NCBI GenBank assembly: GCA_024137785.1
Contig: JAHRHZ010000155.1
Span: forward strand, 832,537-896,536
Direction: 5' to 3'
Origin: Ginglymostoma cirratum
Taxonomy: Eukaryota
DNA length: 64,000 bases
Part shown: positions 1 to 64,000 of the stretch, in pieces
Layout: each line of letters begins with the position of its first letter
How positions within the stretch are numbered: position 1 is the first letter of the stretch
The notes under the pieces: model-generated
Seen by the model: only the letters and a program-made list of their open reading frames with translations
Database searches by the model: none
Told to the model about the DNA's origin: nothing
Made by a program: the position numbers and the translations under genes

Positions 1-260
1 CAGGTGCTTCTTGAATGCTGCTATTGTGTCTGCATCCACCACCTCCTCTGGCAGTGCATTCCAGGCATTCATCACCCTTTGTGTGAAAAACATGCCTCGT
101 ACATCTCTTTTAAACTTCCTCCCTGCACCTTGGACTTATGCCCCCTAGTAATTTGACTCCATGACCCAGGGAAATAAGCCTCATACTTTCCACTCTATCC
201 ATGCCATTCATAGTCTTATAAACCACTCCTCCATTCTAGTGAAAACAGACCCGGTCTATC
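1..260 (-). mobile_element. CR1-type LINE 3' fragment
   Basis: Reverse complement resembles the CR1 ORF2 C-terminal region (TTCACACAAAGGGTG..TGGAATGCACTGCCAGAGGAGGTGGTGG), like other CR1 ends in the window. Confidence 0.7.
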
Positions 261-261
261 T

Positions 262-601
262 AAGGTGTGGAGCTGGATGAACACAGCAGGCCAGGCAGCA
301 GTAGAAGAGCAGGAAAGCTGATGTTTCAGGTCTGGACCCTTCTTCAGACCCAAAATGTCAGCTTTCCTGNNNNNNNNNNNNNNNNNNNNNNNNNNNNNNN
401 NNNNNNNNNNNNNNNNNNNNNNNNNNNNNNNNNNNNNNNNNNNNNNNNNNNNNNNNNNNNNNNNNNNNNTTTTCTGAAGAAGGGTCCAGACCTGAAACGT
501 CAGCTTTCCTGCTCCTCTGATGCTGCTTGGCCTGCTGTGTTCATCCAGCTCTACACCTTGTTATCTCAGATTCTCCAGCATTGGCAGCTCCTACTATCTC
601 T
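262..601. mobile_element. Penelope-like fold-back mini-element (inverted termini), interrupted by an N gap
   Basis: AAGGTGTGGAGCTGGATGAACACAGCAGGCC at 262 and its reverse complement near 528-560; same arms as 10904-11170 and the terminus of 23734-24941. Confidence 0.8.
370..469. other. Assembly gap (100 N)
   Basis: Run of n; a second 10-N gap lies at 14056-14065. Confidence 1.
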
Positions 602-1030
602 GAACCACTTGTGAATTATCAGTCCTTTGTCATTTGAACAGTGCAGAGTCAGTGTCAGCTCTTAATCTGCGTTGAAGGTATGCAAATGCTAGACTCGAAG
701 GACCTGTACTAAATGAGCAGCCTCCTCTCTGGAGAATTGTAGATTTATCCCTCAATACTCCATCGATCAAAGACGTTTTATTGGTGGCAAATTGTTTGGG
801 GACAACCTGAGGAAGTGAATGGCTCTTTCATTCTTCCTCGATGGTGAGCTTAAATAAACACAACAGTTTGGAGTCTTGCTGTGCACCAGAGCGACTATGT
901 TCCTCACCTCATGTAGCCTTGGCTCAAACATGATCAAATAAGCTGAATTTCGGAGGTGAGGTGAGACTGATTGCCTTTAACATCAGGCCTACAATTGACT
1001 AAATGTGGCTGAAGGATCCTGAGCAAAACA

Positions 1031-1358
1031 TCTTCTTAGAATCCCTCACAGTGTGGAAACAGGCCCTTTGGCCCAACAAGTCCACACCGAACCTCAGAGC
1101 ATCCCACCCAAACCTACCCTCACAACAACCCACCTAACCTACACCTCCCTGAACACTATGGGCAATTTAGCATGGCCAATCCACCTAACCTGCACATCTT
1201 TGGACTGTGGGAGAAAACTGGAGCACCTGGAGGAAACCCACGCAGACACGGGGAGAATGTGCAAACTCCACACAGACAGACGCCCGAGGCTGGAATCAAA
1301 CCTGGGTCCCTGGTGCTGAGAGGCAGCAGTGCTAACCACTGAGCCACTGTGCCGCCCC
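1031..1358 (-). mobile_element. HE1-type tRNA-derived SINE (shark V-SINE)
   Basis: Minus strand has the tRNA-like head GGGCGGCACAGTGGCTCAGTGGTTAGCACTGCTGCC, the core TGTGTGGAGTTTGCACATTCTCCCCGTGTCTGCGTGGGTTTCCTCC and a CR1-like tail. Confidence 0.9.
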
Positions 1359-1399
1359 AATGAGTCAATGGGAATCAGCAGAAAACTTCCCATTGGTTG

Positions 1400-2480
1400 G
1401 ATTCATACCTGGTGCATGGGAAGATGTTTGTGGTTGTTGGAGGTCAGCCATCTCTACTCCAGGATATCTCTGTAGGAGTTCCTCAGGGAAGTGTCCTAGG
1501 CCCATCATAAGATCAGCTGCACAGATACTGAAGCAGCCCTTATCCAAATGTAACAAGATTTGGTCAATTGGTCTGACAATTGTCAAGTGGCATTTGTGCC
1601 ACACAAATGCCAGGCATTACCATCTCCAGCAAGGGAGAATTGGTGCTATCATTGCTGAATCATTCACTATCAACATCCTTGGGGTTACCATTGAATGGAA
1701 AATGAACTGAACCAACCGTATAAATACAGTTGCTCCAAGAGCAGGTCACAGGTTACGAACCCTGCCGTGAGTAACTCACTTCCTGTCTCCCCAAAACTTG
1801 CCCACCACCCATAAGGCACAAGTCAGGAGTGTGATGGAATACTCCCCACTTGCCTGGATGGGTCCAACTCCACTCAAAATGTTGCTCAGCCAGGATAAAG
1901 CAGCTGCTTGATTGGCACCATATCTACAATCCCCACTTTTAGAATACTGTGTACAATTCTGGTCACCTTTCTACAGGAAGGGTGTTGTTAAACTTGAAAA
2001 GGTGCAGAAAAGATTTATAAGGATGTTGCCAGGACTGGAGAATTTGAGAGATAGGGAGAGGCTGAATAGGCTGGGGCTTTTCTTCTCTGAAACATTGGAG
2101 GCTGAGGGGTGACCTTACGAAAGTTTATAAATGGATAAGTTGAATAGCCAAAGTCTTTTCCCTAGGATTCAGGAGTCCAAAACTACAGGGCATAGGTCTA
2201 GGCTGAGAGGGGAAAGATTTGAGAAGTACCTGAGGGATTACATTTTCACACAAAGAGTGGTGCATGTATGGAAGAATCTGCCAGAGGAAGTGGTGAACAT
2301 GCGTACAATTACAGTATTCAAAAGACATCTGGATGGGTATATATATTGGAAGCGTTCAGAGGGATATGGGCCAAATGCTGGCAAATGGGACTAGGTTAGA
2401 TTGGGATCATCTCTAGATTGGGATGTCTAGTTGGCACAGATGAGTTCTTCCGAAGAGTCTGTTACCATAAAATATGACTC
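1400..2480 (+). mobile_element. Two adjacent LINE fragments (CR1/L2-superfamily RT end, then a CR1 3' end)
   Basis: ORFs 1912-2112 (LEYCVQFWSP..LEKVQKRF) and 2131-2394 (FTQRVVHVW..LPEEVV) are typical of the CR1 ORF2 C-terminus. Confidence 0.75.
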
Positions 2481-2709
2481 CATGACGCATTCATCTCCTC
2501 CACGATGAACACTCAGTAGCTGCAGTACCATCGACATGACGCACTACAGACAGCGCCTTCAAAACCCACACAGGACAGGGGCTGCAGACACACGGGAATA
2601 CCACCTCTTGCAAGTTCCACTCCAAGTCATTCATTGTCCTGACATGGAAATATATCACTGTTCCCTCAGGATCACTGGGGCACAATCCTGGAATTTCCTC
2701 ACTAATGGC

Positions 2710-2710
<1 letters not shown>

Positions 2711-2745
<35 letters not shown>
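2711..2745. repeat. (CA)n microsatellite
   Basis: Direct observation. Confidence 0.95.
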
Positions 2746-2749
<4 letters not shown>

Positions 2750-3022
2750 AAAGTCAACAAATAATTGTAGGTTCCTTCAATATTCCATGAACAAAATACA
2801 ACGCAATGACTGTCATGGGGACATCCTGAGATGTGTTACATACTTTCTTTCTTTTTACTTTCTCCACTGGTGGCGTGTCAATTTACACAGCCAGTGCCCA
2901 TCAGAAATATCACACAGCAACTTAGATTGTAGAAATGTGACTGCAAATGCATGTGGAGAGAGCTGAGCAGGGAGTCTTGCTGTGTTCTGGTTTCTCACAG
3001 CGATTTCTTTATTTGCTTGTAG

Positions 3023-3304
3023 ACTCACCACGGAATCTCTTGATCACTTCTGTTCATGTGATTGAAGATTCATCAATCAATATAACTGAGGGGAATTCTG
3101 CAAGGATAGTCTGCTCAGTCGAGAGCTTCCCAGCTTCTAACCTGACGTGGAGACATCTTAATGTCACAATGAACAGAACAAGTTCCAACAATGAGCTGTG
3201 TTTGGAGATTCCTCACATTACATACAGGGAGTCAGGAGACTATCAGTGTGTGGCAGAGAATGAACATGGAGCAATGAATGGCTCCATAACCATCACTGTG
3301 AAAT
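3023..3304 (+). CDS. Gene A C2-set Ig exon (282 nt)
   Basis: ttgtag|ACTCACCA..GTGAAAT|gtaagt; IVC..W..GDYQC Ig motif; about 79% aa identity by hand count to gene B exon 31299-31580. Confidence 0.95.
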
Positions 3305-6300
3305 GTAAGTGTACTCAGACTTTATTAGCTTTTATTGGTGTATGCAATGTGTGTATTCCTGCTAGCACTGGCATTTCTTGACCATCCCTAATTGCTGCTT
3401 GAGAGGTCTGGTGAGCTACCTTCTTGACATGACTGTGGTTTAGTGGGATTATAGGTCCATCTACAGTGCTTTCAGAAACAAGATCCAAGATTTAAGGTGA
3501 GAGGGGAAAAGTTTAAGGGAGATATGCGTGGAAAGTTCTTTACGAAGCGGGTGGTGGGTGCCTGGAACGCGTTGCCAGCAGAGGTGGTGGAGGCGGGCAC
3601 GATAGCGTCATTTAAGATGTATCTAGACAGATACATGAATGGGCAAGGAGCAGAGGGATACAGATCCCTGGAAAATAGGCGACAGGTTTAGATAGAGGAT
3701 CTGGATTGGCACAGGATTGGAGGGCCGAAGGGCCTGTTCCTGTGCTGTAATTTTCTTTGTTCTTTGTTCTATTTTGACTCAGCGACAGTGAAGAAATTGT
3801 GACATTATTCCAAGATGGGATGGTGTAGAAACATCGAGAAAAAGATTAGTAGTAGGCCATTCAGCCCATCAAAACTGCTCTGCCATTCAACATGATTTTA
3901 GTTGACCCCCTATCTCAGCATCATACTTCCAATCTCTCGTCATACACCATGACATCTTTAGCCTTTTGAAATCTACTTTTTCTTAAAATATATTCTGTGA
4001 CTTGGCTTCGTAGCCTTCTGTGGCAGACAATTGCCATAGGTTCACCTCTGATCCAAGAAATGTCTTCACACCTCAGTCCAAAATAGCCTAGACTATAGCC
4101 TGAGTCCCTGACCGCTTGCTCTGGGCCCCTGGAAAAGGGAAATATCATCCCTGCATCCAACCAGAACAGACCTGCCAGATTTGAATACATTTCAATGAGA
4201 TTCCCTCTCATTCTTCTAAACTGTAAGGAATACAGACTCAAACAACAAACCTGCCATCCTATGAATCAAGACTTGTGAACCTTCTTTGCAGGTTTATCTT
4301 TTCTAAGGTAGGAGAACCAAAACTACACACAATATTCCAGGTGTGGCCTCACCAAAGCCCTATACAGCTGCAGTAAGACTTCTTTGCTATGTTTTCAAAC
4401 CCTCTTGCAATGAATGCCAACATACCATTCACCTTCCTCATTGTTTGCTGCACCTGCATGCTTGCTTTCAGTGACCAGTGCACAAGGACACCCATGTCTC
4501 TTTTTACATCAACATTTCCCAACCAATCTGTTTAAATAACTCTCTGCCATTCTGTTTTTCTGATTGGCGTTGACAACTTCACCCTCATACACATTATACT
4601 GCATCTGTCATGCATTTATTCACTCACTCAGTTTGTTAAATTATCTTGAAGGCTCTTTACATCCTCCTCACCACCTCTCAATCCCACCTCATTTGTGTTA
4701 ATGGATCATATTGTGGAAATATTGTGTTTAATTCCCTCATCCAAATCATTGACAGATATAAAGTAAATAACTAGGACCCAAGCGCTGCTCCCTGTGATAT
4801 CCCATTTGTCACTGCTTCTTTTTCTGACAAAGACTGATTTATTTCTAACCTCTGTTCCCTGTCTGCTAACCAATTCTCAATCCATGCCAGTATATTACCA
4901 TCAGTCCAACATACTTTGATTTTTATACATTAGCCTCTTATTTGGGACTTTATCAAAAGTTTTCTGAAAATCCAAATTCACATTCACTGATTCTCCCTCG
5001 TTATTCTCCTAGTTAGCTCCCTGAAAATACTACAGCAGGTTTCCAATTCATAAACCCGTGTTGAGACTATGTAATCTTTTTGATGTTTTCTCAATGTCCT
5101 GTTGTCACATTGTCATAGAGTCAAACTTGTCCATGCCGACCAGATATCCCAAATAAATCTGGTCCCATTTGCCAGCATTTGGCCTATATCCCTTTAAACC
5201 CATCCAGATGCTTTTTAAATGTTGTAATTGTACCAGCTTCCACCATGTCCTCTGACAGCTCATTCTATACATGCACCACCCTCGACATGAAAAGGTTGCT
5301 CCTTAGGTTCCTTTTAAATCTTTCCCCTCTCACCTTAAACCTAAGCCATTTAGTTTTAGACTCCCCCACCCAGGGAAAATACCTAGTCTATTTACCCTAG
5401 CTATGTCCTGATTTTATAAACCGCTATAAGGTCACCTCTCAGCCTCAGAAACTTCAGGGAAAATGCCCCAGTCTATTCAGCCTCTCCCTGTAGGTCAAAC
5501 CCTCCAACCCTAGCAACATCCTTGTAAATCTTTTCTGAATCCTTTCAAGTTTCACAACATCCTTCCCATAGCATGGAGGCCAGGATTGCATGCAACATTC
5601 TAAATGTGGCCTAACCAATGTCCTATACAGTCGTAGCATGCCCGCCCAACTCCTATGCTCAATGCATTGACCAATAAAGGCAAGCGTACCAAATGCCTTC
5701 TTTACTATCCTGTCTACCTACAACTCCGCTTTCATGGAAATGTGAACCTGCACTTCAAGGTCTATTTGTTCAGCAACACTCCCCAGGACCTTACCATTAA
5801 GTTTATAAGTCCTGCCTTACCATAGAACAAAGAACAGTACAGCACAGTACAGTACAGGCCCTTCGGCCCACGATGTTATGCCGAACTTTTATCCTAATCC
5901 TAAGGTCTATCTAACCTCCACCCCTACCTTATACTATCGTCCATGTGCCTATCTAATAGCCACTTAAATGTCCCTAATGAGGCCAACTCCACCCTCCTCT
6001 CTGGAAATGCATTCCACACCCCGACCACTCTCTGAGTAAAGAACATACCTCTGACGTCTCCCCTATATCTACCTCCACTCACTTTAAAACTATGCCCTCT
6101 CATAATAGCTACCACCACCCTAGGAAAAAGTCTCTGGCTGTCCACTCTATCTATACCTCTGATCATTTTGTACACCTCTATCAAGTCACCTCTCATCCTT
6201 CGTCATTCTAGAGAAAAACCCTAGCTCTCTCAACCTTTCCTCGTTAGACCTTCCCTCCATTCCAGGCAACATCCTGGTAAATCTCCTCTGCACATTTTCC

Positions 6301-9300
6301 AATGCTTCCACTTCTTTCCTGTAATGAGGCAACCAGAACTGGACACAATATTCCAGATGTGGCCGAACCAGGTTTTTGTATAGCTGGAGCATAACTTCAT
6401 GGCTCTTGAACTCAATCCCACTATTAATGAAAGCTAATACACCATATGCCTTCTTAACAACTCTATCCACCTGGGTGGCCAATTTCAGGAAACTGTGGAC
6501 ATGAACCCCAAGATCCCTCTGCTCCTCCACACTGCCAAGAATCTTTCCATTAACCCTGTATTCTGCTTTCAAACTTGTCCTTCCAAAATGAATCATCTCA
6601 GACTTTTTAGGGTTAAACTCCATCTGCCAATTCTCAGCCCAGCTCTGCATCCTATCAATGTCCCTTTGCAACCTACAACAGCCCTCTGCACTATTCACAA
6701 CTTGACCCACCTTCATTTCATCCGCAAACTTACTCATCCACCCTTCCACTCCTACATCCAAACCATTTACTAAAATCACAAATAGAAGAGGACCCAGAAC
6801 AGATCCTTGTGATACACCACTCGTAACTGAGCACCATGTTGAATATTTTCTGTCCAGTACCACCCTTTGTCTTCTAAGGGTAAGCCGATTCTGAATCTAA
6901 TCTGCCACATTTCCCCCTATCCCATGCCTCCTTACTTTCTGCATGAGCCTATCATGGGGAACCTTATCAAACGCCTTACTTAAATCCATGTATACCACAC
7001 CCACTGCTCTACCTTCATCCAAGTGTTTGGTCACCTCTTCAAAGATTCAGTAAGGTTTGTGAGGCATGATCTACCTCTCAAAAATCCATGCTGATTATCA
7101 CGAATCAAACTGTGCCTTTTCAAGTGATCACAAATCCTATCTCTCAGAGCCCTCTCCAATAATTTGCCCACCACTGAAGTAAGACTAACTGGCCTGTAAT
7201 TTCTGGGGTTATCCCTATTCCCTTTGTTGAACAAGGGAATGACGTTTGCCACTCTCCAATCTTCCGGCACTATACCCATGGACAGTGAGGACGAAAAGAT
7301 CATCGCCAAAGGTCCTGCGATCTCTTCCCTCACTTCCCATACAATCCTCAAAATTCCTAGTAACATCCTTACTAACATCCACCTCCTCTAGCCTACCAGC
7401 CTGTTTCACACTGTCATCCCCTACAACTAGGTCCCTCTCAGCTGTGAATACTGAAGAAAAATATTCATTAACGACCTCTCCTATCTCTTTAGGCTCTGTG
7501 CACAAATTCCCTTTATAATCCTTGATCGGCCCTACCCTTTCTCTGGTCATTCTCTTATTCCTCACGTTCATGTAAAAAGCCTTGGGGCTGTCCTTGATCC
7601 TACCTGCCAAAGTTTTCTTATGCCCCCTTATAGCTCTCCTAAGCCCTTTCTTTAGCTCCTTCCTGGCTAACGTGTATCCCTATAGAGCCTTTTCCGATCC
7701 TTGTTTCCTAAACCTTATATAAGCATCCTTCTTCCTCTTATCTAGTTGTTCAACCTCTCTTCAGAACCAAGGCTCCCTCACTTGACTGCATCTTCCCTGC
7801 CTGCTAGTAACATATCGAGCACACGCAGTACACATTCCTTAAACAATCTCCACATTTCTATAGTGCTCTTCCCTGACAGCATCTGTTCCCATTTTATGTT
7901 ACCCAGTTCTTTCCTAAGAGAAGTATAATTACCCTTCCCCTAATTATAAACCTTACCCTGCTGTATGTACCTACCCTTTTCCATGACTATTGTAAAAGTA
8001 ACAGAGTTATGATCACTACCGCCAAAATGCTCTCCTACCAACAGGTCTAACACATGCCCAGTTCATTGCCAAGCACTAAACCCAAAGTGGCCTCTCCTCG
8101 TGTTGGTCTATCTACATACTGTGTCAGGAATCCTTCCTGCACGCACTGGACAAAATCCGCTCCATCTAAACTATTACAACGAAAAAGTTTCCAATCGATA
8201 TTTGGAAAGTTGAAGTCACCCATAACCTCAACCCTGTGACTTCTGCACCTTTCCAGTATCTGCCTCCCAATCTGCTCCTCCACTTCTCTGCAACTAATTG
8301 GGGGGTTGCAAAAAAAAAAACCCAACAAAGTGACTGCTCCTTTCTTGTTCCTGGCCTCAACCCAAACTGACTCTGTAGACATATCATTCTCGAACTGCCT
8401 TTCAGTAGCTGCTATATGTCTTTAGTATCCTGGATATAGATTATCAGGCCTGAGGCATTGAAAGCTTTCAGACCCACTAACCACGCCGGAGATTTTTTTT
8501 TAACTAACACTACCCTTCAAATCCTACTTCAAAAATACTTCTGAGTGACTTGGAGGAGAACTTGTGTTTCTATGCATCATCCTTCCATAGATCTGGCAAG
8601 TGCTGGCAAAGAAACATTGATGAGTTGCATACTGAATTTTGTAAATAGTGTACACTGCCCTTGCTGCGCATACGTGGTGGAGAAAACAAATGTCTATGGG
8701 GTGGATGTTGTGTTAATCAAATGGGCTGCTTTGTCCTGGATGAGCTTCTTGTTGTTGGAGCTGCACCCATCTAGGCAAGTGGAGAGTGTTCCATCACATG
8801 CCTTGTGAATGACAGACACATTTTGAGGAGTCAGCAGGTGAGTTCCTCGTTGCAGCATTCTGAGCCTTTGACCTGCTCTTGTCACAACATGATTGACAAT
8901 TACCAGCCTGTTCTCAGGACTGACAGCTTTTAATGCATCCGGTGTCTTCAGCCATTTCTTCACATCATGTGGAGTGAATTGAATTTGCTGAAGACTGGCA
9001 TCTGTGATGCTGGGAACCCCTGGAGAGGGCCAAGATGGGTCACTTGCCTTGCCCTTTGCACAGATATACTGGGCTCTCCCATCACTGAGGATGGGGTATT
9101 TCTGGAGTTCCCCCCTCCAATTGTTGTTTGATTTGCCTCTGACTTTCATGGCTGGATGTGGCTGGACTGCAGAGCTTTATTCTGTTCCATTGGTTGTAGG
9201 ATTGCTTAATTCTGACTAGGGCTTCCGCTGTTATGCAGTCCTTTGTGTCACCCCATCAGTTTGCCACCTCCATGAAAACAATTCTTACAGGTACAAATTC

Positions 9301-12300
9301 TGCATATGTATGTAGTACATAAATATTACATCCATAAGCTTTCCTGTATAGATTTTACACATGTGGACAGATATCACTTCACCAGTTTAGCATGAGAACA
9401 TCTACTTCTGAACACAACATTCTAAAATGGTACCGGAGTCATTCATACAATCGTACAGTGCTGTTGCTCTAGAAGGGGTGCAAAGGCAATTCACCAAGAT
9501 GTTGCCTGGGATGGAGCATTTCAGCAATGAAGAGAGGCTGGATAAGCTCAGGTTGTTTTCTTTGGAGCAGAGAAGGTTGAGGGAGAAACCTGATCAAGGT
9601 AATGTTTTGGGGGTGCATGGATAGAATGAATGGAAAGCAGCTGTTCCCTTAGTTGAAGGATAAATACCAGAGGGGCAACATTTTTAAGATGACAGGCAAG
9701 CAGATTAGACGGGATTTGAGGAAAACTTTTTTTCACCCAGGGGTTGGCGGGGCTCTAACCTGGAAGAGTAGTTGAGGTTGAAAGCCTCACAACCTTTATG
9801 ACATATGACATTATGAACCCATAATTCAAAGGAATAGGCCTTGTGTACTTAAATAGTACGAGAGCAGGTAGCAGTATAGCGTTGATGGACCGAACGGCCT
9901 CTACTGTATGATTTCTTGATTCTATGAGAGCCCATCAAGTTTGTAACACCAAAACTGCACTACATCTAAATTCTTTGGCTGTTTTTCCAGTTCAAGATTT
10001 CAGTGGATGGAAAGCAGGATTGCTTGGAGCTGGAATCATTTTAAGTGTTGGACTGAGTGGATTCTTCATCTTCAAGTGTGTGAGAAAGTAAGTGCAGAAG
10101 GTTCATTTGCTGCTTTTGAACTTGCAGCAGCTCTACAGCACCTTTGACAGTTCGAAAACACTTCAGAGGCACTGAATTGCCTTGACGTTCAGTCACTCCT
10201 TAATAATCCATCAAAGAGCGCAGTTCTACCTCAGCAGTGCAACCAACGGTGTCAGTCTGGATGTAAAACGTGCTTTGATCTCCTCAGGTTGTGAAACGGG
10301 TTGTTTCACTGCAGGCCAGGAATACTGGAGAAATTGGTCTGGAGAATACTGGTCTGGCTGCAGCTGTGGAGAGGGAAACAGAGTTAACATTGAGAGTCCA
10401 ATCTGAATCATTCACAGATTTTTCCAAATACTATTCTGAACCTGATGAAGACACATGTTGGACTTGAAACCTTAACTCTGTCTCTCTATACGGATGCTGC
10501 CTGCTGTCTGCTGCCCATCCTGCTGAGTTTCTCCAGCATGTTCTGTTTTTGTCTCAGGTCTCAAGCATCAGCAGCATTTTGCTTTGATATAAATGCAAAC
10601 CTCTCTGTCATCAGTGGATGCACCCCTTTCCATTTTCACCATCTCATTTCCCCTCTCTGGTTTCTCTATCTCATTCTCCCCCTCATTCTCTTACACATTG
10701 TCCAGTTTCTCACCGTTTTAAAGAGCAAAGAGTAACATCTGGACCTGCAGAAGTTCCCTCTTCACCCTCTGGAGGGAGCAGTGATCTAAAATTCAAAGTT
10801 ACACTGCAATATTGTCAGGAAACAGGAAACAAAGAGTTAATGATTTACCATTAATGAAAGATAAAGGTCCTGTGTTTCAGAAAAAAAGTGCTTTCACACT
10901 GTTGATAACAAGGTGTAGAGCTGGATGAACACAGCAGGCCAAGCAGCATCAGAGGAGCAGGAAGGCTGACGTTTTGGGCCAAGACCCTTCTTCAGAAATT
11001 ATTCAATTAAATTATTCAACGATCCCCTTCCCCTCCCCCATTTCTGAAGAAGGGCCTAGGCCCGAAACGTCAGCCTTCCTGCTCCTCTGATCCTGCTTGG
11101 CCTGCTGTGTTCATCCAGCTCTACACCTTGTTATTTCAGATTCTCCAGCATCTGCAGTTCCTACTATCTCTGCTTTCACACTGTTATCCACTTTCTCATC
11201 TGACCGATGGTGAATGTTTCTAATTCAATACACAGAGCAAAAAGCACAGGAAGAGGTCAAACAGCATGTGTCAGTAGACACACTCCAGGCGAGCAGTGGG
11301 ACAGGTCCAGGGTAAGTAACATAATTATTGGAATTTAATTCCGCAACCAACATCTTCCTTTGTTAATGCTGTGACTTTATAAAGGCAGATTCCAATGATC
11401 GATGCCATTAAAATATATATACTTAGTATTAAGACCTGGTTGTAAGGCTCAAGTCTGCTGTACAGAACATCTTTTAATCAAATTTTGTGGCTGGGTTGCA
11501 CAAGCTAAGCTAAGCTTGAGCTCCCTAGAGACTAGAACATTAAAGGAGCTGAGCAAAATGATTAAGATAATGAAAGGATTACTTTATAGTACAGAAGTTA
11601 ATTGTTGCTCAAAGGATACAAAATAAAACTACGCAGCATGATAATGACTTCCCGATCATCTGTTTCTTGTGAACACACATTAAAAGGCCTATGCCCACTA
11701 TCTTGAGCAGTGCCCAGTCTAATTCAGGATACTCTGGAAGGGAAAGATGACTCAAAACAAAAGTATCTCACGCTGCTACTCTGCTGAAAACCCACGAGTG
11801 GTTTACTCCACTAAAAAGATCTGGAGTCAAGTCAAAAAGATGTTTTGCCTACGATGCTGTCCGGCAGGTTAGTGATGCAGAATGATGCTAACATCACTGG
11901 CTGAGAGTGCCACGATTGTCCTACCTTTGCAACTTTGCCCCGGTCTAAGCTGTGGTCAACCCTCTGCTTAAACTCATTACAAGTCATCTCTCTCTCTGCA
12001 TTGCCTCAAGCAATGATTGTTTTTCATGAAATATTAAAGGCATTTATTAGATAATCCAAACCCCATTTTGAGTAGACAAAATAGATTCCAACAAACATTT
12101 CACCTTTTTCTTCGAGAAAAAAGGCTCATGGAGACTGCAAATCCCTGCTGTATTTCCCTGGCAACACAACCTGATTAATCACAACCTGCCTGTCGGCTCT
12201 GATAACTCAGATTGACAGTTAACTGTTCCTGTTGCAATTCCATGTCAATACGTTTTAGAGATAATTGTTCCTGCTGCATTTTAATGTCACTAAGATCGAT

Positions 12301-13380
12301 AGTTAGCTGTTCCTTCTGCATTTCTGTGTCCATGAAATTGACAGTTAACTCTTTCTGTTACATTTCCATGTCAATAAGATTTACAGTTAACTGTTCTGCT
12401 GGAATTCCAAGCCAATGATGGTCCAAAGAATCAGCACTGTCATTTCCTGATGGAGATATGGGTACCTCTTTGTCCACAGCTATTTCCTTGCCCTCATCCT
12501 AATGATTGGAGAACTAAAAACTTTGATTTCACATCTCCTGTTAGGAATGGTTCAAGGACTTGATAGAGATAGAGAAAGGCAATTACTTCTGATGGACTGA
12601 CATGGGAGAATGGGGGGCATTTCATGCCAAGAGGGACAGGGAAAGCAGATCCTTAAAATCACAGCCAGATGACTCAGGATTGATGTCAGGAAACACTTCT
12701 TCAAAAAAAAGCAGTTCGATAATGTGGAACTTTCTCCAACAATAATCAGAGCATATCCAAATCCTGTTCATTCTCACAGTGTCCAATCTGTTTCCAATAC
12801 AGGAGAGAAGGGACGTGAAACAAGAAACTAAAACCAAACGTTGTGCCAATGATTATGAAGGTCCTGCTTATGAAAACTGTGATATGAATTGGGCTTTGAG
12901 AAACCAGAAGGTGAGCTACATACAACAGGATATCCAGGCACTCACCTCCTCCACTGGTTCTAATACTGATGTCCCTGGTCCTTTCATGTCTCTGAAATCA
13001 TTTACACAACCAAACTTGAACCCAGGAAATTGGACAACCCACATCACTCAGTATCAATCATCAAACTTCACAGTTCAGTATCAATAATCAAACCCCACAC
13101 TGTTCAGTATCGATAATCAAACCTCATACTGTTCAGCATTGATAATCAAATCCCACATTGTTCAAATAATTAATGGATCTGTTGTGGGTATAATTTGTAT
13201 TGGTGTATTAGTATTTAACAATACTAAATGCTGATCACTCTGAATGTCTCTGTGCTTTTGTTTCTATTGCAGAAGAAATTTGAGGAAATGAAATCGAATC
13301 ATAATGTTCATGTACACCAAGAAGACAATATCTATGCAAACTGTAACTCTGATGAGGAGGCTGTGTATGGGAATATTTAA
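3023..13380 (+). CDS. Gene A: Siglec/CD22-like Ig-superfamily type I membrane receptor, 3' portion; join(3023-3304,9991-10087,11236-11311,12803-12910,13273-13380)
   Basis: All introns GT-AG; phases 1,2,0,0 give one frame ending at TAA 13378-13380; Ig and TM exons are paralogous to gene B; 5' exons lie upstream of the window. Confidence 0.85.
3485..3770 (+). mobile_element. CR1 LINE 3' end
   Basis: ORF RGEKFKGDMRGKFFTKRVVGAWNALP; ends in a short tandem tail TTCTTTGTTCTTTGTTCT. Confidence 0.85.
3830..5815 (-). mobile_element. Two degraded CR1 LINE fragments (~3830-5100 and ~5115-5815)
   Basis: Minus-strand ORF remnants LYRTLVRPHLECC..LERIQKRFTRM and RRMRGNLIEMY. Confidence 0.75.
5821..8420 (-). 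mobile_element. CR1 LINE ORF2 (endonuclease + RT), frameshifted and 5'-truncated
   Basis: APE motif MGDFNFPNIDW (8047-8382), NYRPVSLTSVVGK..QHGF (7031-7378), GVSQGSVLGP..KFADE (6186-6863), 3' end at ~5821. Confidence 0.95.
9460..9925 (+). mobile_element. CR1 LINE 3' fragment
   Basis: ALEGVQRQFTKMLPGMEHFSNEERLDKLRLFSLEQRRLR. Confidence 0.8.
9991..10087 (+). CDS. Gene A transmembrane exon
   Basis: tttttccag|..|gtaagt; FQDFSGWKAGLLGAGIILSVGLSGFFIFKCVRK; same 97-nt length and phases as the gene B TM exon. Confidence 0.9.
10904..11170. mobile_element. Penelope-derived fold-back mini-element with 15-bp TSD
   Basis: Arms ~10904-10998 and ~11041-11134 are inverted repeats; TGCTTTCACACTGTT flanks it at 10889-10903 and 11171-11185. 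Confidence 0.9.
11044..11071 (+). ncRNA. Minimal hammerhead ribozyme core (PLE type)
   Basis: CTGAAGA-A-GGGC(CTAG)GCCC-GAAA-CGTC: conserved CUGANGA and GAAA boxes, stem II, palindromic ACGU stem III, GUC site; stem I is weak. Confidence 0.65.
11236..11311 (+). CDS. Gene A cytoplasmic exon 1
   Basis: tacacag|..AGG|gtaagt; phase 2 to 0 bridges the TM exon and 12803; AKSTGRGQTACVSRHTPGEQWDRSR. Confidence 0.7.
12210..12410. repeat. 42-bp tandem repeat, ~5 degenerate copies
   Basis: Unit like GATTGACAGTTAACTGTTCCTGTTGCAATTCCATGTCAATAA; 14-aa periodicity in ORF 12212-12418. Confidence 0.8.
12803..12910 (+). CDS. Gene A cytoplasmic exon 2
   Basis: aatacag|GAG..AAG|gtgagc; ERRDVKQETKTKRCANDYEGPAYENCDMNWALRNQK. 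Confidence 0.8.
13049..13165. repeat. ~29-bp tandem repeat, ~4 copies
   Basis: CAGTATCAATAATCAAACCCCACACTGTT-like units. Confidence 0.85.
13273..13380 (+). CDS. Gene A terminal coding exon
   Basis: tttctattgcag|AAG; KKFEEMKSNHNVHVHQEDNIYANCNSDEEAVYGNI*. Confidence 0.85.
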   Translation, partial: KKFEEMKSNHNVHVHQEDNIYANCNSDEEAVYGNI

Positions 13381-14339
13381 ACTAAGCAAGATTGAGAAAC
13401 ACTCAGTGTGGGGACAACACCGATTGACGGAATCTTTCAAACTCAAATTTACCTTCCAAAAATCCACAGGAATCATCCCCAAGAGCTAATTTGAAATTTC
13501 TTGATATCATGTGCTGTAGTTTCTTGAAGGTGAAGTTGTCTCAGAGTTGAGTGATGATGTGTCCAAGATGTTTCTGTCTGGATTTAATTTTAAACATCCT
13601 TCTCCAACAGTGTCTCCAACAGCAAGGGACATTCTTCTCTCCATTGTGATTGTATACATCTTTTGATCTTGATCAAACATCTACCAGGACTCGACACACA
13701 CATTCAATCCCATGCTGGTTCACTCCCTCCCACTCATCCAAACGGGTCAATGTTTTCTGAATACTCCCCTCTCCAGAACTCTCATTTCTCCCTATTTTCT
13801 CTCCTATCGCCTCTCATGCCCTCTGTGAGCTCACCCTGTCTGTGACAGCCATCTCCTTTTCCTATGATCCAGTTCCCACTAAACCGTTGATCATGCAACA
13901 TCCCCTCCTGGCTCTCATGTCAGCCAACAGTGTGATGGTCTCTCTCTTCAGGAACCGGGCCTCTCTCTTTTACGTCTCCCACCTACACACTTCCCTTCCA
14001 AAAATAACCATTCACCTCCTTAAACCTCCCACTTCTCTCTACTGTTTTAAACTGCNNNNNNNNNNTGCAATAAAGGCAGATTTACATTTCTTTAACACCT
14101 TGGACCACTGCAGGACATCCCAAAGTGCTTCAGTGAATGAAATTGTTTTGAAGTACAGCCACCTGTACAATGTAGGATTGACACAGCAAGATCCCACAAA
14201 ATGTCATGTAATTGTGACCCACACAGTTTGGTTTCATTGATGCTGATTGGGAATAAATATTGGCTGCAGCACATTGAGGAGGTGGACCCCGTTCCTTTTC
14301 CAAATACCAGAATGGATTTCTATATCCACCTGAACAGCA

Positions 14340-14590
14340 TTCCCTCGGTACTGATCCTCTGACAGTGCGGCATTCCCTCAGCACTGACCTCCAACAATTC
14401 AGCACTCTGTCAGGACTGTCCCTCTGACAGTGCTGCAATCACTCAGCACAGACCCTCTGACTTTGCGGCACTCCCTCAGTAGTGACCCTCCAACAGTCCA
14501 GCCCTCCCTCAATACTGACCCTGCGACAGTACAGGGCTCCCTCAGTATTGAACCTCCAACTGTGCGGCACTCCCTTAGTAGTGATCCTCT
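14340..14590 (-). repeat. 33-bp minisatellite array
   Basis: CACTCCCTCAGTACTGACCCTCTGACAGTGCGG units, same family as 51135-53330. Confidence 0.9.
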
Positions 14591-14619
14591 GAAGTGCAGC
14601 AATCCTTTAGTACTGGGGA

Positions 14620-14900
14620 GGGGTTGCTGTTGGCAACCGGGATGGGACGGGAACTGCAGAGCCCGAGACCATGGCCGCTGCGCGCATGTGCAATAAATCA
14701 ACCGCCGCAATCCCCCGCCCCTTATCTTGGACTCGCCCACGTTCCCGGCCCCGCCTCTCCGGGTGACGGTCCCTCCGCGGGAGAAAGTCAACCGTCAACC
14801 GTCAACCGTCAATTCTCTCCCCCGTCAGAGAAAAAGAGTGACCTGAGCAGGAGGCGGAAGAAATGCGAAGGGAGAGGGATGAGAAGTGATGGAGGATGAC
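14620..14900. promoter_or_regulatory. CpG-island, housekeeping-type promoter candidate
   Basis: Locally CpG-rich; X-box-like GTTGCTGTTGGCAAC 14623-14637, NRF1-like TGCGCGCATGTGCA 14679-14692, GC box CCCCGCCCC 14713-14721, CGGAAG ETS core ~14855. Confidence 0.65.
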
Positions 14901-15990
14901 AGATGGAACGAGGGATTTGAGTTGGTGGATGTACGGGGGAATGTGAGGGGGTGGAGGATGAAGAGAAGAGAGTTGGAAGGACGGGTATTTGGGAGGAATG
15001 AGGAGGAGGGGGCTGTGAGGGAGAGGACGAAGAGAGGAGGATTTTAGGGCCTGGGAGATTTGAGGGACATGGGGCTGTAATGGTGGCGGGGTGAGGGGAG
15101 AAAGCTGATCGGGAGGGTGCAGCGAATCTCAGAGGCATATAGGAGGAGGGTACCATGGGGGAGGTGCCTGTGAGAGGGATGGGCCTGAAGCGGAAGGTGC
15201 ATAGGGGTGCGGGGGAGAAAAGGGGAATGTGGGGAGTTGGTTTTGCGAGGGATGGCTGTTAGTTGGAATGTCTCTGTGAGGGGTAGGGGTTTTGTGAGAG
15301 GTAGGGGTCTGTGGGGGGTACGGATCTGTTGGGAATAGGGGCCTGTGAGGGTTGGAGATGACAAAGTCCCTTTCTTAAGACAAAAGCAGCATGGAAGAAA
15401 TAACCGTTCCCTGATGTCTTCTCGATGGCACCATTTGAACCAATCAAGAGTTTAATTCCTTGCCAATGAGTCCCTGTTTTCGTCCAGTATAAGTCGTTGT
15501 TCCCTTTGAAATTTGGTATTCCTGCGTCTGTCCTGATGAGTTCAAAATGAAATACTTGACACTGTGCCAAGGAATATTGGGAAGGGCTTTCGGTGGATGA
15601 GAGACTGTGTTAATGAGAGATTGCAGTATTGGACTTGCAGGTAAGACTTCTGGGTCAAGTCCTCCTAGCCCAGATTTGTGAAGCCTTCATTCCCAACCCT
15701 CTCCCCTCTCATTCCCTTAGGCGTACCATTTGCATTGTGGTTGCCAACAATCTGTAACATTTACAATTTACATATATTACTATGTCACTTTTGGAGTTTA
15801 GGTTTTAAAATAGTGGCATATGTGCATTGGTGACTTTTGTAAGGTGGTTTCTTCAGGAAAAGACGTTTAGAGAATCCTTCTATAACAGTGACCTAATCAA
15901 ATTGTAGATGACTGCAAACTCCTTGAGTGTTATTGAAATAAGATGTTTATTCTGTGGGTTTATGACAGATAGGATAAACATGTAAGACCA

Positions 15991-16083
15991 CATGCTCCTC
16001 TGATGCTGCTTGGCCTGCTGTGTTCATCCAGCTCTACATCTTGTTATCTCAGATTCTCCAGGATCTGCAGTTCCTACTATCTC
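15991..16083 (+). mobile_element. Penelope-terminus fragment with 8-bp TSD
   Basis: Same arm sequence as ~11080-11170; TAAGACCA at 15983-15990 and 16084-16091. Confidence 0.8.
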
Positions 16084-17714
16084 TAAGACCATAAGGTTTG
16101 TTTTTAGTTCAGTTGAATCTGTAACCAGCAATTTTTAACAATTTATTCAGAAAAAAAAGTTGTTTCTTTTTATATATTAGGTTAAGCAGACACCAGTATT
16201 GAGTTCAGAGGCCTATAATTTCTGTTTTCAGATGTGTGTAAGAGTTCATGTCGCAAATTTGGAATGCTCATTGAATTGTCTGTACAGTCCATGGCAAATT
16301 AAACAGGAAGGAATCAGTTACATAGAAACCATGTGATATGTGATTTATATATACATTAATATCACTTATTGTAAAATTGTATTTTTGAAATTTGAACTAA
16401 TCTTGTGTCACTTTTGTGTTGGAAAGAATTTAATAATCAATTTGTGAGTATTTCTGTAGCCATGGTGATAAAATAATTTTAGAGAGAGAGTCTTGAAGAA
16501 CTAATGGGTTTTTGTTTCCATTGGGAAGGTTTATGAGTGAGGAAAATATAGAATGCACTTAATAGGGCTGGAGAATGGGACTAGCTGGGTAGCCATTTTG
16601 AGAGCTGGTACAACACAATAGGTTGAATGGCCTCCTGTACTGTAAAATTCTGTGATTTGGCTTTCTGGTGGAAGATTTTAGATGTGGTTATAAGGAAGTG
16701 TTTTAGAGGATTAATAGGATTATGCTTTAGCCATATTTATACATTTCAGAATCTTTAAACACATGCAATGTGCAAGTAGTTTGTTTCATTCTATTTTATC
16801 TTCACTTCGCTTCACTTCACTTCAATTCATCTGTATAATAAACATTACGTGCTTGTGTTTTAGTGAGAGACCGCAAAACAAAAATAAAGCAAAATGTTAC
16901 AAGTCAAGCCAAATTTCAGTCTGAGATCTCGTGTCCAGTAATAACATCAGCTGACATCATATGCTTGATGAGTTGAGATTGAGATGTGACATCTCAGTGA
17001 ATCCAATAGAGAAGGGACCGTTCAACTACCATTGAAAGGCTTTTGCAGTCGATCCCTCTGTCCGTGACTGCAGTTGAATTTTTTTCTGTATGTATGTCTC
17101 TGTGTGTGCGTGTGGAGGTATTTTTATGAAGAATTTAGGGTTTTAGCAGAAAAAGTATATGCCAACACTTCATGATTGTTTATCTATAGCTGCAATCAAT
17201 TGATTTGTAATAAATAGACAACATTCAGCATAGAAATGTGGTCTGTGCTTTCTGTCAACCTAAAAGACAGGTACGATGTGGAATATTGCTTTCTCGTATA
17301 AAGCCTTAACTTTTGTGACAATTTGAGGAATAGTGAGGCTTGATTTTGAGGGTACCACCTGAGTGAGGCGTAATGCTTGGTATTTTTTTCTTTTATTTAA
17401 TTATCTTCTATTCTGTTGTTGAGGATAATATGAAGCCCTGTGTGATTAAGTACCACATTAAGATATGATCTATCAATTCAGTCCCATTAGCTGAGATCAT
17501 AACAAGTGGGAACTTTTTAACTAGATCTGAATTAATTGAATTTAAGAGGGATCTGTGTCTATCTTGGGGAAACGGGTATGTAGAGGTTTTTAATGTAATA
17601 GGAGTGTTGTAGTGAAGTTTATTGCGTGAATTGGACTTTTGAGCTGAACGTTGCAAAAATATTCCTGGAAATGAGATGTCAGTGGCCAAATCCAACTCCG
17701 ATTACCTGCACAGG

Positions 17715-17940
17715 ATCAACACTTTCTCACAGTGCCAGAGACCCAGGTTCAATTGTACCCTTGGGCGACTGTCTGTGTGGAGGTTGCACATTCTTCTCAT
17801 GTCTGTATGAGTTTCCCCCGGGTGCTCCCACAATCCAAAGATGTGCAGGTTAGGAATGTGCAGGAATGCAGGCTTACAGTGATAGGCAGGTATGGACGTG
17901 GTGGGCCGTACAGCATGCTTCCACACTGTCAGAATTCAAT
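17715..17940 (+). mobile_element. Degenerate HE1-type SINE
   Basis: CTCACAGTGCCAGAGACCCAGGTTC..TGTCTGTGTGGAGGTTGCACATTCT..CCAAAGATGTGCAGGTTAGG. Confidence 0.75.
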
Positions 17941-18179
17941 GTTAACATTTTCCTGCAGTCCCCAGAGAGTCATGAAACCTTTGTGTGACACTTGGTTGAA
18001 TAATATGTCAAAATCCACATATTTCAAATCCTCTGGTCAGCCAATGTCAACACTGCTAATTACAGCCTCACATGCGTCAAACTGACTTGTGAACCACAGT
18101 TTCCTCTCGGAAACCAAGGTGATTCTGTATAATTGTGTTCTGCTTCACACGCACATTGGCAGCAGTGTGTATCGTTTAT

Positions 18180-19325
18180 AACAGAAATTGCTGGAAAACC
18201 TCAGCAGACCTTGCAGTATCTATGGAGAGAAAACATAGTTAACGTTTCAGGTCCAATGACCCTTCTTCAGAACTGTTTGTAACTTGGAAAAGATTGATAT
18301 ATATGCTGAAGATGGCAGGGGGAAGGGGAGAGGAATAAGCATGAAATGGAGCCCAGAGAGACAGAACAACAGCTGAGCAGACAAAGGAATGGATAAAGAC
18401 CAGTCTTGGATAATAAATAGCTGCTAACAAGAACCATTAGGAGCTGACAGTGTTGAAACCAAAAATGCTGGAGATTACAGTGGGTCAGGCAGCATCCAAA
18501 GTTCGGATGAAGAGTTATCTAGATGCGAAACGTTAGCTTGCTTTCCCTCCATAGATGCTGCCTGATCTGTTGTGATGTCCAGCATTTTTTGTTTTCAGTT
18601 CAGATTCCTGCATCTGCAGTAATTTGCTCCCAGTAGCTGACAGTGGGTTGCTTGTGTTGCCAGCCCATGTAATAACGAGGGTCTGGTGTGTGGGGGTTGG
18701 TATAAGGAGATGAGAGAAGGTGCTCAGATTGAATAATGGTTGAAGTCGATATTGACTCCTAAACTCTGCAGGCCTGAAGTGGAAAATGAGATGCAATTCT
18801 TCACTGGAGCACTGCAGCAAGCCTGAGACAGAGATGTTGGTCAGGGAACATGGTGGTGAGTTGAAGTAGCAAGCAAGATTAAACATGGGGTCATTTTTGC
18901 AGACCAAATGTAGGTATTCTGCAGTGCGGTCACCCAGTCTGTGTTTCGTCTCCCAGTACAAAGTAGATCACATTGTGTTCAATGTATAAAGTAGACTATA
19001 TTGAATGGAGTGCAGGTAAATTGGTGCTTCAACTGGAAAGGGTGCCTGAAACCTTAAATAATGAGGGTGGAGGAAGTGAACAGGCAGCATTTACACCTTC
19101 TGTGATTGTGGGGTAAGTGGCTGTGGGGTTATTGGGAACGGGTCAAGGGGAAATGGGTTATGGGTTGGGAGTGATGGAATGGACCAGGGTGTCCAGGCCG
19201 GAACGGTCCTGTGGAAGGCTGATAAGGGAAGGGAGAGGAATATGTGTCCTGTGGTGGCAGAATCCCGCTGGAGGTCATGCAGATGGCGGCTAAAGATTCT
19301 TTTGATGGTAAGTAAGGACTGGAGG
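18180..19325 (-). mobile_element. Penelope-like retroelement remnant (GIY-YIG region) with a nested short element
   Basis: ORF 18533-18961 ETKHRLGDRTAEYL..ACYFNSPPCS..SVSGLLQC; terminus carries a hammerhead core. Confidence 0.8.
18238..18273 (-). ncRNA. Minimal hammerhead ribozyme core (PLE type)
   Basis: Minus strand GTT-CTGAAGA-A-GGGTC(ATTG)GACCT-GAAA-CGTT-AAC; stem I GTT/AAC. Confidence 0.6.
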
Positions 19326-19329
19326 ACCC

Positions 19330-20760
19330 TATTGTTGTTGTTATGGATCAGACCAAACCCCCTCAAAATATATGAAGGTGATAGCCTAGACCCTTTTTTC
19401 ACTTATTTTAAAGGCAAGTACCAGGCGTTGCATTCTGGATGCAATTCGATTGGTCAAACTGTTTGCCTTGAAGCAACACACACGTTATTCATACACTAGC
19501 ATTAAAATACAACAAAAAGAAAGAAGAAATTGGAATAATTTAACTTTATTGGAAAACTTAACAGACTAATCAATTATTTAACTGCTAAACAGTGACTGTT
19601 TTGAAACAGTAACATCCCATATATGCACCTTTGGCAAAAGGCAATTCAGCAAAACAGATTGTCTCACATGGTTCTACCAGGATGAAGAGAATCCTCAGCT
19701 TTTAGGTGTAAATGAGAGAGGAAAAACACAACTTCCACATCCAGCTTCAAGACTCCATCAGTTACTACTGAGAAACTAAAATTAAAAAGCCTGGTTCTAT
19801 GACAGCTTGACCCCACTCATTCAGGTTGCTTCTATTGTCCCAACATTCAAAATAAAACACTTCAAGGCTTCACAAATGTTTATTTTAGTGGCGCTAAGTA
19901 GGCTGACTTGCCACCTCTCTCTCTCTCTCTCTCTCTCTCTCAACATTGCTGAAAAAACCCAGGACAAAATATACCTCTTAAAGCCACCGTATCATCGCAG
20001 CTTCCTACTTAAAAAAAAAACAATCAATATACAAAGATGAGATAACAAGCATGGGACTGGATGAACACAGCAGGTCAAGCAGCATCATAGGAGCAGGAAA
20101 ACTTGACATTTCGGGCCTAAACACTTCATCTCCAATATACAAAGATGACTTCATTTTTAAAAATCTTAGTCTTATGCTGTTAGTTCACAGCAATATGTGT
20201 ACATTATTTTGACTCTGACCATGCAAACATTTACTCCTACACTCCAGTTCAGTACATTTTTGCTCCCACCACCAAACGCTTCCATCTTCAGAATCGTAAC
20301 GTATTGGCAATTACGTTCTCCATTCGCTCATGTGTATAATTTTCAAATTTTATGGCTGCAATAATAAGCTCCATCCAAACAATCTGGAACTTTTATCCTT
20401 AAACGTTTCCAAAACCTTGAAGGGGTTAAGATCAGTATATACGATTGTTTCAGACATATTACCAGCAATATAATTGTTGCAATGTTGTAACGTTAACGCC
20501 AAGATGAAGGTCTCCTTCTCAATCATAGAATGTTTCTGTTGATTATTCAATTATCTTAGAAAGACCTGTTAGATACTTTACATCTTCTTGTCATCTTCTT
20601 GCAAGAGTACAGCAGTGACACCCAAATCACTTGCATCAAGCCACCTTGAATGGCTTTCCATAATTAGGTGTGGCTAACACTGTGGTTACAGCTTTTCAGG
20701 CTGTCAAATGCCTTCTGACATTACATTGTACACTTAAATTTTCTGCACTTCTTTAGTAAG
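19330..20760 (-). mobile_element. Gypsy/Ty3-like LTR retrotransposon remnant (RNase H region plus probable LTR)
   Basis: ORF 20350-20550 HSMIEKETFILALTLQH..IVYTDLNPF..SRLFGWSLLLQ matches Gypsy RNase H motifs (YSxIEKE, YTDHNPL, RWxLxLQ). Confidence 0.75.
20041..20132 (-). mobile_element. Penelope-terminus fragment with 16-bp TSD
   Basis: CAATATACAAAGATGA at 20025-20040 and 20133-20148. Confidence 0.85.
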
Positions 20761-20894
20761 TCAGTTGGTGGATAAGTCAGCCGCGCCCATACTTGTGGGA
20801 GTGAAGAGAAGGAGTGAGAGCCGAAGTGCAGCTGATGAGTCAGACACAGCTGTTGGCCCTGTCAACCACAGTGGTGGAGAATCCTTGGTTGAGG

Positions 20895-21310
20895 AAGAAG
20901 GTTTAGAAGTAGACTTCTACAAAGTCGGCATCATCGGAATAGATGCGACAGATGCAGAGAAACTGGGAGAATGAAACAGTGTCTTTACAGGAAGCAAGGT
21001 GTGAGGATATATAGTCAAGGTAGCTGTTGGAATTGGTGGGTTTGTAGTAGATATTGGTGGCCAACCTATCCCCAGAAATGTTGAGGCAGGTGTTGAGGAG
21101 CCAACGATAGACAACGTGAAGGTGAGAGCAGCATGGAAACTGGAAGCAAAATTGATTAATTTTTCCAATCCAGGATGAGAAATGGAAAGAGTACTGACCA
21201 TGTCTTTGGTGTACTGGAGAAAGAGTTGTGGGTGGTGGCTGAAGTAGGAATGGGATAAGGAATATTCCAAGTTCCAAGTTATGGGCATGGACCCCAGTTA
21301 TGCCTTTTTT
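20895..21310 (-). mobile_element. Penelope-like RT fragment
   Basis: ISGDRLATNIYYKPTNSNSYLDY..SSH..CKD..FSQFL..RI is a PLE RT-thumb region. Confidence 0.75.
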
Positions 21311-21581
21311 TTTTGTGGGCTACATGGAACATTCCACTGTAAAGCATTCACCATCCTGCCTTGTAAATATATGGTTATTCATTCAGTGTTGCTGGGTCAA
21401 AGTCCTGGAACTCTCCCTACCACATCTGTGCATTTCTCTTTGTTAAGTGATCACAGAGGATGAAGAAGGCAGCTCACCAGCACCTTCTCATGGTCAGTTA
21501 CAAATTGGCAATGAATCCTTTCAGTGACACGTATAATCCTGTAAATGAATTTTTTTAAAAAGTCTCAGTTCCTCGCTGCAT

Positions 21582-21595
21582 CCAGCAGAGGGAGC
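21582..21595 (+). promoter_or_regulatory. CTCF-like motif
   Basis: CCAGCAGAGGGAGC closely matches the CCASYAGRKGGCRS core. Confidence 0.45.
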
Positions 21596-23733
21596 ATGAA
21601 TTGATGGGTTTACCTGTTTCCCATGCTGTGCATCTTATCTGTGTCTGTGTCTCTGTCCCTTTTTCCCTCTTTTTCCCTCTCTCTTTCTGTTTGTCTTTGC
21701 CTCTCTTTATTTCTTTCTATAACTCTCTCTTTTTCTCTTTAACAGTTGCTATTTCTTTCTTGCTGTCTCATCTCTCTCACTTTCTCTCTCTTTTCTCTCT
21801 GTCTGTCTGTCTGTCTCTCTCTCTCACCCAGTTTCCCCCCAGTTCCCTTTCTATGTTGGTCTGTCTCTGCGTCTCACTTTGTCTGGCTTGTCTTGACATG
21901 GTATGCTGCGTGTGTTGTGACAATCTGCAGTTAGTGAGTCTGCAAGCTGCACATAGAAATCAGTTAGTTGACAGTAATGTATGCAACATAATCTATCATG
22001 TGTTTTGCTGTTGTAAATAAACTAACAAGTAAGATTAATAAATCCTTGAAGAACAATTGATCATTAGAAGATTCTCCTAAACATAACTAGTCATTATTCC
22101 ATGAAAGAGCATGAGGGAGCTCTCCATGCTACACAATTAACCCTGAAGCAACATTACTCAAAATAAAATGGCTGCATTCATCGTCACATGGGATCTTGCT
22201 GTGCATAATTTGGATATCACATTTCCCACAATCCACCAATGATATTTCGAAATTGTGCTTTAAAAACAAATTGTTTTGGATATCTTGAGGCTGTGTAAAT
22301 TGCTATTGATTTGCAGTTTGATGCGGGAGCTGAGATAAAATTTTCCACTCAACAATTTTCCATATTGCTGCTTTTAACGGCTTCAGTGGAGGAAGGATGC
22401 TGTGGTAGTGGAGGCGGTATGGGCCATCCTATGGCCACTGCAGCAATTACTTGATGCGTGTTGCGGTGTGCTGGTCTGCTTCAGTGGTTTTATTGTCTTT
22501 GGCAGCATGATGGGCCCAGTTTGGGATTCCAATGGCCTGGGTCAGTACAGTCTTCAGCGATAAGGCCCTGGATTCCTTGAGGCAGCTTCTTTGATGTCTT
22601 CCAGTTGGGATTCCAACGGCCCAGCTTGGTCGTCTGCCTCAGCGGCAGCTCTGCAATGAGGTGGGTCCTTGAGGTGGCTTCTGCAGCATCTTTGGCAGCA
22701 CGCTGGTGCAGTCTGAGATTTAGCGGCTATGATGTTCTGCAACGGGTGAGAATGTGGTTCCTGTCTTTTCCTTGACTTTGGGAACTTATGTGAATTGAAC
22801 AAAGGTGGACTTTGTCTTAATTTTTTTTAAATATATGATTTCTGTTGTTAATACAGGTGCTGGAGTATGGCGACTTAAACAATTTTCAGTGTATTTTGGA
22901 AAGATATAGGTGATAGTAAATTACTATTCTTTTCTTTCGATGCCATTGTTGTAGATGTACTGGAACAGCTCAAGATGCTGCAAAATCGCAGAATATTGTT
23001 AGGGCCCATAGTCTTTGCAGTGTCCAGTGGCATCAGCCATTTCTTGCTATTAAGTGGAGTAAACCAAGCTGACAGAGAACTGCCATTGTGATGCTGGGGA
23101 ACCTCAGGAGGAGACTAAGACAGATCATCCAGTTGGCACTGTTGAATGAAGGTTGTTGCAGAAACTTTGCTTTTTTTTTTTTGCATTGTTGTGCAGGGCT
23201 TCCCCATAGTTCAATGTGGAATATTTGTGGAGTCTTCTCGTCCAGAGAGTTGTTTAATTGTCCACCACCATTCAGATCTTGGTTTGGCAGGACTGCAGAC
23301 CTGTCGCTTTAGCACTGTTTAATATTTGCTGCTCGTGTTCTCTGACTTGCAAATAGCCCTGTGTTGTTGCTTCACCTGGCGAACACCCCATTTTTAGGCA
23401 TGCCTGGTGCTGCCCCTGGCACACCCACTTGCACTCTCTATTGAACCAGGGTTGATCTCCTGGCCTGATTTAAATGCTAGATTGGGCAGTATGCTGGGCC
23501 AGGAGGTTGAAGATTGTATTGGAGTACAATTCTGCTGTTGATGGCCCACATGCGCATCATGGATATCCAGTCTTGAGTTGCTGGATCAGTTCAAATTTTG
23601 GCACATCCTTTTTGATGCTGGTAAGGAGGACTTTGCCATTCTTACTTCCAGAGTTTAGATTGGTGTCTGGTGGTCTGTCTGGTTCCTTTTCTGAGACATT
23701 TTCACAGTTTGACACAACTGAGTAGTTTGCTAG

Positions 23734-24941
23734 ATAACAAGGTGTGGAGCTGGATGAACACAGCAGGCCGAGCAGCATCATAGGAGCAGGAAAGCTTGAC
23801 GTTTCGGGCCTAGACCCTTCTTCAGAAATGGGGGGAGGGGAAGAGGGTTCTGAAATAAATGGGGAGAGAGGGGGAGGTGGATAGAAGATGGATAGAGGAG
23901 AGGACAGGTGGAGAGAACACTGACCGGTCAAAGAGGCGGGGATGGAGCCAGTAAAGGTGAGTGTAGGTGGGGAGGTAGGGAGGAGATAGGTCAGTCCAGG
24001 GAGGATGGACAGGTCAAGGGGGCGGGATGAGGTTAGTAGGGAGGAGATGGGGGTGCGGCTTGAGGTAGGAGGAGGGGATAGGTGAGAGGAATAACAGGTT
24101 AAGGAGGCGGGGACGAGCTGGGATGGTTTTGGGATGTGGTTGGGGGAGGTGAGATTTTGAAGCTTGTGAAATCCACATTGATACCGTTGGGCTGCAGGGT
24201 TCCCTGGCTAAATGAGTTGCTGTTCCTGCAGTCTTCGGGTGGCATCATTGTGGCACTGCAGGAGGCCCAGGATGGACATGATGTCTGAGGAATGGGAGGG
24301 GGAGTTGAAATGGTTCGCGACTCGGAGGTGCAATGATTTGTTGCGAACTGAGCGCAGGTGTTCTGCGCTTGGTTTCTGCGCCTCCACTTGGTTTCCCCGA
24401 TGTAGAGGAGGCCACAACGGGTACAGCGGATGCAGTATACCACATTGGCAGATGTGCAGGTGAACATCTACTTGATGTGGAAAGTCTTCTTGGGGCCTGG
24501 GATGGGGGTAAGGGAGGAGGTGTGGGGGCAGGTGTACACTTCCTGCGGTTGCAGGGAAAAGTGCTGGGTGTGGTGGGGCTGGAGGGGAGTGTGGAGCGGA
24601 CAAGGGAGTCACGGAGAGAGTGGTCCCTCCGGAAAGCAAACAAGGGTGGGGAGGGAAAAATGTCTTTGGTGGTGGGGTCGGATTGCAGATGGCGGAAGTG
24701 TCGGAGGATGATGCGTTGGATCGTTGGAGGTTGGTGGGGTGGTACGTGAGGACGAGGGGGATTCTTTTTTGGTTGTTATTGCGGCGAAGGGGTGTGAGGG
24801 ATGAGTTGCGGGAAATGCATGAGACATGGTCGAGGGCGTTCTCGACCACTGCGGGAGGTGGGGGGGGATGTTGTGGTCCTTGAAGAACGAGGACATCTGA
24901 GATGTACGGGAGTGGAATGCCTCATCCTGGGAGCAGATGCG
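23734..24941 (-). mobile_element. Penelope-like retroelement, 5'-truncated (GIY-YIG endonuclease), TSD GCTAG
   Basis: FTCTSANVVYCIRCTRCGLLYIGETK..AEHLRSVRNK..VANHFNSPSHS; RIPLVLTYHP; GCTAG at 23729-23733 and 24942-24946. Confidence 0.95.
23798..23825 (-). ncRNA. Minimal hammerhead ribozyme core in the PLE 3' terminus
   Basis: Minus strand CTGAAGA-A-GGGT(CTAG)GCCC-GAAA-CGTC, same strand as the element ORF. Confidence 0.65.
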
Positions 24942-25521
24942 GCTAGGCCATTTCAGAGGGCAGTTAAGAATCAATCACATTGCTGTGAGTTTGGTACATT
25001 TCCTTCTTAAAGAACATTGTTGAGATAGATGGATTTTTATGATAATAGCAGAGGTTAAACCATCAGACCATTAGAGAGAGGAGCTGAAACAGACCATTCA
25101 GTCCATTGTTACATGGTCATCATTGGGCATATTTTATTTGGAATTCAAATTTCACCATCTTCAGACCATTTTCTCACGGTGCTGCTGCTTTGGAGGCTGC
25201 TATGAAGAGCACTTCTGTTATAGGCTTCTTTTGTCTGAATAAACTTGTATCATTCTTCCATTATAGAACCAAAGTTCCCAAATAGTGATAACATATATAT
25301 TGTGAAGTTTCATCACAACTGCTTCTACTAGTATATGTAAAATTATTCATAAGCTTCGTGCAATCTCTGACGGCATGAAAGAGGTGCAGCATTTTGAAAG
25401 CACGTTTAGAACTAACAACAAAATTGAGCAACATCATTTTCTGGTCATTGTTGTTCAATCATTTTGGCTGCACACGCCTCTAACACCTCCCCCCACCCAC
25501 CACGTTTCTCTCTCAGTTTGG

Positions 25522-25743
25522 CTAGAACCTGATCTGAGCGTATTCTGTGTCCTTGTCCCTGTGCACAGTCTCATCACCGCTGGGTACCTTAAGAAAGTTG
25601 ATGTTGGCTTGGAGAAGGTCTTTAGTTCTGTCTTGGTGTCCAGCGTCTCTGCCCATTGCACCATCAAAGACATCCTGGGGACCTGACGTCTCTCCCTCTC
25701 TAGTTGTGTCCTGAAGATCAGTAACCACCATGTTCCGTGAACC
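25522..25743 (-). CDS. Gene B terminal exon (ITSM-like TEYAQI)
   Basis: tttccatttctccacag|GGT; GSRNMVV..DLLQANINFLKVPSGDETVHRDKDTEYAQIRF*. Confidence 0.9.
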   Translation of the reverse strand, partial: GSRNMVVTDLQDTTREGETSGPQDVFDGAMGRDAGHQDRTKDLLQANINFLKVPSGDETVHRDKDTEYAQIRF

Positions 25744-28700
25744 CTGTGGAGAAATGGAAACAGAAGATGTTCTCACATCATTTACCGGCACGGATAGATT
25801 TAAATTGCTGCACAGCCTCATGAGAGTCAGTCCTGGTGTGTTTGGTTTAAGCTTCTCATACCTTGAAGGCAAAAGTGATGAGCTCGTTGTTCACAGAGAC
25901 TGTATGTCCCAAATGCTCTTCAGACACTGTGTTTCCTACATTACATCAATGACTACAGCAACAAATTTGCACACAACAAATCTCCCAACAGCTGTATTGG
26001 AATAACTCACATCATTGTTTTCTTTTTAAAATGCTGTTTTGTTTGGGGGAAGATAATGAAAGGCTCCAGGAGGCTGAGGGAGAACTGCTCCCTGCTTCTC
26101 TTCCAAGTAGTGGCCATGGGATCTTTAACACCACCACCACCTCCCCCCCCAGCCCCCCAACCCCAGAGGGCAGATGGAATGGTTTAATGTATCATCTAAC
26201 AGCACAGACTTCCATTCAGAGAAATGGAAACAGAAGATACATAATTTACTGGCACTGGTTAAATTATTCCATCGCCTCATGGTTTAGTGGATTTAACATT
26301 TTCCATCTCTCTCTCCGTATCTCTCTGTCGTACCCTCCATCATCACTTTCTCTCTTTGTATATCTCTCTTGCTATTTCCCTTTTTTTATTGTTTCTCACC
26401 TCTAATATAGGATTTTATAGTTTGACTGTCCAATCTGGATTTGATCTCTCTTCTTTCCTCATACAGAAAGTTCAAAAACCCCTTCACAGCCAGCACCTTT
26501 TAGAAGTATTCACTGTTGTAGTGTAGGATGTGCAGAAGCAGTTTGTGCACAGAAAGGTCCCACAAGCAAGAACACAATAAACAGTTGATACCAACCAACT
26601 TTTGAACAATGAAACTAAGAGCTGCAGATGCTGGAAGTCTGAAACAACACCAGAAGAAATTATTGGAGCAACTCAGGAGGTCTGGCAGCAGCTGTGAAGA
26701 GAAAGCAGTTTACATTTTGAGTCCAATGACCCTTCAGAACAGGGTCAGCATCCTCAGTACTGACCCTCTGACAGTCCAGCACTCCCTCAGAATAAACTCC
26801 CCAAAATGTCAGCACTGTTAGGTTATGTTTAAATTTGTGGAGTTGGTTATTAAACCTTCTGACTCAGACAAAGGGCAAGTGAGAGAGCTTCCCACTGAGC
26901 CATTACGTTCCACAAGTGGGACTCCATGGGTAGTCTGTCTTGGAATCTGGGACACGTTGCATATTCAACCATGTTGGTTGCACACAAACCTCAAACCTTT
27001 CTAATCTGATGTGTGTCCATTCTGGTCCTTGTCTCTATGCACTGTCCCGTTACTGCTTGGCGGCTTTGAGAAGTTATTATTAGTATAGAGAACATCCCTG
27101 GGCTTGATGATTGCAATGTGCTGTGTTATTTATGCTCTGAAACTGATTGATTGGAGTGAGTATAAAGTGAGCTTCTGTACCTGGTGTTTCACAGAGACTT
27201 GACTGTAGGTCAATCCAATCTCATTGGTCTTTGATGCTGTCTCCTCAGTGGCTGTCTTTCTCCTGCAATAACACAATATCACTGTAGTTATTGTATATCA
27301 GAGAGTCAGTGCAGCACAGATACAGTTACATGTTCGGAATCCGCTTTCACCTCCCTATCAGGTATCATGTTCCAGATTACAATAATTCATAGCTATTCAT
27401 CTGGATGCAGAACAAATGAAAGGTCTGCTCTGGATCATCAGGACATGGGAACCATGTACAGAACTGTCTGGTATGTCACCCCAAAGTAACAGTTATTGAC
27501 TGAGGGAATGAAAGTGGAAGTAAAAACTTTGAGTAAAATCAAATGAAGCATTTCCACTTACTTTCGCACACACAGGAAGATTAATATTCCAGCCAGGAAA
27601 ACATTCAACATGATTCCAGCCATGACCAATCCCACTTTCCATTTGTTGGAGTCTATCCCTATAAAAACAGCCATTAATTACTATGCTATCGTTTGGAATT
27701 ATGGTCTGATGTATCTTGAGAAATGATGTATTCCATTTTTAAACATTTTATTCTTGAGCAATGTTGACATTTATTGCCCCTTGAGAAGGTGGTGAGATGG
27801 CTTTTTCCTGAACCATTGGTTTGACACAAGCCAAGAGAGGAGTTTAGAGGACAGTTAAGAGGTAACTACATTGGAGTTTGAAATTGGAGCCATCTATACA
27901 GACTGATAAAACACGAATAGGCCATTAGTGCCCCACCTCATAATTTCTGTCTTTATTAAGCTCACAAATAATTGATTATCACCTCATGGTCACATTGCTG
28001 TTTCTGGGATCTTGACAGTCACACTTCCTACATTCAAGAAATTAACACCTGTATGAAGTGCAACAATTACTATAAATGTATTCTGTCACGATCTCAGCAA
28101 TATATTCATGCAAGCCTTCATTTTGGATGTAATTTATGTATCACTTGAATGTACATTGGCCCAGATAGTCCAATGGACGTTAGTTGTTGGAACATTCAGA
28201 TGGGAATCGTGTGTCAGGACCCTGCAGAATGCACAAGCGGCTGCCTCCATGGGAATTGTCCAGGAAATTGAAGATTCTGATTGGCAGTTCCCCTGTCAGA
28301 ACCCGTTAAAGTCAGATGCTTCGGAGGGGAGCACTTTGCCTATGTTCATAATTACCCAGAAAACGTCAAACAATTAGAAAACTAGTCTAACATCTGGATA
28401 GCTATTAAACTGATCACAACTGAACACTTAGTCCCCAGTTCCACTTCACTTGAACCCCTACTTCTGGCAATCACTCCTCCTCTGACCAGGCACCATCCCA
28501 CTTCTCACCAATCCAATGCCATTCTGACCCTCCTACCCATCTGCACCACCCAACCAGACAACTCACAATGATCCACCACCTCCCTATTGCTGACCTGAAC
28601 CACTGGGATCAGACCTACTGCCCAACCTGCCAATGGTCTGAATCCCTCAACCGCCAGCCCTTCTGGAAGACCTGAAATACTCTTCCCTGATGGTTCCAAC

Positions 28701-31700
28701 ACACCTACCCACTGGCTCCGTGGCCCCCCACTAGATCTGATAGATCCACATTCCCCCATCTGCATCAGAGCAGAGACATCCACCATGAACAGCTTCCTCC
28801 GCCCAACACCACACTCCACACTCACCCACTGTCCCCTTTGACAGCACCCCTTCTGTGCTGTCTGCATTTACTTTGAATGGAAGTTACTTGCAGTTGGGAG
28901 GGTGTTGGTGTTGGATGGAGTTCAAGATTCCACACCCCACGCCACATTTATGTGAAGAAAGTGCTTCCTGACATTCCCCGCCACTCCCAATAAAAAAATG
29001 GCCTAACTCGAATTTTATCCAGTGTTGTCATTATCACAAGAGGACATGTTGGTCAAAGAGGCTGGTGGGAGAGAGCAACTTAAAGGAAGTAGAGGGGAGA
29101 AGAAGCGGATTCGATAGTTTAGAGTAAAACCAACTAATCAGAGATTAATCCTCTCACCTTTGACCCAAAGATGCACCTTGAACATGGTTGCCCCATGTGG
29201 GTTTCGAACCAAGCATGATGCCATCACTTCCTCTTCATCCTGGTGTCCCATAAGGAACAGGGAGCCCATCACCAGCTGTCCCGCTCTGAGCTGCTGTGAC
29301 TCAAAACCTCCATGTGTTTGGTTACCACTGAGGTTGGCATGGAGCAGGTACCAAGTGAGGTGTCCAGGAGGGTTAGAGTTGGCCACACAAACGCAGGTGA
29401 TCCCGTCTGCCCTCCAAGCACATTCCGACTCCTGGGAAAGCTCCGGACCATCTCAGGAGGGAATGACAGCAATTAATCAAAAACCGTGGAGTTAGAACCT
29501 GAACACTAAAATCTTCATCAGTGCCGTACTTCACTCTAAACTCATATCTCAACAACAGGAACAATAACAAAGTTGCTGGAAAAGCCCAGCAGTCTGGCAG
29601 CATCTGTGAAGGAAAAGACAGAGTTAACGTTTCGGGTCCGGTGATCCGCAGTTCTTTCAGTTTTTATCGAGTATCTCAACACTCTCTCTGCTAGTCTCCC
29701 ACCTCCCACATCCAAAACTCTGATGCTCCCAAGTGTGAATCTGAATTCAGTAATTACACTCTATCATTAGCTGAACACCATTGACACCCACTCCAAGATC
29801 TCTACCTTTCTCAATTCTGACCTCTTGAACATACACTGATTTCCATCCCTCCGCCATTGTTAAGTGTCTTCCGCTGCTTGCGACTCTAAGCTCTGAAATT
29901 TCCTCCCTAATCCCTCTTTCTCCTCTTTACAATGCTCCTTAGCAGCCAAACTGTCAGTCACTGATCCTAATATACTCTGTATCTCAGTGAGGGACAGTTT
30001 ACAGCAGTGAGGAGGCTCTTTATTCAAAAATACAGTGGGTAATCTGCCCCCAGACAGACAGTACCTGAGTTTTAAGAAGAGACAGAGTAAACTGCTTACA
30101 TTCCACATTCAGGTGGGTTGTGTTGGAGGTGCTGTTACCCAATGGGTTTGTTGCTGTGCAGTAGAAACCTGCATCATCCCTCCGCGTTACTGGAGTGAAG
30201 GAGAGAATCCGGCTGCTTGTGTTTAATTGGGTGCTGGTGTTTCCCTCAATCCTGAACCAGGTGTAATGAGTTATCGACGGGGCACTTTCACTGGAGCAGG
30301 TTAATGTGACGTTGTTTCCCTCTCTGATCCCACCTGAGGCTCCACTAGTGGACACTGTGGTCTCCCGTGGGGAATCTGGAACAACAGCAGAGGAGCATCA
30401 TCAGGTAATCTCCATGCCCCACAATCCTCCAAGATCTTAAAAGAGGAAAGTATAAAAAATTTGTATCGGTGTTTATGACAGGCATGTGGATGTGTGTAGA
30501 CACTGTAAATGTAACAGTGTTTTGGGGATATAAATTTGTTTGTAGAGATGTGGCTGTGTAATCTCTGGTGTGCATTTGATACCACACACACAAATTGAAC
30601 AAGGCAATAGCTGGAGATTATGATGGACCCAGACAAAAGACACAGGAAGACACTTGGACTGAACATGAATGCGTCAATGTCAAACATAATGCCTCTAAAT
30701 GGCAAGGGGGATATCAAGATTGGGTACACCAAGGTAGGAAGAGTGGACAATTTCCAATACTTGGTCGATGATAAACATCAAATTTACATCCAGGTCTGAA
30801 ATATGGCTTAGAACAACAACAGCAGGCACCGTGATTAGTGACTTCAGTCTCAACATCTAAAAACATCAGCCTGAAGCTGAGAAAATGTTGGTGCTGTCAC
30901 TCATGATGGATATGAGAGTCAGACTGCAGAAAGTGGATGAGACGAGGGTGAAGGTTTTTGAAATGTGGGTGTATGGCCGAGGATGCTCAGATTCAGCTGG
31001 TTGGAGATCAAGGCAAATGAGTGGTTTAGAGAAAGAGTAGGTCGGGAGCTAGAAGGGAGAGTTAAGTCCAGTTAGACTGAGATAGACAGATAAGTATGGG
31101 CATAGAAATGAAGAACCATCTTTGTCTTAGCAACACCTGTGGAGAAATTGGGGGTAAATACAAAAAGGGATAAAGAAAAATCAGACAGTGGATAACATTG
31201 GAGCCAGACAATTGAAGAAATCCAGAGAAGAAACAAGACAATGCCAATGGCCCCTCTAAAGATATTGTAACAATGAACAAATCTAACAGCAGTCTCACAT
31301 AACACATTGATGGTTACGAAGCTGTTTTCTGTTCCATGTTCATTCTCTGCCACACACTGATAGTCTCCAGTCTCCCTGTATGTAACGTGAGGAATCTCCA
31401 ACCACACCTCATTGTCAGAACTTGTACTGTTCATTGTGACATTAAGATGCCTCCACGTCAGGTTAGAAGCTGGGAAGCTGTTCACAGAGCAGATTATCAC
31501 TACAGAATTCCCCTCTGTTATATTGATTGATGAATCTTCAATCACGACAGGAGAAGTAATTAAGAGATTCCGTGGTGCATCTAAAAACAAATACAGATGA
31601 CTTAACTCACCTTGTCTGTGAAGCATTTTGAGAGGCACTGAGAACAGGTAATCAATGCAGGTTCCTTTGCCGCAAAGCACAGAAACCAGACAAACACTAC

Positions 31701-34700
31701 AATTCAGTACCAGAGGGTACAGCAAACTAATTGGGTTAATAATGAGGGAGTGCAACACTCTGAGGGTCAGTATTCAGGGAAGACAGTACCGTATGTGGGT
31801 CAGTACTAAGGAAAGTAGCCCTGTGAGAGAACTGTACTGAGGGATCACTGCGCCATCAGAGTTAGTACTGAGGGTGTGCAGCCTTTTTAGTGCATAAGTA
31901 CTGAGTATAAATGGCACTGACCGGGGATAAGTACTGGATGTGTATTACCCTGTTGAAGGCTCAGTACTGAATGAGCACTGCACTGTCAATCAGTACTGAG
32001 AGAGTGCAGCACTTTTTGATATAGCTGTATTGTGGGAAAGTTCATACTGAGTGCCACGCAGCTGACCAGTCATTACTGAGTGAGCACTACATTTTCAGAG
32101 GATTATTACAAAGGATTCGCTGCACTGTCAGTCAATACTGAATGAGTGCTGCATTGTCAGAGCAGTACTGTTGAATGCTGAGCACAGAATGAGTGCTGCA
32201 CTGTTAGCGAATCATTAGTGAATCACTGCTAATACTGACACACACATACCATTGTAGCATCACCAGAAAATAGTTTAGTCACTCATGCATTTTTGCAGAC
32301 GTGCTAGTTTAGGGATGAGTGTTCCTGTATGTGTTCGTGCAGGAACGATAGCCATAGCCATAGAGTCATAGAGAATTACAGCACAAAAAAATGCCCTTCA
32401 GCCAGTTCAAACAAGTTGATCAAAAACAAGAGATAGTAGGAGCTGCCGATGCTGGAGAATCTGAGATAACAAGGTGTAGAGCTGGATGAACACAGCAGGC
32501 CAAGCAGCATCAGAGGAGCAGGAAAGCTGACGTTTCTGAAATTTCTGAAGAAGGGCTCAGACCCGAAACGTCAGCTTTCCTGCTCCTCTGCTGCTTGGCC
32601 TGCTGTGTTCATCCAGCTCTACACCTTGTTATCTTTGATCAAAAACAAGCACTGATTATAATTCTTCTTGCTGGCACTCAGCCTATATTCTTATATGCCT
32701 TGACATTGCCAGTGAGCATCTAAATACTTAAATGTTTTCAGAGGTCCTGCCGCTGCTACTCTTTCAGGCAATGAATTCTAGACTTTCCCCCAACCCTCTG
32801 TGAAGAAGTATTTTCTCACATTCCCTCTAAAACTGCTGCACCTTACTTTTAAATATGCCCCCATTTATTAACTTTTCTACCAAGGGGAAAAGCCCCTACT
32901 TATAGCCCCTGCTCATTTCCATCATAACTTATCCATTATTTCCCCAGCTTTGCTCCAGGGAAAACAACTCCAGTCTATCCAATCACTCATCATAGGTAAA
33001 ATCCTCCAGCCCATGTAACATCCTAGTTAATCTCCTGTGCCCGCTCTTCAGGTCAATCACATCCATCGTATAATGTGGATTCCAGAACTGTATATAATAC
33101 TCCAGTTGTGGCCTAGCAGTTTTTTTTTTTGCAGTTCCAGTATAACCTGCCTGCTCCTGTATTCTGTTGTTCAGTTAATAAACCCTAGTATATCCTTAAC
33201 CACTCTGGCTACCTGCCCCACTCCCTTAAAGGACTGGTAGATATTCATATCAAGGGTTCCTCTAATCTTCAGTGCTCCCCAGTTCACCATGTAATCCCTT
33301 ACCTTTTTTTTATCATGCCCAAGTGCATCAAATCACATTAATCTGGATTGAATTCTATTTGTCACTGATCAGCCGTCTATAACCTCCTGTAATCTACGGC
33401 TGCCTTCCTACCTATTTATCAGCCCACTGTTTTTGTTTTAGTATCATCCGCAAACTGACTGATCAACCCTCCTATATTCATGTCTAAATCGTTTGTACGT
33501 ACTTCAATCTGGAAGGACCGCAACAATGATCTCTGTGGGACCACCCATTGGACACAGGCTTCCGGCCACAAAAGCACTCCTCAACCATACCCTCTGCTTC
33601 CTGCCACTTGCTCAATTCTGGATCCAATTTGGCAAATTTCATTGGATCCCATGAGCTCTTAACTTTACTGTCAGTCTCTCAAATGGAACCTTATCAAAAG
33701 CCTTGCCAAAGTCCAAGCAGATGACGTCAAATGCATTGGCCTTCATTCTTGAATAACAGACCCACATTAATGTCCTCCAGTCCTCTAGCATTTCTCCTGT
33801 GGCCACAGAAAAATTGTGAATATTTGCCAGTGCCCTGCTATTTCCTTCCTTGCTTCACTGAAAAGCTAGGATACACTTCATCTGGTCCCGACAATTCATC
33901 ATCTACTTTCAAAATAAAAACCGAAAGAACTGTGGATGCTGCAAATCAGGAACAAAAACAAAGTTGCTGGAAAAGCCCAGCAGGTCTGGCAACATCTGTG
34001 AAGGAAAAAACAGAGTTATCGTTTCGGGCCCGATGACCCTTCCTCAGAACTAATACACTGAGGAAGGGTCACAGGCCCTGAAATGTTAACTCTGTTTGTT
34101 CCTTCACAGATGCTGCCAGACCTGCTGGGCTTTTCCAGCAATTTTGTTTTTGTTTCTTCTACTTTCAAGCCTGCCAGACCACTCAGAGCCTCCTCTTTGT
34201 CTATGCTGATTTCTTCAATTATTTCATCCCTCCCCCCTGATTCTATACCCACATTGTCCCTCTCACTAGTGAACGCTGGCATAAAATGTTTATTGAGAAC
34301 CCAACCCATATCCTCTGGGTCCACACAAACTGACAGTGTGGTTCTTAATGGATCTGACTCTTGCCCAAATTATTCTTTTACCCTTGTAAAATAAGTTAGA
34401 CTGTGCCTGCATGTTACTTGCCATTATCCTTTCACGCCCCCATTCTGCTCTCTGAATTGCCTTTTCAATATCCCTCTTACATACTCCATATTCATATAGA
34501 TTTTCTGCTGTTTAAGTCCTCAGTACCTGCATAAAATTCTTTTATTCTCTGTTATTCAATCATGTATATCCCTTGACATCAAAGATTTGTCAGATTTGTT
34601 GGTCCCACCCTTTATCTTTCTTGGAAATTGTGTGCCTATAATCTCCATATTTCCTTTTTGAATGTGACATACTTTTCTGACACAGACTTACTGAAAAGCA

Positions 34701-37700
34701 TGTCTCCAAGTCCACTGTGGCGAAATCATATCTGATGTTATTAAAATCAGCCTTCACCAGGTTCAGAACTTCAATTTCAGGCCCATCCTTGTCCCATTCC
34801 GTAAAAATCTTGAAAATAACAGAGTTATGACCGCTGTCTGCAAAATACTCCCCCACAGATATTTCAACCACTTGCTTCATTACCTAAAATTAAGCCCAGG
34901 ACAGCATCCTGTCTTACGAAGCCTTCTATGTATTGGCTTAAAATGGTCTCCTGAATCTATCCTAAAAATTCTGTTTTCTCTAACTCTTTCACACAACGAC
35001 TACCCCAGTTAATTTTGGAAAGGAAGAAATCTCACTGTCACTATCCTATTCCTTTTACACTCTCTGAAATTTGCCTACATACCTGCTCTTCTATTTCCCG
35101 CTGATTGTCTTGTAGTACACTCTCAACAATGTCATTGTTTCATTTTAAGTTTTACCTCATGGCTTCACTTGAGGAACCCACTAACATGCCATCCCACTTT
35201 ACTGCTGTAATTCATTCCCTTATCAGTATTGTGAGATCTCCTCCACTTTTACCTCCTTCCCAGTAGTTTTACCTGAAGGCCCTGTATCCTGGAATATTGA
35301 GTTGCCAATCCTGTCTCTCTCTCAACATGTCTCATGACAACATACTTCCAAGTTTTAATTTGCGCCCTCACCCGTCTGCATTGCTCATCAGACTCTTTGC
35401 ATGACAGTAAAAACCATCCAACCTTGCCAATCTCCCTTAAACTAGCCAATATTTCCAAATCCTTCCTGACTCACTCACACTCTCTTCTAGTTGATGCTGT
35501 GTATCTCCCCGTGCTAAACCATTCCTCAGGATCCCAGCCTGCTGCCAAGTTAGTATTAACCTTTCCCAACAGCACTGGCAAACCTCCCCGCAAGGAAGCT
35601 TGTCTAACTAATTCCAATTCAGATGCAACCCGTCTGCCTTGTACAGGTCCAAACATCGCCAAAAGGGGTCCCATTGTCCCAGAAATCTAAAGACCTAAAG
35701 ATGATGAGAGAACACACCATCTCTCCAGCCATGCACTTCTCTGGATGAACCTCCTATTTCTATGCTCACTAGCACATGGCAGTGGAAGTAATCCAGAGAT
35801 TAAAACATGTGAAGTCCTTTTATTAGTGTATATCCTAACACCCCAAATTCAGCTTGCAGGATCTCATCCCTCTTTGCCGCTACCAACAGGCACCACAATC
35901 TCTCACTGTTGCCCTCCAATGTAGCTTTTTAAGGCTGTGTACACTCATGTATGAAACCCTCCATTACTCCATGTTCATTCGCTGCCAAGCACTGATAATC
36001 TCCAGTCTCCCTGGATATAATGTGAGGAGTCTGCGACCACAGCTCATTGTTGGAATTAAGCCTGATTTACTCTCTCCCACTCTGTCACACTCTTTCTGTC
36101 TCGCTCTCTGTCTTGCTCTCTCTTTCTCTTTTCCACTCTCATAAACTGTCTAACTGACTCAAACGCAAACTGACTCTGAATCCTTGGACTGAACTCCGTG
36201 ACATATTGAAAACTTGGCAACAAGTTGCAAGCTTGGACCGAGGTAAGTTTGACAGTAGCAACCGATAGAATATCATACTCCCTGAGTTTTACAATATTGT
36301 CAGATTAATGTTATACACAGTACAAATAGATTCAACAAAAAAAATCAAAAAAATAACCAGTTCTCTGTGTAGATGCTACATGTTAAATACGGTGTCTTCT
36401 TAATCTGGAACTTGCATTCCTTTAAGCAGTATGAAAGCTGATTTTGTGTGTGTGCACACCTGCGAGATGTTGACATCTGAATCAACTCACACTGCACAGT
36501 GACAGTTATGGAACTCCCCACTGTTCCATGTTCATTCTCTGCCACACACTGATAGTCTCCAGTCTCCCTGTATGTAACGTGAGGAATCTCCAACCACAGC
36601 TCATTGTTGGAACTTGTTCTGTTCATTGTGACATTAAGATGCCTCCAAGACAGTTTAGAAGCTGGGAGGCTCGCGACAGAGCAGATTATCACTGCAGACT
36701 TCCCCTCAATTATATTGATTGATGAATCTTTAATTCCATCACGGGAAGTAATTGAGAGATTCTGTGGTGGATCTAAAAGCAAATAATGATCAGTTAATTA
36801 CATTGACTGTGAAGCACTTTCCAGACCACGACAATGTGACAGAAGAAAAAGCAATACATTTTCCTTCTCCACGTATCGAGTAACTGAGGCAGATGTTCCA
36901 ATTCTGTACGGAAGGATGGATTCACTCTCAAAGAATCAGTGCTGAGCAAGTGTTGCACTATTGGAGAATCAGTACTGAGACAGCACCGCAATGTCAGACG
37001 GTCTGTGCGGAGGGAGTGCCGCATTGTTGGAGGGTCAATGCTGAATGAGGATAGCTCTTCCAAAAGGTCGGTACTGAGGGAGTGTGGTCCTGTCAACACT
37101 CATTTTTAATGCAAAATGTTCAAACAGCAATGTGATCATTCCATTTTGGTTTTGACCTTTAACCAATATAGCTTCATTTGAAGAGGTTTTCTGACCTCCT
37201 ACATTCATGTCAGAGTCATTTATACATACTTCAATCAGCAAGGACACCAAAAATGATCTCTATGGGACGCCATTGGACTTGGGCTTCCAGTCGCAGAAAT
37301 TCCCTTCAACCATCCACCCTCTGTTTCCTGCCACTTAACCAATTCCTGATCCAATTGTCCAACTTTCTTTCAATCCCATAGGTTCTTTCCTTCACTGTCA
37401 AAGTCTTATTTGGGAGACTATCAGAAGCTTTGCTGAAGTCCTAAGAGACGAAGTCAAATGCATTGCCCTTCATTGTTGAATAATAGTGTCACAATTGGCT
37501 GTTCTCCAATTCACTGGCACCTCTCCTACGGCAACAAAGGAATCAAAACTTTTTGCCTGTGCAAACATTTTCTCAATCCAATCCTGTATATCCCTCAACA
37601 TCCATGGTTCGCGGAATTTGTTGATCCCAGCTTTTATCTTTATTGAAACGTTTGCACTGTCCGCTTTTGATTTCCTTTTGAAATGTGTGCCAATATTTTG

Positions 37701-40700
37701 TCATAGTTTTAAGTAAATCAATGTGCTCCCACTCTACTCTAGCCAAATAAAATCTGAACTTTTTACACTGGATTTTTCCATGTTTAGAACTTTGATTTCA
37801 AGCCCATCCTTCTCCTTTGTCAAAACAATTTTGGATTTTACAGAGTTATTGCCCAGGGGCGGGAGTTATTGCACCGGGGGCAGCATGGTGGCTCAGTGGT
37901 TAGCATTGCAGCCACACAGCGCCAGGGACCCGGGTTCGATTCCAGCCTCAGGCGACTGTCTGTGCAGAGTTTGCACATTCTCCCCGTGTCTGTGTGGGTT
38001 TTCCTCCGGGTGCTCCGATTTCCTCCCACAGTCCAAAGATGTGCAGGTTAGGTGGATTGGCCATGCTAAAGTGCCCGTAGTGTTCAGAGGTGTGTGGATT
38101 ATAAGGGGATGGGTCTGGGTGGGATGCTCCAAGGGTCGGTGTGGACTTGTTGGGCTGAAGGGCGTGTTTCCACGCTGTAGGGATTCTGAGTTATGATTGC
38201 CGTCTGCAAAATGCTCCCCTAATGACATTTCAACCACTTGCCCTGCTTCATTCCCTAAAACTAAGTACAGGTTCACGCCTGTTCTTGCAGGGCCTTCCAT
38301 GTACTGGCTTATAAAGCTCTCCTGGATGCATTGTAAAAATTCTGTTGCTTTAAACGTTTCACACCATGATTACCTTATTTAATGTTGGGAAGGAAGTAAT
38401 CTCCCACTGTCACTATCCTAGTCCTTCTAAACTCTCTGAAAGTTGATTGCATACCTGCATTTTTTTTTTCCTCTTTGGTTGTCTGGGGGCCTGTAGTACA
38501 CTTATAGTAATGTGATTGCACCTTTTTAATTTTTACTTTGAACCGATATGGCTTCAGTTGAGGAGCCTCCTAACATGTTGACCCACCTACTGCTGTAGTT
38601 AATTCCCTGATTAACATTGCCTTTACCTCCTTCCCTTTCTTCACCAGAAGACCTTGTCTCCTGGAATATTGAGCTGCCAATCCTGTCTCCCTCCCAACCA
38701 TGCCTCAGATATGACAATGACATCATACTCCCAGGTTTAATTTGTACTCTCAACTCATTTGCGTTGTTCATCAGGCTTCCTGCATTGAAGCAATACCATT
38801 CAACCTTGCCAATCTACCTTGTGCCTTAACGGAGCAATACTTCCTATGCCTTCCTGACTCAGTTGCTCTCTCTTCTAGTTCTGGTTGTGCTTCTCCCCAT
38901 GCTGAACCTCAGGACTCAGCCAACAACAAAAACAGGAATTGCTGGAAAAGCTCAGCAGGTCTGGCAGCATCTGTGGAGAGAAATCAGAGTTAATGTTTCA
39001 GATTACTCAGAACTTCTGCGGGATCCAGCCCCCTGCCAAGTTAATATTAACCCTACCCAACAGCATTCGCAAACTTCCCCACAAGGATGCTGATACCATT
39101 CCTGTTCCACTGCAACACATCTTTTCCACTGCCGCTAAAAAGTGTCCCAATGCCCCAGAAATCTAAAGTCCTCCTTGTAGCACCATCTCTCCAGCCACAC
39201 ATTAAGCTGGATGACCCGTGTATGTCTGTATTCATGAGAATGTGGCACTGGAAGTAATCAAGAGATTACTATCTGTAAAGTCCTATATTTTACTCTACTT
39301 CCTGGTGCCCCAACTTATGCTTTCAGGACTGCAACCTTATTTTCAATATATGACGTTGGTAACAATATGTACCACAATTTCCAATTGTTTGCCTTCCGCT
39401 GTAGATGTTGAAGGCTGTCTACACTCACATTGCACAGTGATGGTAATGAAGCCCTCCTCTGTTGCATATTCATTCTCTGCCACACACTGATAGTCTCCAG
39501 TCTCCCTGGATGTAATGTGAGGAATCTCCAACCACAGCTCGTTGTTGGAACTTGTCCTGTTCATTGTGACATTAAGATGTCTCCACATCAGGTTTGAAGC
39601 TGGGAAACTCTCAACAGAGCAGATTATCACTGCAGAATTCCCCTCAATTATATTGATTGATGAATCTTGAATTATATGAGGAGAAGTAATTGAGAGATTC
39701 TGTGGTGTATCTGAAAACAAAGGAAGAGAATATTGTGACAGAACAGTAAACAGCAGGATACTATGCAGATATTTCTGTGTTTAATGCCCCTGAATTTCAT
39801 TCACTTCCCCGCTATGAAAGTTTTTATGTTATATTTATAATGGACATTGCCCATAAATTATCATTATATTCTCTCACCACCAGAGCAGCTGTCCATCAGG
39901 AAAGAAAAAAGTTATTTTCATGTCCTCAGGATGAGCCCAGGTTCTTGTCAGCTATTGGATAATATTTATTCATTGCATTACTGAGTGATATGATATAACT
40001 GCAGACCACATCAGGGCAAAATCTGTCTGCTGCCCAGTACGTTCATTTTAGTAAGTAGACAACATCTGATTTGTCAGATACTTAGTAAGAGAATAAATCC
40101 ATGAGATGCAATAGTTTTGAATAAACAGAAATAAGATTTCTGATGCAAAGGTACAGTCTCCAATGTATGTACCACATATATTCTAACATCCAGAATTAAA
40201 CTGAGGTCAATATGGGTAACAGACAAACTGAGATTAAAGACACTCCAGAGCACGTTAAATGAAAAATGAGGTGAAGACAGATCTTTGAGCGTACCCCAGA
40301 TATTAATGACGGTGTAGTTCATCATATTCTCAATGTTAAGTTCCCAGGTCTAACTGAATGGGATGATCAAACAGCGGCTGGGATGACTTCATGTGCTGCT
40401 ACCACACAGAACGAGTGACCTTCAGTTAGCTTTTCAGCAGCTGTGTGAGCAAACCTCAGCCTTCACGGAGCCTGTCCTGTTTTTTAATCTGTCTCACTCC
40501 TAGGTTCTATGTTTCTCGTTCTCTTTGTCTCTCTCTTTCTTCTCCTCATGCTGTAACTATCTAACTGACTCAAACACAAGCTAACCGAACCCTTGGATTA
40601 ATCTGAGTGATCTATTGAAAATTTGGCAACGAGCAGCATGTTTGTACAAATGTATGGTTGACAGTATTAATGGAATGCAGTGTTCTCTGAATGTTACAAT

Positions 40701-43700
40701 ATTCTCAGATTGCTGTTGTACACAGCAAATGGATTCAACTGAAAAAAAATACTGAGAACGGATAAATCTACCATTCTCTGTGCGCTGCTTGTTAAATAGT
40801 TTCTAGGTACTCCGGAGGTTATATTGCTCCAACATGGAGTGAGAGCTGGTAATGGATGAACATGTATATGTGTGTGTACATCTGAGAGATGTTGAAGTCT
40901 GTGTGCACTCACATTCCAAAGTGATGGTTATAGAGCCCTCCACTGCTCCATGTGCATTCTCTGCCACACACTGATAGTCTCCAGTCTCACTGTATGTAAC
41001 GTGAGGAATCTCCAACCAAAGCTCGTTGTTGGAACTTGTTTCGTTCATTGTGGCATTAAGATATCTCCACATCAGGTTAGAAGCTGGGAAGCTCTCAACA
41101 GAGCAGATTATCACTGCAGAATTCCCCTCATTTATATTGATTGATGAATCTTTAATTATATGAGGAGAAGTAATTGAGAGATTCCGTGGTGCATCTGAAA
41201 GCAAAGGAAGAGAATATTGTGACAGAACAGTGCACAGCAAGATGCTGGTTTTTCTGTATTTGGTGGTTCTGAATTTTCATTCACTTTCCTGCTATGTAAG
41301 TTTCTATGTGATACTTCTAATGGATATTGCATATGTAAGCTGTCATTATATTCTCTCACCACCAGAGCTGCTATCCATCGGGAAAGAAAAAAAGTTATTT
41401 TCATGTCCTCAATATGACTCCAGGTTCTTGTCAGCTATTGGATAATATTTATTCATTGCATTACTGAGTGATATGGTATGACTCCAGACCAGATCAGGCC
41501 AAAATCTGTCTGCTGGCCAGTATGTTCATTTTAGCAAGTAGACAGCATTTGATTTGTCAGATACTTAGTAAGAGAATAAATCCATCAGATGCAATAGTTT
41601 TGAATAAACAGAAATAAGATTTCTGATGCAAAAGTACCGTCTCCAATGTATGTGCCACATATATTCTAACATCCAGAATTAAACTGAGGTCAATATGGGT
41701 AACAGATAAACTGTGATTGAAGACACTCCAGAGCACATTAAATGAAAAATGAGGTGAAGACAGATCCCTCAAATCTTTGAGCAGTACCCCAGATATTAAT
41801 GACGCTGTGGTTCATCATATCTCAGTGTTAAATATGGAAGTGGAATTTCTTTCTGACATACTAGTGGCTTTATTCTGAAACCTAAGTGAATCCCAGGCTT
41901 TTTTCTGAATCCTTATTTCAACATTTAGCAACTGGCTCCCTGGACTACTCTTGGGTCCTAACATAGCTGCAACAACAAGTTCCCAGGTCTAACGGAATGG
42001 GATGATCAAATGGCGGCTGGTACCTCTTCATGTGCTGTTACCAAATACAACAAGTGACCTTCAGTTAGCTTTTCAGCATCTGTGTGAGCAAACCTGAGCC
42101 TACACAGAGCTTGTCGACCCAATTTAGCCACAACCTCTGGCTGTTCTCACTCACCCAGAAGGATTATCCTATGAAATCCCTGACCCTGGCTGCAGAGAGC
42201 AACACGCTATCTTAGAGTGACATTGTCAAAAATCATACGATATCAGGTTATAGTCCAACAGGTTTATTTGAAAACACAAGCTTTCGGAGTCTCTGTCCTT
42301 CCTCCATCATCAGACACAAAATTTATATGCAAAAAATGAAAGCATCATTGAATTGATATGAATGTATTGAACAAACCTAAGATGGCTGTTAAATCTTTAA
42401 TCGGTTAGAAAGAAGATGCAGGTTTCTATTGATAAATATGCAAATCCAAGAATTTCTTTCAAGTCACTGCCCTGAGATAACTAAAGGTTTTATCAGTATA
42501 CCAGAGAAGACATCTCAGGTCACGCAATGCATGTTAGATGTGAGGCCTTGTTTAGAATCTGTCTGTGTTTTAGCTTGGAGTCAGAGCTGACAGCTGCAGA
42601 AATATCTATCTGTTCCTAAACTAAAAAAATCCCCACTCGGTACTGCACTTCCACTCTTCCCTCACCTCTCCTGTATAGCTGGGCCACCCATAGTATCTCG
42701 GCCTTGTGTGCTGCTGCGCTTCTCCAGAGATCCATCACCAACACCCAGACAGAAAACCAGCTGCTGTGTGGGACCAGGGAGAACTCCTGCACTACCTGCC
42801 TGTTTCTCTTGGACTGCCAGGTATTCACACATTCCCTATCTGCCTGCTTCCCCCTGACATGTGGTATAATTATGTGAAGGGTTCAGACCCCAAACGTCAA
42901 CTTTCTTACTCCTCTGATACTGCCTGGCCTTGTGTGTTCCTCCACCTCCACACTGACTGTCTTGTTGGGACTGTTTCAGGGGACTGTTAAGAATCAACCA
43001 TGTTGCTGTGGGACTAGAGTAACAAGAAGGACTGTCCCAATAAGAACAGCAGATTTCCTTCTGTAAAGGTCATTAGTCATCCTGAGGGCTTTGTACAAAA
43101 ATTGACAGTGGTTGCATGGCCACTAGATTTTTATTCCACATTTTTGCCATCTGCCACAGGGTTGAACCTGTGTCTCCCAAAGCGTGAGCCAGGATGTCTG
43201 GATTATTAGACCAGTGATATTACTTGTACACCACCATCTCTCCTGCTTCAGTAAGGAGACCACAACTGCACACAGTGGCCCAGATATGTTCAGGGCCCTA
43301 AACAGTTGTAGAAAAACACCTCCCAAACTTTTATTCCCGAATCACATTGCAAAAACTACCGACATCCTACTTGTATTCCAAAGCACCTGCTGCACCTGCT
43401 ACGGATATCTATTTGTAATACACGTACCAGGAATCATTTGAGAGAGCATTAGAAGTTCTGAATGACACAATATTAAATTACAGGGTGTTTAGAGCATTCT
43501 AAAGGTCTGAAAAGATGTGAAATTGCTCACATTCTACGGGAGTTTGGACAGGGAGAAACTGAGATGCCCAAGCTGTTTGTTACTACACAGTAGTAGGAGA
43601 TTTCCACCTCAAATTCATAAATAACAGTAATGGTTTGACCAGATAACATCAGATCAATGACTTTTGGTCTCATTCTGACAGATGTATTGCGGAGAGCATC

Positions 43701-46700
43701 TTTCAAATGGAAAACTATCAACGCATTAAACACTGAGATAAAGGAAAGAGTGTTGATGGAATATTCCCCACTTGACTGTATGAGTGCGGCTCCAACAACA
43801 CTCAAGCAGCTCAACACAATCCAGGACAAAGCACCCTACTTGATTGACACAACATCCACAAATATCCAATAACTCCATAACTGATGCTCAGTAGTAGCAG
43901 TGTGTACCATCGACAAGATGCACTTCAGAACTTCACCAAGGCTACTGAATCAGCACTTCCCAAACCCACAAGCATTTCCATCTAGAAGTACAAGGGCAGC
44001 AGGTATGTGGAAACACTGTCCCATGGAACCCCACCTCTCGCAAGTTGCCCTCCAAGTCACACACTATCCCAACTTGGAAATATATCACCATCCCTTCAGT
44101 ATTGCCTGTTTCAAAATCCTAGGACTGCCTCCCTTAATTGTGGTACGTACAGCACATGGACTGCAGTAATTCAAGAAGACAGCTCAACACCACCTTCTCA
44201 AGGGGTAATTGAGGACAGGCAGTAAATGCTGGTCCAGCCAGTGACATCCACATTATGTGAATGACTACACATAGGAGTGATGTTTAATCACAGGATTTGG
44301 ATAGGAATTTAACTTGAATACAGGTCCAAGTTTAGTATTCAATAAACTGCGCTGGTCCCTGTATTGCAGATGCTTTAACACAGCATTACAATAAGATTAC
44401 AATGGAGGAATGTATCTCTGCTCTGTGCCAGTGTTTCAGAAGTTCAAAACCTTCTCTCACCCCTCCTAATGTTCCTCCCATCATTATTTCCATCCATTCC
44501 TTTATCCCACATATCCAGCCACCACCACCTGCTTCAATATATTGACACGATTCACCTTGACCACTTACATTCTATCCTCCCTACTTTCTGTGGAAGTGAG
44601 GCCCACATTCCTGCCACTGTCTGTGAGAATGAGTCCCATATTCTCCTTGCTACTCCTTGTGAGAATGAGTCCCACATTCTCTTAACCACTCCCCATGGGA
44701 GTGAGAGCTCTATTTCTCCCACTCATGTGGATATAAGTCCCACATCCTCCCCAAAAACTCCCAGTGGGTGTGTGTCCAACATACCACTCCCCATTCCCGT
44801 GGGAGTAAGTCCCACATTCCCCACCCACTCCCTGTCAGATAAGTGTTACATACACTCCCTGTGGATGCATGTCCCACATTCCACCCCGCTCCCTGTGGAA
44901 GTGTGTCCTATATCCTCTTCCAGTGTCTGAGAGGAGGTGGGGGAGGATTTTCTCTTGAATTCCCCACAAGAACTGTTTTCTATTGATGGCCCTTTACTTA
45001 TCTCCTCACTCCTGGACAAGTTATGTCTCCTCGATCAAAACCCCTTTCAGAATTTTACAAACCTTGGTAAGGTCACCCTTCAGCCTCTCTGTCCTGAAGT
45101 AACATCACTGGACCAAAAAAAAAAGCTCTGTTTCTCTCTCCACAGATACTACCAGACCTGCTGGGTTTCTCCAGCATTCTGTGTTTCCATTTCACCCTCA
45201 GTCTTTTCTGGGGAAAGAAGTTCCAGCCTGTTTATTTTAGTTTTGGCAGATAGTTATAACCTCTCAGTTCTGGGATCATCCTTTGTCAATACTAATTGAA
45301 CCCAGTTCAAAGTGTCATTTCATATAAGACTGCATGCTGTTCAATTTTAATGTTTTTGATGATGGAATCATCACTGAATGAGCCCAGTAATATATTCCGT
45401 TCTCTTGCTGATCCTTGGGAATGTGAAGAGGAGTCACTTTCTGGAATACAACTGAGTGTCTCACTGCATCTGTTTTAGAGTCAACCACATTGCTATGGAT
45501 CAGAGGCACATGCAGGCCAGGCTGGGTAAGGACAGCATTTACTTCCCTAAAGGGCATTAATGAACCCGATGGGTTTTACAACAATCGACAATAGTTGCAT
45601 GATCGCTAGCTTTTGATTCTATATTCTTATGGAATTCAAATGTCACCTTCTGTCATGGTGGGTTTGAACCTGTCCCCCACAGAGCATGAGCCAAGGGTCT
45701 GGATTATTATAACAGTGACATTTCCAGTACGCCACCAACTCTCCTACTTCAGTAAGGAGACCAAAACTACTCACAGTGCTCCGCAATTGTGTTCAGGGCA
45801 CTACACAGCAGTAAAAAAAAAAACTCCTGACCTTTTATACATGATTCACATTGCAACAGCCATCAACATCCCACTTGTATTCCAAAGCACTTGCTGCACC
45901 TGCACGCAGTCTTTTAGGATTCATTTGAGAAAACATATGAATGACAGAATAAGAAAATACAGACATGTGGATCATACTGAAGCTTCAAGAAGATGTGAAA
46001 TTGTTTTAAAACTAGGATTAAAAGTACTCACATTCTATGGAAACTTGGACAGGGAAAGACTGTGAGCTGCCCAGGCTGTTTGTTGCTACACAGTAGTCGG
46101 AAATATCCACCTCAAGTCCATAAGGAACAGGTTTGGTTTGACCAGATAATGTCAGATCAGTGACCTTCCCTTGGGAGATCTTAAACCAGCTGAATCTGTG
46201 GACTGCTGGATTCCCATCACTGGAACAACTTAGAGAAACGGTCTTTCCTTTTCCTGTTGTCATTCTGACAGACGTATTGCAGGGAGAATCTTGCAAATGC
46301 AAAATTATTAATTCATTAAACACTGAGCTAAAGGAAGGAGTGTGATGGAATACTCCCCACTTGCATGGATAGGTGTACTTCCAACAATACTCAAAAAGCT
46401 CAACACTATTCAGGACAAAGCAGCCTGCTCAATTGGCACCACATCCAAAGACATCTACCCTGTCCACCATCGACCGTCTGTAGCAGCAAGTATTTACTAT
46501 CTACAAGATGTACTGCAGAACTTGGAACCATAGAATTCCTATGCTGTGGAAACAGCCTATTTGGTCCATCGATCCCACACCAACCCTCCGAAGAGCATCC
46601 CACCCAGACTCATTCCTGCTCTGTAAACCTGCATTTCCAATGGTTAATCCACATGGCCTGCACATCCCTGGACAATTTGGGCGATTTATCATGGCCAATG

Positions 46701-49700
46701 CACTTAACCTGCAAGTCTTTGGACTAGGTCAAAAGTCACACGACATCAGGTTATGGTCCAACAGGTTTGTTTGAAATCACAAACTTTTGTAGCACTGCTG
46801 CTTCATTAGGTGAAGTGAAGAAAAGTGCACAGGCATAGAATTTATAGGCAGAGAGATCAGTGGGTGGAGAGATCAAAAGATCATACTAAATGGTGTGAGT
46901 GGAGTGTCGAATAATAATAAGTCTCTGCAGGTGATCAAAAGTGTCAGACAGTGTGAGTCAAGTATCAACAGCTGAATCATAAGTGAAGGGGATGATCTAC
47001 CTCATACACTGCAGGCAAGGTATATTGGTGAGACTTTGCAGATGCTACGGCAATGGATGAATGGATACAGTGCAACAATTGCCAGAGAGAAATGTTCCCT
47101 CCCAGTTTAGCAGTCTAGGAGATACACAACAATGTAGAATTGCTGAGCAGAAACTGATAGCCACATTCTGTATCCATGTTGATGGCCTCAACCATGATCT
47201 CAGGTTCATGTTATGCTACATATAACCCCACTATACTGATCTATATTTGTAAAACCTTCCTTTTTGTCTTGTTTTGACAGCATCACCTTGATAACTTATT
47301 ATGATCTCCCTACCTTAATTAGTTTGTATGGTTTTGGATTACTTATTACTTTAGTTAGACCGTCGGCATGTGACTCTTATACCTATCATGTTATTCCAGC
47401 CATTTGGTTTGTCTCCAGCACCACTTTATTTTTAATTTTTTTTGTAAATATCTCTCTGCCTCAATTAATTGGACTTTTGATCATCCCCTTCACTTACTAT
47501 TCAGCAGTTGACACTTTCCTCACATTGTCTGACACTTTTGATCACCTGCAGAGATTTATTATTGGACACTCCACTCACACCATCTGTATGATCTTTTGAT
47601 CTGTCTGCATATTGATCTCTCTGCCTATAAATTCTGTGCCTATGTGCTTTTCTTCACTTCACCTGCTGAAGGGGCAACACTCAGAAAGCTTGTGATTTCA
47701 AATAAACCTGCTTGTTTATAACCTGGCGTGGTGTGACTTCTGACCTTGTCCACCCCTGTCCAACACAGTGCGAACCACGGGTCACCGTGTCACTCAAGGC
47801 TTCTTAGGCAGAACCTTCCAAAATCTCAACCGTTCCACCTGGAAGGACAAGGGCAACAGATACATGGGAACAGCATCACCTACATGTTCTCCAAGTTACT
47901 CGCCATTCTGTCTTGGCAATATATTACCATTCCTTCAGGGGCGCTGGTGTCAAAATCCTGGAATTCCCTCCCTAAGGGCTTTGTGGGTCCATCTCCAGCG
48001 TGAGGACTGCAGCGGTTCAAGATGGTGGCTCAGCGCCACCTTCTGAAGGGGCAATTAGGGACAGGGAATAAATGCTGGTCCAGCCAGCGACATGCATATT
48101 CAGTAAATGACTATACGTAAGTGTGATATTTAACAGCCGGATTTGGATAGGAATTGAATATACTCACAAGTTGTAGACACTCCATGTTTAACCTGTGCTG
48201 GTTCCTGACTCCCAAATTACTTTACACAGAATTACAACGAGACTACACCACAGGAGCGCCCCCTCTACTCTGTACCAGTGTTCCTGTTTCACACCAGCTC
48301 CTCGTATCTCTCGCCACCTCGTGTGCTTCTCCAGCTTCCCCTACTGCAACATATCAACACGATTGACTTTGACCATTTCCTGTGGGAGCAAGTCCCACAT
48401 TCCCCCCACTCCTTGTGCAGTGAGTCCCACATTCTCAAGCCACTATCTAGGGGGAAGATGTTTCTCCTGAATTACCCCATTGGATTTATTTGGGACTGTC
48501 TGCTATCGATGGCCCTTGTTCTGGTCTCCCCCTCTCCCCACAAGTGAAAACATCTTGTCTATGTCTCCTCGAACAAAATCCTTTTCAGAATTTTAAAGGT
48601 CATCCCCTCAGCTTCTGCTTTTCAAGAAAAAAGAGCCTCAGACTGTTCAGTCTCTCCCAACGGCTGTAACCTCTCACTTCTGGGGTCATCCTTTGTAAAT
48701 CCTTTTCCAATACCTGATTCAATGCAAGATCGACACCATCTCAGTCACAGGCAGCAATAACTTACACTTCACACTCAAGGTGACCGAGTTGAACACTCGG
48801 TGGTTGGTTTGAGGGTAGTCACAAGTACAGCGGACAGTTTGATGGTGATGTATGTGTGAAGGGTTAAAGGTCAGCACTGTAAAAACCTCGCCCTCGCTCT
48901 CTGTGGTGTCACTGACTGAGGAAGACGGCAGCTCGCTCCAGGTCAGTTTGGGAGGGTTATCAGGGCAGGTGTGGAGAGCTTTACAGATGATATAAGCTGA
49001 CGTCCCTTCCCGTAAATCCCTCGGAAGTAACAACTCGGGACGGTCAGGAATATCTGTAAAATGAAAATAGCCAGATGTTAACATTCATTGTACGTGTATT
49101 TGGGTTGATTCTATAGTTTTGCATTGGAACCTGGACTCTTAAAAACTCAAGGGCAGTCAGCCCATCCAATCCATGCCGGCTCAAGCAATCCTGATCACTT
49201 CCCATCATTCTGTGAATTTATTTCCCTCAATTGTCTATCCAGTTTCCCTTTGGAATCATTGATCAAAACATCTTCTACCCCACCTTGCAGACAGCGAGTT
49301 CCAGATCACAACTGCTCTTAGAAACATAGAAAACAGGAGCAGTTTTGGGCCATTCAGCCCTTCAAACCTGCCCCATAATTCAGTATGATCATGGCTGATC
49401 ATGCAGTGATGTGGCAGAAGTGGGAACCAGTATAATAGGCACTTATTAGACTCATCTACCAACTTGTCAATAACGCAGCACTCCCTCAGCACTGACCCTC
49501 CAACAGTACAGTACTTCCTGAGTACTGATCCTCTGATAGTGTGGCACTATCTCAGCACTGACTCTCTGACAGTGCGGCACTCCCTCATCACTGCCCCCCC
49601 CTCCCCCCCAACAGTGTGGCACTCCCTCAGTACTGACCCTCCAACAGTGCAGCACTCTGGGATCACACCCATTTGAAGTTGATGTTCATGTTGATACCTC

Positions 49701-52700
49701 CTGCAGTAAGACCTGAACTCACAACTTTCAGCCTGAGAGGTATGGCCCGTATCCCCTTGGACTGATGGACTGTCAGATGTTCTGGGACTTACCTAGAACC
49801 TTTAGATGGGCTGGTTCTTTGAAGGTGTGAACTTCGAATCCTTCCACATCCACATACAAATAATAGTTGTCACTGTCTTCAGGCCTGAGGTTGTTAATTT
49901 TCAAGGAGCAGTCCTTCTGCTCCAAGTCTCCAATTATATCTGTACGTCCAACAAAGGTGGACATCCCATAATTGGGGTCTTTGCTGTAGACGACGGCGTA
50001 TTTCCAGTAATACCAGTATTTAAACCAAGCTCCCTGCACGGCCTTGTAAGGGTGCGACGGAAAGTCAAAGGTACAGGGTATAACCACACATGAACCACTG
50101 ATAGCCTTCCGAGCTGCAGTTGTCATTGTCCATTCTTCTGTCGCCACGCCTGAGTGAGAGACAAGGAGGTACCGGACATTACGGAACTAATTATGATTGT
50201 ATTTGGAAACAGAATACAGGGCAGTCTGGTTGACTGCTTACATGGATAACAGCACATAGTGCGAGTGAACATCTGAATCTGGAGCAGTAGTAGGCCATTC
50301 AGCCCCTTGATCCTGTTCCGCCATTCAATAAGGTCATGTCTGATCTGTTTGTGTTTAGAATTCTACATTCCCATCTCTCCCCAATATCCGTTGATTTCTT
50401 GGCCAATCAAAAATCTATCCCCCTCCCCGGCTTTAAAAATATTCACTGTTCCCATTTTCACTGCCTTATGAGGCAGAGTCCCAAAGTCACACACGCTCTG
50501 TTTTCAAAAGGTGACCTGTAATTTTAACATAGAGTCAGCTGGTTTTGGACTTGCCCACAAGACGATATGTCATTGCCTCTTCCATTTTAAGAAGACCCTT
50601 CAGAGTTTTGTAAAGTGACAATCTTTTGAGCTACTTTTTTCAGATTTAATTGGCTAAATTAAAGCAGATGAAAGTTTGTCAACCCTGCAAGAGACACTTA
50701 AAAAAAAATTCAAAACTGAAATGAATAAAATGCAATGCAGTATTGTTTCTTTTGAGATGAAGAAGGCACTCCTACCCCAGCAGTGACCACCATGCACTGA
50801 CAGTGTGCAGTAAGGCTGTGGACCCTGTCTTTACATACATGATGAGAAGGCAAACATAATATTGTATTTTGTTGAGTAATTGATGGAGGATAATCATCTT
50901 GTGACAGTTGTGCAGGGTACTGGTTGCTGCACACCTCAATTACTTGTTTGGTCCTGTTATTTAAGGACAGATATCTTCAAACCAATCTGCTCGGGCATGC
51001 TATGATCCACCACTGGAGCAGGTTCACTGGGACATGAACCTGTGCATCCTGGCTCAGAGGTGGGGACACTACCACTGTGTCACAAGAGCCAACTGATGCT
51101 TATGACAGGCACTGAGACATGGTTGAGCAGGTTGGAAGGGTCAGTGCTGAGGGAGCACCGCTCTGTCAGAGGGTCAGTGCTGAGGGAGCACCGCTCTGTC
51201 AGAGGGTCAGTGCTGAGGCAGCGCCGCTCTGTTGGAGGGTCAGTGCTGAGGGAGCACCGCTCTTTCGGAGGATCATTGCTGAGGGAGTGGGCACTGACTG
51301 AGAGTCAGTTCTGAGGGAGCGCTGCACTGTCAGAGGGTCAGTGCTGAGGTACTGGGCAATGTCGGAGGGTCAGTCCTCAGGGAGCGCCGCACTGTCGGAC
51401 AGTCAGTGCTGCGGTAGCACTGCTCCGTCGTAGGGTCAGTGCTGAGGGAGTGGGCACTGTCGGAGAGTCAGTTCTGAGGGACCGCCGCACTGTTGCAGGG
51501 TCAGTGCTGATGGAGTGCCGCTCTGTTGGAGGGCTAGTGCAGAGGCAGCGACACTCTGTCGGAGGGTCAGTGCTGAGGGAGCGCCACTCTTTCGAATAGT
51601 CAGTGCTGAGGGATCGCCGCACTGTCAGAATGTCAGTGCTGAGGCAGCGCCGTTCTGTTGGAGGGTCAGTGTTGAGGGAGTGCCACTCTGTCGGAGGGTC
51701 AGTGCTGAGGGAGTGCCACTCTGTCAGAGGGTCAGTGCTGAGGGAGCGCCGCACAGTTGCAGGGTCAGTTGTTGGAGCTCCGCACTGTCGGACAGTCAGT
51801 GCTGAGGGAGTGCCGCTCTGTTGGAGGGTCAGTGCTGAGGAAGTGAAGCACAGTTGGTGGGTCAGTACTGAGTGAGCACTGCACCGTCAGAGGGTTATTG
51901 ATAAGAGACTGCAGCGCTATTGAACGGTCAGTGCTGAGTGAGCGCCACACTGTCAGAGAGTCAGTACTGACGGACTGTCGTACTTTCGGAGGGTCAGTAC
52001 CGAGGGACTGCCGCACTGTTGGAGGGTCCTTGACAAGGGAGTGCTACACTCTCAAAGGGTAAGTACGAAGGAATACTGGAATGTCGAAATGTCAGCACTG
52101 AGGGAGTACCACACTGTCAGAGGGTCTTTGCTGACAGAGTGCCATACTGTCCGTGGGTCACTACTGAGAGAGTGCTGTATTGTTGGCGGGTCAGTACTGA
52201 GGGAGTGCTGCATCATCAGAGGATCAGGACGAAGGGAGTGCTGCACTGTCGGAGGGTCCAATGCTGAGCGAGTGCCACTCTGTCGGAGGGTCAGTAGTGA
52301 GGGAGTGCTGCACTGTCAGAGGTCAATACTGAGGGACTGCCACACTGTCGCAATGCTGCGTTCTCAGAGGGTAAGTACTGAGGGAGTGCTGCAATGTTGG
52401 AGGGTCAGTACTGAAGGCAGTGCTGCATTGTTGGAGGGTCATTACTGAAGGCAGTGCTGCACTGTTGGAGGGTCGTTACTGAAGTAGTGCTGCACTGTTG
52501 GAGGGTCAGTACTGAGAGAGTGCTGCCCTACTGGTAGGTCAATGCTGAGGGAGGGATGCATTGTCAGAGCATCAGTACTGAGGGAGTTGCCCATTGTCAG
52601 AGGGTCAGCGCTGACGAAGTGCTGCACTGTTGGAGGGTCAGTACTGACAGTGTGCTATTCTACCAATTGGTCAGTACTAAGGAAGGGCTGCACTGTTAGA

Positions 52701-55700
52701 TCGTCAATACTGAGGGAGTTGCTCACTGTTGATGGGCCACTGCTGAAGGAGTGCTGTAATGTCGGAGGGTCAGTACTGAGGGAGTGCTACACTGTCAGAG
52801 GATCAGTACTGAGAGAATGCTACACTGTCAGAGGGTCAGCACTAAGGGAGTGCTGCACTGTCAGAAGGTCAGTACTGAATAACTGCCGCACTGTTGGAAT
52901 TTCATTACCGAGGGAGTGCCGCACTCTCAGATGGCTCAGTACTGAGCGAGTGCTGCAATGTCGAAGGGTCAGTACGGGAGTGCTGCATTGTTGGAGGGTC
53001 AGTACTGAGGGAGTTCTGCACCGTCAGAGGATCAGTAGTAAGGGAGTGCTGCACTGTCAGAGGGTCCAGTGCTGAGTGAGTGCTGCAATGTCGGAGGGTC
53101 AGAAGTGAGGGAGTGCTGCTCTGTCAGAGGGTCAATGCTGAGGGAGTGCCGCTGTGTCAGAGGATCAGTAGAGAGGGAGTGTTGCACGATCGGAGGGTCA
53201 CTGCTGAGGGAGGGATGCACTGTCAGAGCGTCAGTACTTGTGAAGTGGTCTACTATTGAAAGATCAGTCCTGTAGGAGTGTCACACTTTCAGAAGGTCAG
53301 TACTAAGTGAGTGCACACTTTCAGAGCTGCCGTTATTTGTGTGATATGTCGAATTAGCTATGTGCCTTGTCATCATTTCCACGTTGATATAATTAATAAC
53401 TGGAATAGTGTTCTTCGATGAGTTTCTCCAGACATGTGTGGAGTTTTCATTTTCCTGACAAACTGACTCATGAAATCACTAGTTTGAAATACCACTGGAC
53501 TGACAGAAAAAGGGTCTTTTTAAGGAGATATCACTTTCACTGTTGTTGTGAAGCTGGTGGAATTGAAGGCAATTTCAAAATAGTGATTTGGATGTGCCTG
53601 TCAGTGATGGTTTAAATTGAAAAAAATGACAGTTGACTCTGATCGATTATTTCAGAAAATCTGTCTCCTCTACACCTATCTTCTCCTTTGTGCATCTTCT
53701 ATCCGCCTCCCCCTCTCTCCCTATTTAATTTGGAATCCCCTTCCCCTCCCCCATTTCTGAAGAAGGGACGAGACCTGAAACATCAGCTTTCCTGCTCCTC
53801 TGAAGCTGCTTGGCCTGCAGCTCTACACCTTGTTATCTCTGAGCGATTATTTATTTGCCAACCAATCAGCCCCATTTTTTTCCCTATAAAATTTGCTGTT
53901 CTTGAGTGTGCCCTGATGAGTGTGAGATGAAAAGTTCCAACAAAATGTCTGTCTTTTCTGCCGTACAAAATATAGGACTTTGCATTGGTCTGTGTCAAAC
54001 TACATTTGCAGTAATTTCACCCCATGGAGATGATTAATAGACTCAAAGAAGGTTTCGATTTTAATTTTAGAGAACATAAGTTTGCCTCACGAGTCGAGTT
54101 TCCTTTTCACCAACACTAGGACTGACCACAAACAGAAATGCCAATCTGAGGAATATGGGACGGTGTTCAAAGGGAATCTACATGTTTGTGAATGAGGAAG
54201 GAAGGTTTGATAAGTCATTGATAAGTCAAGATCACAAATAATAGGCATCCTGAGGAAGAGTCATATTGGAAATGAAATGTTAATTCTGTTTCTCTTTCCA
54301 CAGATAAGCCTGGACCTGCTGAGTTTCCTCAGTACTTTCTGCTTATGTTTAATAAGGAATATGAGCAGGAGTAGGCCATTTAGTCCCTCCAGCAAGTTGA
54401 TCTCATTGTGAACTGGACTCCACTTTCCTGCCTGCCCATTCTAATGTCTTTATTTCCTTGTCAATAAGAAGTCTCCTCTCAGCATTGAATATATCAAATG
54501 ACCCATCCTTCTCCATTTTCAGGTGAGGAGATTTCCAAACATTCAAAATTCATCCCCATTTCAGTTTTAAATGTCATCTTCACTCCTTTCACCACTGATG
54601 CTCAGAAGCAACAGTGTGTACTATCTGCAAGATGCAAGTTCACCTCCAAGCCACTTAGCCCCAAGCTGTTTCACACTCACTCTCTGTTTCTCTCTCTCTC
54701 TCTCTCTCTCTGTGATGGAATGAATCTGCTGAAGACTCTTTGGAAGTTATTGCCCTCAGATTGATAATATTGACTGTTAGGAATTGCTTTGGATCCTCAT
54801 TTTCTAAGGGATTTTTTAGGTCTTCATTGTCTGAGGATGTATTTGGAACTCCATTGTCGAAGAGAACTACTTGAATCATCATTGTCTTTGCATCATTATT
54901 GCTTAAGGGATCCCTTTGGATTCCCTTTGTCTGAGGGATTTATTTTTCAGTATTTTTTCAGTTCCACACTGACTAAGTGGTCTCTTTGGACCTTCAGTGT
55001 TTAAGGGATTGTGTCTGTTCCAAACCTCGCATTGCTGTATCGGTGATTCTGACGCAGTGTTGGAGACTGACTTGTCCCCAACTCAGCATCGACCCTACTC
55101 CAGCAGACACTATGAAACACTCAAGCAAAGTGCCTCTAGTCTGAGCTCCTCATGTGATGGAGTTTCCTCTATGATAGGTGCACGGCTTTCACAGATGGTC
55201 TCACAGTCTTTGTCGTTCAAACAGGACTTGGCCCCACACTCAAGGCTGATACCGGAAGCCAATTGTTTCCTGTCCATCTGGAATAGCTATTACTTCATCA
55301 GGAAACTGAACTATTGCCGGGAAGGAACTTAAATCATTGGATTGCAGAATTGTACATCGCTGATGGAGATAATTCCATCCATTCTGCCTGGGTCAGCTCT
55401 TTGAAAGATCTCTCGAATTAGTCCCCACGACCTCCTCTTTTCCCCACAGCCATGAAAATGTTTCCCTTTGCAATATTCCTCCAATCCCTGCTTTTCAAAT
55501 TTCCTCTGCAATCTGATTCCACTGCCCTCTCAGGCAGCAATGAATTGATCTCCTCTGGAGCTGCAATGTTCTCAGAGTCTGCGTAATTTACAGAGTGCAA
55601 CGGATCAGAGACAATCAGGCTGTCTCTTATCTTGTCTGTCCTAGAGTTGCTGTGGGATATTTGGATTAAAATCAGGAAAAGACATAAACTCCAGGCCACT

Positions 55701-56135
55701 GCTATCAGAGTCCTGGTGTCAAGATCTACATCACCATCCAGTTTTTATCCAGACTTCTGAAATGTCCCTGTCATCCCACACTCACTGACCTACCTTAGTA
55801 CCATGTCTGTCAACACCTTGGTTTTATGATTCTCCAAAACCCTCCACGCTCCCTCTCTCTACCTATGTAATCTCCACCAACTTTTGAACCCTCCAAGATC
55901 TCTTTGCTCCTCCAGTGCTGTTATCAGACTGGGAGCCAGTATATGTCAGTGAGCACAGGGTTGTTGGGTGAACTGGACATGGTACGAGTTTGTACTCTGG
56001 CTCACTGCTGAATTAGTTCCTAATCATAGCTCAATAAAAATGATCTTTTGAAAAACTATTAACCATAAATCTGTCCGAGCTGACAATGACATTACCTTGA
56101 AGAAGTAATAGCAGGAAGTAAGATTTCTCAATCAT
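25522..56135 (-). CDS. Gene B: complete Siglec/CD22-like receptor, 915 aa (SP + V + 7 C2 + TM + ITIM/ITSM tail); complement(join(25522-25743,27181-27262,27562-27658,30100-30375,31299-31580,36491-36772,39429-39710,40913-41194,46032-46289,48766-49053,49793-50149,56096-56135))
   Basis: 12 exons, all GT-AG; phase-1 introns between Ig exons; total 2748 nt = 916 codons with no internal stop; Siglec cysteine pattern in domains 1-2. Confidence 0.9.
27001..27110 (-). pseudogene. Relic copy of the 3' half of gene B terminal exon
   Basis: Translates DVLYTNNNFSKPPSSNGTVHRDKD versus the live DLLQANINFLKVPSGDETVHRDKD; then frameshifts. Confidence 0.8.
27181..27262 (-). CDS. Gene B cytoplasmic exon 1 (ITIM LTYSQV)
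   Basis: gttattgcag|G..CAG|gtacag; RKTATEETASKTNEIGLTYSQVSVKHQ. Confidence 0.9.
27562..27658 (-). CDS. Gene B transmembrane exon
   Basis: tttttatag|..|gtaagt; WIDSNKWKVGLVMAGIMLNVFLAGILIFLCVRK. Confidence 0.92.
30100..30375 (-). CDS. Gene B Ig domain 8 (C2-set)
   Basis: YSPRETTV..VTLTCSS..YTWFR..DDAGFYCTATNPLG; ttccag| and |gtaagc. Confidence 0.93.
31299..31580 (-). CDS. Gene B Ig domain 7 (C2-set, 282-nt repeat exon)
   Basis: tttttag| and |gtgaga; IIC..W..GDYQC. Confidence 0.93.
31755..32220 (+). repeat. Degenerate 33-bp minisatellite array
   Basis: CAGTACTGA..GTGCAGCACT-type units. Confidence 0.75.
32431..32634. mobile_element. Penelope-derived fold-back mini-element with 15-bp TSD
   Basis: Inverted arms; TTGATCAAAAACAAG at 32416-32430 and 32635-32649; hammerhead core 32545-32572 (+). 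Confidence 0.9.
33913..34157. mobile_element. Second-family Penelope-derived fold-back mini-element with 11-bp TSD
   Basis: Inverted arms meet at ~34050; TCTACTTTCAA at 33902-33912 and 34158-34168; hammerhead-like cores ~34021-34047 (-) and ~34058-34090 (+). Confidence 0.85.
35950..36055 (-). pseudogene. Truncated pseudo-exon of the 282-nt C2 repeat
   Basis: SNNELWSQTPHIISRETGDYQCLAANEHGVMEGFI; 5' half and acceptor deleted, donor region altered. Confidence 0.85.
36491..36772 (-). CDS. Gene B Ig domain 6 (C2-set, 282-nt repeat exon)
   Basis: cttttag| and |gtgagt; intact frame. Confidence 0.93.
37873..38187 (+). mobile_element. HE1-type SINE inserted into a CR1 remnant, TSD GAGTTAT
   Basis: Full head, core and tail; GAGTTAT at 37863-37869 and 38188-38194. 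Confidence 0.92.
39429..39710 (-). CDS. Gene B Ig domain 5 (C2-set, 282-nt repeat exon)
   Basis: ttttcag| and |gtgagt; intact frame. Confidence 0.93.
40913..41194 (-). CDS. Gene B Ig domain 4 (C2-set, 282-nt repeat exon)
   Basis: ctttcag| and |gtgagt; intact frame. Confidence 0.93.
43531..43699 (-). pseudogene. Pseudo-exon duplicate of gene B domain 3
   Basis: Splice sites kept, but an internal deletion removes the B/C strands (first Cys and Trp) and there is a 2-nt deletion near the end; 169 nt is not a multiple of 3. Confidence 0.88.
44560..44930. repeat. ~36-38-bp degenerate minisatellite
   Basis: GAGTCCCACATTCTCC..ACTCCCTGTG units. Confidence 0.8.
46032..46289 (-). CDS. Gene B Ig domain 3 (C2-set)
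   Basis: tttgcaag| and |gtgagt; VSLSCSSDGNPAVHRFSWFK..DYCVATNSLG. Confidence 0.88.
46725..47765. mobile_element. Penelope-like remnant with large inverted arms (~46725-46980 vs ~47500-47750)
   Basis: GGTCAAAAGTCACACGACATCAGGTTAT..TTTGAAATCACAA and its reverse complement at ~47690-47745; internal GIY-YIG-like remnant (YIGETLQML). Confidence 0.7.
48766..49053 (-). CDS. Gene B Ig domain 2 (Siglec-type C2-set)
   Basis: ttttacag| and |gtaagt; IICKALHTCPDNPPKLTW..VLTFNPS..HHQTVRC is a typical Siglec domain 2. Confidence 0.95.
49470..49660 (-). repeat. 33-bp minisatellite array
   Basis: Same unit family as 51135-53330. Confidence 0.85.
49793..50149 (-). CDS. Gene B Ig domain 1 (Siglec-type V-set)
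   Basis: ctcactcag| and |gtaagt; GSCVVIPCTF..W..GRT..GD..KDCSLKI..L..EDSDNYYLYV. Confidence 0.96.
51135..53330 (+). repeat. Long 33-bp minisatellite array (~2.2 kb, about 65 units)
   Basis: Unit GAGGGTCAGT(G/A)CTGAGGGAGTGC(C/T)GCACTGTC(A/G); 11-aa periodic ORFs (GSVLRECxTVx). Confidence 0.95.
53660..53840 (+). mobile_element. Penelope 3' terminus fragment
   Basis: Reverse complement of ~23734-23915; degenerate hammerhead core at ~53758-53784. Confidence 0.8.
56096..56135 (-). CDS. Gene B signal-peptide exon (coding part; exon acceptor at 56163)
   Basis: ACAATGA Kozak context; MIEKSYFLLLLLQ(G)|gtaatg is phase 1 and joins VATEEW. Confidence 0.85.
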
Positions 56136-56901
56136 TGTCCGCTCCCAGATATTTCATCAGCTTCTGAAAGAGAAAGGAGTTAATCAGACCTCAACTTTTT
56201 CCGACAGCTCTTGAGAGTTCAGAACTGCTTTGTGACATTGCCCTCACAGACTTGAGCCGTATTGTCAGATTTTACTTGTAAGTAGAAATGTGTCAAAGAT
56301 ATCAATCATTGGAATCTGATTTTAAAATTAAGACCACAAGAATTAAGAACAGGAGCAGGCTATTTGCCCCTTCAAGCCTGCTCCATAATTCAATTCGATC
56401 ATGGATGATCCAATATTTCTCACAACCACTTTCCTGCGTTTTGTCCATTACCCACAATCCTTCTAAAGATCAACAATGTATTTCAGCCTTGAATATACAA
56501 AAGAACTCTGCCCCCACAGCTGTCTCTGCCAAAGGGTTCCAAAGACTCACAACCCCCTGAGAAAAGAAATTCCTTCTTATCAGAATTTAAGTTTGTGCCC
56601 CTTTATTCTGAGACTGTGCCCTCTGTCCCAGACTATCACACGAGGTGAAACATACACTCAGAATTTACCCTGTCAAGCCCCTTAAGAATCCTATACATTT
56701 CAATCAGATCAATTCTCATTCTTCTAAACTCAGGTGAGCACAGTTCCAACCTGTTTAGTCATTGCTCAGAGTACAGTCCCTCCACACTGGGAATCTTCCT
56801 GGTGAATCTGCCTCCAAAGAAACGTTACCTTTAAAAACTGACAACATTAACAAAGGATGATATTGGTCATGGAAGTGAATTCTAACCGTTATGTTACTTA
56901 C

Positions 56902-57055
56902 CCAAGACCGGCCTGACGGTTTGCCTGGGGAGTAAGTGCTGAGATGCTCTGCTTGGGCTGAATGCCACTTTCCTCTGCGGTGTTTTTAATTAGAAAGGGC
57001 TGACACATCAGGTCAAAATGAGGAAGTAGAATACCAGTGATAACTTCCGTGATAG
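56902..57055 (-). promoter_or_regulatory. Candidate gene B first non-coding exon and PU.1/RUNX/ETS-type promoter
   Basis: Donor GG|GTAAGT at 56901; AAAATGAGGAAGT 57015-57027, TGCGGT 56976-56981, ACTTCCG 57043-57049, GATAA 57039-57043. Confidence 0.6.
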
Positions 57056-58329
57056 TTTGCAGTATAAGCAAATTGTTGACCATCTGACCCAAGCTCAGAG
57101 CTGGGCAGCTGTTCACATGGAATATCTAACATGGCCCCGAGGTGGAAATTCAATTGCTACAGTCCCCAGTCCAGAATCTGAATGCCATGATCCATATAGT
57201 ATCCTTTTACAATATGCTTTTATTGTCATGCATATTCCATTGTAAGAATGGAATTCTTACACAATGAAAAATTTTTACAATGTCTGCGTTTTTATGGCGA
57301 TATCTTAAGTACAAGCACCTAAGTACAATTCTTGGATACATCAGAGAAATAGAAACAGTTGTTTAATTACAGAGTTGAAAATAAGTTAAAAATAGGAGAA
57401 CACTAAGGGTTAACATTACAGTGTTCTAAGGTAAGGATTGTCCCCACACGGCGGTCTCCATCCAGGACTCACTGCCTACACGTTGCTCCAAGGCTGCTTC
57501 CCATGTACTGCTGCAGGGCTTCTTCCCCGTGCTGCTCCAGGGCTCATTGCTCACTGTGTTCTGGGGTTCTCGGGCCATGCCTGCAGACCCCCAGAGCACA
57601 AGGCCACACTGCCCGTGCTGGTTCTGCTGTGGGACTCGGCCTGTGACCGCTTCAGTCTGCCGCAGGACTTGGCCCATGCCCAGTCTGCAACTCCACTCTC
57701 CAGGGAGTGGGGGGGAGAAAGGGAAAACCACAGAGAGAAGAGGGATAAAAAAGGGGAAAAAAGGTAAAGAGACAGCAAGCAGAGGAGCTCCGACTGCAGC
57801 GTCCCACACTACTGCCATGTTGCCACACGACAAGTCATAAGATCCAAGTTGACAATCCACATGGGCTATTTGAATATTTATTCACAAGTTTTATAAGCAT
57901 CACTGCCTGTCCATAATTGTCCCTGTGAAGCTGCTGACCATGTGCTGTAGGTAGACCTACAATGCTGTTGGAGAGCAATTTCCAGGATTTCAACAGTGAC
58001 ACTTAAATAACAGTGATTTATTTCCAACTCAAAACGGAGAATGACCTATGACCATAAGAAGTAGGAACAGGAATAGGCCATTTGGCCCCTTGAGCCTGCT
58101 GCACTATTCAAAAAGAACATGGCTGATCACACATTCCTCAGAACCACTTTATTGCCATTTCCCCGAGCGACTTGGTGGGGAACATGCAGTGGATGATGTT
58201 CCCATGTATCTGTTGTCCTGGTCGTTAGAGGTGGAAGTAGTCATGGGATTGGATGATGCTGTCTAAGGAGCATTGGTGCAGAACTGAGGGGTTGTGAACC
58301 AAACAGTGGAAAGATTATAATTTTGGAGT

Positions 58330-58530
58330 GTCAGTACTAAGAGAATGTCGCACTGCCGGAGGTTCAGTACTGAGGGAGTACCATGTTGTCGGAGGGTCGG
58401 GTCAGTACTGAGTTAGTGCTGCACTGTCGGAGGGTCAGTGCTGAGGGACTACTGCATTGTTGGAGGGTCAGCACTGAGGGTATACCACACTGTTGGAGGA
58501 TCAGTATTGAGGGAGTGCTGCACTGTTGGA
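58330..58530 (+). repeat. 33-bp minisatellite array
   Basis: Same unit family as 51135-53330. Confidence 0.85.
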
Positions 58531-60709
58531 GGATAACAGTTAAGTCATGACAATTGTGTTACGAATATAAAACAAATTTATTTGCTTTTCCAAAAAGCTT
58601 TTCAGCATGTTCATGGACACATGCCAACTGAATGCTATAATCTAATGAGGGGCCAGCAATTTTTGTTTTACAGAAGACAAAGGGTGATATCCAGCAGTCT
58701 TAAGACACGAATAAAATACAACATACCATCGTTTTAGACAAATAGAAATAAAGTTTACTTTGCAGCATTTGAGAAATAGTACAATGGACAATACCTGTAT
58801 AACATGAATTCTAACTGTATATCAAAAAGGTATGATAATCAAGTCATAAATGTGATCATGACGCACACGTTTCTGAATTTATGCTCACAGACTGTATGTT
58901 GGATAAAAGTACATCTGATTTATCTTAAAAGAGTTTGCAATTCTTCACTTTTGCCAACCTTACCTTGAAATGTTCTACAGAGACATTGCATCATGCTGTA
59001 CCTCAATGAATGTTTCCATTTGAATCGAGTACCCTAACTTTCTGGGTCTTCCTTCAGAGTTAATCTATAAATGATACTGCTGCTTCACAAGTACAAATCA
59101 GCTATTTTTCTCTTTGACAGAGGGCTGCATCAAAATCCTGCCCACCGAGGATTTTCCCTGAGCTCTTTTCTTGCTCAGTTGCATCAAGAAAATGATGCTT
59201 ATGCTTTCTCACCCACTCTGTCTTGCACTGAGCTATGAGTAGCACAGATGCCCTCTGATCTCCTAGAGCTTGATTAATTTGTCAGGAACCCCATTAACAT
59301 CATTCAGCTGCCAGACAACTCCTCAAACTTCTTGCCTGAGTTCTAACAACTGTGATACCCAGCTGCCTTTGGGCCTTCTTACTGTGTTCCATACACCGGC
59401 ATTCAATAGTTCATTTGTCATCCTGGGCATACAACTAAATACAACTCATTGTGATGGACTCAATAACTTCCAGCCTCACTGCCTTCCATCTCTAAACTCC
59501 CTTTCCAAGACCTGTCCTGAACAGACCAGACAAAAACTTGCAATTAGACCAGCTCCCATTTCTGGGCAAAATGACACATAACTGATGTTTTGGGACAGCC
59601 CAAAGCAACAATCACTTGGGACTGACTCTACCCTGAATGCTATATTCCTACAGAATGCTGACCTCCACAGCTCATAGCATGAATGCTAAAAATAAATATC
59701 AGCACAACATGGTTATCCAACTTCAAATTTATTACTTTAATATTTTAACATCTGATTTCTGGTGTCATGACTTCCTCATGCAACCACTTTGACATTTCAA
59801 TGGCTACTTCATCATCTTTTTTTCATTGCTAACATGTGATCATCAATGAAAGGAACAACATTGCTTGTCCATTCAGAGTTGCTCATGAGATAATATTAGT
59901 GAACAAGCTTCTTTAACCAGTGCAGTCTGTGTAAGGTGGATACTATTTTCAATATCTGGACGAACAACACCCACTTTCCCTCCATTCCCCTCAAATTTCC
60001 CATTGTTCTATTTCCCCTGTGCCCTATCACACTGTTTATATATTAGTGTGTATGTGCTTGTTTATGCACATGCACATTACAGAATTTGGATATCTGTTTA
60101 ACACTTTATTTTTTTAAGCTCAAATAAAGTCAGTGCTGTCATTCAGATAAACTCAAGGAGATCTGTGTGGCATGTGCTTCAAGACTTTAATGCCTATTGA
60201 AGTGCAAATGGAATTGGCCTTTAAATGCCTTTAACAAAAAATGCAAACTCTTCTTTGTGGTCAGAGAAATTTTCTCATTCCTGCAGATTTGGGAGTAACA
60301 GTATTCCCCATTACAAGTGCTCCTATGTTTCAAGAGGTATCTAGCAGAATAGGTAAAGGTGAAACACTGGATGGAATATATTTAGATTTTCAGAAGGCAC
60401 GTAGCAAAATATCACATATTCAGCTACTTTAAAAGATGAGTCCATGTGTTGGAGGTTGTACATGAACATGGATAGAGGTTTAGCCAAGATATAGAAGACA
60501 AAAGTATGGAATAATGGGTGCATTTTCAGGATGACAACCTACAACGACTGGTATTTGACAAGGGTCCATGCTGAAGACAATTTTTGATAGCATATATTAA
60601 TGACATGGATGAGGAAAGTGAAAATATATGAACAGAGACGTTTTCTCTTTCAACAAAGCAGTTTTCTCACTCCTGCAGATTTCGTTGTACCAATATTCCC
60701 CCATGACAA

Positions 60710-61720
60710 ATTCTATTTCTTTACAGAACCTCTGGTTGATTTCAATCATCTGGTTTCTCACTTAGGATCATTAACCAATATTTCCACCACCTCCAGTGAG
60801 ATGTCACCACCAAACACATATTCCTGTCCCCTCCATTGTCAACCTTCTGCAGGGACTGTTCCCTCTGGGACACCCTGGTCCACTCTTCTTTCACTCCCAA
60901 CACCTTGCCTCAGCCTCACAACACATTCCCCTGCAACTGCTGAAGTTTTAACACCTATTCGTTTACTTCCTCCCTCAGTATCCAAGGGTCCAAACTCACC
61001 TTCCAGTTGAAGCAGCACTTTACCCTGTATTTCACATAATCTAGTCTACTGCATTCGCTGCTCACAATGTCTTCTTTACATTGGGGAAACAAAGCATAGA
61101 CTGGGTGACTGCTTTGCAGAACATTTGTATTCTGTTTGTAAAAAAAAGGATCCTGAACTTCCAGTTGCTTGCCACTTCAACATAACACCCTGTTCCCTGG
61201 CCAACACCTCTGTCTCGGGCTTGCCCAGTGTTCCAGCGAAGCTCAGCACAAGCTGGAAGAACAGCACCGCATTTTCCACCTGAGGACCCTGCAACCTTCT
61301 GGACTCAATATTGATTGCATAAAGTTAGGGCTTGAGCTCTTCCATGTCCTTACCCCAACCCCAACAACCAGGCCTTGTTATCACATAGTCTGCCATTACA
61401 CACTACCCGTTGTGAACCACTAACAGTCCCCATTAACAGCTATTCACCCTCCTAGCCAGATTATTATCTACTCCTTTGTCTGTCTAACTGTTCTTCTCTC
61501 ACTTTGGGCTCTATCCCCACCTATTGTTTATTCCGTAGCCCCTTCCACCATCCTATCTTCTGCATATAAACTTACATTTTCCTAGCTACCATTGGTTCTG
61601 AGGAAGGGTCACTGAACCCGAAATGTTAACCCTGATTTCTCTCCACAGATGCTGCCAGACCTGCTCAGCTTTTCCAGTAATTTCTATTTTTGTCTCTTGT
61701 TCTCACTTACTTGCAGTATT
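60710..61720 (+). mobile_element. Penelope-like retroelement remnant (GIY-YIG plus 3' terminus)
   Basis: NLVYCIRCSQC..YIGETKHRLGDCFAEHL; QHKLEEQHRIFHLRTLQPSGLN; hammerhead-like core at 61594-61631. Confidence 0.85.
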
Positions 61721-61739
61721 TCTCATTACGTCCTTGTTA

Positions 61740-62740
61740 TATTTTTGCCGAGTTTACTGACATAGTACAAAGTAGCATTTTCTATCAATGTGTTCCCACT
61801 GTACACCTCTCAAGGTCTTCAACTTCTTGGACTACCCAAGTGAAACTGTGTAGCAGGCTTGAGAGAAATGGGGGAGCTGTTTTGCTCTGAAACACTGATG
61901 AATTCATTCGTCCAACACGGGGATGATGATAGAAAATTGTGTGCATCTTTTGCAATAAAATACATGGACTCCAAGAGGGGTTGGTCACAGATAACAGGCC
62001 ATCATTTCTCAGCAGGGAATTTGAGTATTTCCGAAAGTTGAGTGGTATTCAACATATAAGGACAGCTCTATACCATGCATCATCCAATGGTCTGGCAGAA
62101 ACAGCAGTCCAAATTTTGAAGGCAGATTTAAAGAAACAACTTACAGTTTCACAAAACACCAAACTGGCCTACTTCCTATTTGTTTATAGGATCACCCCCC
62201 CAACCCCACACCCCAACCCAAGCAACTACAGGGATAGCTCCAGCAGAGTTGTTAATGGGGAGAAGACTCCGCACCAGGTTAAATATGATCTTCCTGGACC
62301 TGGGGTGGGGACAGGGTGAAACGGCTTCAGAAACACCAATGCCAGACATAAGACTCCATTAAGTGAGAGAGATAGTTTACTTCAGGGGATGCAGCTTGGT
62401 GTAGGAACCACAGGAATGGCCCTGCATAAGAGACATGATCAGTGTGAGGACAAGCCCATGATATTTAAAGTTCAGGTGGGTGTGATGGCTCTGAAAAAGC
62501 ATGTGGACCATATGAAAGCTGCAAACGCACAAATGGGCGCGGTAGCAAAGTGTGCCGAGCTCCTCAACGACCTTTGTGACTGTTCCAGAACCCATGGGTT
62601 CTCGTCCTTCACTAAACATTGAAGATACCTCAGAATCAGAGATGAACATAGCAGATGTCACTGCCTCAATGCCTTTGCCACCTGAAAAAAAAATGGATTT
62701 CTTCCAAGCCACTCCTGGTACAGGAAGTGAGCTACAGTGC
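61740..62740 (+). mobile_element. Gypsy-like integrase remnant
   Basis: LVTDNRPSFLSREF..GIQHIRTALYHASSNGLAE..VQILK; TTGIAPAELLMGRRLRTRL. Confidence 0.88.
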
Positions 62741-62775
62741 CCTATTTATCTGACTATACCCTGCAGCAGTTGATT

Positions 62776-63040
62776 GGCAGCACAATGGCTCAGTATTTAA
62801 CACTGCTGCCTCACTGCACCAGGGACCTGGCTTCGGTTCCACCTTCAGGGGACTGTCTGTATGGAGTTTGCACATTCTCCGCATGTCCGTGTGGGTTTCT
62901 GCCAGGTGCTCTGGTTTCCTACCACAGTCCAAAGATATGCCTAGTAGAGTAGGGGAATGGGTCTGGGTGGGATGCTCTTTGGAGGGATGGTGTGGACTTG
63001 TTGGGCCAAATGGTCTGTTTTCACACTGTGGAGGTTCTCT
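62776..63040 (+). mobile_element. Degenerate HE1-type SINE
   Basis: GGCAGCACAATGGCTCAGT..GGAGTTTGCACATTCTCC..CCACAGTCCAAAGAT. Confidence 0.85.
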
Positions 63041-64000
63041 CTTGTTGCCATACCACCATGTTTGGCATTATCAGCAAATTTTGTAAGGCATTATTTCTAA
63101 TTTTATTTGAGGATTTAAAATCTGATTGAAGACTTTAACAGGAAAAGACAGGGTAGGTAAAGATAGTCTATTTCCGCTGCTTTGAGATTCTCCAATTAGG
63201 GCCAGAATTAGGGCCAGAACATTCAGGAGAGATGTTAGAAAGCACTTCTAGACACAATGTGTGGGAGACGTGTGGAACTCTCTACCACAAATGGCAGTTG
63301 ATGCAGGATCAGTTGTTCATTTTACATCTGAGAGAGATACCTAAAGCAAAGGTATCAAGGGACTGAGGTCAAATGCCATAGGGATGTGGAGTTAGGCAAC
63401 AGATCAGCCATGATCTCATTGGATACCAAAATGGAATTGAGGGGCTGAATGGCTTACTCCTACTCCTGCGTTTAACACGTGGACAAAGAAAGAAACATGT
63501 CTGGTGTTAGTGAAGAGAAAAATGTCATTGGAACTCATCCATTCTCCATACCTTCGTATCACCCACATTAATCCTGCACATGGTCCCTAACGTCACAGGG
63601 TTGGAGAATCAAAGCTCATATGTTAACAGGGGAAAACTGAAGCAACAGAGTGAAATGCATCTGCTTATGTCCTCAGATTCAGAGTAAACTACAGAGAAAC
63701 CAGTAACATTCACAATGTAATGCACAGAAATGAACATTGTAAATACATTGATGTAAAACTGTGAGTGAAACCATTCCTGTAAGAGCACAACATTTGAGTT
63801 TGTTCCCAAGAGATGCTTAATTAGGAAAATATCCTCGACATTGTAGTGTTCACTTTGTAGTCAGCAAATTACGACATTAACTCAAAGTTATTTGTTCAAG
63901 TGAATGTAATTTATAACAAAGCTCCGAGGTATATCCGTATCAGTGAAGAGCTATGCTCTGTATAAGTCAGGACCCATTATAAACAATTGAAATAGAGTTT

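What the first reader, a model, noticed from the sequence alone, without database searches (positions are those of the whole stretch)
3023..56135. Convergent pair of Siglec-like receptors with shared ectodomain modules but different tails: candidate shark paired-receptor system
Seen: genes A (+) and B (-) face tail-to-tail, with stop codons about 12 kb apart. They share the 282-nt C2 exon (~79% aa identity to B domain 7 by hand count) and a 97-nt TM exon with the same phases (WK.G...AGI.L.V.L.G..IF.CVRK), but their cytoplasmic exons look unrelated. B has an ITIM plus an ITSM-like motif; A has YxN motifs. Established: paired activating/inhibitory receptors such as SIGLEC5/14 and SIGLEC11/16 share ectodomains through gene conversion, but their activating member uses a charged TM residue and DAP12. 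Inference: A may be a counter-signalling partner that signals directly through its own tail.
Basis: partly seen in the sequence, partly recalled or inferred. Interest (0 to 1): 0.8.

Follow-up and report, generated by a model that had tools for sequence, protein, structure and literature searches.

The report
Two neighbouring shark Siglec genes, unpaired
The window holds one complete inhibitory-type Siglec receptor gene and the tail end of a neighbouring Siglec gene with a different, conserved YxN signalling tail. Both are real members of a large shark and ray Siglec family, but they almost certainly have unrelated ligand-binding tips, so they are not a matched receptor pair.

Summary
Gene B (- strand, ATG 56135, stop 25522) is an intact 13-exon, 1013-aa model. 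It has a Siglec V domain that lacks the sialic-acid Arg, eight C2 domains, a TM segment, an ITIM (LTYSQV) and an ITSM (TEYAQI). Gene A (+ strand) lies only partly in the window: one 282-nt stalk C2 exon, a homologous 97-nt TM exon and three cytoplasmic exons, with its stop at 13378-13380. RNA contigs from two runs show A's three tail introns spliced out.

A's tail has YEGP, YENC, YANC and a C-terminal YGNI. The two stop codons are 12.1 kb apart. The N gap (14056-14065) lies 676 nt past A's stop and touches no exon.

The paired-receptor reading of A and B is not supported. A's whale-shark orthologue (88-97% identical per exon) has a canonical Arg-containing V domain that is only 27% identical to B's V. 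A's C2 exon is 90% identical to its orthologue but 74-79% to B's repeats, so there has been no recent gene conversion.

The family mixes V lineages with three tail classes: ITIM/ITSM, charged TM with a short tail, and YxN. The YxN tail is conserved across shark orders, and its signalling direction is unknown. Other windows of this genome had already been noted as carrying Siglec-like clusters.

The parts
3023..3304 (+). Gene A, last Ig exon (R-type C2/I-set stalk domain, 282 nt, phase 1-1)
   Evidence: AG/GT borders. Pfam Ig_3/I-set. Best solved-structure match is MAG domain 3, 5e-17. 90% identical to residues 336-428 of whale-shark P0246.
9991..10087 (+). Gene A, TM exon (97 nt)
   Evidence: Motif found and borders. 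RNA contigs start exactly at 9991, and the joint 10087>11236 is seen in runs X1 and X2. 97% identical to P0246.
11236..11311 (+). Gene A, cytoplasmic exon 1 (76 nt)
   Evidence: Spliced joints 10087>11236 and 11310>12802 (cut +1) in contigs of X1 and X2. 88% identical to P0246.
12803..12910 (+). Gene A, cytoplasmic exon 2 (108 nt; YEGP and YENC); a cassette missing from several homologues
   Evidence: Joints. 89% identical to P0246. Alignment.
13273..13380 (+). Gene A, last coding exon (YANC, then 7 residues, then YGNI at the C-terminus), stop at 13378-13380; the 3' UTR continues past 13900
   Evidence: Joint 12908>13271 (cut +2), with the contig continuing to at least 13900. 91% identical to P0246. 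Conserved across shark orders.
14056..14065 (.). Assembly gap (10 N), downstream of A's stop and outside all exons
   Evidence: Letters not looked up.
56096..56135 (-). Gene B, leader exon (MIEKSYFLLLLLQ + 1 nt)
   Evidence: 12 of 14 residues match the leader of P0167. Same leader in orthologues P0155 and P0160.
49793..50149 (-). Gene B, Siglec-type V-set exon, with Tyr in place of the essential Arg (NYYLYVD)
   Evidence: Pfam V-set and Ig_CD22. PDB matches: MAG 7e-15, sialoadhesin 3e-14, Siglec-5 and CD33. 96% identical to whale-shark P0155.
48766..49053 (-). Gene B, domain 2 (Siglec-type first C2)
   Evidence: Best PDB matches are domain 2 of Siglec-10, MAG, Siglec-8, CD33 and CD22. Borders.
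46032..46289 (-). Gene B, domain 3 (C2)
43531..43699 (-). Truncated, frame-breaking copy of the domain-3 exon (pseudo-exon, 169 nt)
   Evidence: Including it gives a stop at aa 385.
40913..41194 (-). Gene B, R1 (282-nt stalk repeat)
39429..39710 (-). Gene B, R2
   Evidence: 94% identical to P0155.
36491..36772 (-). Gene B, R3 (no 1:1 counterpart in the whale-shark model)
31299..31580 (-).
   Evidence: 97% identical to P0155.
30100..30375 (-). Gene B, domain 8 (C2)
29158..29451 (-). Gene B, domain 9 (membrane-proximal C2, ...NSNPPGHLTW...)
27562..27658 (-). Gene B, TM exon (97 nt)
27181..27262 (-). Gene B, cytoplasmic exon 1 (82 nt, ITIM LTYSQV)
   Evidence: LTYSQL is conserved in P0155 and P0160.
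25522..25743 (-). Gene B, terminal coding exon (LLQANINF, then ITSM TEYAQI, then stop)
   Evidence: Colinear with P0160 residues 655-743.

Best explanation
The window shows two convergently transcribed neighbours from a large, modular Siglec gene cluster of an orectolobiform shark close to the whale shark and zebra shark.

Gene B is a complete inhibitory-type Siglec: leader, Arg-less Siglec V domain, two C2 domains, four tandem 282-nt stalk repeats, two further C2 domains, TM, and a tail with one ITIM and one ITSM. By analogy with other ITIM/ITSM receptors, it would recruit SHP-1/SHP-2-type phosphatases after tyrosine phosphorylation. That step is inferred.

Gene A is present only as its 3' end. 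By orthology it is a four-Ig Siglec: Arg-containing V, C2, two stalk repeats. Its TM exon is homologous to B's, but its tail is a separate, ancient module with YENC, YANC and a C-terminal YGN[IVL]. That tail most likely docks SH2 proteins of the Grb2 type, or a tandem-SH2 protein. This too is inferred.

A and B share the stalk and TM modules through common descent and exon shuffling within the family, not through ongoing gene conversion. Their ligand-binding V domains belong to different lineages, so they are neighbours and not a matched inhibitory/activating pair.
For: - B: 13 exons, all AG/GT, 1013 codons, no internal stop. Its V and domain 2 match Siglec V and domain 2 in solved structures. 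It is 92-97% identical per exon to whale-shark and zebra-shark orthologues.
- A: three tail introns are removed in transcript contigs of two runs from different studies, and weak poly(A) read cover lies over the 3' UTR. The ORF is intact.
- A's exons are 88-97% identical to whale-shark P0246, in which the matching stalk domain runs straight into the TM.
- P0246's V carries the Arg (SYHFRIEF) and is 27% identical to B's V.
- On a V-domain tree, P0246 falls in a well-supported clade of five YxN-tailed orectolobiform proteins inside the Arg-containing lineage. B falls in a separate well-supported Arg-less clade.
- A's C2 exon is 74-79% identical to R1-R4 but 90% to its orthologue, and the TM exons are 55% identical.
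- Tail class changes at least 20 times on the V tree.
Against: - A's V exon lies outside the window and was not read in this genome. Its type rests on orthology, in a family where modules are demonstrably reshuffled.
- No binding or signalling data exist for any member.
- Zebra-shark P0098 shows that a B-type V can sit on a YxN tail, so a partner for B may exist elsewhere in the cluster.
Confidence: 0.8

Rival explanations
1. One reading: A and B are a paired-receptor system with the same ligand specificity. B inhibits, and A delivers the opposing signal directly through its YxN tail.
For: - The genes are adjacent and tail to tail, with a shared stalk exon type and a shared TM exon.
- The tail classes differ.
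- In the family, B-type V domains do occur with YxN tails (P0098, P0159, P0156).
Against: - All five orthologues or close relatives of A's tail lineage carry an Arg-containing V that is 27-32% identical to B's.
- The shared exons are only 74-79% (C2) and 55% (TM) identical, and each is much closer to its cross-species orthologue.
- A lacks B's two membrane-proximal domains.
Confidence: 0.06
2. The A-type tail is an activating, ITAM-like module: two tyrosines at a fixed distance of 11 residues, YANC then 7 residues then YGN[IVL]. It would bind a tandem-SH2 kinase of the Syk type. Its true inhibitory partners would be Arg-containing, ITIM-tailed genes elsewhere in the cluster, not B.
For: - The Y-to-Y spacing is invariant across shark orders, and the second motif is YxxI/V/L.
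- ITIM-tailed relatives with V domains 65-66% identical to that of A's orthologue exist in whale shark and zebra shark (P0166, P0012).
- Tail switches on closely related V domains are frequent.
Against: - The first motif has Cys, Trp or Tyr at +3, not Leu or Ile.
- Classical charged-TM members already exist in the family.
- No experimental data exist.
Confidence: 0.25
3. The A-type tail is itself inhibitory or endocytic. It would be the Grb2 arm of a CD22-like tail without the classical ITIMs, or a degenerate ITIM tail. A and B would then both dampen signalling.
For: - The CD22 YENV motif binds Grb2 and accounts for most of CD22's calcium inhibition (PMC5302901, PMC6286995).
- In lamniform, carcharhiniform, hexanchiform and sawshark homologues the last motif is S-[VI]-Y-x-N-[VIL], which fits the ITIM consensus.
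- In a stingray pair, the VYANV ending is a truncated version of a VYASL ITIM tail.
- YGNI also fits the YxxΦ endocytic pattern. This last point is my own knowledge.
Against: - In gene A and the other orectolobiform copies the -2 residue is Ala, which is outside the ITIM consensus.
- No ITSM or second ITIM is present.
Confidence: 0.3

Closest known systems
SIGLEC5/SIGLEC14 and SIGLEC11/SIGLEC16 paired receptors (PMC6288428)
   Same: Neighbouring Siglec genes, one with an ITIM-type tail and one without. Some extracellular and TM modules are shared.
   Different: True pairs have highly homologous ligand-binding domains that are kept alike by repeated gene conversion, and the activating member uses a charged TM residue and DAP12. 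Here the inferred V domains are about 27% identical, the shared exons are 55-79% identical with no conversion signal, and A has a long tail with tyrosine motifs and no mid-TM charge.
CD22 (Siglec-2)
   Same: A multi-Ig Siglec whose tail carries a Grb2-binding YENV motif. A has YENC. NCBI names several relatives of B 'CD22-like', and B's V reaches Pfam Ig_CD22.
   Different: CD22 combines the YxN motif with three ITIMs and has an Arg-containing V. A has YxN motifs only, and B has ITIM and ITSM only. B's V matches MAG and sialoadhesin better than CD22.
MAG (Siglec-4) and sialoadhesin (Siglec-1)
   Same: They are the best solved-structure matches to B's V (7e-15 and 3e-14). MAG domain 3 is the best match to the stalk repeat (5e-17).
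   Different: Both keep the essential Arg, whereas B has Tyr at that position. The domain number and the tails also differ.
Predicted shark proteins: Rhincodon typus 'Siglec-13' (P0246) and 'LOW QUALITY PROTEIN: MAG-like' (P0155); Stegostoma tigrinum 'Siglec-10 isoform X2' (P0160)
   Same: They are orthologues of A (88-97% per exon) and of B (92-97% per exon).
   Different: They are automatic annotations only, with inconsistent mammalian names. The whale-shark B model has three stalk repeats where this window has four.
Arg-less Siglecs such as human Siglec-XII (mentioned in PMC8615218)
   Same: A Siglec fold without the canonical sialic-acid Arg, combined with an inhibitory tail.
   Different: B's Arg-less V lineage is old. 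It is shared by orectolobiform and lamniform sharks and is not a recent loss.

Membership tests
Siglec family | N-terminal V-set Ig domain of the Siglec type | tested here: met
   B: the top PDB hits are all Siglecs (MAG, sialoadhesin, Siglec-5, CD33, Siglec-8/7/10) and Pfam gives V-set plus Ig_CD22. A: the V exon is not in the window; orthologue P0246 has one.
Siglec family | Three-Cys V domain (C-x4-C in strand B plus Cys in strand E, and no F-strand Cys) with an extra Cys in domain 2 for the interdomain disulfide | tested here: met
   Read directly from B's exons: SCVVIPC...DCSLKI, then IICKALHTC...PPKLTW in domain 2. The pattern itself is my own knowledge of the family.
Siglec family | Essential Arg on strand F that binds the sialic-acid carboxylate | tested here: not met
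   B has NYYLYVD where MAG has KYYFRGD in the HMMER alignment, so B is Siglec-like by fold but not a proven sialic-acid lectin. A's orthologue has SYHFRIEF. A's own V was not read.
Siglec family | C2-set domains, a single TM, and a cytoplasmic tail with tyrosine motifs | tested here: met
Paired activating/inhibitory receptors (SIGLEC5/14 type) | Highly homologous ligand-binding ectodomains | tested here: not met
   The only shared Ig exon is a stalk repeat at 74-79% aa identity. A lacks B's domains 8 and 9. The V of A's orthologue is 27% identical to B's V. This is indirect for A's V in this genome.
Paired activating/inhibitory receptors (SIGLEC5/14 type) | Concerted evolution by gene conversion between the two genes | tested here: not met
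   A's C2 is 90% identical to its whale-shark orthologue versus 74-79% to B's repeats. B's R2 and R4 are 94-97% identical to their own orthologues. TM nt identity is 68-72%, and intron similarity is limited to about 125 nt next to the exon.
Paired activating/inhibitory receptors (SIGLEC5/14 type) | Opposing signalling modules | tested here: inconclusive
   B has ITIM plus ITSM by sequence. The direction of signalling from A's YxN tail cannot be told from sequence.
Paired activating/inhibitory receptors (SIGLEC5/14 type) | Co-expression on the same cells | not tested
   Only A's tail region was laid on reads. B was not tested.
DAP12/FcRγ-coupled activating receptors | A basic residue inside the TM helix and a short tail | tested here: not met
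   A's TM core, AGLLGAGIILSVGLSGFFIF, has no charge, and the tail is about 100 aa. Other family members do have ILGIRA... TMs with tails of 4-12 residues.
CD22 (Siglec-2) orthologue | Seven Ig domains, an Arg-containing V, and a tail with ITIMs plus a Grb2 motif | tested here: not met
   B has nine Ig domains, no Arg and no YxN motif. A has YxN motifs but no ITIM, and its orthologue has four Ig domains.

The most novel reading that the evidence does not exclude
YxN-tailed Siglecs may form a third, ancient signalling class beside the ITIM and DAP12-coupled classes. The class is conserved across shark orders, and similar YxN-ended tails occur in rays, teleosts and lizards. It has repeatedly been re-paired by exon shuffling with the same V lineages as ITIM-tailed genes. 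In that reading it acts as a self-contained counter-receptor (Grb2-type or ITAM-like). Gene A would be one such receptor for sialic acid, and B's own YxN partner (the orthologue of zebra-shark P0098) would lie elsewhere in this cluster.
Probability: 0.2. Interest if true: 0.65.

Novelty: new variant of a known kind. Interest (0 to 1): 0.38.

Why it matters
Siglec signalling is usually described as two classes: ITIM-bearing, and DAP12-coupled through a charged TM residue (PMC6288428). My full-text searches found no paper on elasmobranch Siglecs, while the databases hold dozens of automatically named models per species.

This locus shows three things about the shark family:
- It mixes at least two V lineages, one without the sialic-acid Arg.
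- It has a stalk of variable length built from a 282-nt exon.
- It has three tail classes, one of them a conserved YxN tail of unknown signalling direction.

That gives comparative immunologists concrete constructs to test. The specific claim of an A-B pair would have been the most interesting part, and it does not hold.

Tried and rejected
- My first model of B's last exon was short, with the acceptor at ...cttaag|GTACCC. I replaced it with a 222-nt exon starting at 25743, after homologues showed a continuous alignment and a better acceptor.
- A hydrophobicity screen for B's leader missed the real one and offered 57416-57371.
- A word search restricted to the TM and tail of P0098 found only P0098 itself, because the tails are too divergent for exact words.
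- I first took zebra-shark P0098, then bamboo-shark P0097 and P0167, for A's closest relatives. The third protein search turned up the true orthologue, P0246.
- A tblastn search for relics of an Arg-containing V exon, or of domain 8/9 exons near gene A, found nothing in the window.
- The search of earlier findings does not accept places before the window, and its word searches gave nothing on A's 5' half.
- Searches used single exons or database proteins only, never a joined spliced model. One script joined the exons by coordinates solely to count codons and stops, and it printed no sequence.
Full report
**What is in the sequence**

The window is vertebrate DNA of 37-51% GC, with LINE remnants and two N runs, at 370-469 and 14056-14065.

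On the minus strand there is a chain of Ig-domain exons. All have AG/GT borders and all are in phase 1-1:
- V: 50149-49793
- domain 2: 49053-48766
- domain 3: 46289-46032
- four 282-nt repeats: R1 41194-40913, R2 39710-39429, R3 36772-36491, R4 31580-31299
- domain 8: 30375-30100
- domain 9: 29451-29158
- a 97-nt TM exon: 27658-27562

The remaining exons complete the gene:
- The tail has two exons. The first is 27262-27181, carrying LTYSQV. The second is a single 222-nt terminal exon, 25743-25522, carrying LLQANINF and then TEYAQIRF before the stop.

Counted by coordinates, the 13 exons give 1013 codons with no internal stop.

Only the 3' end of a second gene lies on the plus strand. It consists of a 282-nt Ig exon (3023-3304), a 97-nt TM exon (9991-10087) and three cytoplasmic exons.

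**RNA evidence for gene A**

Contigs of two runs from different studies (X1, X2) join 10087 to 11236, 11310 to 12802 and 12908 to 13271. All three skipped stretches have GT..AG ends.

- After adjusting for the ambiguous bases, the exons are 11236-11311, 12803-12910 and 13273-13380.
- The same contig runs on through the 3' UTR to beyond 13900.
- A poly(A) library (X12) gives thin cover over the 3' UTR, mostly with the first mate on the minus strand. In most stranded libraries that fits a plus-strand RNA.
- Contigs that begin exactly at 9991 carry about 60 further bases that do not lie on the laid stretch, as expected for an upstream exon.

The resulting tail is about 100 residues long with four tyrosines: YEGP, YENC, YANC and YGNI, the last at the C-terminus.

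**The assembly gap**

The gap at 14056-14065 is 676 nt past A's stop (13378-13380) and 11.5 kb from B's stop. No exon or reading frame crosses it.

It is equally 78.5% to R2, 77.4% to R1 and 74.2% to R3. Nucleotide identity is 86-88%, in the same range as the four repeats among themselves.
- The TM exons share length, phases and the quoted motif. They are 55% identical in protein and 68% in DNA.
- Neither blastn nor tblastn finds similarity between the tails.
- The stop codons are 12.1 kb apart.

**What the genes are**

B belongs with the Siglecs on several counts:
- B's V exon matches Siglecs first among solved structures: MAG 7e-15, sialoadhesin 3e-14, then Siglec-5, CD33, Siglec-8, -7 and -10. 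It also passes Pfam V-set and Ig_CD22.
- Domain 2 matches the second domain of Siglec-10, MAG, Siglec-8, CD33 and CD22.
- The Siglec cysteine pattern is present.

The essential Arg is replaced by Tyr: NYYLYVD against KYYFRGD of MAG in the alignment.

The stalk repeat matches MAG domain 3 best (5e-17), followed by generic I-set domains.

**Relatives**

I searched 1.8 billion representatives with A's Ig exon, and ran two word searches with full-length hits. These revealed a very large shark, ray and skate family. NCBI names its members MAG-like, CD22-like, sialoadhesin-like or Siglec-10/12/13.

- B's orthologues are whale-shark P0155 and zebra-shark P0160/P0169, at 92-97% per exon and 95-96% in V. 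The window therefore comes from an orectolobiform shark close to these two.
- The orthologues keep LTYSQL and T[ED]YAQI.
- The zebra-shark models also share LLQANINF, where paralogues have the ITIM LLYANINF.

**The decisive comparison**

A's five exons are 90, 97, 88, 89 and 91% identical to whale-shark P0246 ("Siglec-13", 557 aa), the same level as B against its orthologues.

P0246 consists of a leader, one V domain with the canonical Arg (SYHFRIEF), a first C2 domain, two stalk repeats running straight into the TM, and the YxN tail. This also confirms that exon 3023-3304 splices directly to the TM exon, and that A has no counterpart of B's domains 8 and 9.

- P0246's V is 27% identical to B's V.
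- On a tree of 108 first V domains, P0246 sits with zebra-shark P0275 and three hemiscylliid proteins, all YxN-tailed, in a well-supported clade inside the Arg-containing lineage.
- B sits in a separate well-supported clade of Arg-less V domains.

The caveat is that A's V was inferred from five related species and was not read in this genome.

There is also no sign of gene conversion. Every shared exon is much closer to its cross-species orthologue than to its counterpart in the neighbouring gene.

**What remains of the idea**

The family is modular.
- B-type V domains occur with ITIM/ITSM tails (B, P0155, P0160) and with YxN tails. Zebra-shark P0098 has a V 84% identical to B's, and other examples are P0159, P0168, P0170 and the lamniform P0156 and P0158.
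- Arg-containing V domains also occur with both tail types.
- Tail class changes at least 20 times on the V tree.

There is also a third class, with an Arg inside the TM (ILGIRA...) and a tail of 4-12 residues. This is the classical adaptor-coupled type. At least one bamboo-shark case has an ITIM-tailed sister with a closely related first V domain (P0003 and P0251).

The YxN tail is therefore not the family's substitute for DAP12 coupling. It is an additional class.

**The YxN tail**

- Its last exon is conserved in orectolobiform, lamniform, carcharhiniform, hexanchiform and sawshark proteins.
- The pattern is [ILV]-Y-[AE]-N-C, then seven residues, then Y-[GA]-N-[VIL] at the C-terminus. The distance between the two tyrosines is invariant.
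- The exon with YEGP and YENC is a cassette that is missing from several homologues.
- Similar YxN-ended tails turn up in rays, teleosts and lizards. I did not establish that those are homologous.

The signalling direction cannot be read from the sequence. Four observations bear on it:
- YxN is the Grb2 SH2 motif. In CD22 the YENV site binds Grb2 and carries most of the calcium inhibition (PMC5302901, PMC6286995).
- In most shark orders the last motif is S-x-Y-x-N-[VIL], which also fits the ITIM consensus. In gene A the -2 residue is Ala.
- In one stingray pair, a VYANV ending is a truncated form of a VYASL ITIM tail.
- The fixed 11-residue spacing recalls an ITAM, but the first motif has Cys at +3.

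The family-wide motif LLYANINF in B-type tails resembles [IL]YANC[ND]F in A-type tails. The two terminal exons may therefore share a distant origin. That is an inference.

**Verdict**

B is an inhibitory-type, Arg-less Siglec. A is the 3' end of a sialic-acid-type Siglec with a conserved YxN tail. They are neighbours in a modular cluster and not a matched pair.

Earlier notes of this scan place further Siglec-like genes 111 kb before and 152 kb after the window. That fits a large cluster, and B's real YxN partner, if it exists, should be sought there.

**Limits**

- B's transcription was not tested.

Noticed in passing
window 43531-43699 (-): A truncated 169-nt copy of B's domain-3 exon with intact AG/GT borders. 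It breaks the frame, and including it gives a stop at codon 385. It is probably a decaying duplicate exon.
   Followed up: partly
window 35935-36063 (-): An isolated copy of the 3' half of a 282-nt stalk-repeat exon, 84% nt identical to A's exon, lying just downstream of R3.
   Followed up: no
window 26984-27080 (-): Inside B's last intron lies a partial copy of the end of the terminal exon (…NNNFSKPPSSNGTVHRDKD…). A 1-nt deletion destroys the TEYAQI motif and gives an early stop. It is either a relic or a possible alternative 3' exon, and no RNA test was done.
   Followed up: partly
window 3199-3201 (+): A's stalk exon reads ELCLEI. R1-R4 (ELWLEI/EVWLEI) and nearly all homologous stalk domains seen have Trp at this position (whale-shark orthologue: ELWLDI). 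The codon is TGT where TGG would give Trp. This leaves an unpaired Cys in the stalk, or it may be an allele or an error.
   Followed up: no
window 56096-56135 (-) versus 49793-50149 (-): B's leader peptide is the type used by the Arg-containing V lineage: 12 of 14 residues match P0167. Other genes with a B-type V (P0098, P0159) use a different leader. B therefore looks like an exon-shuffled chimera of two lineages.
   Followed up: partly
window 25600-25625 (-): B and its zebra-shark orthologue read LLQANINF where paralogues have the ITIM LLYANINF. That tyrosine was lost before the two species split, while the ITIM LTYSQ[VL] in cytoplasmic exon 1 is kept.
   Followed up: partly
window 10828-11250: A fold-back repeat in A's first tail intron attracts very deep RNA cover (about 1,500 reads deep in the poly(A) run), with many variants and strand-switch joints. 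It is a highly transcribed dispersed element. The same element occurs at 262-601, 32429-32634, 42876-42953 and 53735-53842.
   Followed up: no
window 5900-8400 (-): A broken LINE (endonuclease and reverse-transcriptase pieces) lies antisense in A's 6.7-kb intron between the Ig exon and the TM exon.
   Followed up: partly
proteins P0003, P0017, P0245, P0314, P0325 (other sharks): These family members have an Arg inside the TM (ILGIRA...) and tails of 4-12 residues, the classical adaptor-coupled activating type. P0003's first V domain is closely related to that of ITIM-tailed P0251 in the same species.
   Followed up: partly
window 36491-36772 (-): R3 has no 1:1 counterpart in the whale-shark model, which has three repeats. 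The number of stalk repeats therefore differs between close species or between gene models.
   Followed up: no

What the first reader, a model, noticed from the sequence alone, without database searches (positions are those of the whole stretch)
10889..11185. Hammerhead-ribozyme-bearing fold-back mini-elements inserted as units with long TSDs
Seen: ~200-270-bp palindromic elements built from two inverted copies of a Penelope terminus, each flanked by a perfect TSD: 15 bp (10904-11170), 15 bp (32431-32634) and 11 bp (33913-34157, a second family). Single-arm inserts have 16-bp (20041-20132) and 8-bp (15991-16083) TSDs, and another fold-back lies at 262-601. The arms contain CTGA(A/G)GA-A-stemII-GAAA-CGT(C/T); at least 8 such cores are visible (474-501, 11044-11071, 18238-18273, 23798-23825, 32545-32572, 34021-34090 twice, 61594-61631). 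Established: Penelope-like elements carry minimal hammerheads with a loopless palindromic stem III that are proposed to cleave as dimers. Inference: these are either extreme truncation/inversion products or a non-autonomous retrozyme/MITE-like family; the differing spacers favour independent formation.
Basis: partly seen in the sequence, partly recalled or inferred. Interest (0 to 1): 0.7.

Follow-up and report, generated by a model that had tools for sequence, protein, structure and literature searches.

The report
Two-sided Penelope start-site run-off stubs
These short mirror-image inserts are real stubs of a known jumping gene (a Penelope-like retroelement) in shark-type DNA, not a separate mobile family; their ends suggest that the enzyme likely copies the front end of its own RNA into both cut DNA strands until it runs off at the transcription start, which would explain a long-puzzling layout of this group.

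Summary
The fold-backs and all five TSDs are real. They are the shortest form of the known head-to-head, one-tailed insertion of endonuclease-bearing Penelope-like elements (PLEs), not a retrozyme or MITE. There are at least 2,994 and 1,735 matches for two families. Junctions differ in 61 of 61 pairs, and kilobase-long copies share the layout.

- One tailed plus one tail-less arm in 56 of 61 pairs, and either arm can be longer, so both were likely primed separately on RNA.
- Arm 5' ends stop 4 nt before the hammerhead core, 31 nt downstream of a TATA-like box, on an initiator-like A.
- A G precedes the stop in 38 and 47 of 100 listed copies (control 18 of 100).
- Partner arms pass or stop there together (5 long-long, 20 short-short, 0 mixed).

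Best reading: twin priming with run-off at the capped RNA 5' end. No RNA or biochemical test was possible, and ribozyme activity is untested. This scan already noted the twin-priming reading (103 notes, at least 14 genomes) and the stop at the ribozyme edge. One word search found no note tying the stop to a TATA/initiator start.

The parts
10889..10903 (.). left target-site duplication, 15 bp
   Evidence: exact match to 11171-11185
10904..10999 (-). tail-less arm, family A; 5' end exactly at the -4 stop site; hammerhead core has lost G12
11000..11026 (.). 27-nt junction filler with an internal 8-nt repeat; unique to this copy among 61 pairs; repair-type filler (inferred)
11027..11170 (+). tailed arm, family A; runs from -17 (past the stop site) to the tail end
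11044..11071 (+). intact minimal type-I hammerhead core (CUGA-N-GA, extra A, 4-bp stem II, GAAA, palindromic ACGU, GUC); predicted cleavage after 11071
   Evidence: motif definition from PMC4209133
11135..11170 (+). ~35-nt PLE tail, present on one arm only
   Evidence: tail described in PMC11167929, PMC8557442
11171..11185 (.). right target-site duplication
32416..32649 (.). family A twin insert with 15-bp TSDs: tailed arm (-) starting at +20, tail-less arm (+) starting at -4; neither arm contains the other
33902..34168 (.). family B twin insert with 11-bp TSDs: tailed arm (-) from -4, 6-nt filler, tail-less arm (+) from the core
18442..18645 (.). third-family twin insert with 11-bp TSDs; tailed arm starts at -4; nested in an older family B copy
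29545..29681 (.). lopsided family B twin insert (long tail-less arm, ~25-nt tail piece) with 10-bp TSDs
20025..20148 (-). single tail-less arm of a family A variant with 16-bp TSDs
15983..16091 (+). single tailed arm, 5' end inside the arm, 8-bp TSDs
262..601 (.). family A fold-back interrupted by a 100-N gap; junction and TSD unresolved
23732..24943 (-). long decayed family A copy: GIY-YIG endonuclease remnant, upstream pLTR, hammerhead, tail-less end
60789..61720 (+). long decayed family B copy; TATA-like octamer at 61563-61570, 31 nt before the stop site
53660..53842 (+). family A copy that keeps the promoter region; TATA-like element starting at 53722 (-31)
   Evidence: position read from the sequence

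Best explanation
These inserts are the shortest insertions of autonomous Penelope-like retrotransposons, each formed separately, likely by two reverse transcriptase sites priming on both strands of a staggered cut and likely copying the 5' end of the element's capped mRNA until they run off at the transcription start. SHOWN: PLE identity; TSDs mostly 13-16 bp; head-to-head arms with two fixed 3' ends (~+93 and ~+127 from the hammerhead C3); a sharp 5' stop at about -4; copy-specific junctions. INFERRED: (1) a TATA/initiator promoter in the pseudo-LTR starts transcription 4 nt before the hammerhead core; (2) the protein, which in the lizard element cuts and extends both strands and starts at two internal RNA sites (PMC11167929), uses one start site per strand; (3) if it starts in the 5' copy of the pseudo-LTR both cDNAs end after ~100-130 nt (stubs), and if it starts in the 3' or read-through copy both run long; (4) host end joining with microhomology and templated filler links the two cDNA ends. 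The hammerhead rides along uncleaved and is not needed to make the stub.
For: PLE: long copies encode RT plus a GIY-YIG motif; relatives carry PF00078 and PF01541. Same layout with kb-long arms. One tailed plus one tail-less arm in 26 of 28 pairs in the unselected blocks and 56 of 61 overall (about 50% expected). The tail-less arm reaches further 5' in 19 pairs, the tailed arm in 22, equal in 15, so neither is a copy of the other. Arms share subfamily variants (9.4% discordance vs 30% for shuffled partners). Stop: family A, 24 of 43 arms that reach -3 end at -8..-3 and 0 of 19 end at -30..-9; family B, 27 of 32 (25 family A arms next to N or block edges dropped first). 28 of 30 loci with a non-C at -5 end exactly at -4. 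The best TATAWAWR match in 300 nt upstream begins at -31 (sole best in family B, tied best in the family A reference). An initiator-type A lies at -4 in 92 of 97 long family A copies and 3 of 3 long family B copies. G precedes the stop in 38 of 100 and 47 of 100 listed rows vs 18 of 100 at a control position and 26% background (rows counted by eye); untemplated G marks capped 5' ends of L1 (PMC4859970). Passing the stop is shared by partner arms: 5 long-long, 20 short-short, 0 mixed, with 8 mixed expected (p = 2e-5; 1 long-intermediate pair set aside). Fillers copy adjacent arm sequence in 15 of 24 cases. Only 2 of 129 arms begin at the ribozyme cut site.
Against: No RNA 5'-end data. The TATA match is only 6 of 8 in family A and is decayed in the window's long family A copy. 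It was not the best match in one of two copies of a further family, and only tied best (at -29) in the other. Initiator-like 7-mers are common (4-9 per 300 nt). The G excess is modest, A is as common in family A, and G can come from the partner arm or filler. The stop also coincides with the 5' edge of hammerhead stem I, so structure is not excluded. Mixed long-short pairs do exist (5 of 84 rows over all loci), and the focal insert itself pairs a -4 arm with a -17 arm. Of 30 copies that continue into the ORF, 6 run past the stop and only 2 begin near it. Family B arms often include -5. 19 of 61 pairs gave no TSD. Filler origin and the dimer step are inferred, the dimer from a different PLE clade.
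Confidence: 0.62

Rival explanations
1. Twin priming is right, but the -4 stop is a structural or protein-bound block at the hammerhead's 5' edge, on templates that continue upstream. The stubs would then be ordinary 3'-end truncations.
For: The stop coincides with the end of the 4-bp stem I (pairs 2.1-2.4 formed in 88, 77, 58 and 48% of 88 cores). The stop rate rises over +10..-3 before the edge. A coordinated dimer or a shared termination event could correlate arm lengths.
Against: An enzyme reading 3' to 5' should stall on the 3' side of a helix, not after passing it (general reasoning). Stem I is weak and is not in the predicted fold of the family A arm. This reading does not explain the TATA-like box at -31 in two families with different upstream sequence or the G excess. 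Independent pausing predicts 8 mixed pairs and 0 were seen.
Confidence: 0.22
2. Self-priming or fold-back: one cDNA (or an antisense template) turns on itself and copies the second arm, as proposed for rotifer PLE palindromes.
For: Arms share source variants and their lengths are correlated. Proposed in PMC3846280.
Against: In 19 of 56 pairs the tail-less arm holds 5' sequence that the tailed arm lacks, while the tailed arm holds the tail. This needs frequent one-sided deletion, yet the split is symmetric (19:22). The second arm ends at a fixed internal site.
Confidence: 0.1
3. A non-autonomous fold-back family (MITE- or retrozyme-like) that is copied as a unit.
For: High copy number. Some family B junctions recur (7 of 50 and 5 of 50 listed places).
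Against: 61 of 61 family A junctions are distinct. The recurrent junction occurs in both polarities (4:3) and on different variants. The continuum runs up to kb-long arms. There are no tandem hammerheads, and the sense core is buried in duplex.
Confidence: 0.04

Closest known systems
Insertion units of endonuclease-bearing PLEs with an adjacent inverted pLTR and a one-sided tail (Adineta vaga Pen2a, PMC3846280, passages read; general scheme in PMC8557442, passages read)
   Same: Head-to-head inverted 5'-truncated copy, 30-40-nt tail on one end, 8-10-bp TSD, microhomology junctions, TATA and initiator-like motifs in the pLTR.
   Different: Here the whole unit is 100-270 bp with no ORF, occurs in thousands of copies, has mostly 13-16-bp TSDs, and has a fixed 5' boundary. 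In the passages read, PMC3846280 explains the palindromes by self-priming and PMC8557442 leaves the mechanism open.
Poseidon of Anolis carolinensis (PAc; PMC11167929, parts 1-2 of 4 read, supplements searched without hits)
   Same: Two internal RT start sites that define the tail; both strands cut and extended; predicted dimer; hammerhead cleavage not needed for insertion.
   Different: The parts read do not treat inverted pairs or a fixed 5' stop. Family A has a C-x4-C-xx-C linker, the motif PMC8557442 gives for Neptune, so it is likely another clade (no tree built).
Minimal hammerheads of metazoan PLEs (PMC4209133, parts 1-2 of 4 read)
   Same: Core, extra nucleotide after A9, G10.1-C11.1, palindromic 15.2-16.2, short stem I; mostly dispersed single motifs, some pairs 100-700 bp apart on opposite strands.
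   Different: That paper calls singles 'probably related to truncated PLEs'. Here they have a defined 5' end 4 nt before the core. Activity is untested here.
Non-LTR retrozymes (bioRxiv 10.64898/2026.07.22.740005, parts 1-3 of 5 read)
   Same: Non-coding, pLTR-derived, type-I hammerhead.
   Different: Retrozymes are head-to-tail tandem units with at least two complete hammerheads. These are head-to-head with one sense core per strand.
L1 twin priming and cap-derived G (review PMC4859970, passages read); retroviral strong-stop DNA (recalled)
   Same: Both target strands prime; small indels at the junction; untemplated G at the RNA 5' end.
   Different: In L1 the inverted part is the 5' segment of the insert (that it does not duplicate the 3' part is recalled). 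Here both arms copy the same segment from two start sites 35 nt apart.

Membership tests
EN+ Penelope-like element | Single ORF with RT and C-terminal GIY-YIG endonuclease | tested here: met
   In long genomic copies: RVT_1 hit below the curated cut-off, GIY-YIG motif seen, relatives with PF00078 + PF01541. Copies are frameshifted, and the stubs have no ORF.
EN+ Penelope-like element | Pseudo-LTR overlapping the ORF start, partial tandems | tested here: met
   arm and tail continue into the ORF 5' end; tandem units
EN+ Penelope-like element | Inverted 5'-truncated copy and one-sided 30-40-nt tail | tested here: met
   56 of 61 pairs
EN+ Penelope-like element | Variable-length TSD | tested here: met
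   9-18 bp in 42 of 61 pairs; 0 of 61 controls
Neptune clade | Placement in RT phylogeny | not tested
   Only the C-x4-C-xx-C linker was seen (motif per PMC8557442)
Minimal type-I hammerhead | Conserved core, stem II, palindromic stem III, NUH triplet | tested here: met
   Stem II pairs formed in 83-89% of 88 cores; 88 hits vs 4-8 in shuffles. The pairing shuffle ignores relatedness and includes about 6 chance hits.
Minimal type-I hammerhead | Match to an Rfam hammerhead model | tested here: not met
   none at E <= 10
Minimal type-I hammerhead | Self-cleavage as a dimer or with protein | not testable with these tools
   needs an in-vitro assay
Non-LTR retrozyme | Head-to-tail tandem units, each with a complete hammerhead | tested here: not met
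   Neighbouring arms within 600 nt: 28 head-to-head, 5 tail-to-tail, 4 same-direction
Non-LTR retrozyme | Circular RNA intermediates | not testable with these tools
   no suitable reads
MITE-like fold-back family | Copies descend from a master with a shared internal junction | tested here: not met
   61 of 61 distinct; recurrent junction in both polarities
MITE-like fold-back family | Terminal inverted repeats of equal extent, fixed short TSD | tested here: not met
   one-sided tail; TSD 9-18 bp

The most novel reading that the evidence does not exclude
Penelope-like elements make a strong-stop-like cDNA. The enzyme primes twice, once per target strand, about 100 and 130 nt from the capped 5' end of its mRNA and runs off at the start site. 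The product is then either joined as a fold-back stub or jumps to another place on the RNA. This one intermediate would account for inverted pseudo-LTRs, the one-sided tail, partial tandems and the masses of solo minimal hammerheads in animal genomes. It would also put the ribozyme at the first nucleotides of the mRNA, where cutting removes a 32-nt capped piece.
Probability: 0.45. Interest if true: 0.72.

Novelty: new variant of a known kind. Interest (0 to 1): 0.5.

Why it matters
How PLEs build their tandem and inverted ends is stated to be unresolved (PMC8557442, PMC3846280). These stubs are a very large natural record of that reaction: roughly 29 family A head-to-head pairs per Mb in the blocks sampled. 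They give three sharp predictions that the published lizard in-vitro system and 5'-end sequencing can test: one start site per strand, run-off at a capped end, and paired arm lengths. As objects they are decayed insertions (arms differ by about 7-9%) with no sign of host function. They can be misread as MITEs or microRNA hairpins (sub-threshold mir hits).

Tried and rejected
Rfam scan: no hammerhead family, only sub-threshold microRNA hits caused by the hairpin.

Sequencing runs: no RNA holder listed, only assembled contigs. These cannot show RNA starts, so no reads were laid.

Ribozyme-cut template: rejected, since 2 of 129 arms start at the cut site.

An intron acceptor at the stop, as in D. 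virilis (PMC4209133): rejected. Family A has no AG there, and family B arms keep the AG.

Two unrelated RNA templates per insert: not supported. Discordance at variant columns is 9.4% vs 7.1% at invariant ones (p = 0.06). One RNA versus two RNAs from one locus stays open.

Tail-to-tail fold-backs: rare, 54 exact-pattern matches for one spacing, mostly one variant inserted at another copy's end (different pattern, not a strict ratio).

Single-arm folding is no more stable than shuffles.

The first TATA regex found nothing because it was too strict; it was redone by scoring.

The PAc supplements gave no sequence with which to check the promoter register.

Four of 24 sampled 50-kb blocks were all N and add nothing. 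The blocks were hand-placed, many next to readable loci, so density figures are rough.

Literature searches for Penelope-like + twin priming, strong-stop/pLTR, shark + Penelope + hammerhead ribozyme, and head-to-head + self-priming listed no paper proposing run-off at the start site. I judged these from listings, except for the papers named as read. The library lacks most subscription journals, and the bioRxiv supplements could not be seen.

Full report
Numbering. Positions such as -4 or +127 count from C3 of the hammerhead core (CUGA, C = 0). 'Family A' is the arm of the focal insert and 'family B' that of 33913-34157.

Observation. All five TSDs are exact and at the stated places, and the inverted arms are 90-96% complementary. 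The focal insert reads: TSD, tail-less arm on the minus strand (10904-10999), 27-nt filler, tailed arm on the plus strand (11027-11170), TSD. The arms meet at their 5' ends. The insert at 262-601 spans an N gap. Two further twin inserts with TSDs lie at 18453-18634 and 29555-29671. The window holds Ig-domain exons of a CD22/Siglec-like cluster. The nearest named relatives of the element's protein come from carpet sharks at 84-90% identity.

What the arms are. Longer copies in the window and genome carry the same arm at the end of an RT and GIY-YIG coding region. Relatives carry PF00078 and PF01541. Beyond the tail the sequence continues into the ORF start, as described for PLE pseudo-LTRs (PMC3846280, PMC11167929). 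The hammerhead fits the minimal type of PMC4209133: 88 descriptor hits in 952 kb against 4-8 in shuffles, with stem II paired in 83-89%. Rfam models do not detect it, and activity is untested.

Not a separate family. Exact patterns give 2,994 family A and 1,735 family B head-to-head matches, both lower bounds, though one locus can count twice. All 61 family A junctions examined differ, and 15 of 24 fillers of 8 nt or more copy at least 7 nt of an adjacent arm. The commonest family B junction (7 of 50 listed) sits in both polarities relative to the tail, 4:3, and on different variants. Arms of several hundred to 3,000 nt show the same layout. A transcript of the fold-back buries its one sense hammerhead in a long duplex. 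This layout, an inverted truncated copy with a one-sided 30-40-nt tail, is described in PMC8557442 and PMC3846280.

Twin priming. The 3' ends fall in two groups, near +93 and +127. One arm of each kind makes up 26 of 28 pairs in the unselected blocks and 56 of 61 overall; about half would be expected by chance. The tail-less arm reaches further 5' in 19 pairs, the tailed arm in 22, with 15 equal, so neither is the template of the other unless one-sided deletions are common. Partners share subfamily variants, with 9.4% discordance against 30% for shuffled partners, but not CpG decay. They come from one source and have aged separately. The lizard element PAc cuts and extends both strands, starts at two internal sites that bound the tail, and is predicted to be a dimer (PMC11167929). 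One start site per strand is the simplest join of these facts; it is an inference.

The fixed 5' stop. Of 100 family A arms kept (25 dropped for N or block edge), 43 reach -3; 24 of these end at -8..-3 and none of the remaining 19 ends at -30..-9. In family B, 27 of 32 end at -8..-3. Genome-wide, 2,081 copies have a non-C at -5 and 7,763 have C. Of 30 loci of the first kind 28 end exactly at -4; of 30 of the second, 21 are long and 9 end at -5 to -8.

Three lines point to a transcription start. First, the best TATA match in 300 nt upstream begins 31 nt before the stop, as sole best in family B and tied best in family A, and the stop is an initiator-type A in 92 of 97 long family A copies. Second, the letter before the stop is G in 38 of 100 (A) and 47 of 100 (B) listed rows, against 18 of 100 at a control position and 26% background (counted by eye from the first 100 rows of 2,081, 1,837 and 957). 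An untemplated G is taken as the mark of a capped 5' end in L1 (PMC4859970). Third, partners pass or stop together: 5 long-long, 20 short-short and 0 mixed in the unselected blocks, where independent pausing predicts 8 mixed. Over all loci the rows are 24, 50 and 5, plus 5 with an intermediate arm, and two long-long loci are listed twice.

Against this reading: there are no RNA data; the TATA match is weak in family A and unclear in a further family; G can be supplied by filler; the stop also marks the edge of stem I; the focal insert pairs -4 with -17; and copies that continue into the ORF begin near the stop in only 2 of 30, while 6 run past it. In 8 of those 30 loci a unit starting at -3 to -6 is preceded directly by ORF-start sequence, which looks like a template jump after run-off.

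Mechanism. SHOWN: identity, TSDs, two 3' ends, one per pair, the fixed 5' stop, unique junctions, correlated arm class. INFERRED: promoter and start site, priming on both strands, run-off at the cap, joining by host repair. The hammerhead would occupy the first ~35 nt of the mRNA. Only 2 of 129 arms start at its cut site, in line with uncleaved RNA being the substrate for PAc (PMC11167929). I put twin priming with independent formation at about 0.85 and the full model with run-off at 0.62.

Novelty. The layout is known. A fixed 5' boundary at a promoter start and the twin-primed run-off reading did not appear in the papers read or in four targeted searches, within a library that lacks most subscription journals. 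I wrote this idea down before consulting the scan's notes. Those show 103 notes in at least 14 genomes for my search words; of the eight listed, most reach twin priming and some note the stop at the ribozyme edge. A search with TATA, initiator and run-off words gave none, and a looser one gave notes on TATA boxes near PLE hammerheads without this link in the lines shown. These are unchecked AI notes and not support.

Verdict. Real; a miniature variant of known PLE insertions; not a retrozyme or MITE; of moderate interest as a testable record of the PLE reaction. Interest 0.5.

Noticed in passing
window 2941-50186, mostly minus strand: Repeated Ig-domain exons (V-set/CD22-like first domain, C2/I-set): a duplicated CD22/Siglec/MAG-like gene cluster with near-identical exon blocks.
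   Followed up: partly
window 46720-47750 and 42219-42313: A further, unrelated hammerhead-bearing repeat family. 46720-47750 is a larger head-to-head inverted pair with no TSD found; likely another PLE family.
   Followed up: partly
L243-L272 (e.g. L244, L247, L265, L271): Units that start at -3 to -6 and are preceded by 40-450 nt of ORF-start sequence, some with short microhomology: candidate template jumps after run-off.
   Followed up: partly
L181-L182 and the listing; window 20041-20132: Most tail-to-tail pairs involve one family A variant joined at the AT-rich 3' end of another copy, suggesting that this variant targets existing copies.
   Followed up: no
L091, L097, L274, L278, L280, L281, L287, L291: Fold-backs with one arm cut short at its outer end and no TSD; possibly later deletions at the palindrome.
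   Followed up: no
window 61622-61652 and family B arms generally: Just after the hammerhead, family B carries a branch-point-like motif, a pyrimidine tract and CAG followed by ATG, resembling a splice acceptor; no donor was looked for.
   Followed up: no
L199, L232, L234: Short telomere-type hexamer runs lie at PLE junctions or flanks in three loci.
   Followed up: no
window 51131-53326 (also 14325-14616, 49467-49659, 58319-58534): A degenerate ~33-bp tandem repeat family in several arrays.
   Followed up: no
window 5142-8421: Fragments of a LINE reverse transcriptase (RVT_1 hit); CR1-like by recalled resemblance only.
   Followed up: no

What the first reader, a model, noticed from the sequence alone, without database searches (positions are those of the whole stretch)
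49793..50149. Siglec-fold V domain lacking the sialic-acid Arg, with a Trp/Tyr-packed loop
Seen: the domain has the Siglec hallmarks (N-terminal Trp, GSCVVIPC, KDCSL, partner Cys in domain 2 HTCP). The F-strand reads DSDNYYLYV, where Siglecs read D-x-x-x-Y-F-F-R-V, so TAT (Tyr, 49854-49856) occupies the Arg position. The C-C' region is WFKYWYYWKY (49998-50027), 8 aromatics in 10 residues. Established: this Arg forms the salt bridge to sialic acid in CD22, MAG, sialoadhesin and CD33-related Siglecs, and the C-C' loop tunes specificity. Inference: the receptor is intact but repurposed for a non-sialylated ligand such as a protein, lipid or neutral glycan bound by aromatic stacking.
Basis: partly seen in the sequence, partly recalled or inferred. 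Interest (0 to 1): 0.82.

Follow-up and report, generated by a model that had tools for sequence, protein, structure and literature searches.

The report
Arginine-less shark Siglec lectin domain
This exon encodes the outermost domain of an intact shark immune receptor of the Siglec family whose sugar-clamping arginine is a tyrosine; the same change, beside an unusually aromatic loop, is kept in every relative found in 13 shark and ray species, so it is an old, maintained variant and not a broken gene.

Summary
Window 49793-50149 (minus strand) is a phase-1 exon encoding a Siglec V-set domain. Its best solved relatives are MAG (E 7e-15) and sialoadhesin (3e-14). The AlphaFold model superposes on sialoadhesin at TM 0.87-0.89. 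Tyr (TAT, 49854-49856) aligns without gaps to the essential Arg of MAG, sialoadhesin and Siglec-5. WFKYWYYWKY (49998-50027) has 8 aromatic residues of 10. The maximum is 6 and the median about 2 in 267 other Siglec-like V stretches.

All 32 V-bearing relatives checked, from 13 elasmobranch species (sharks, a sawshark, a sawfish, skates), carry Tyr at that site, and 31 carry W[FY]KYW..WKY. They form one clade separate from MAG and from Arg-bearing shark Siglecs.

The gene is intact: 13 exons with canonical splice sites, about 1013 codons, an ITIM-like and an ITSM-like motif. It is colinear with RefSeq models of whale shark and zebra shark.

Loss of the canonical sialic-acid salt bridge follows. 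A switch to a non-sialylated ligand remains inference: two invariant lysines flank the loop, and a similar aromatic loop occurs in an Arg-bearing shark Siglec.

I rate it a new variant of a known kind.

The parts
56096..56135 (-). Signal-peptide exon (MIEKSYFLLLLLQ plus 1 base), donor GTAATG
   Evidence: Scan for ATG, a hydrophobic core and a phase-1 donor. It matches the N-termini of P0189 (MIGKSYFLLLLLQG), P0188 and P0003.
49793..50149 (-). V-set (Siglec lectin-type) exon, 357 nt, phase 1/1: the finding
49854..49856 (-). TAT = Tyr98, at the position of the essential sialic-acid-binding Arg
   Evidence: Ungapped alignments to MAG, sialoadhesin and Siglec-5 and alignment A1. Tyr in 32 of 32 clade members.
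49998..50027 (-). WFKYWYYWKY: end of strand C, C-C' loop, start of strand C'. Invariant frame W-x-K-Y-W-x-x-W-K-Y with two variable tip residues (46-47)
48766..49053 (-). Ig domain 2 exon (C2-set) with the extra Cys in HTCP
   Evidence: It is 93-96% identical to P0189/P0188. Contigs of run X1 lie on it.
46032..46289 (-). Ig domain 3 exon
43538..43732 (-). Degenerate copy of the domain-3 exon with an interior deletion (no B-strand Cys). Probable pseudo-exon, absent from P0189.
40913..41194 (-). 282-nt C2 exon, repeat 1
39429..39710 (-). 282-nt C2 exon, repeat 2
36491..36772 (-). 282-nt C2 exon, repeat 3 (no best match in whale-shark model P0189)
31299..31580 (-). 282-nt C2 exon, repeat 4
30100..30375 (-). 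C2 exon
29158..29451 (-). Membrane-proximal Ig-like exon
27562..27658 (-). Transmembrane exon (..WKVGLVMAGIMLNVFLAGILIFLCVR..), donor GTAAGT at 27561
   Evidence: One search printed one base too many; it is corrected here from the sequence.
27181..27262 (-). Cytoplasmic exon 1 with LTYSQV (fits the ITIM consensus)
   Evidence: Matches P0189/P0188.
25522..25743 (-). Last exon: ..LLQANINF.. (the family's ITIM site, with Gln for Tyr) and TEYAQI (ITSM-like), then stop TAG

Best explanation
The exon is the ligand-binding V domain of an intact, inhibitory-type Siglec-family receptor of an orectolobiform shark. It belongs to an old, elasmobranch-wide Siglec subfamily in which the F-strand Arg that clamps the sialic-acid carboxylate has been Tyr since before sharks and rays split. 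The subfamily also keeps a rigid aromatic/lysine frame (W-x-K-Y-W-x-x-W-K-Y) around a two-residue variable tip of the C-C' loop.

Shown: the fold, the substitution, its conservation, the clade, and gene intactness.

Follows from established Siglec biochemistry: the canonical Arg-carboxylate salt bridge cannot form.

Inferred: the conserved aromatic surface on the G-F-C-C' face (Phe42, Tyr44, Trp45, Trp48, Tyr50, Tyr96, Tyr98, with Lys43 and Lys49) is the working binding surface. Its ligand is held mainly by stacking and hydrophobic contacts, and the variable tip residues 46-47 tune specificity. Engagement would signal through LTYSQV and TEYAQI in the tail.
For: - Siglec fold and register.
- Tyr at the Arg site in 32 of 32 V-bearing relatives from 13 species of 6 orders, and the loop frame in 31 of 32.
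- With the trait columns removed, these V domains form one group (SH-aLRT 93). Its inner topology follows the species tree, and it is separate from the MAG clade (99) and from the Arg-bearing elasmobranch Siglecs.
- In the 11 distinct sequences compared, 13 of the 18 positions of the loop (41-50) and of the F-strand segment (91-98) are invariant, against 31 of 100 elsewhere (Fisher p = 0.0013).
- Positions 46-47 vary (YY, YS, NH, NY, YR, YH, HY, YK).
- Gene intactness.
- Colinear RefSeq models P0189 (Rhincodon) and P0188 (Stegostoma).
- Contigs of same-species run X1 stop at 49793 and 49055 with 13 and 5 unplaced letters, as a spliced V-d2 joint would give.
- The literature calls the Arg essential and reports that natural Arg mutants do not bind sialic acid (PMC6288428; PMC13358205).
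Against: - No binding data exist.
- Invariant Lys43 and Lys49 could supply a substitute positive charge.
- Trp6 and Trp45, the counterparts of sialoadhesin Trp2 and Tyr44 by my count of the printed chain, are kept. Much of the sialic-acid pocket is therefore still there.
- A like aromatic loop coexists with the canonical Arg in P0015.
- Loop pLDDT is only about 74.
- The library type of run X1 is not on record. Its contigs also lie on introns, and the unplaced letters were not shown, so the transcript evidence is indirect.
- No dN/dS could be computed because no orthologue DNA was available.
Confidence: 0.55

Rival explanations
1. The domain still binds sialic acid or another anionic glycan (sulfated or phosphorylated), but non-canonically. 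An invariant lysine (Lys43 or Lys49) next to the aromatic loop replaces the Arg as the cationic contact.
For: Lys43 and Lys49 are invariant across the clade. The pocket aromatics Trp6 and Trp45 are retained. Siglec-6 recognises glycolipids independently of its canonical pocket (PMC10122656, abstract). Some bacterial Siglec-like domains bind sialic acid without the Arg (PMC13358205).
Against: By strand alternation, Lys43 lies on the same side of strand C as the core Trp41, so it may not face the pocket. This is inference only. In natural primate Arg mutants, sialic-acid recognition is lost (PMC6288428). The G-strand aromatic counterpart (MAG Tyr127 and sialoadhesin Trp106 by my count) is His in most members.
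Confidence: 0.2
2. The aromatic G-F-C-C' face is a protein-protein interface: a V-V homodimer, a cis partner, or a protein ligand contact like the interface of antibody V domains. It is not a glycan or lipid site.
For: The invariant exposed aromatics sit on strands C, C' and F, the face that V domains use to pair (the face assignment is inference from Ig V-set geometry). Non-sialylated protein ligands of Siglecs are known, such as Hsp70 and bacterial proteins for Siglec-5/-14 (PMC13358205).
Against: No multimer model or binding data exist. Solved Siglec V domains matched as monomeric lectin domains. The variable loop tip fits ligand tuning better than a fixed dimer contact.
Confidence: 0.17
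3. It is a decaying or 'retired' lectin domain (as proposed for human Siglec-XII), kept only as a spacer on a signalling receptor or skipped by splicing.
For: Loss of the essential Arg is the classic sign of retirement in primates (PMC6288428). A V-less isoform is predicted in Stegostoma (P0201).
Against: The open frame, the Tyr and the aromatic frame are kept in 13 species spanning the shark-ray split. Invariant positions are concentrated at the former binding face. The listed differences from a related species are 3 replacements and 3 silent changes, with none in the Tyr codon or the loop, although that table was truncated.
Confidence: 0.04

Closest known systems
Myelin-associated glycoprotein (Siglec-4) V domain, PDB 5lfr/5lf5
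   Same: It is the best sequence match among solved structures (E 7e-15). The alignment is ungapped from strand B to strand G, and the F-G region is shared (..GGYNQYTF.. versus ..EGFEVHTF..). TM is 0.87. Several clade members are auto-named 'MAG-like'.
   Different: The counterpart of MAG Arg118 is Tyr here, and that of MAG Tyr127 is His. The C-C' loop is two residues shorter and more aromatic. The V domain falls outside the well-supported MAG clade. The gene has more Ig domains and an ITIM/ITSM-type tail, so it is not a MAG orthologue.
Sialoadhesin (Siglec-1) V domain, PDB 1qfo/1url
   Same: It is the best structural match (TM 0.87-0.89, rmsd 1.6 A). The counterparts of sialoadhesin Trp2 and Tyr44 are Trp6 and Trp45 here (alignment, my count). 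Both have a long stalk of C2 domains.
   Different: Arg97 is replaced by Tyr. Whether sialoadhesin lacks a signalling tail is from my own knowledge and was not tested here.
Naturally Arg-mutated primate Siglecs (human Siglec-XII R122C; great-ape Siglec-5)
   Same: These are Siglecs that are signalling-competent but lack the essential Arg (PMC6288428).
   Different: The primate cases are recent, lineage-specific changes, partly on the way to pseudogenes. The change here is fixed across sharks, a sawshark, a sawfish and skates, and comes with a conserved accompanying motif.
Arg-bearing elasmobranch Siglecs (e.g. P0015 Cetorhinus 'Siglec-12', P0018 Mustelus 'Siglec-13', P0007 Scyliorhinus 'Siglec-8')
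   Same: They share the membrane-proximal C2 domains, the transmembrane segment and the tail (..LLYANINF..TEYAQ[IL]RF). P0015 even shares an aromatic C-C' motif.
   Different: Their V domains read YFFRIEF with the canonical Arg and are only 30-36% identical to this one. In the window gene the corresponding ITIM Tyr is Gln, and an ITIM-like LTYSQV lies one exon upstream.
Siglec-6 non-canonical glycolipid recognition
   Same: It is a precedent for a Siglec V domain using a site other than the Arg pocket (PMC10122656, abstract).
   Different: The paper describes binding independent of a canonical pocket that Siglec-6 still has. No sequence relation beyond the family was tested here.

Membership tests
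Siglec family (I-type lectins) | N-terminal V-set Ig domain with the Siglec fold | tested here: met
   Pfam V-set and Ig_CD22. The top PDB sequence hits are all Siglecs. The model matches sialoadhesin and MAG at TM 0.87-0.89.
Siglec family (I-type lectins) | Cysteine pattern: B-E intrasheet pair plus an extra V-domain Cys paired with an extra Cys in domain 2 | tested here: met
   Met at sequence level only. Cys20, Cys25 and Cys80 are invariant in the clade. HTCP-type Cys is present in domain 2 of the window and its orthologues. Disulfide connectivity itself was not tested.
Siglec family (I-type lectins) | Essential F-strand Arg that salt-bridges the sialic-acid carboxylate | tested here: not met
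   Tyr98 occupies the site in ungapped alignments. This holds in all 32 clade members.
Siglec family (I-type lectins) | Aromatic residues of the pocket (A-strand Trp; G-strand Trp/Tyr) | tested here: inconclusive
   The A-strand Trp6 is kept. The G-strand position is His in most members and Tyr in skates and in P0188. His also occurs at that position in 17 Arg-bearing relatives.
Siglec family (I-type lectins) | Binds sialylated glycans | not testable with these tools
   This needs glycan-array or cell binding with and without sialidase.
Siglec family (I-type lectins) | V domain followed by C2-set domains, one transmembrane segment, and a tail with ITIM/ITIM-like motifs | tested here: met
   Nine C2-type exons, a transmembrane exon, LTYSQV and TEYAQI.
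MAG (Siglec-4) orthologue | V domain groups with vertebrate MAG and keeps Arg118 | tested here: not met
   The MAG clade (13 rows, SH-aLRT 99) excludes the window V domain, and Arg is replaced by Tyr.
Elasmobranch Tyr-type Siglec clade (defined here) | DSDxYY[FL]Y[VL] in the F strand, W[FY]KYW..WKY in C-C', and more than 60% V-domain identity | tested here: met
   The window V domain is 62-84% identical to members in the searches. It is about 95% identical to P0189 and P0188 by my count of substitutions. It lies in one group in the tree.

The most novel reading that the evidence does not exclude
Cartilaginous fishes have kept, since before sharks and rays diverged, a separate lineage of Siglec-fold receptors. 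This lineage gave up the sialic-acid salt bridge and recognises a non-sialylated ligand (protein, lipid or neutral glycan) through an invariant Trp/Tyr/Lys platform with a variable two-residue tip. That would make it an ancient non-lectin (or differently specific) branch of the Siglec family, with both inhibitory-tail and YxN-tail members as a possible paired system.
Probability: 0.35. Interest if true: 0.72.

Novelty: new variant of a known kind. Interest (0 to 1): 0.55.

Why it matters
Current reviews call the F-strand arginine essential and present in virtually all Siglecs (PMC13358205). Natural losses are treated as recent 'retirements' on the way to gene loss (PMC6288428). Here the loss is old, fixed and accompanied by a strongly conserved new surface, which points to a working receptor with a different mode of recognition.

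Fish Siglec surveys in the held library cover teleosts only and list four Siglecs (PMC7226832). I found no paper describing this elasmobranch clade. Its members exist only as automatic RefSeq names: MAG-like, sialoadhesin-like, CD22-like, Siglec-10 and Siglec-13.

The hypothesis is simple to test with a V-C2-Fc fusion, sialidase treatment and a Tyr-to-Arg revertant.

Tried and rejected
1. The word-index protein search with the 118-aa exon product found nothing. This is an effect of the length filter, not absence of relatives: the full HMMER search found 796 relatives.
I had no orthologue DNA and so could not compute dN/dS. I used protein-level invariance instead.
3. Only strand-alternation reasoning is offered.
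4. Other signal-peptide candidates (57416, 59559, 50298) were rejected in favour of 56135-56096, which matches the orthologue N-termini.
5. I first read the tail as 'ITIM lost' (note 3). I corrected this after finding LTYSQV in the cytoplasmic exon 27262-27181.
6. I first took P0001/P0002 (YxN tails) for the orthologues. P0189 and P0188 are colinear with the window gene and are the better orthologues.
7. Run X1 cannot be called RNA. Its type is not on record and its contigs also lie on introns.
8. Spliced model: exons were searched one by one by reference.
9. The N runs at 370-469 and 14056-14065 were left alone.
Full report
**What is in the sequence**

On the minus strand, window 50149-49793 is an exon flanked by a pyrimidine-rich acceptor (..CTCTCACTCAG|) and a GTAAGT donor, phase 1 at both ends. 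It encodes 118 full codons beginning VATEEW. These contain GSCVVIPC, KDCSL and DSDNYYLYV. TAT at 49854-49856 is Tyr98, and WFKYWYYWKY is 49998-50027.

**Is it a Siglec V domain, and is the register right?**

- Pfam gives V-set (1.2e-9) and the CD22-type first Ig domain (1.7e-7).
- Against all PDB chains the best hits are MAG (7e-15), sialoadhesin (3e-14), then Siglec-5, CD33, Siglec-8, -7, -10 and -15.
- In the alignments shown for MAG, sialoadhesin and Siglec-5, the segment D-S-D-N-Y-Y-L-Y-V lies without gaps on D/E-x-G-x-Y-x-F-R-x. Tyr98 therefore sits on the essential Arg: MAG R118 and sialoadhesin R97, numbered by my count of the printed chains.
- A 30-row MAFFT alignment with vertebrate MAGs and other relatives agrees (A1).
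- An AlphaFold2 model built on A1 has mean pLDDT 83.3 and pTM 0.78. Its strands are A 7-10, A' 13-15, B 21-28, C 36-43, C' 50-54, D 69-72, E 79-84, F 93-102 and G 113-117.
- Foldseek puts it on sialoadhesin (TM 0.87-0.89, rmsd 1.6 A over 116-118 columns) and MAG (0.87), followed by other Siglecs and PILR.
- The loop proper is YWYYWK (44-49), with pLDDT about 74.

**Is the aromatic loop unusual?**

Across 267 other Siglec-like V stretches from the homologue set, the same segment holds at most 6 aromatics (three cases) and typically 1-3. The window has 8 and its clade 6-8.

**Relatives**

The word-index search with the exon alone was blank because of its length filter. I therefore ran the full HMMER search, which gave 796 hits at E <= 1e-3. 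A second word search used the V-d2 part of the best hit.

The nearest proteins are all RefSeq or UniRef predictions from elasmobranchs (names):

| Order | Species |
|---|---|
| Orectolobiformes | Stegostoma tigrinum, Rhincodon typus, Chiloscyllium punctatum, C. plagiosum, Hemiscyllium ocellatum |
| Lamniformes | Carcharodon carcharias, Cetorhinus maximus |
| Carcharhiniformes | Scyliorhinus canicula |
| Pristiophoriformes | Pristiophorus japonicus |
| Rhinopristiformes | Pristis pectinata |
| Rajiformes | Amblyraja radiata, Leucoraja erinacea, Rhinoraja longicauda |

They are auto-named MAG-like, sialoadhesin-like, CD22-like, Siglec-10 or Siglec-13.

- All 32 V-bearing sequences checked have Tyr at the Arg site (DSDxYYFY[VL]). 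Thirty-one have W[FY]KYW..WKY.
- The window is the only one with Leu instead of Phe before the Tyr.
- No holocephalan or bony-vertebrate member appeared. After these, identity drops to 42% or less.
- Among 297 V stretches of the first 168 proteins, the site is R in 159, W in 33, Y in 28 and K in 15.

**Tree**

A maximum-likelihood tree used 171 V stretches, with the loop and the Arg-site columns removed. It puts the window with the Tyr-type sequences in one group (SH-aLRT 93, stem 0.27). Inside that group, orectolobiforms, then catshark plus basking shark, then sawfish plus skates follow the species tree.

The group is separate from the MAG clade (99), from the Arg-bearing elasmobranch Siglecs (97) and from a Trp-for-Arg clade of turtle and teleost 'CD22-like' proteins. 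Its deeper position is unresolved: there are only 100 columns and many open forks.

One origin before the shark-ray split is the simplest reading. My own knowledge puts that split at roughly 250-300 million years ago.

**Constraint**

In the 11 distinct clade sequences, 44 of 118 positions are invariant. These include Trp6, Cys20, Cys25, Cys80, Ala40, Trp41, Lys43, Tyr44, Trp45, Trp48, Lys49, Tyr50, Tyr54, Asp91-Ser92-Asp93, Tyr95, Tyr96 and Tyr98.

The loop (41-50) and the F-strand segment (91-98) hold 13 invariant positions of 18, against 31 of 100 elsewhere (Fisher p = 0.0013).

The two tip residues 46-47 vary (YY, YS, NH, NY, YR, YH, HY, YK).

Contigs of a related species (organism B) give three replacements (S17N, G61K, L97F) and three silent changes in the exon. 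None of the listed changes is in the Tyr codon or the loop, but that table was truncated.

**Gene**

Only their lengths and phases were summed.

| Exon | Coordinates (minus strand) |
|---|---|
| Signal peptide | 56135-56096 |
| V | 50149-49793 |
| d2 | 49053-48766 |
| d3 | 46289-46032 |
| 282-nt C2, four copies | 41194-40913, 39710-39429, 36772-36491, 31580-31299 |
| C2 | 30375-30100 |
| Membrane-proximal Ig | 29451-29158 |
| Transmembrane | 27658-27562 |
| Cytoplasmic 1 | 27262-27181 |
| Last exon | 25743-25522, ending in TAG |

- All exons have AG/GT and compatible phases. They sum to 3042 nt, or 1013 codons plus the stop, if all four repeats are used.
- A damaged copy of the d3 exon at about 43732-43538 is probably skipped.
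- The whale-shark model P0189 (898 aa, flagged low quality) and the zebra-shark model P0188 (743 aa) are colinear with these exons. By my count of substitutions, they are about 95% identical to the window in the V domain. Per-exon tblastn identities are 81-97% for P0189.
- These two, not the YxN-tailed P0001/P0002, are the likely orthologues.
- The tail carries LTYSQV (fits the ITIM consensus) and TEYAQI (ITSM-like).
- The site that reads LLY[AI]N[IV]NF in Arg-bearing shark Siglecs reads LLQANINF here and in P0188.

**Transcript evidence**

The single read-laying run shows that runs X1 and X13 are of the window's species, with zero differences.

- One X1 contig lies on 49793-49948 with 13 unplaced letters before 49793.
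- Another lies on 48724-49055 with 5 unplaced letters after 49055.
- The d2 exon starts at 49053, and the two bases upstream happen to equal the last two bases of the V exon. That is what a spliced V-d2 joint would look like.

The evidence is indirect. The letters were not shown, the library type is not on record, and other X1 contigs lie on introns. The same contig also runs 42 nt past the d2 donor.

**Meaning**

Shown: a Siglec-fold V domain without the essential Arg, in an intact gene, belonging to an old and conserved elasmobranch clade.

Established (PMC13358205; PMC6288428): the Arg salt bridge is required for canonical sialic-acid binding, and natural Arg mutants do not bind.

Inferred: the invariant aromatic/lysine surface on the G-F-C-C' face is the working site for a different ligand.

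Open points:
- Lys43 and Lys49 could rescue anion binding.
- The aromatic face could be a protein interface.
- A similar loop (WYRYWETWSW) occurs with the canonical Arg in P0015, so loop and Arg loss are separable.

**Literature**

Searches of the held library found no description of Siglecs of cartilaginous fishes beyond a passing mention in the whale-shark genome paper (PMC8455134). The fish survey PMC7226832 covers teleosts only. Absence from this library does not prove the clade is unpublished.

**Earlier notes of this scan**

The scan's earlier notes on this window (paired receptors, accordion stalk, YxN tail of gene A) agree with what I saw. None of them describes the Tyr clade.

Noticed in passing
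window 25522-25743 and 27181-27262 (minus strand): The tail is homologous to that of Arg-bearing shark Siglecs (P0015, P0018: ..LLY[AI]N[IV]NF..TEYAQ[IL]RF). The ITIM tyrosine of that motif is Gln (CAA) here and in zebra-shark P0188, while an ITIM-consensus LTYSQV sits in the preceding exon where P0015 reads LTPSPL. The inhibitory motif appears to have moved.
   Followed up: partly
window 3025-13377 (+ strand) versus the minus-strand gene: Gene A on the other strand has a 282-type C2 exon (3025-3303), a transmembrane exon (9996-10082) and YxN-rich tail exons (12800-12910, 13270-13377). These match the Tyr-clade protein P0001 of Stegostoma. Its V exon is not in the window. Tyr-type heads thus occur with two tail types (ITIM/ITSM and YxN), a possible paired system.
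   Followed up: partly
P0201 (Stegostoma tigrinum, isoform X3): A predicted isoform joins the signal peptide directly to domain 2 and skips the V exon.
   Followed up: no
window 43538-43732 (minus strand): A degenerate duplicate of the domain-3 exon with an interior deletion that removes the B-strand Cys. It is absent from the whale-shark model and is probably a pseudo-exon.
   Followed up: partly
window 48724-48765 (minus strand, intron after d2): An X1 contig continues 42 nt past the d2 donor. Read-through would end the frame after ..SVKCKLLLPVTEMVSILH. This could be unspliced RNA, DNA, or a short secreted V-d2 form.
   Followed up: no
P0008, P0010, P0011, P0016 and others (turtle Pelodiscus, teleosts Megalops, Hoplias): A separate clade of Siglec-like 'CD22-like' V domains carries Trp at the Arg position (..YPWVDP..), often in tandem V repeats. 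Arg-less Siglec-fold domains seem common outside mammals.
   Followed up: partly
window 49470-49700 and 51080-53280: Dense interspersed repeats with very high contig depth in all four runs. In translation they give repeated ..SAEGVPLCQRV../..SLSTDPPTV.. strings on both strands. They look like SINE-type elements in intron 1 and in the V-d2 intron.
   Followed up: no
window 49857-49859 (minus strand): The window reads Leu97 (TTG) where all 32 relatives and organism B read Phe (TTT) just before the Tyr.
   Followed up: yes
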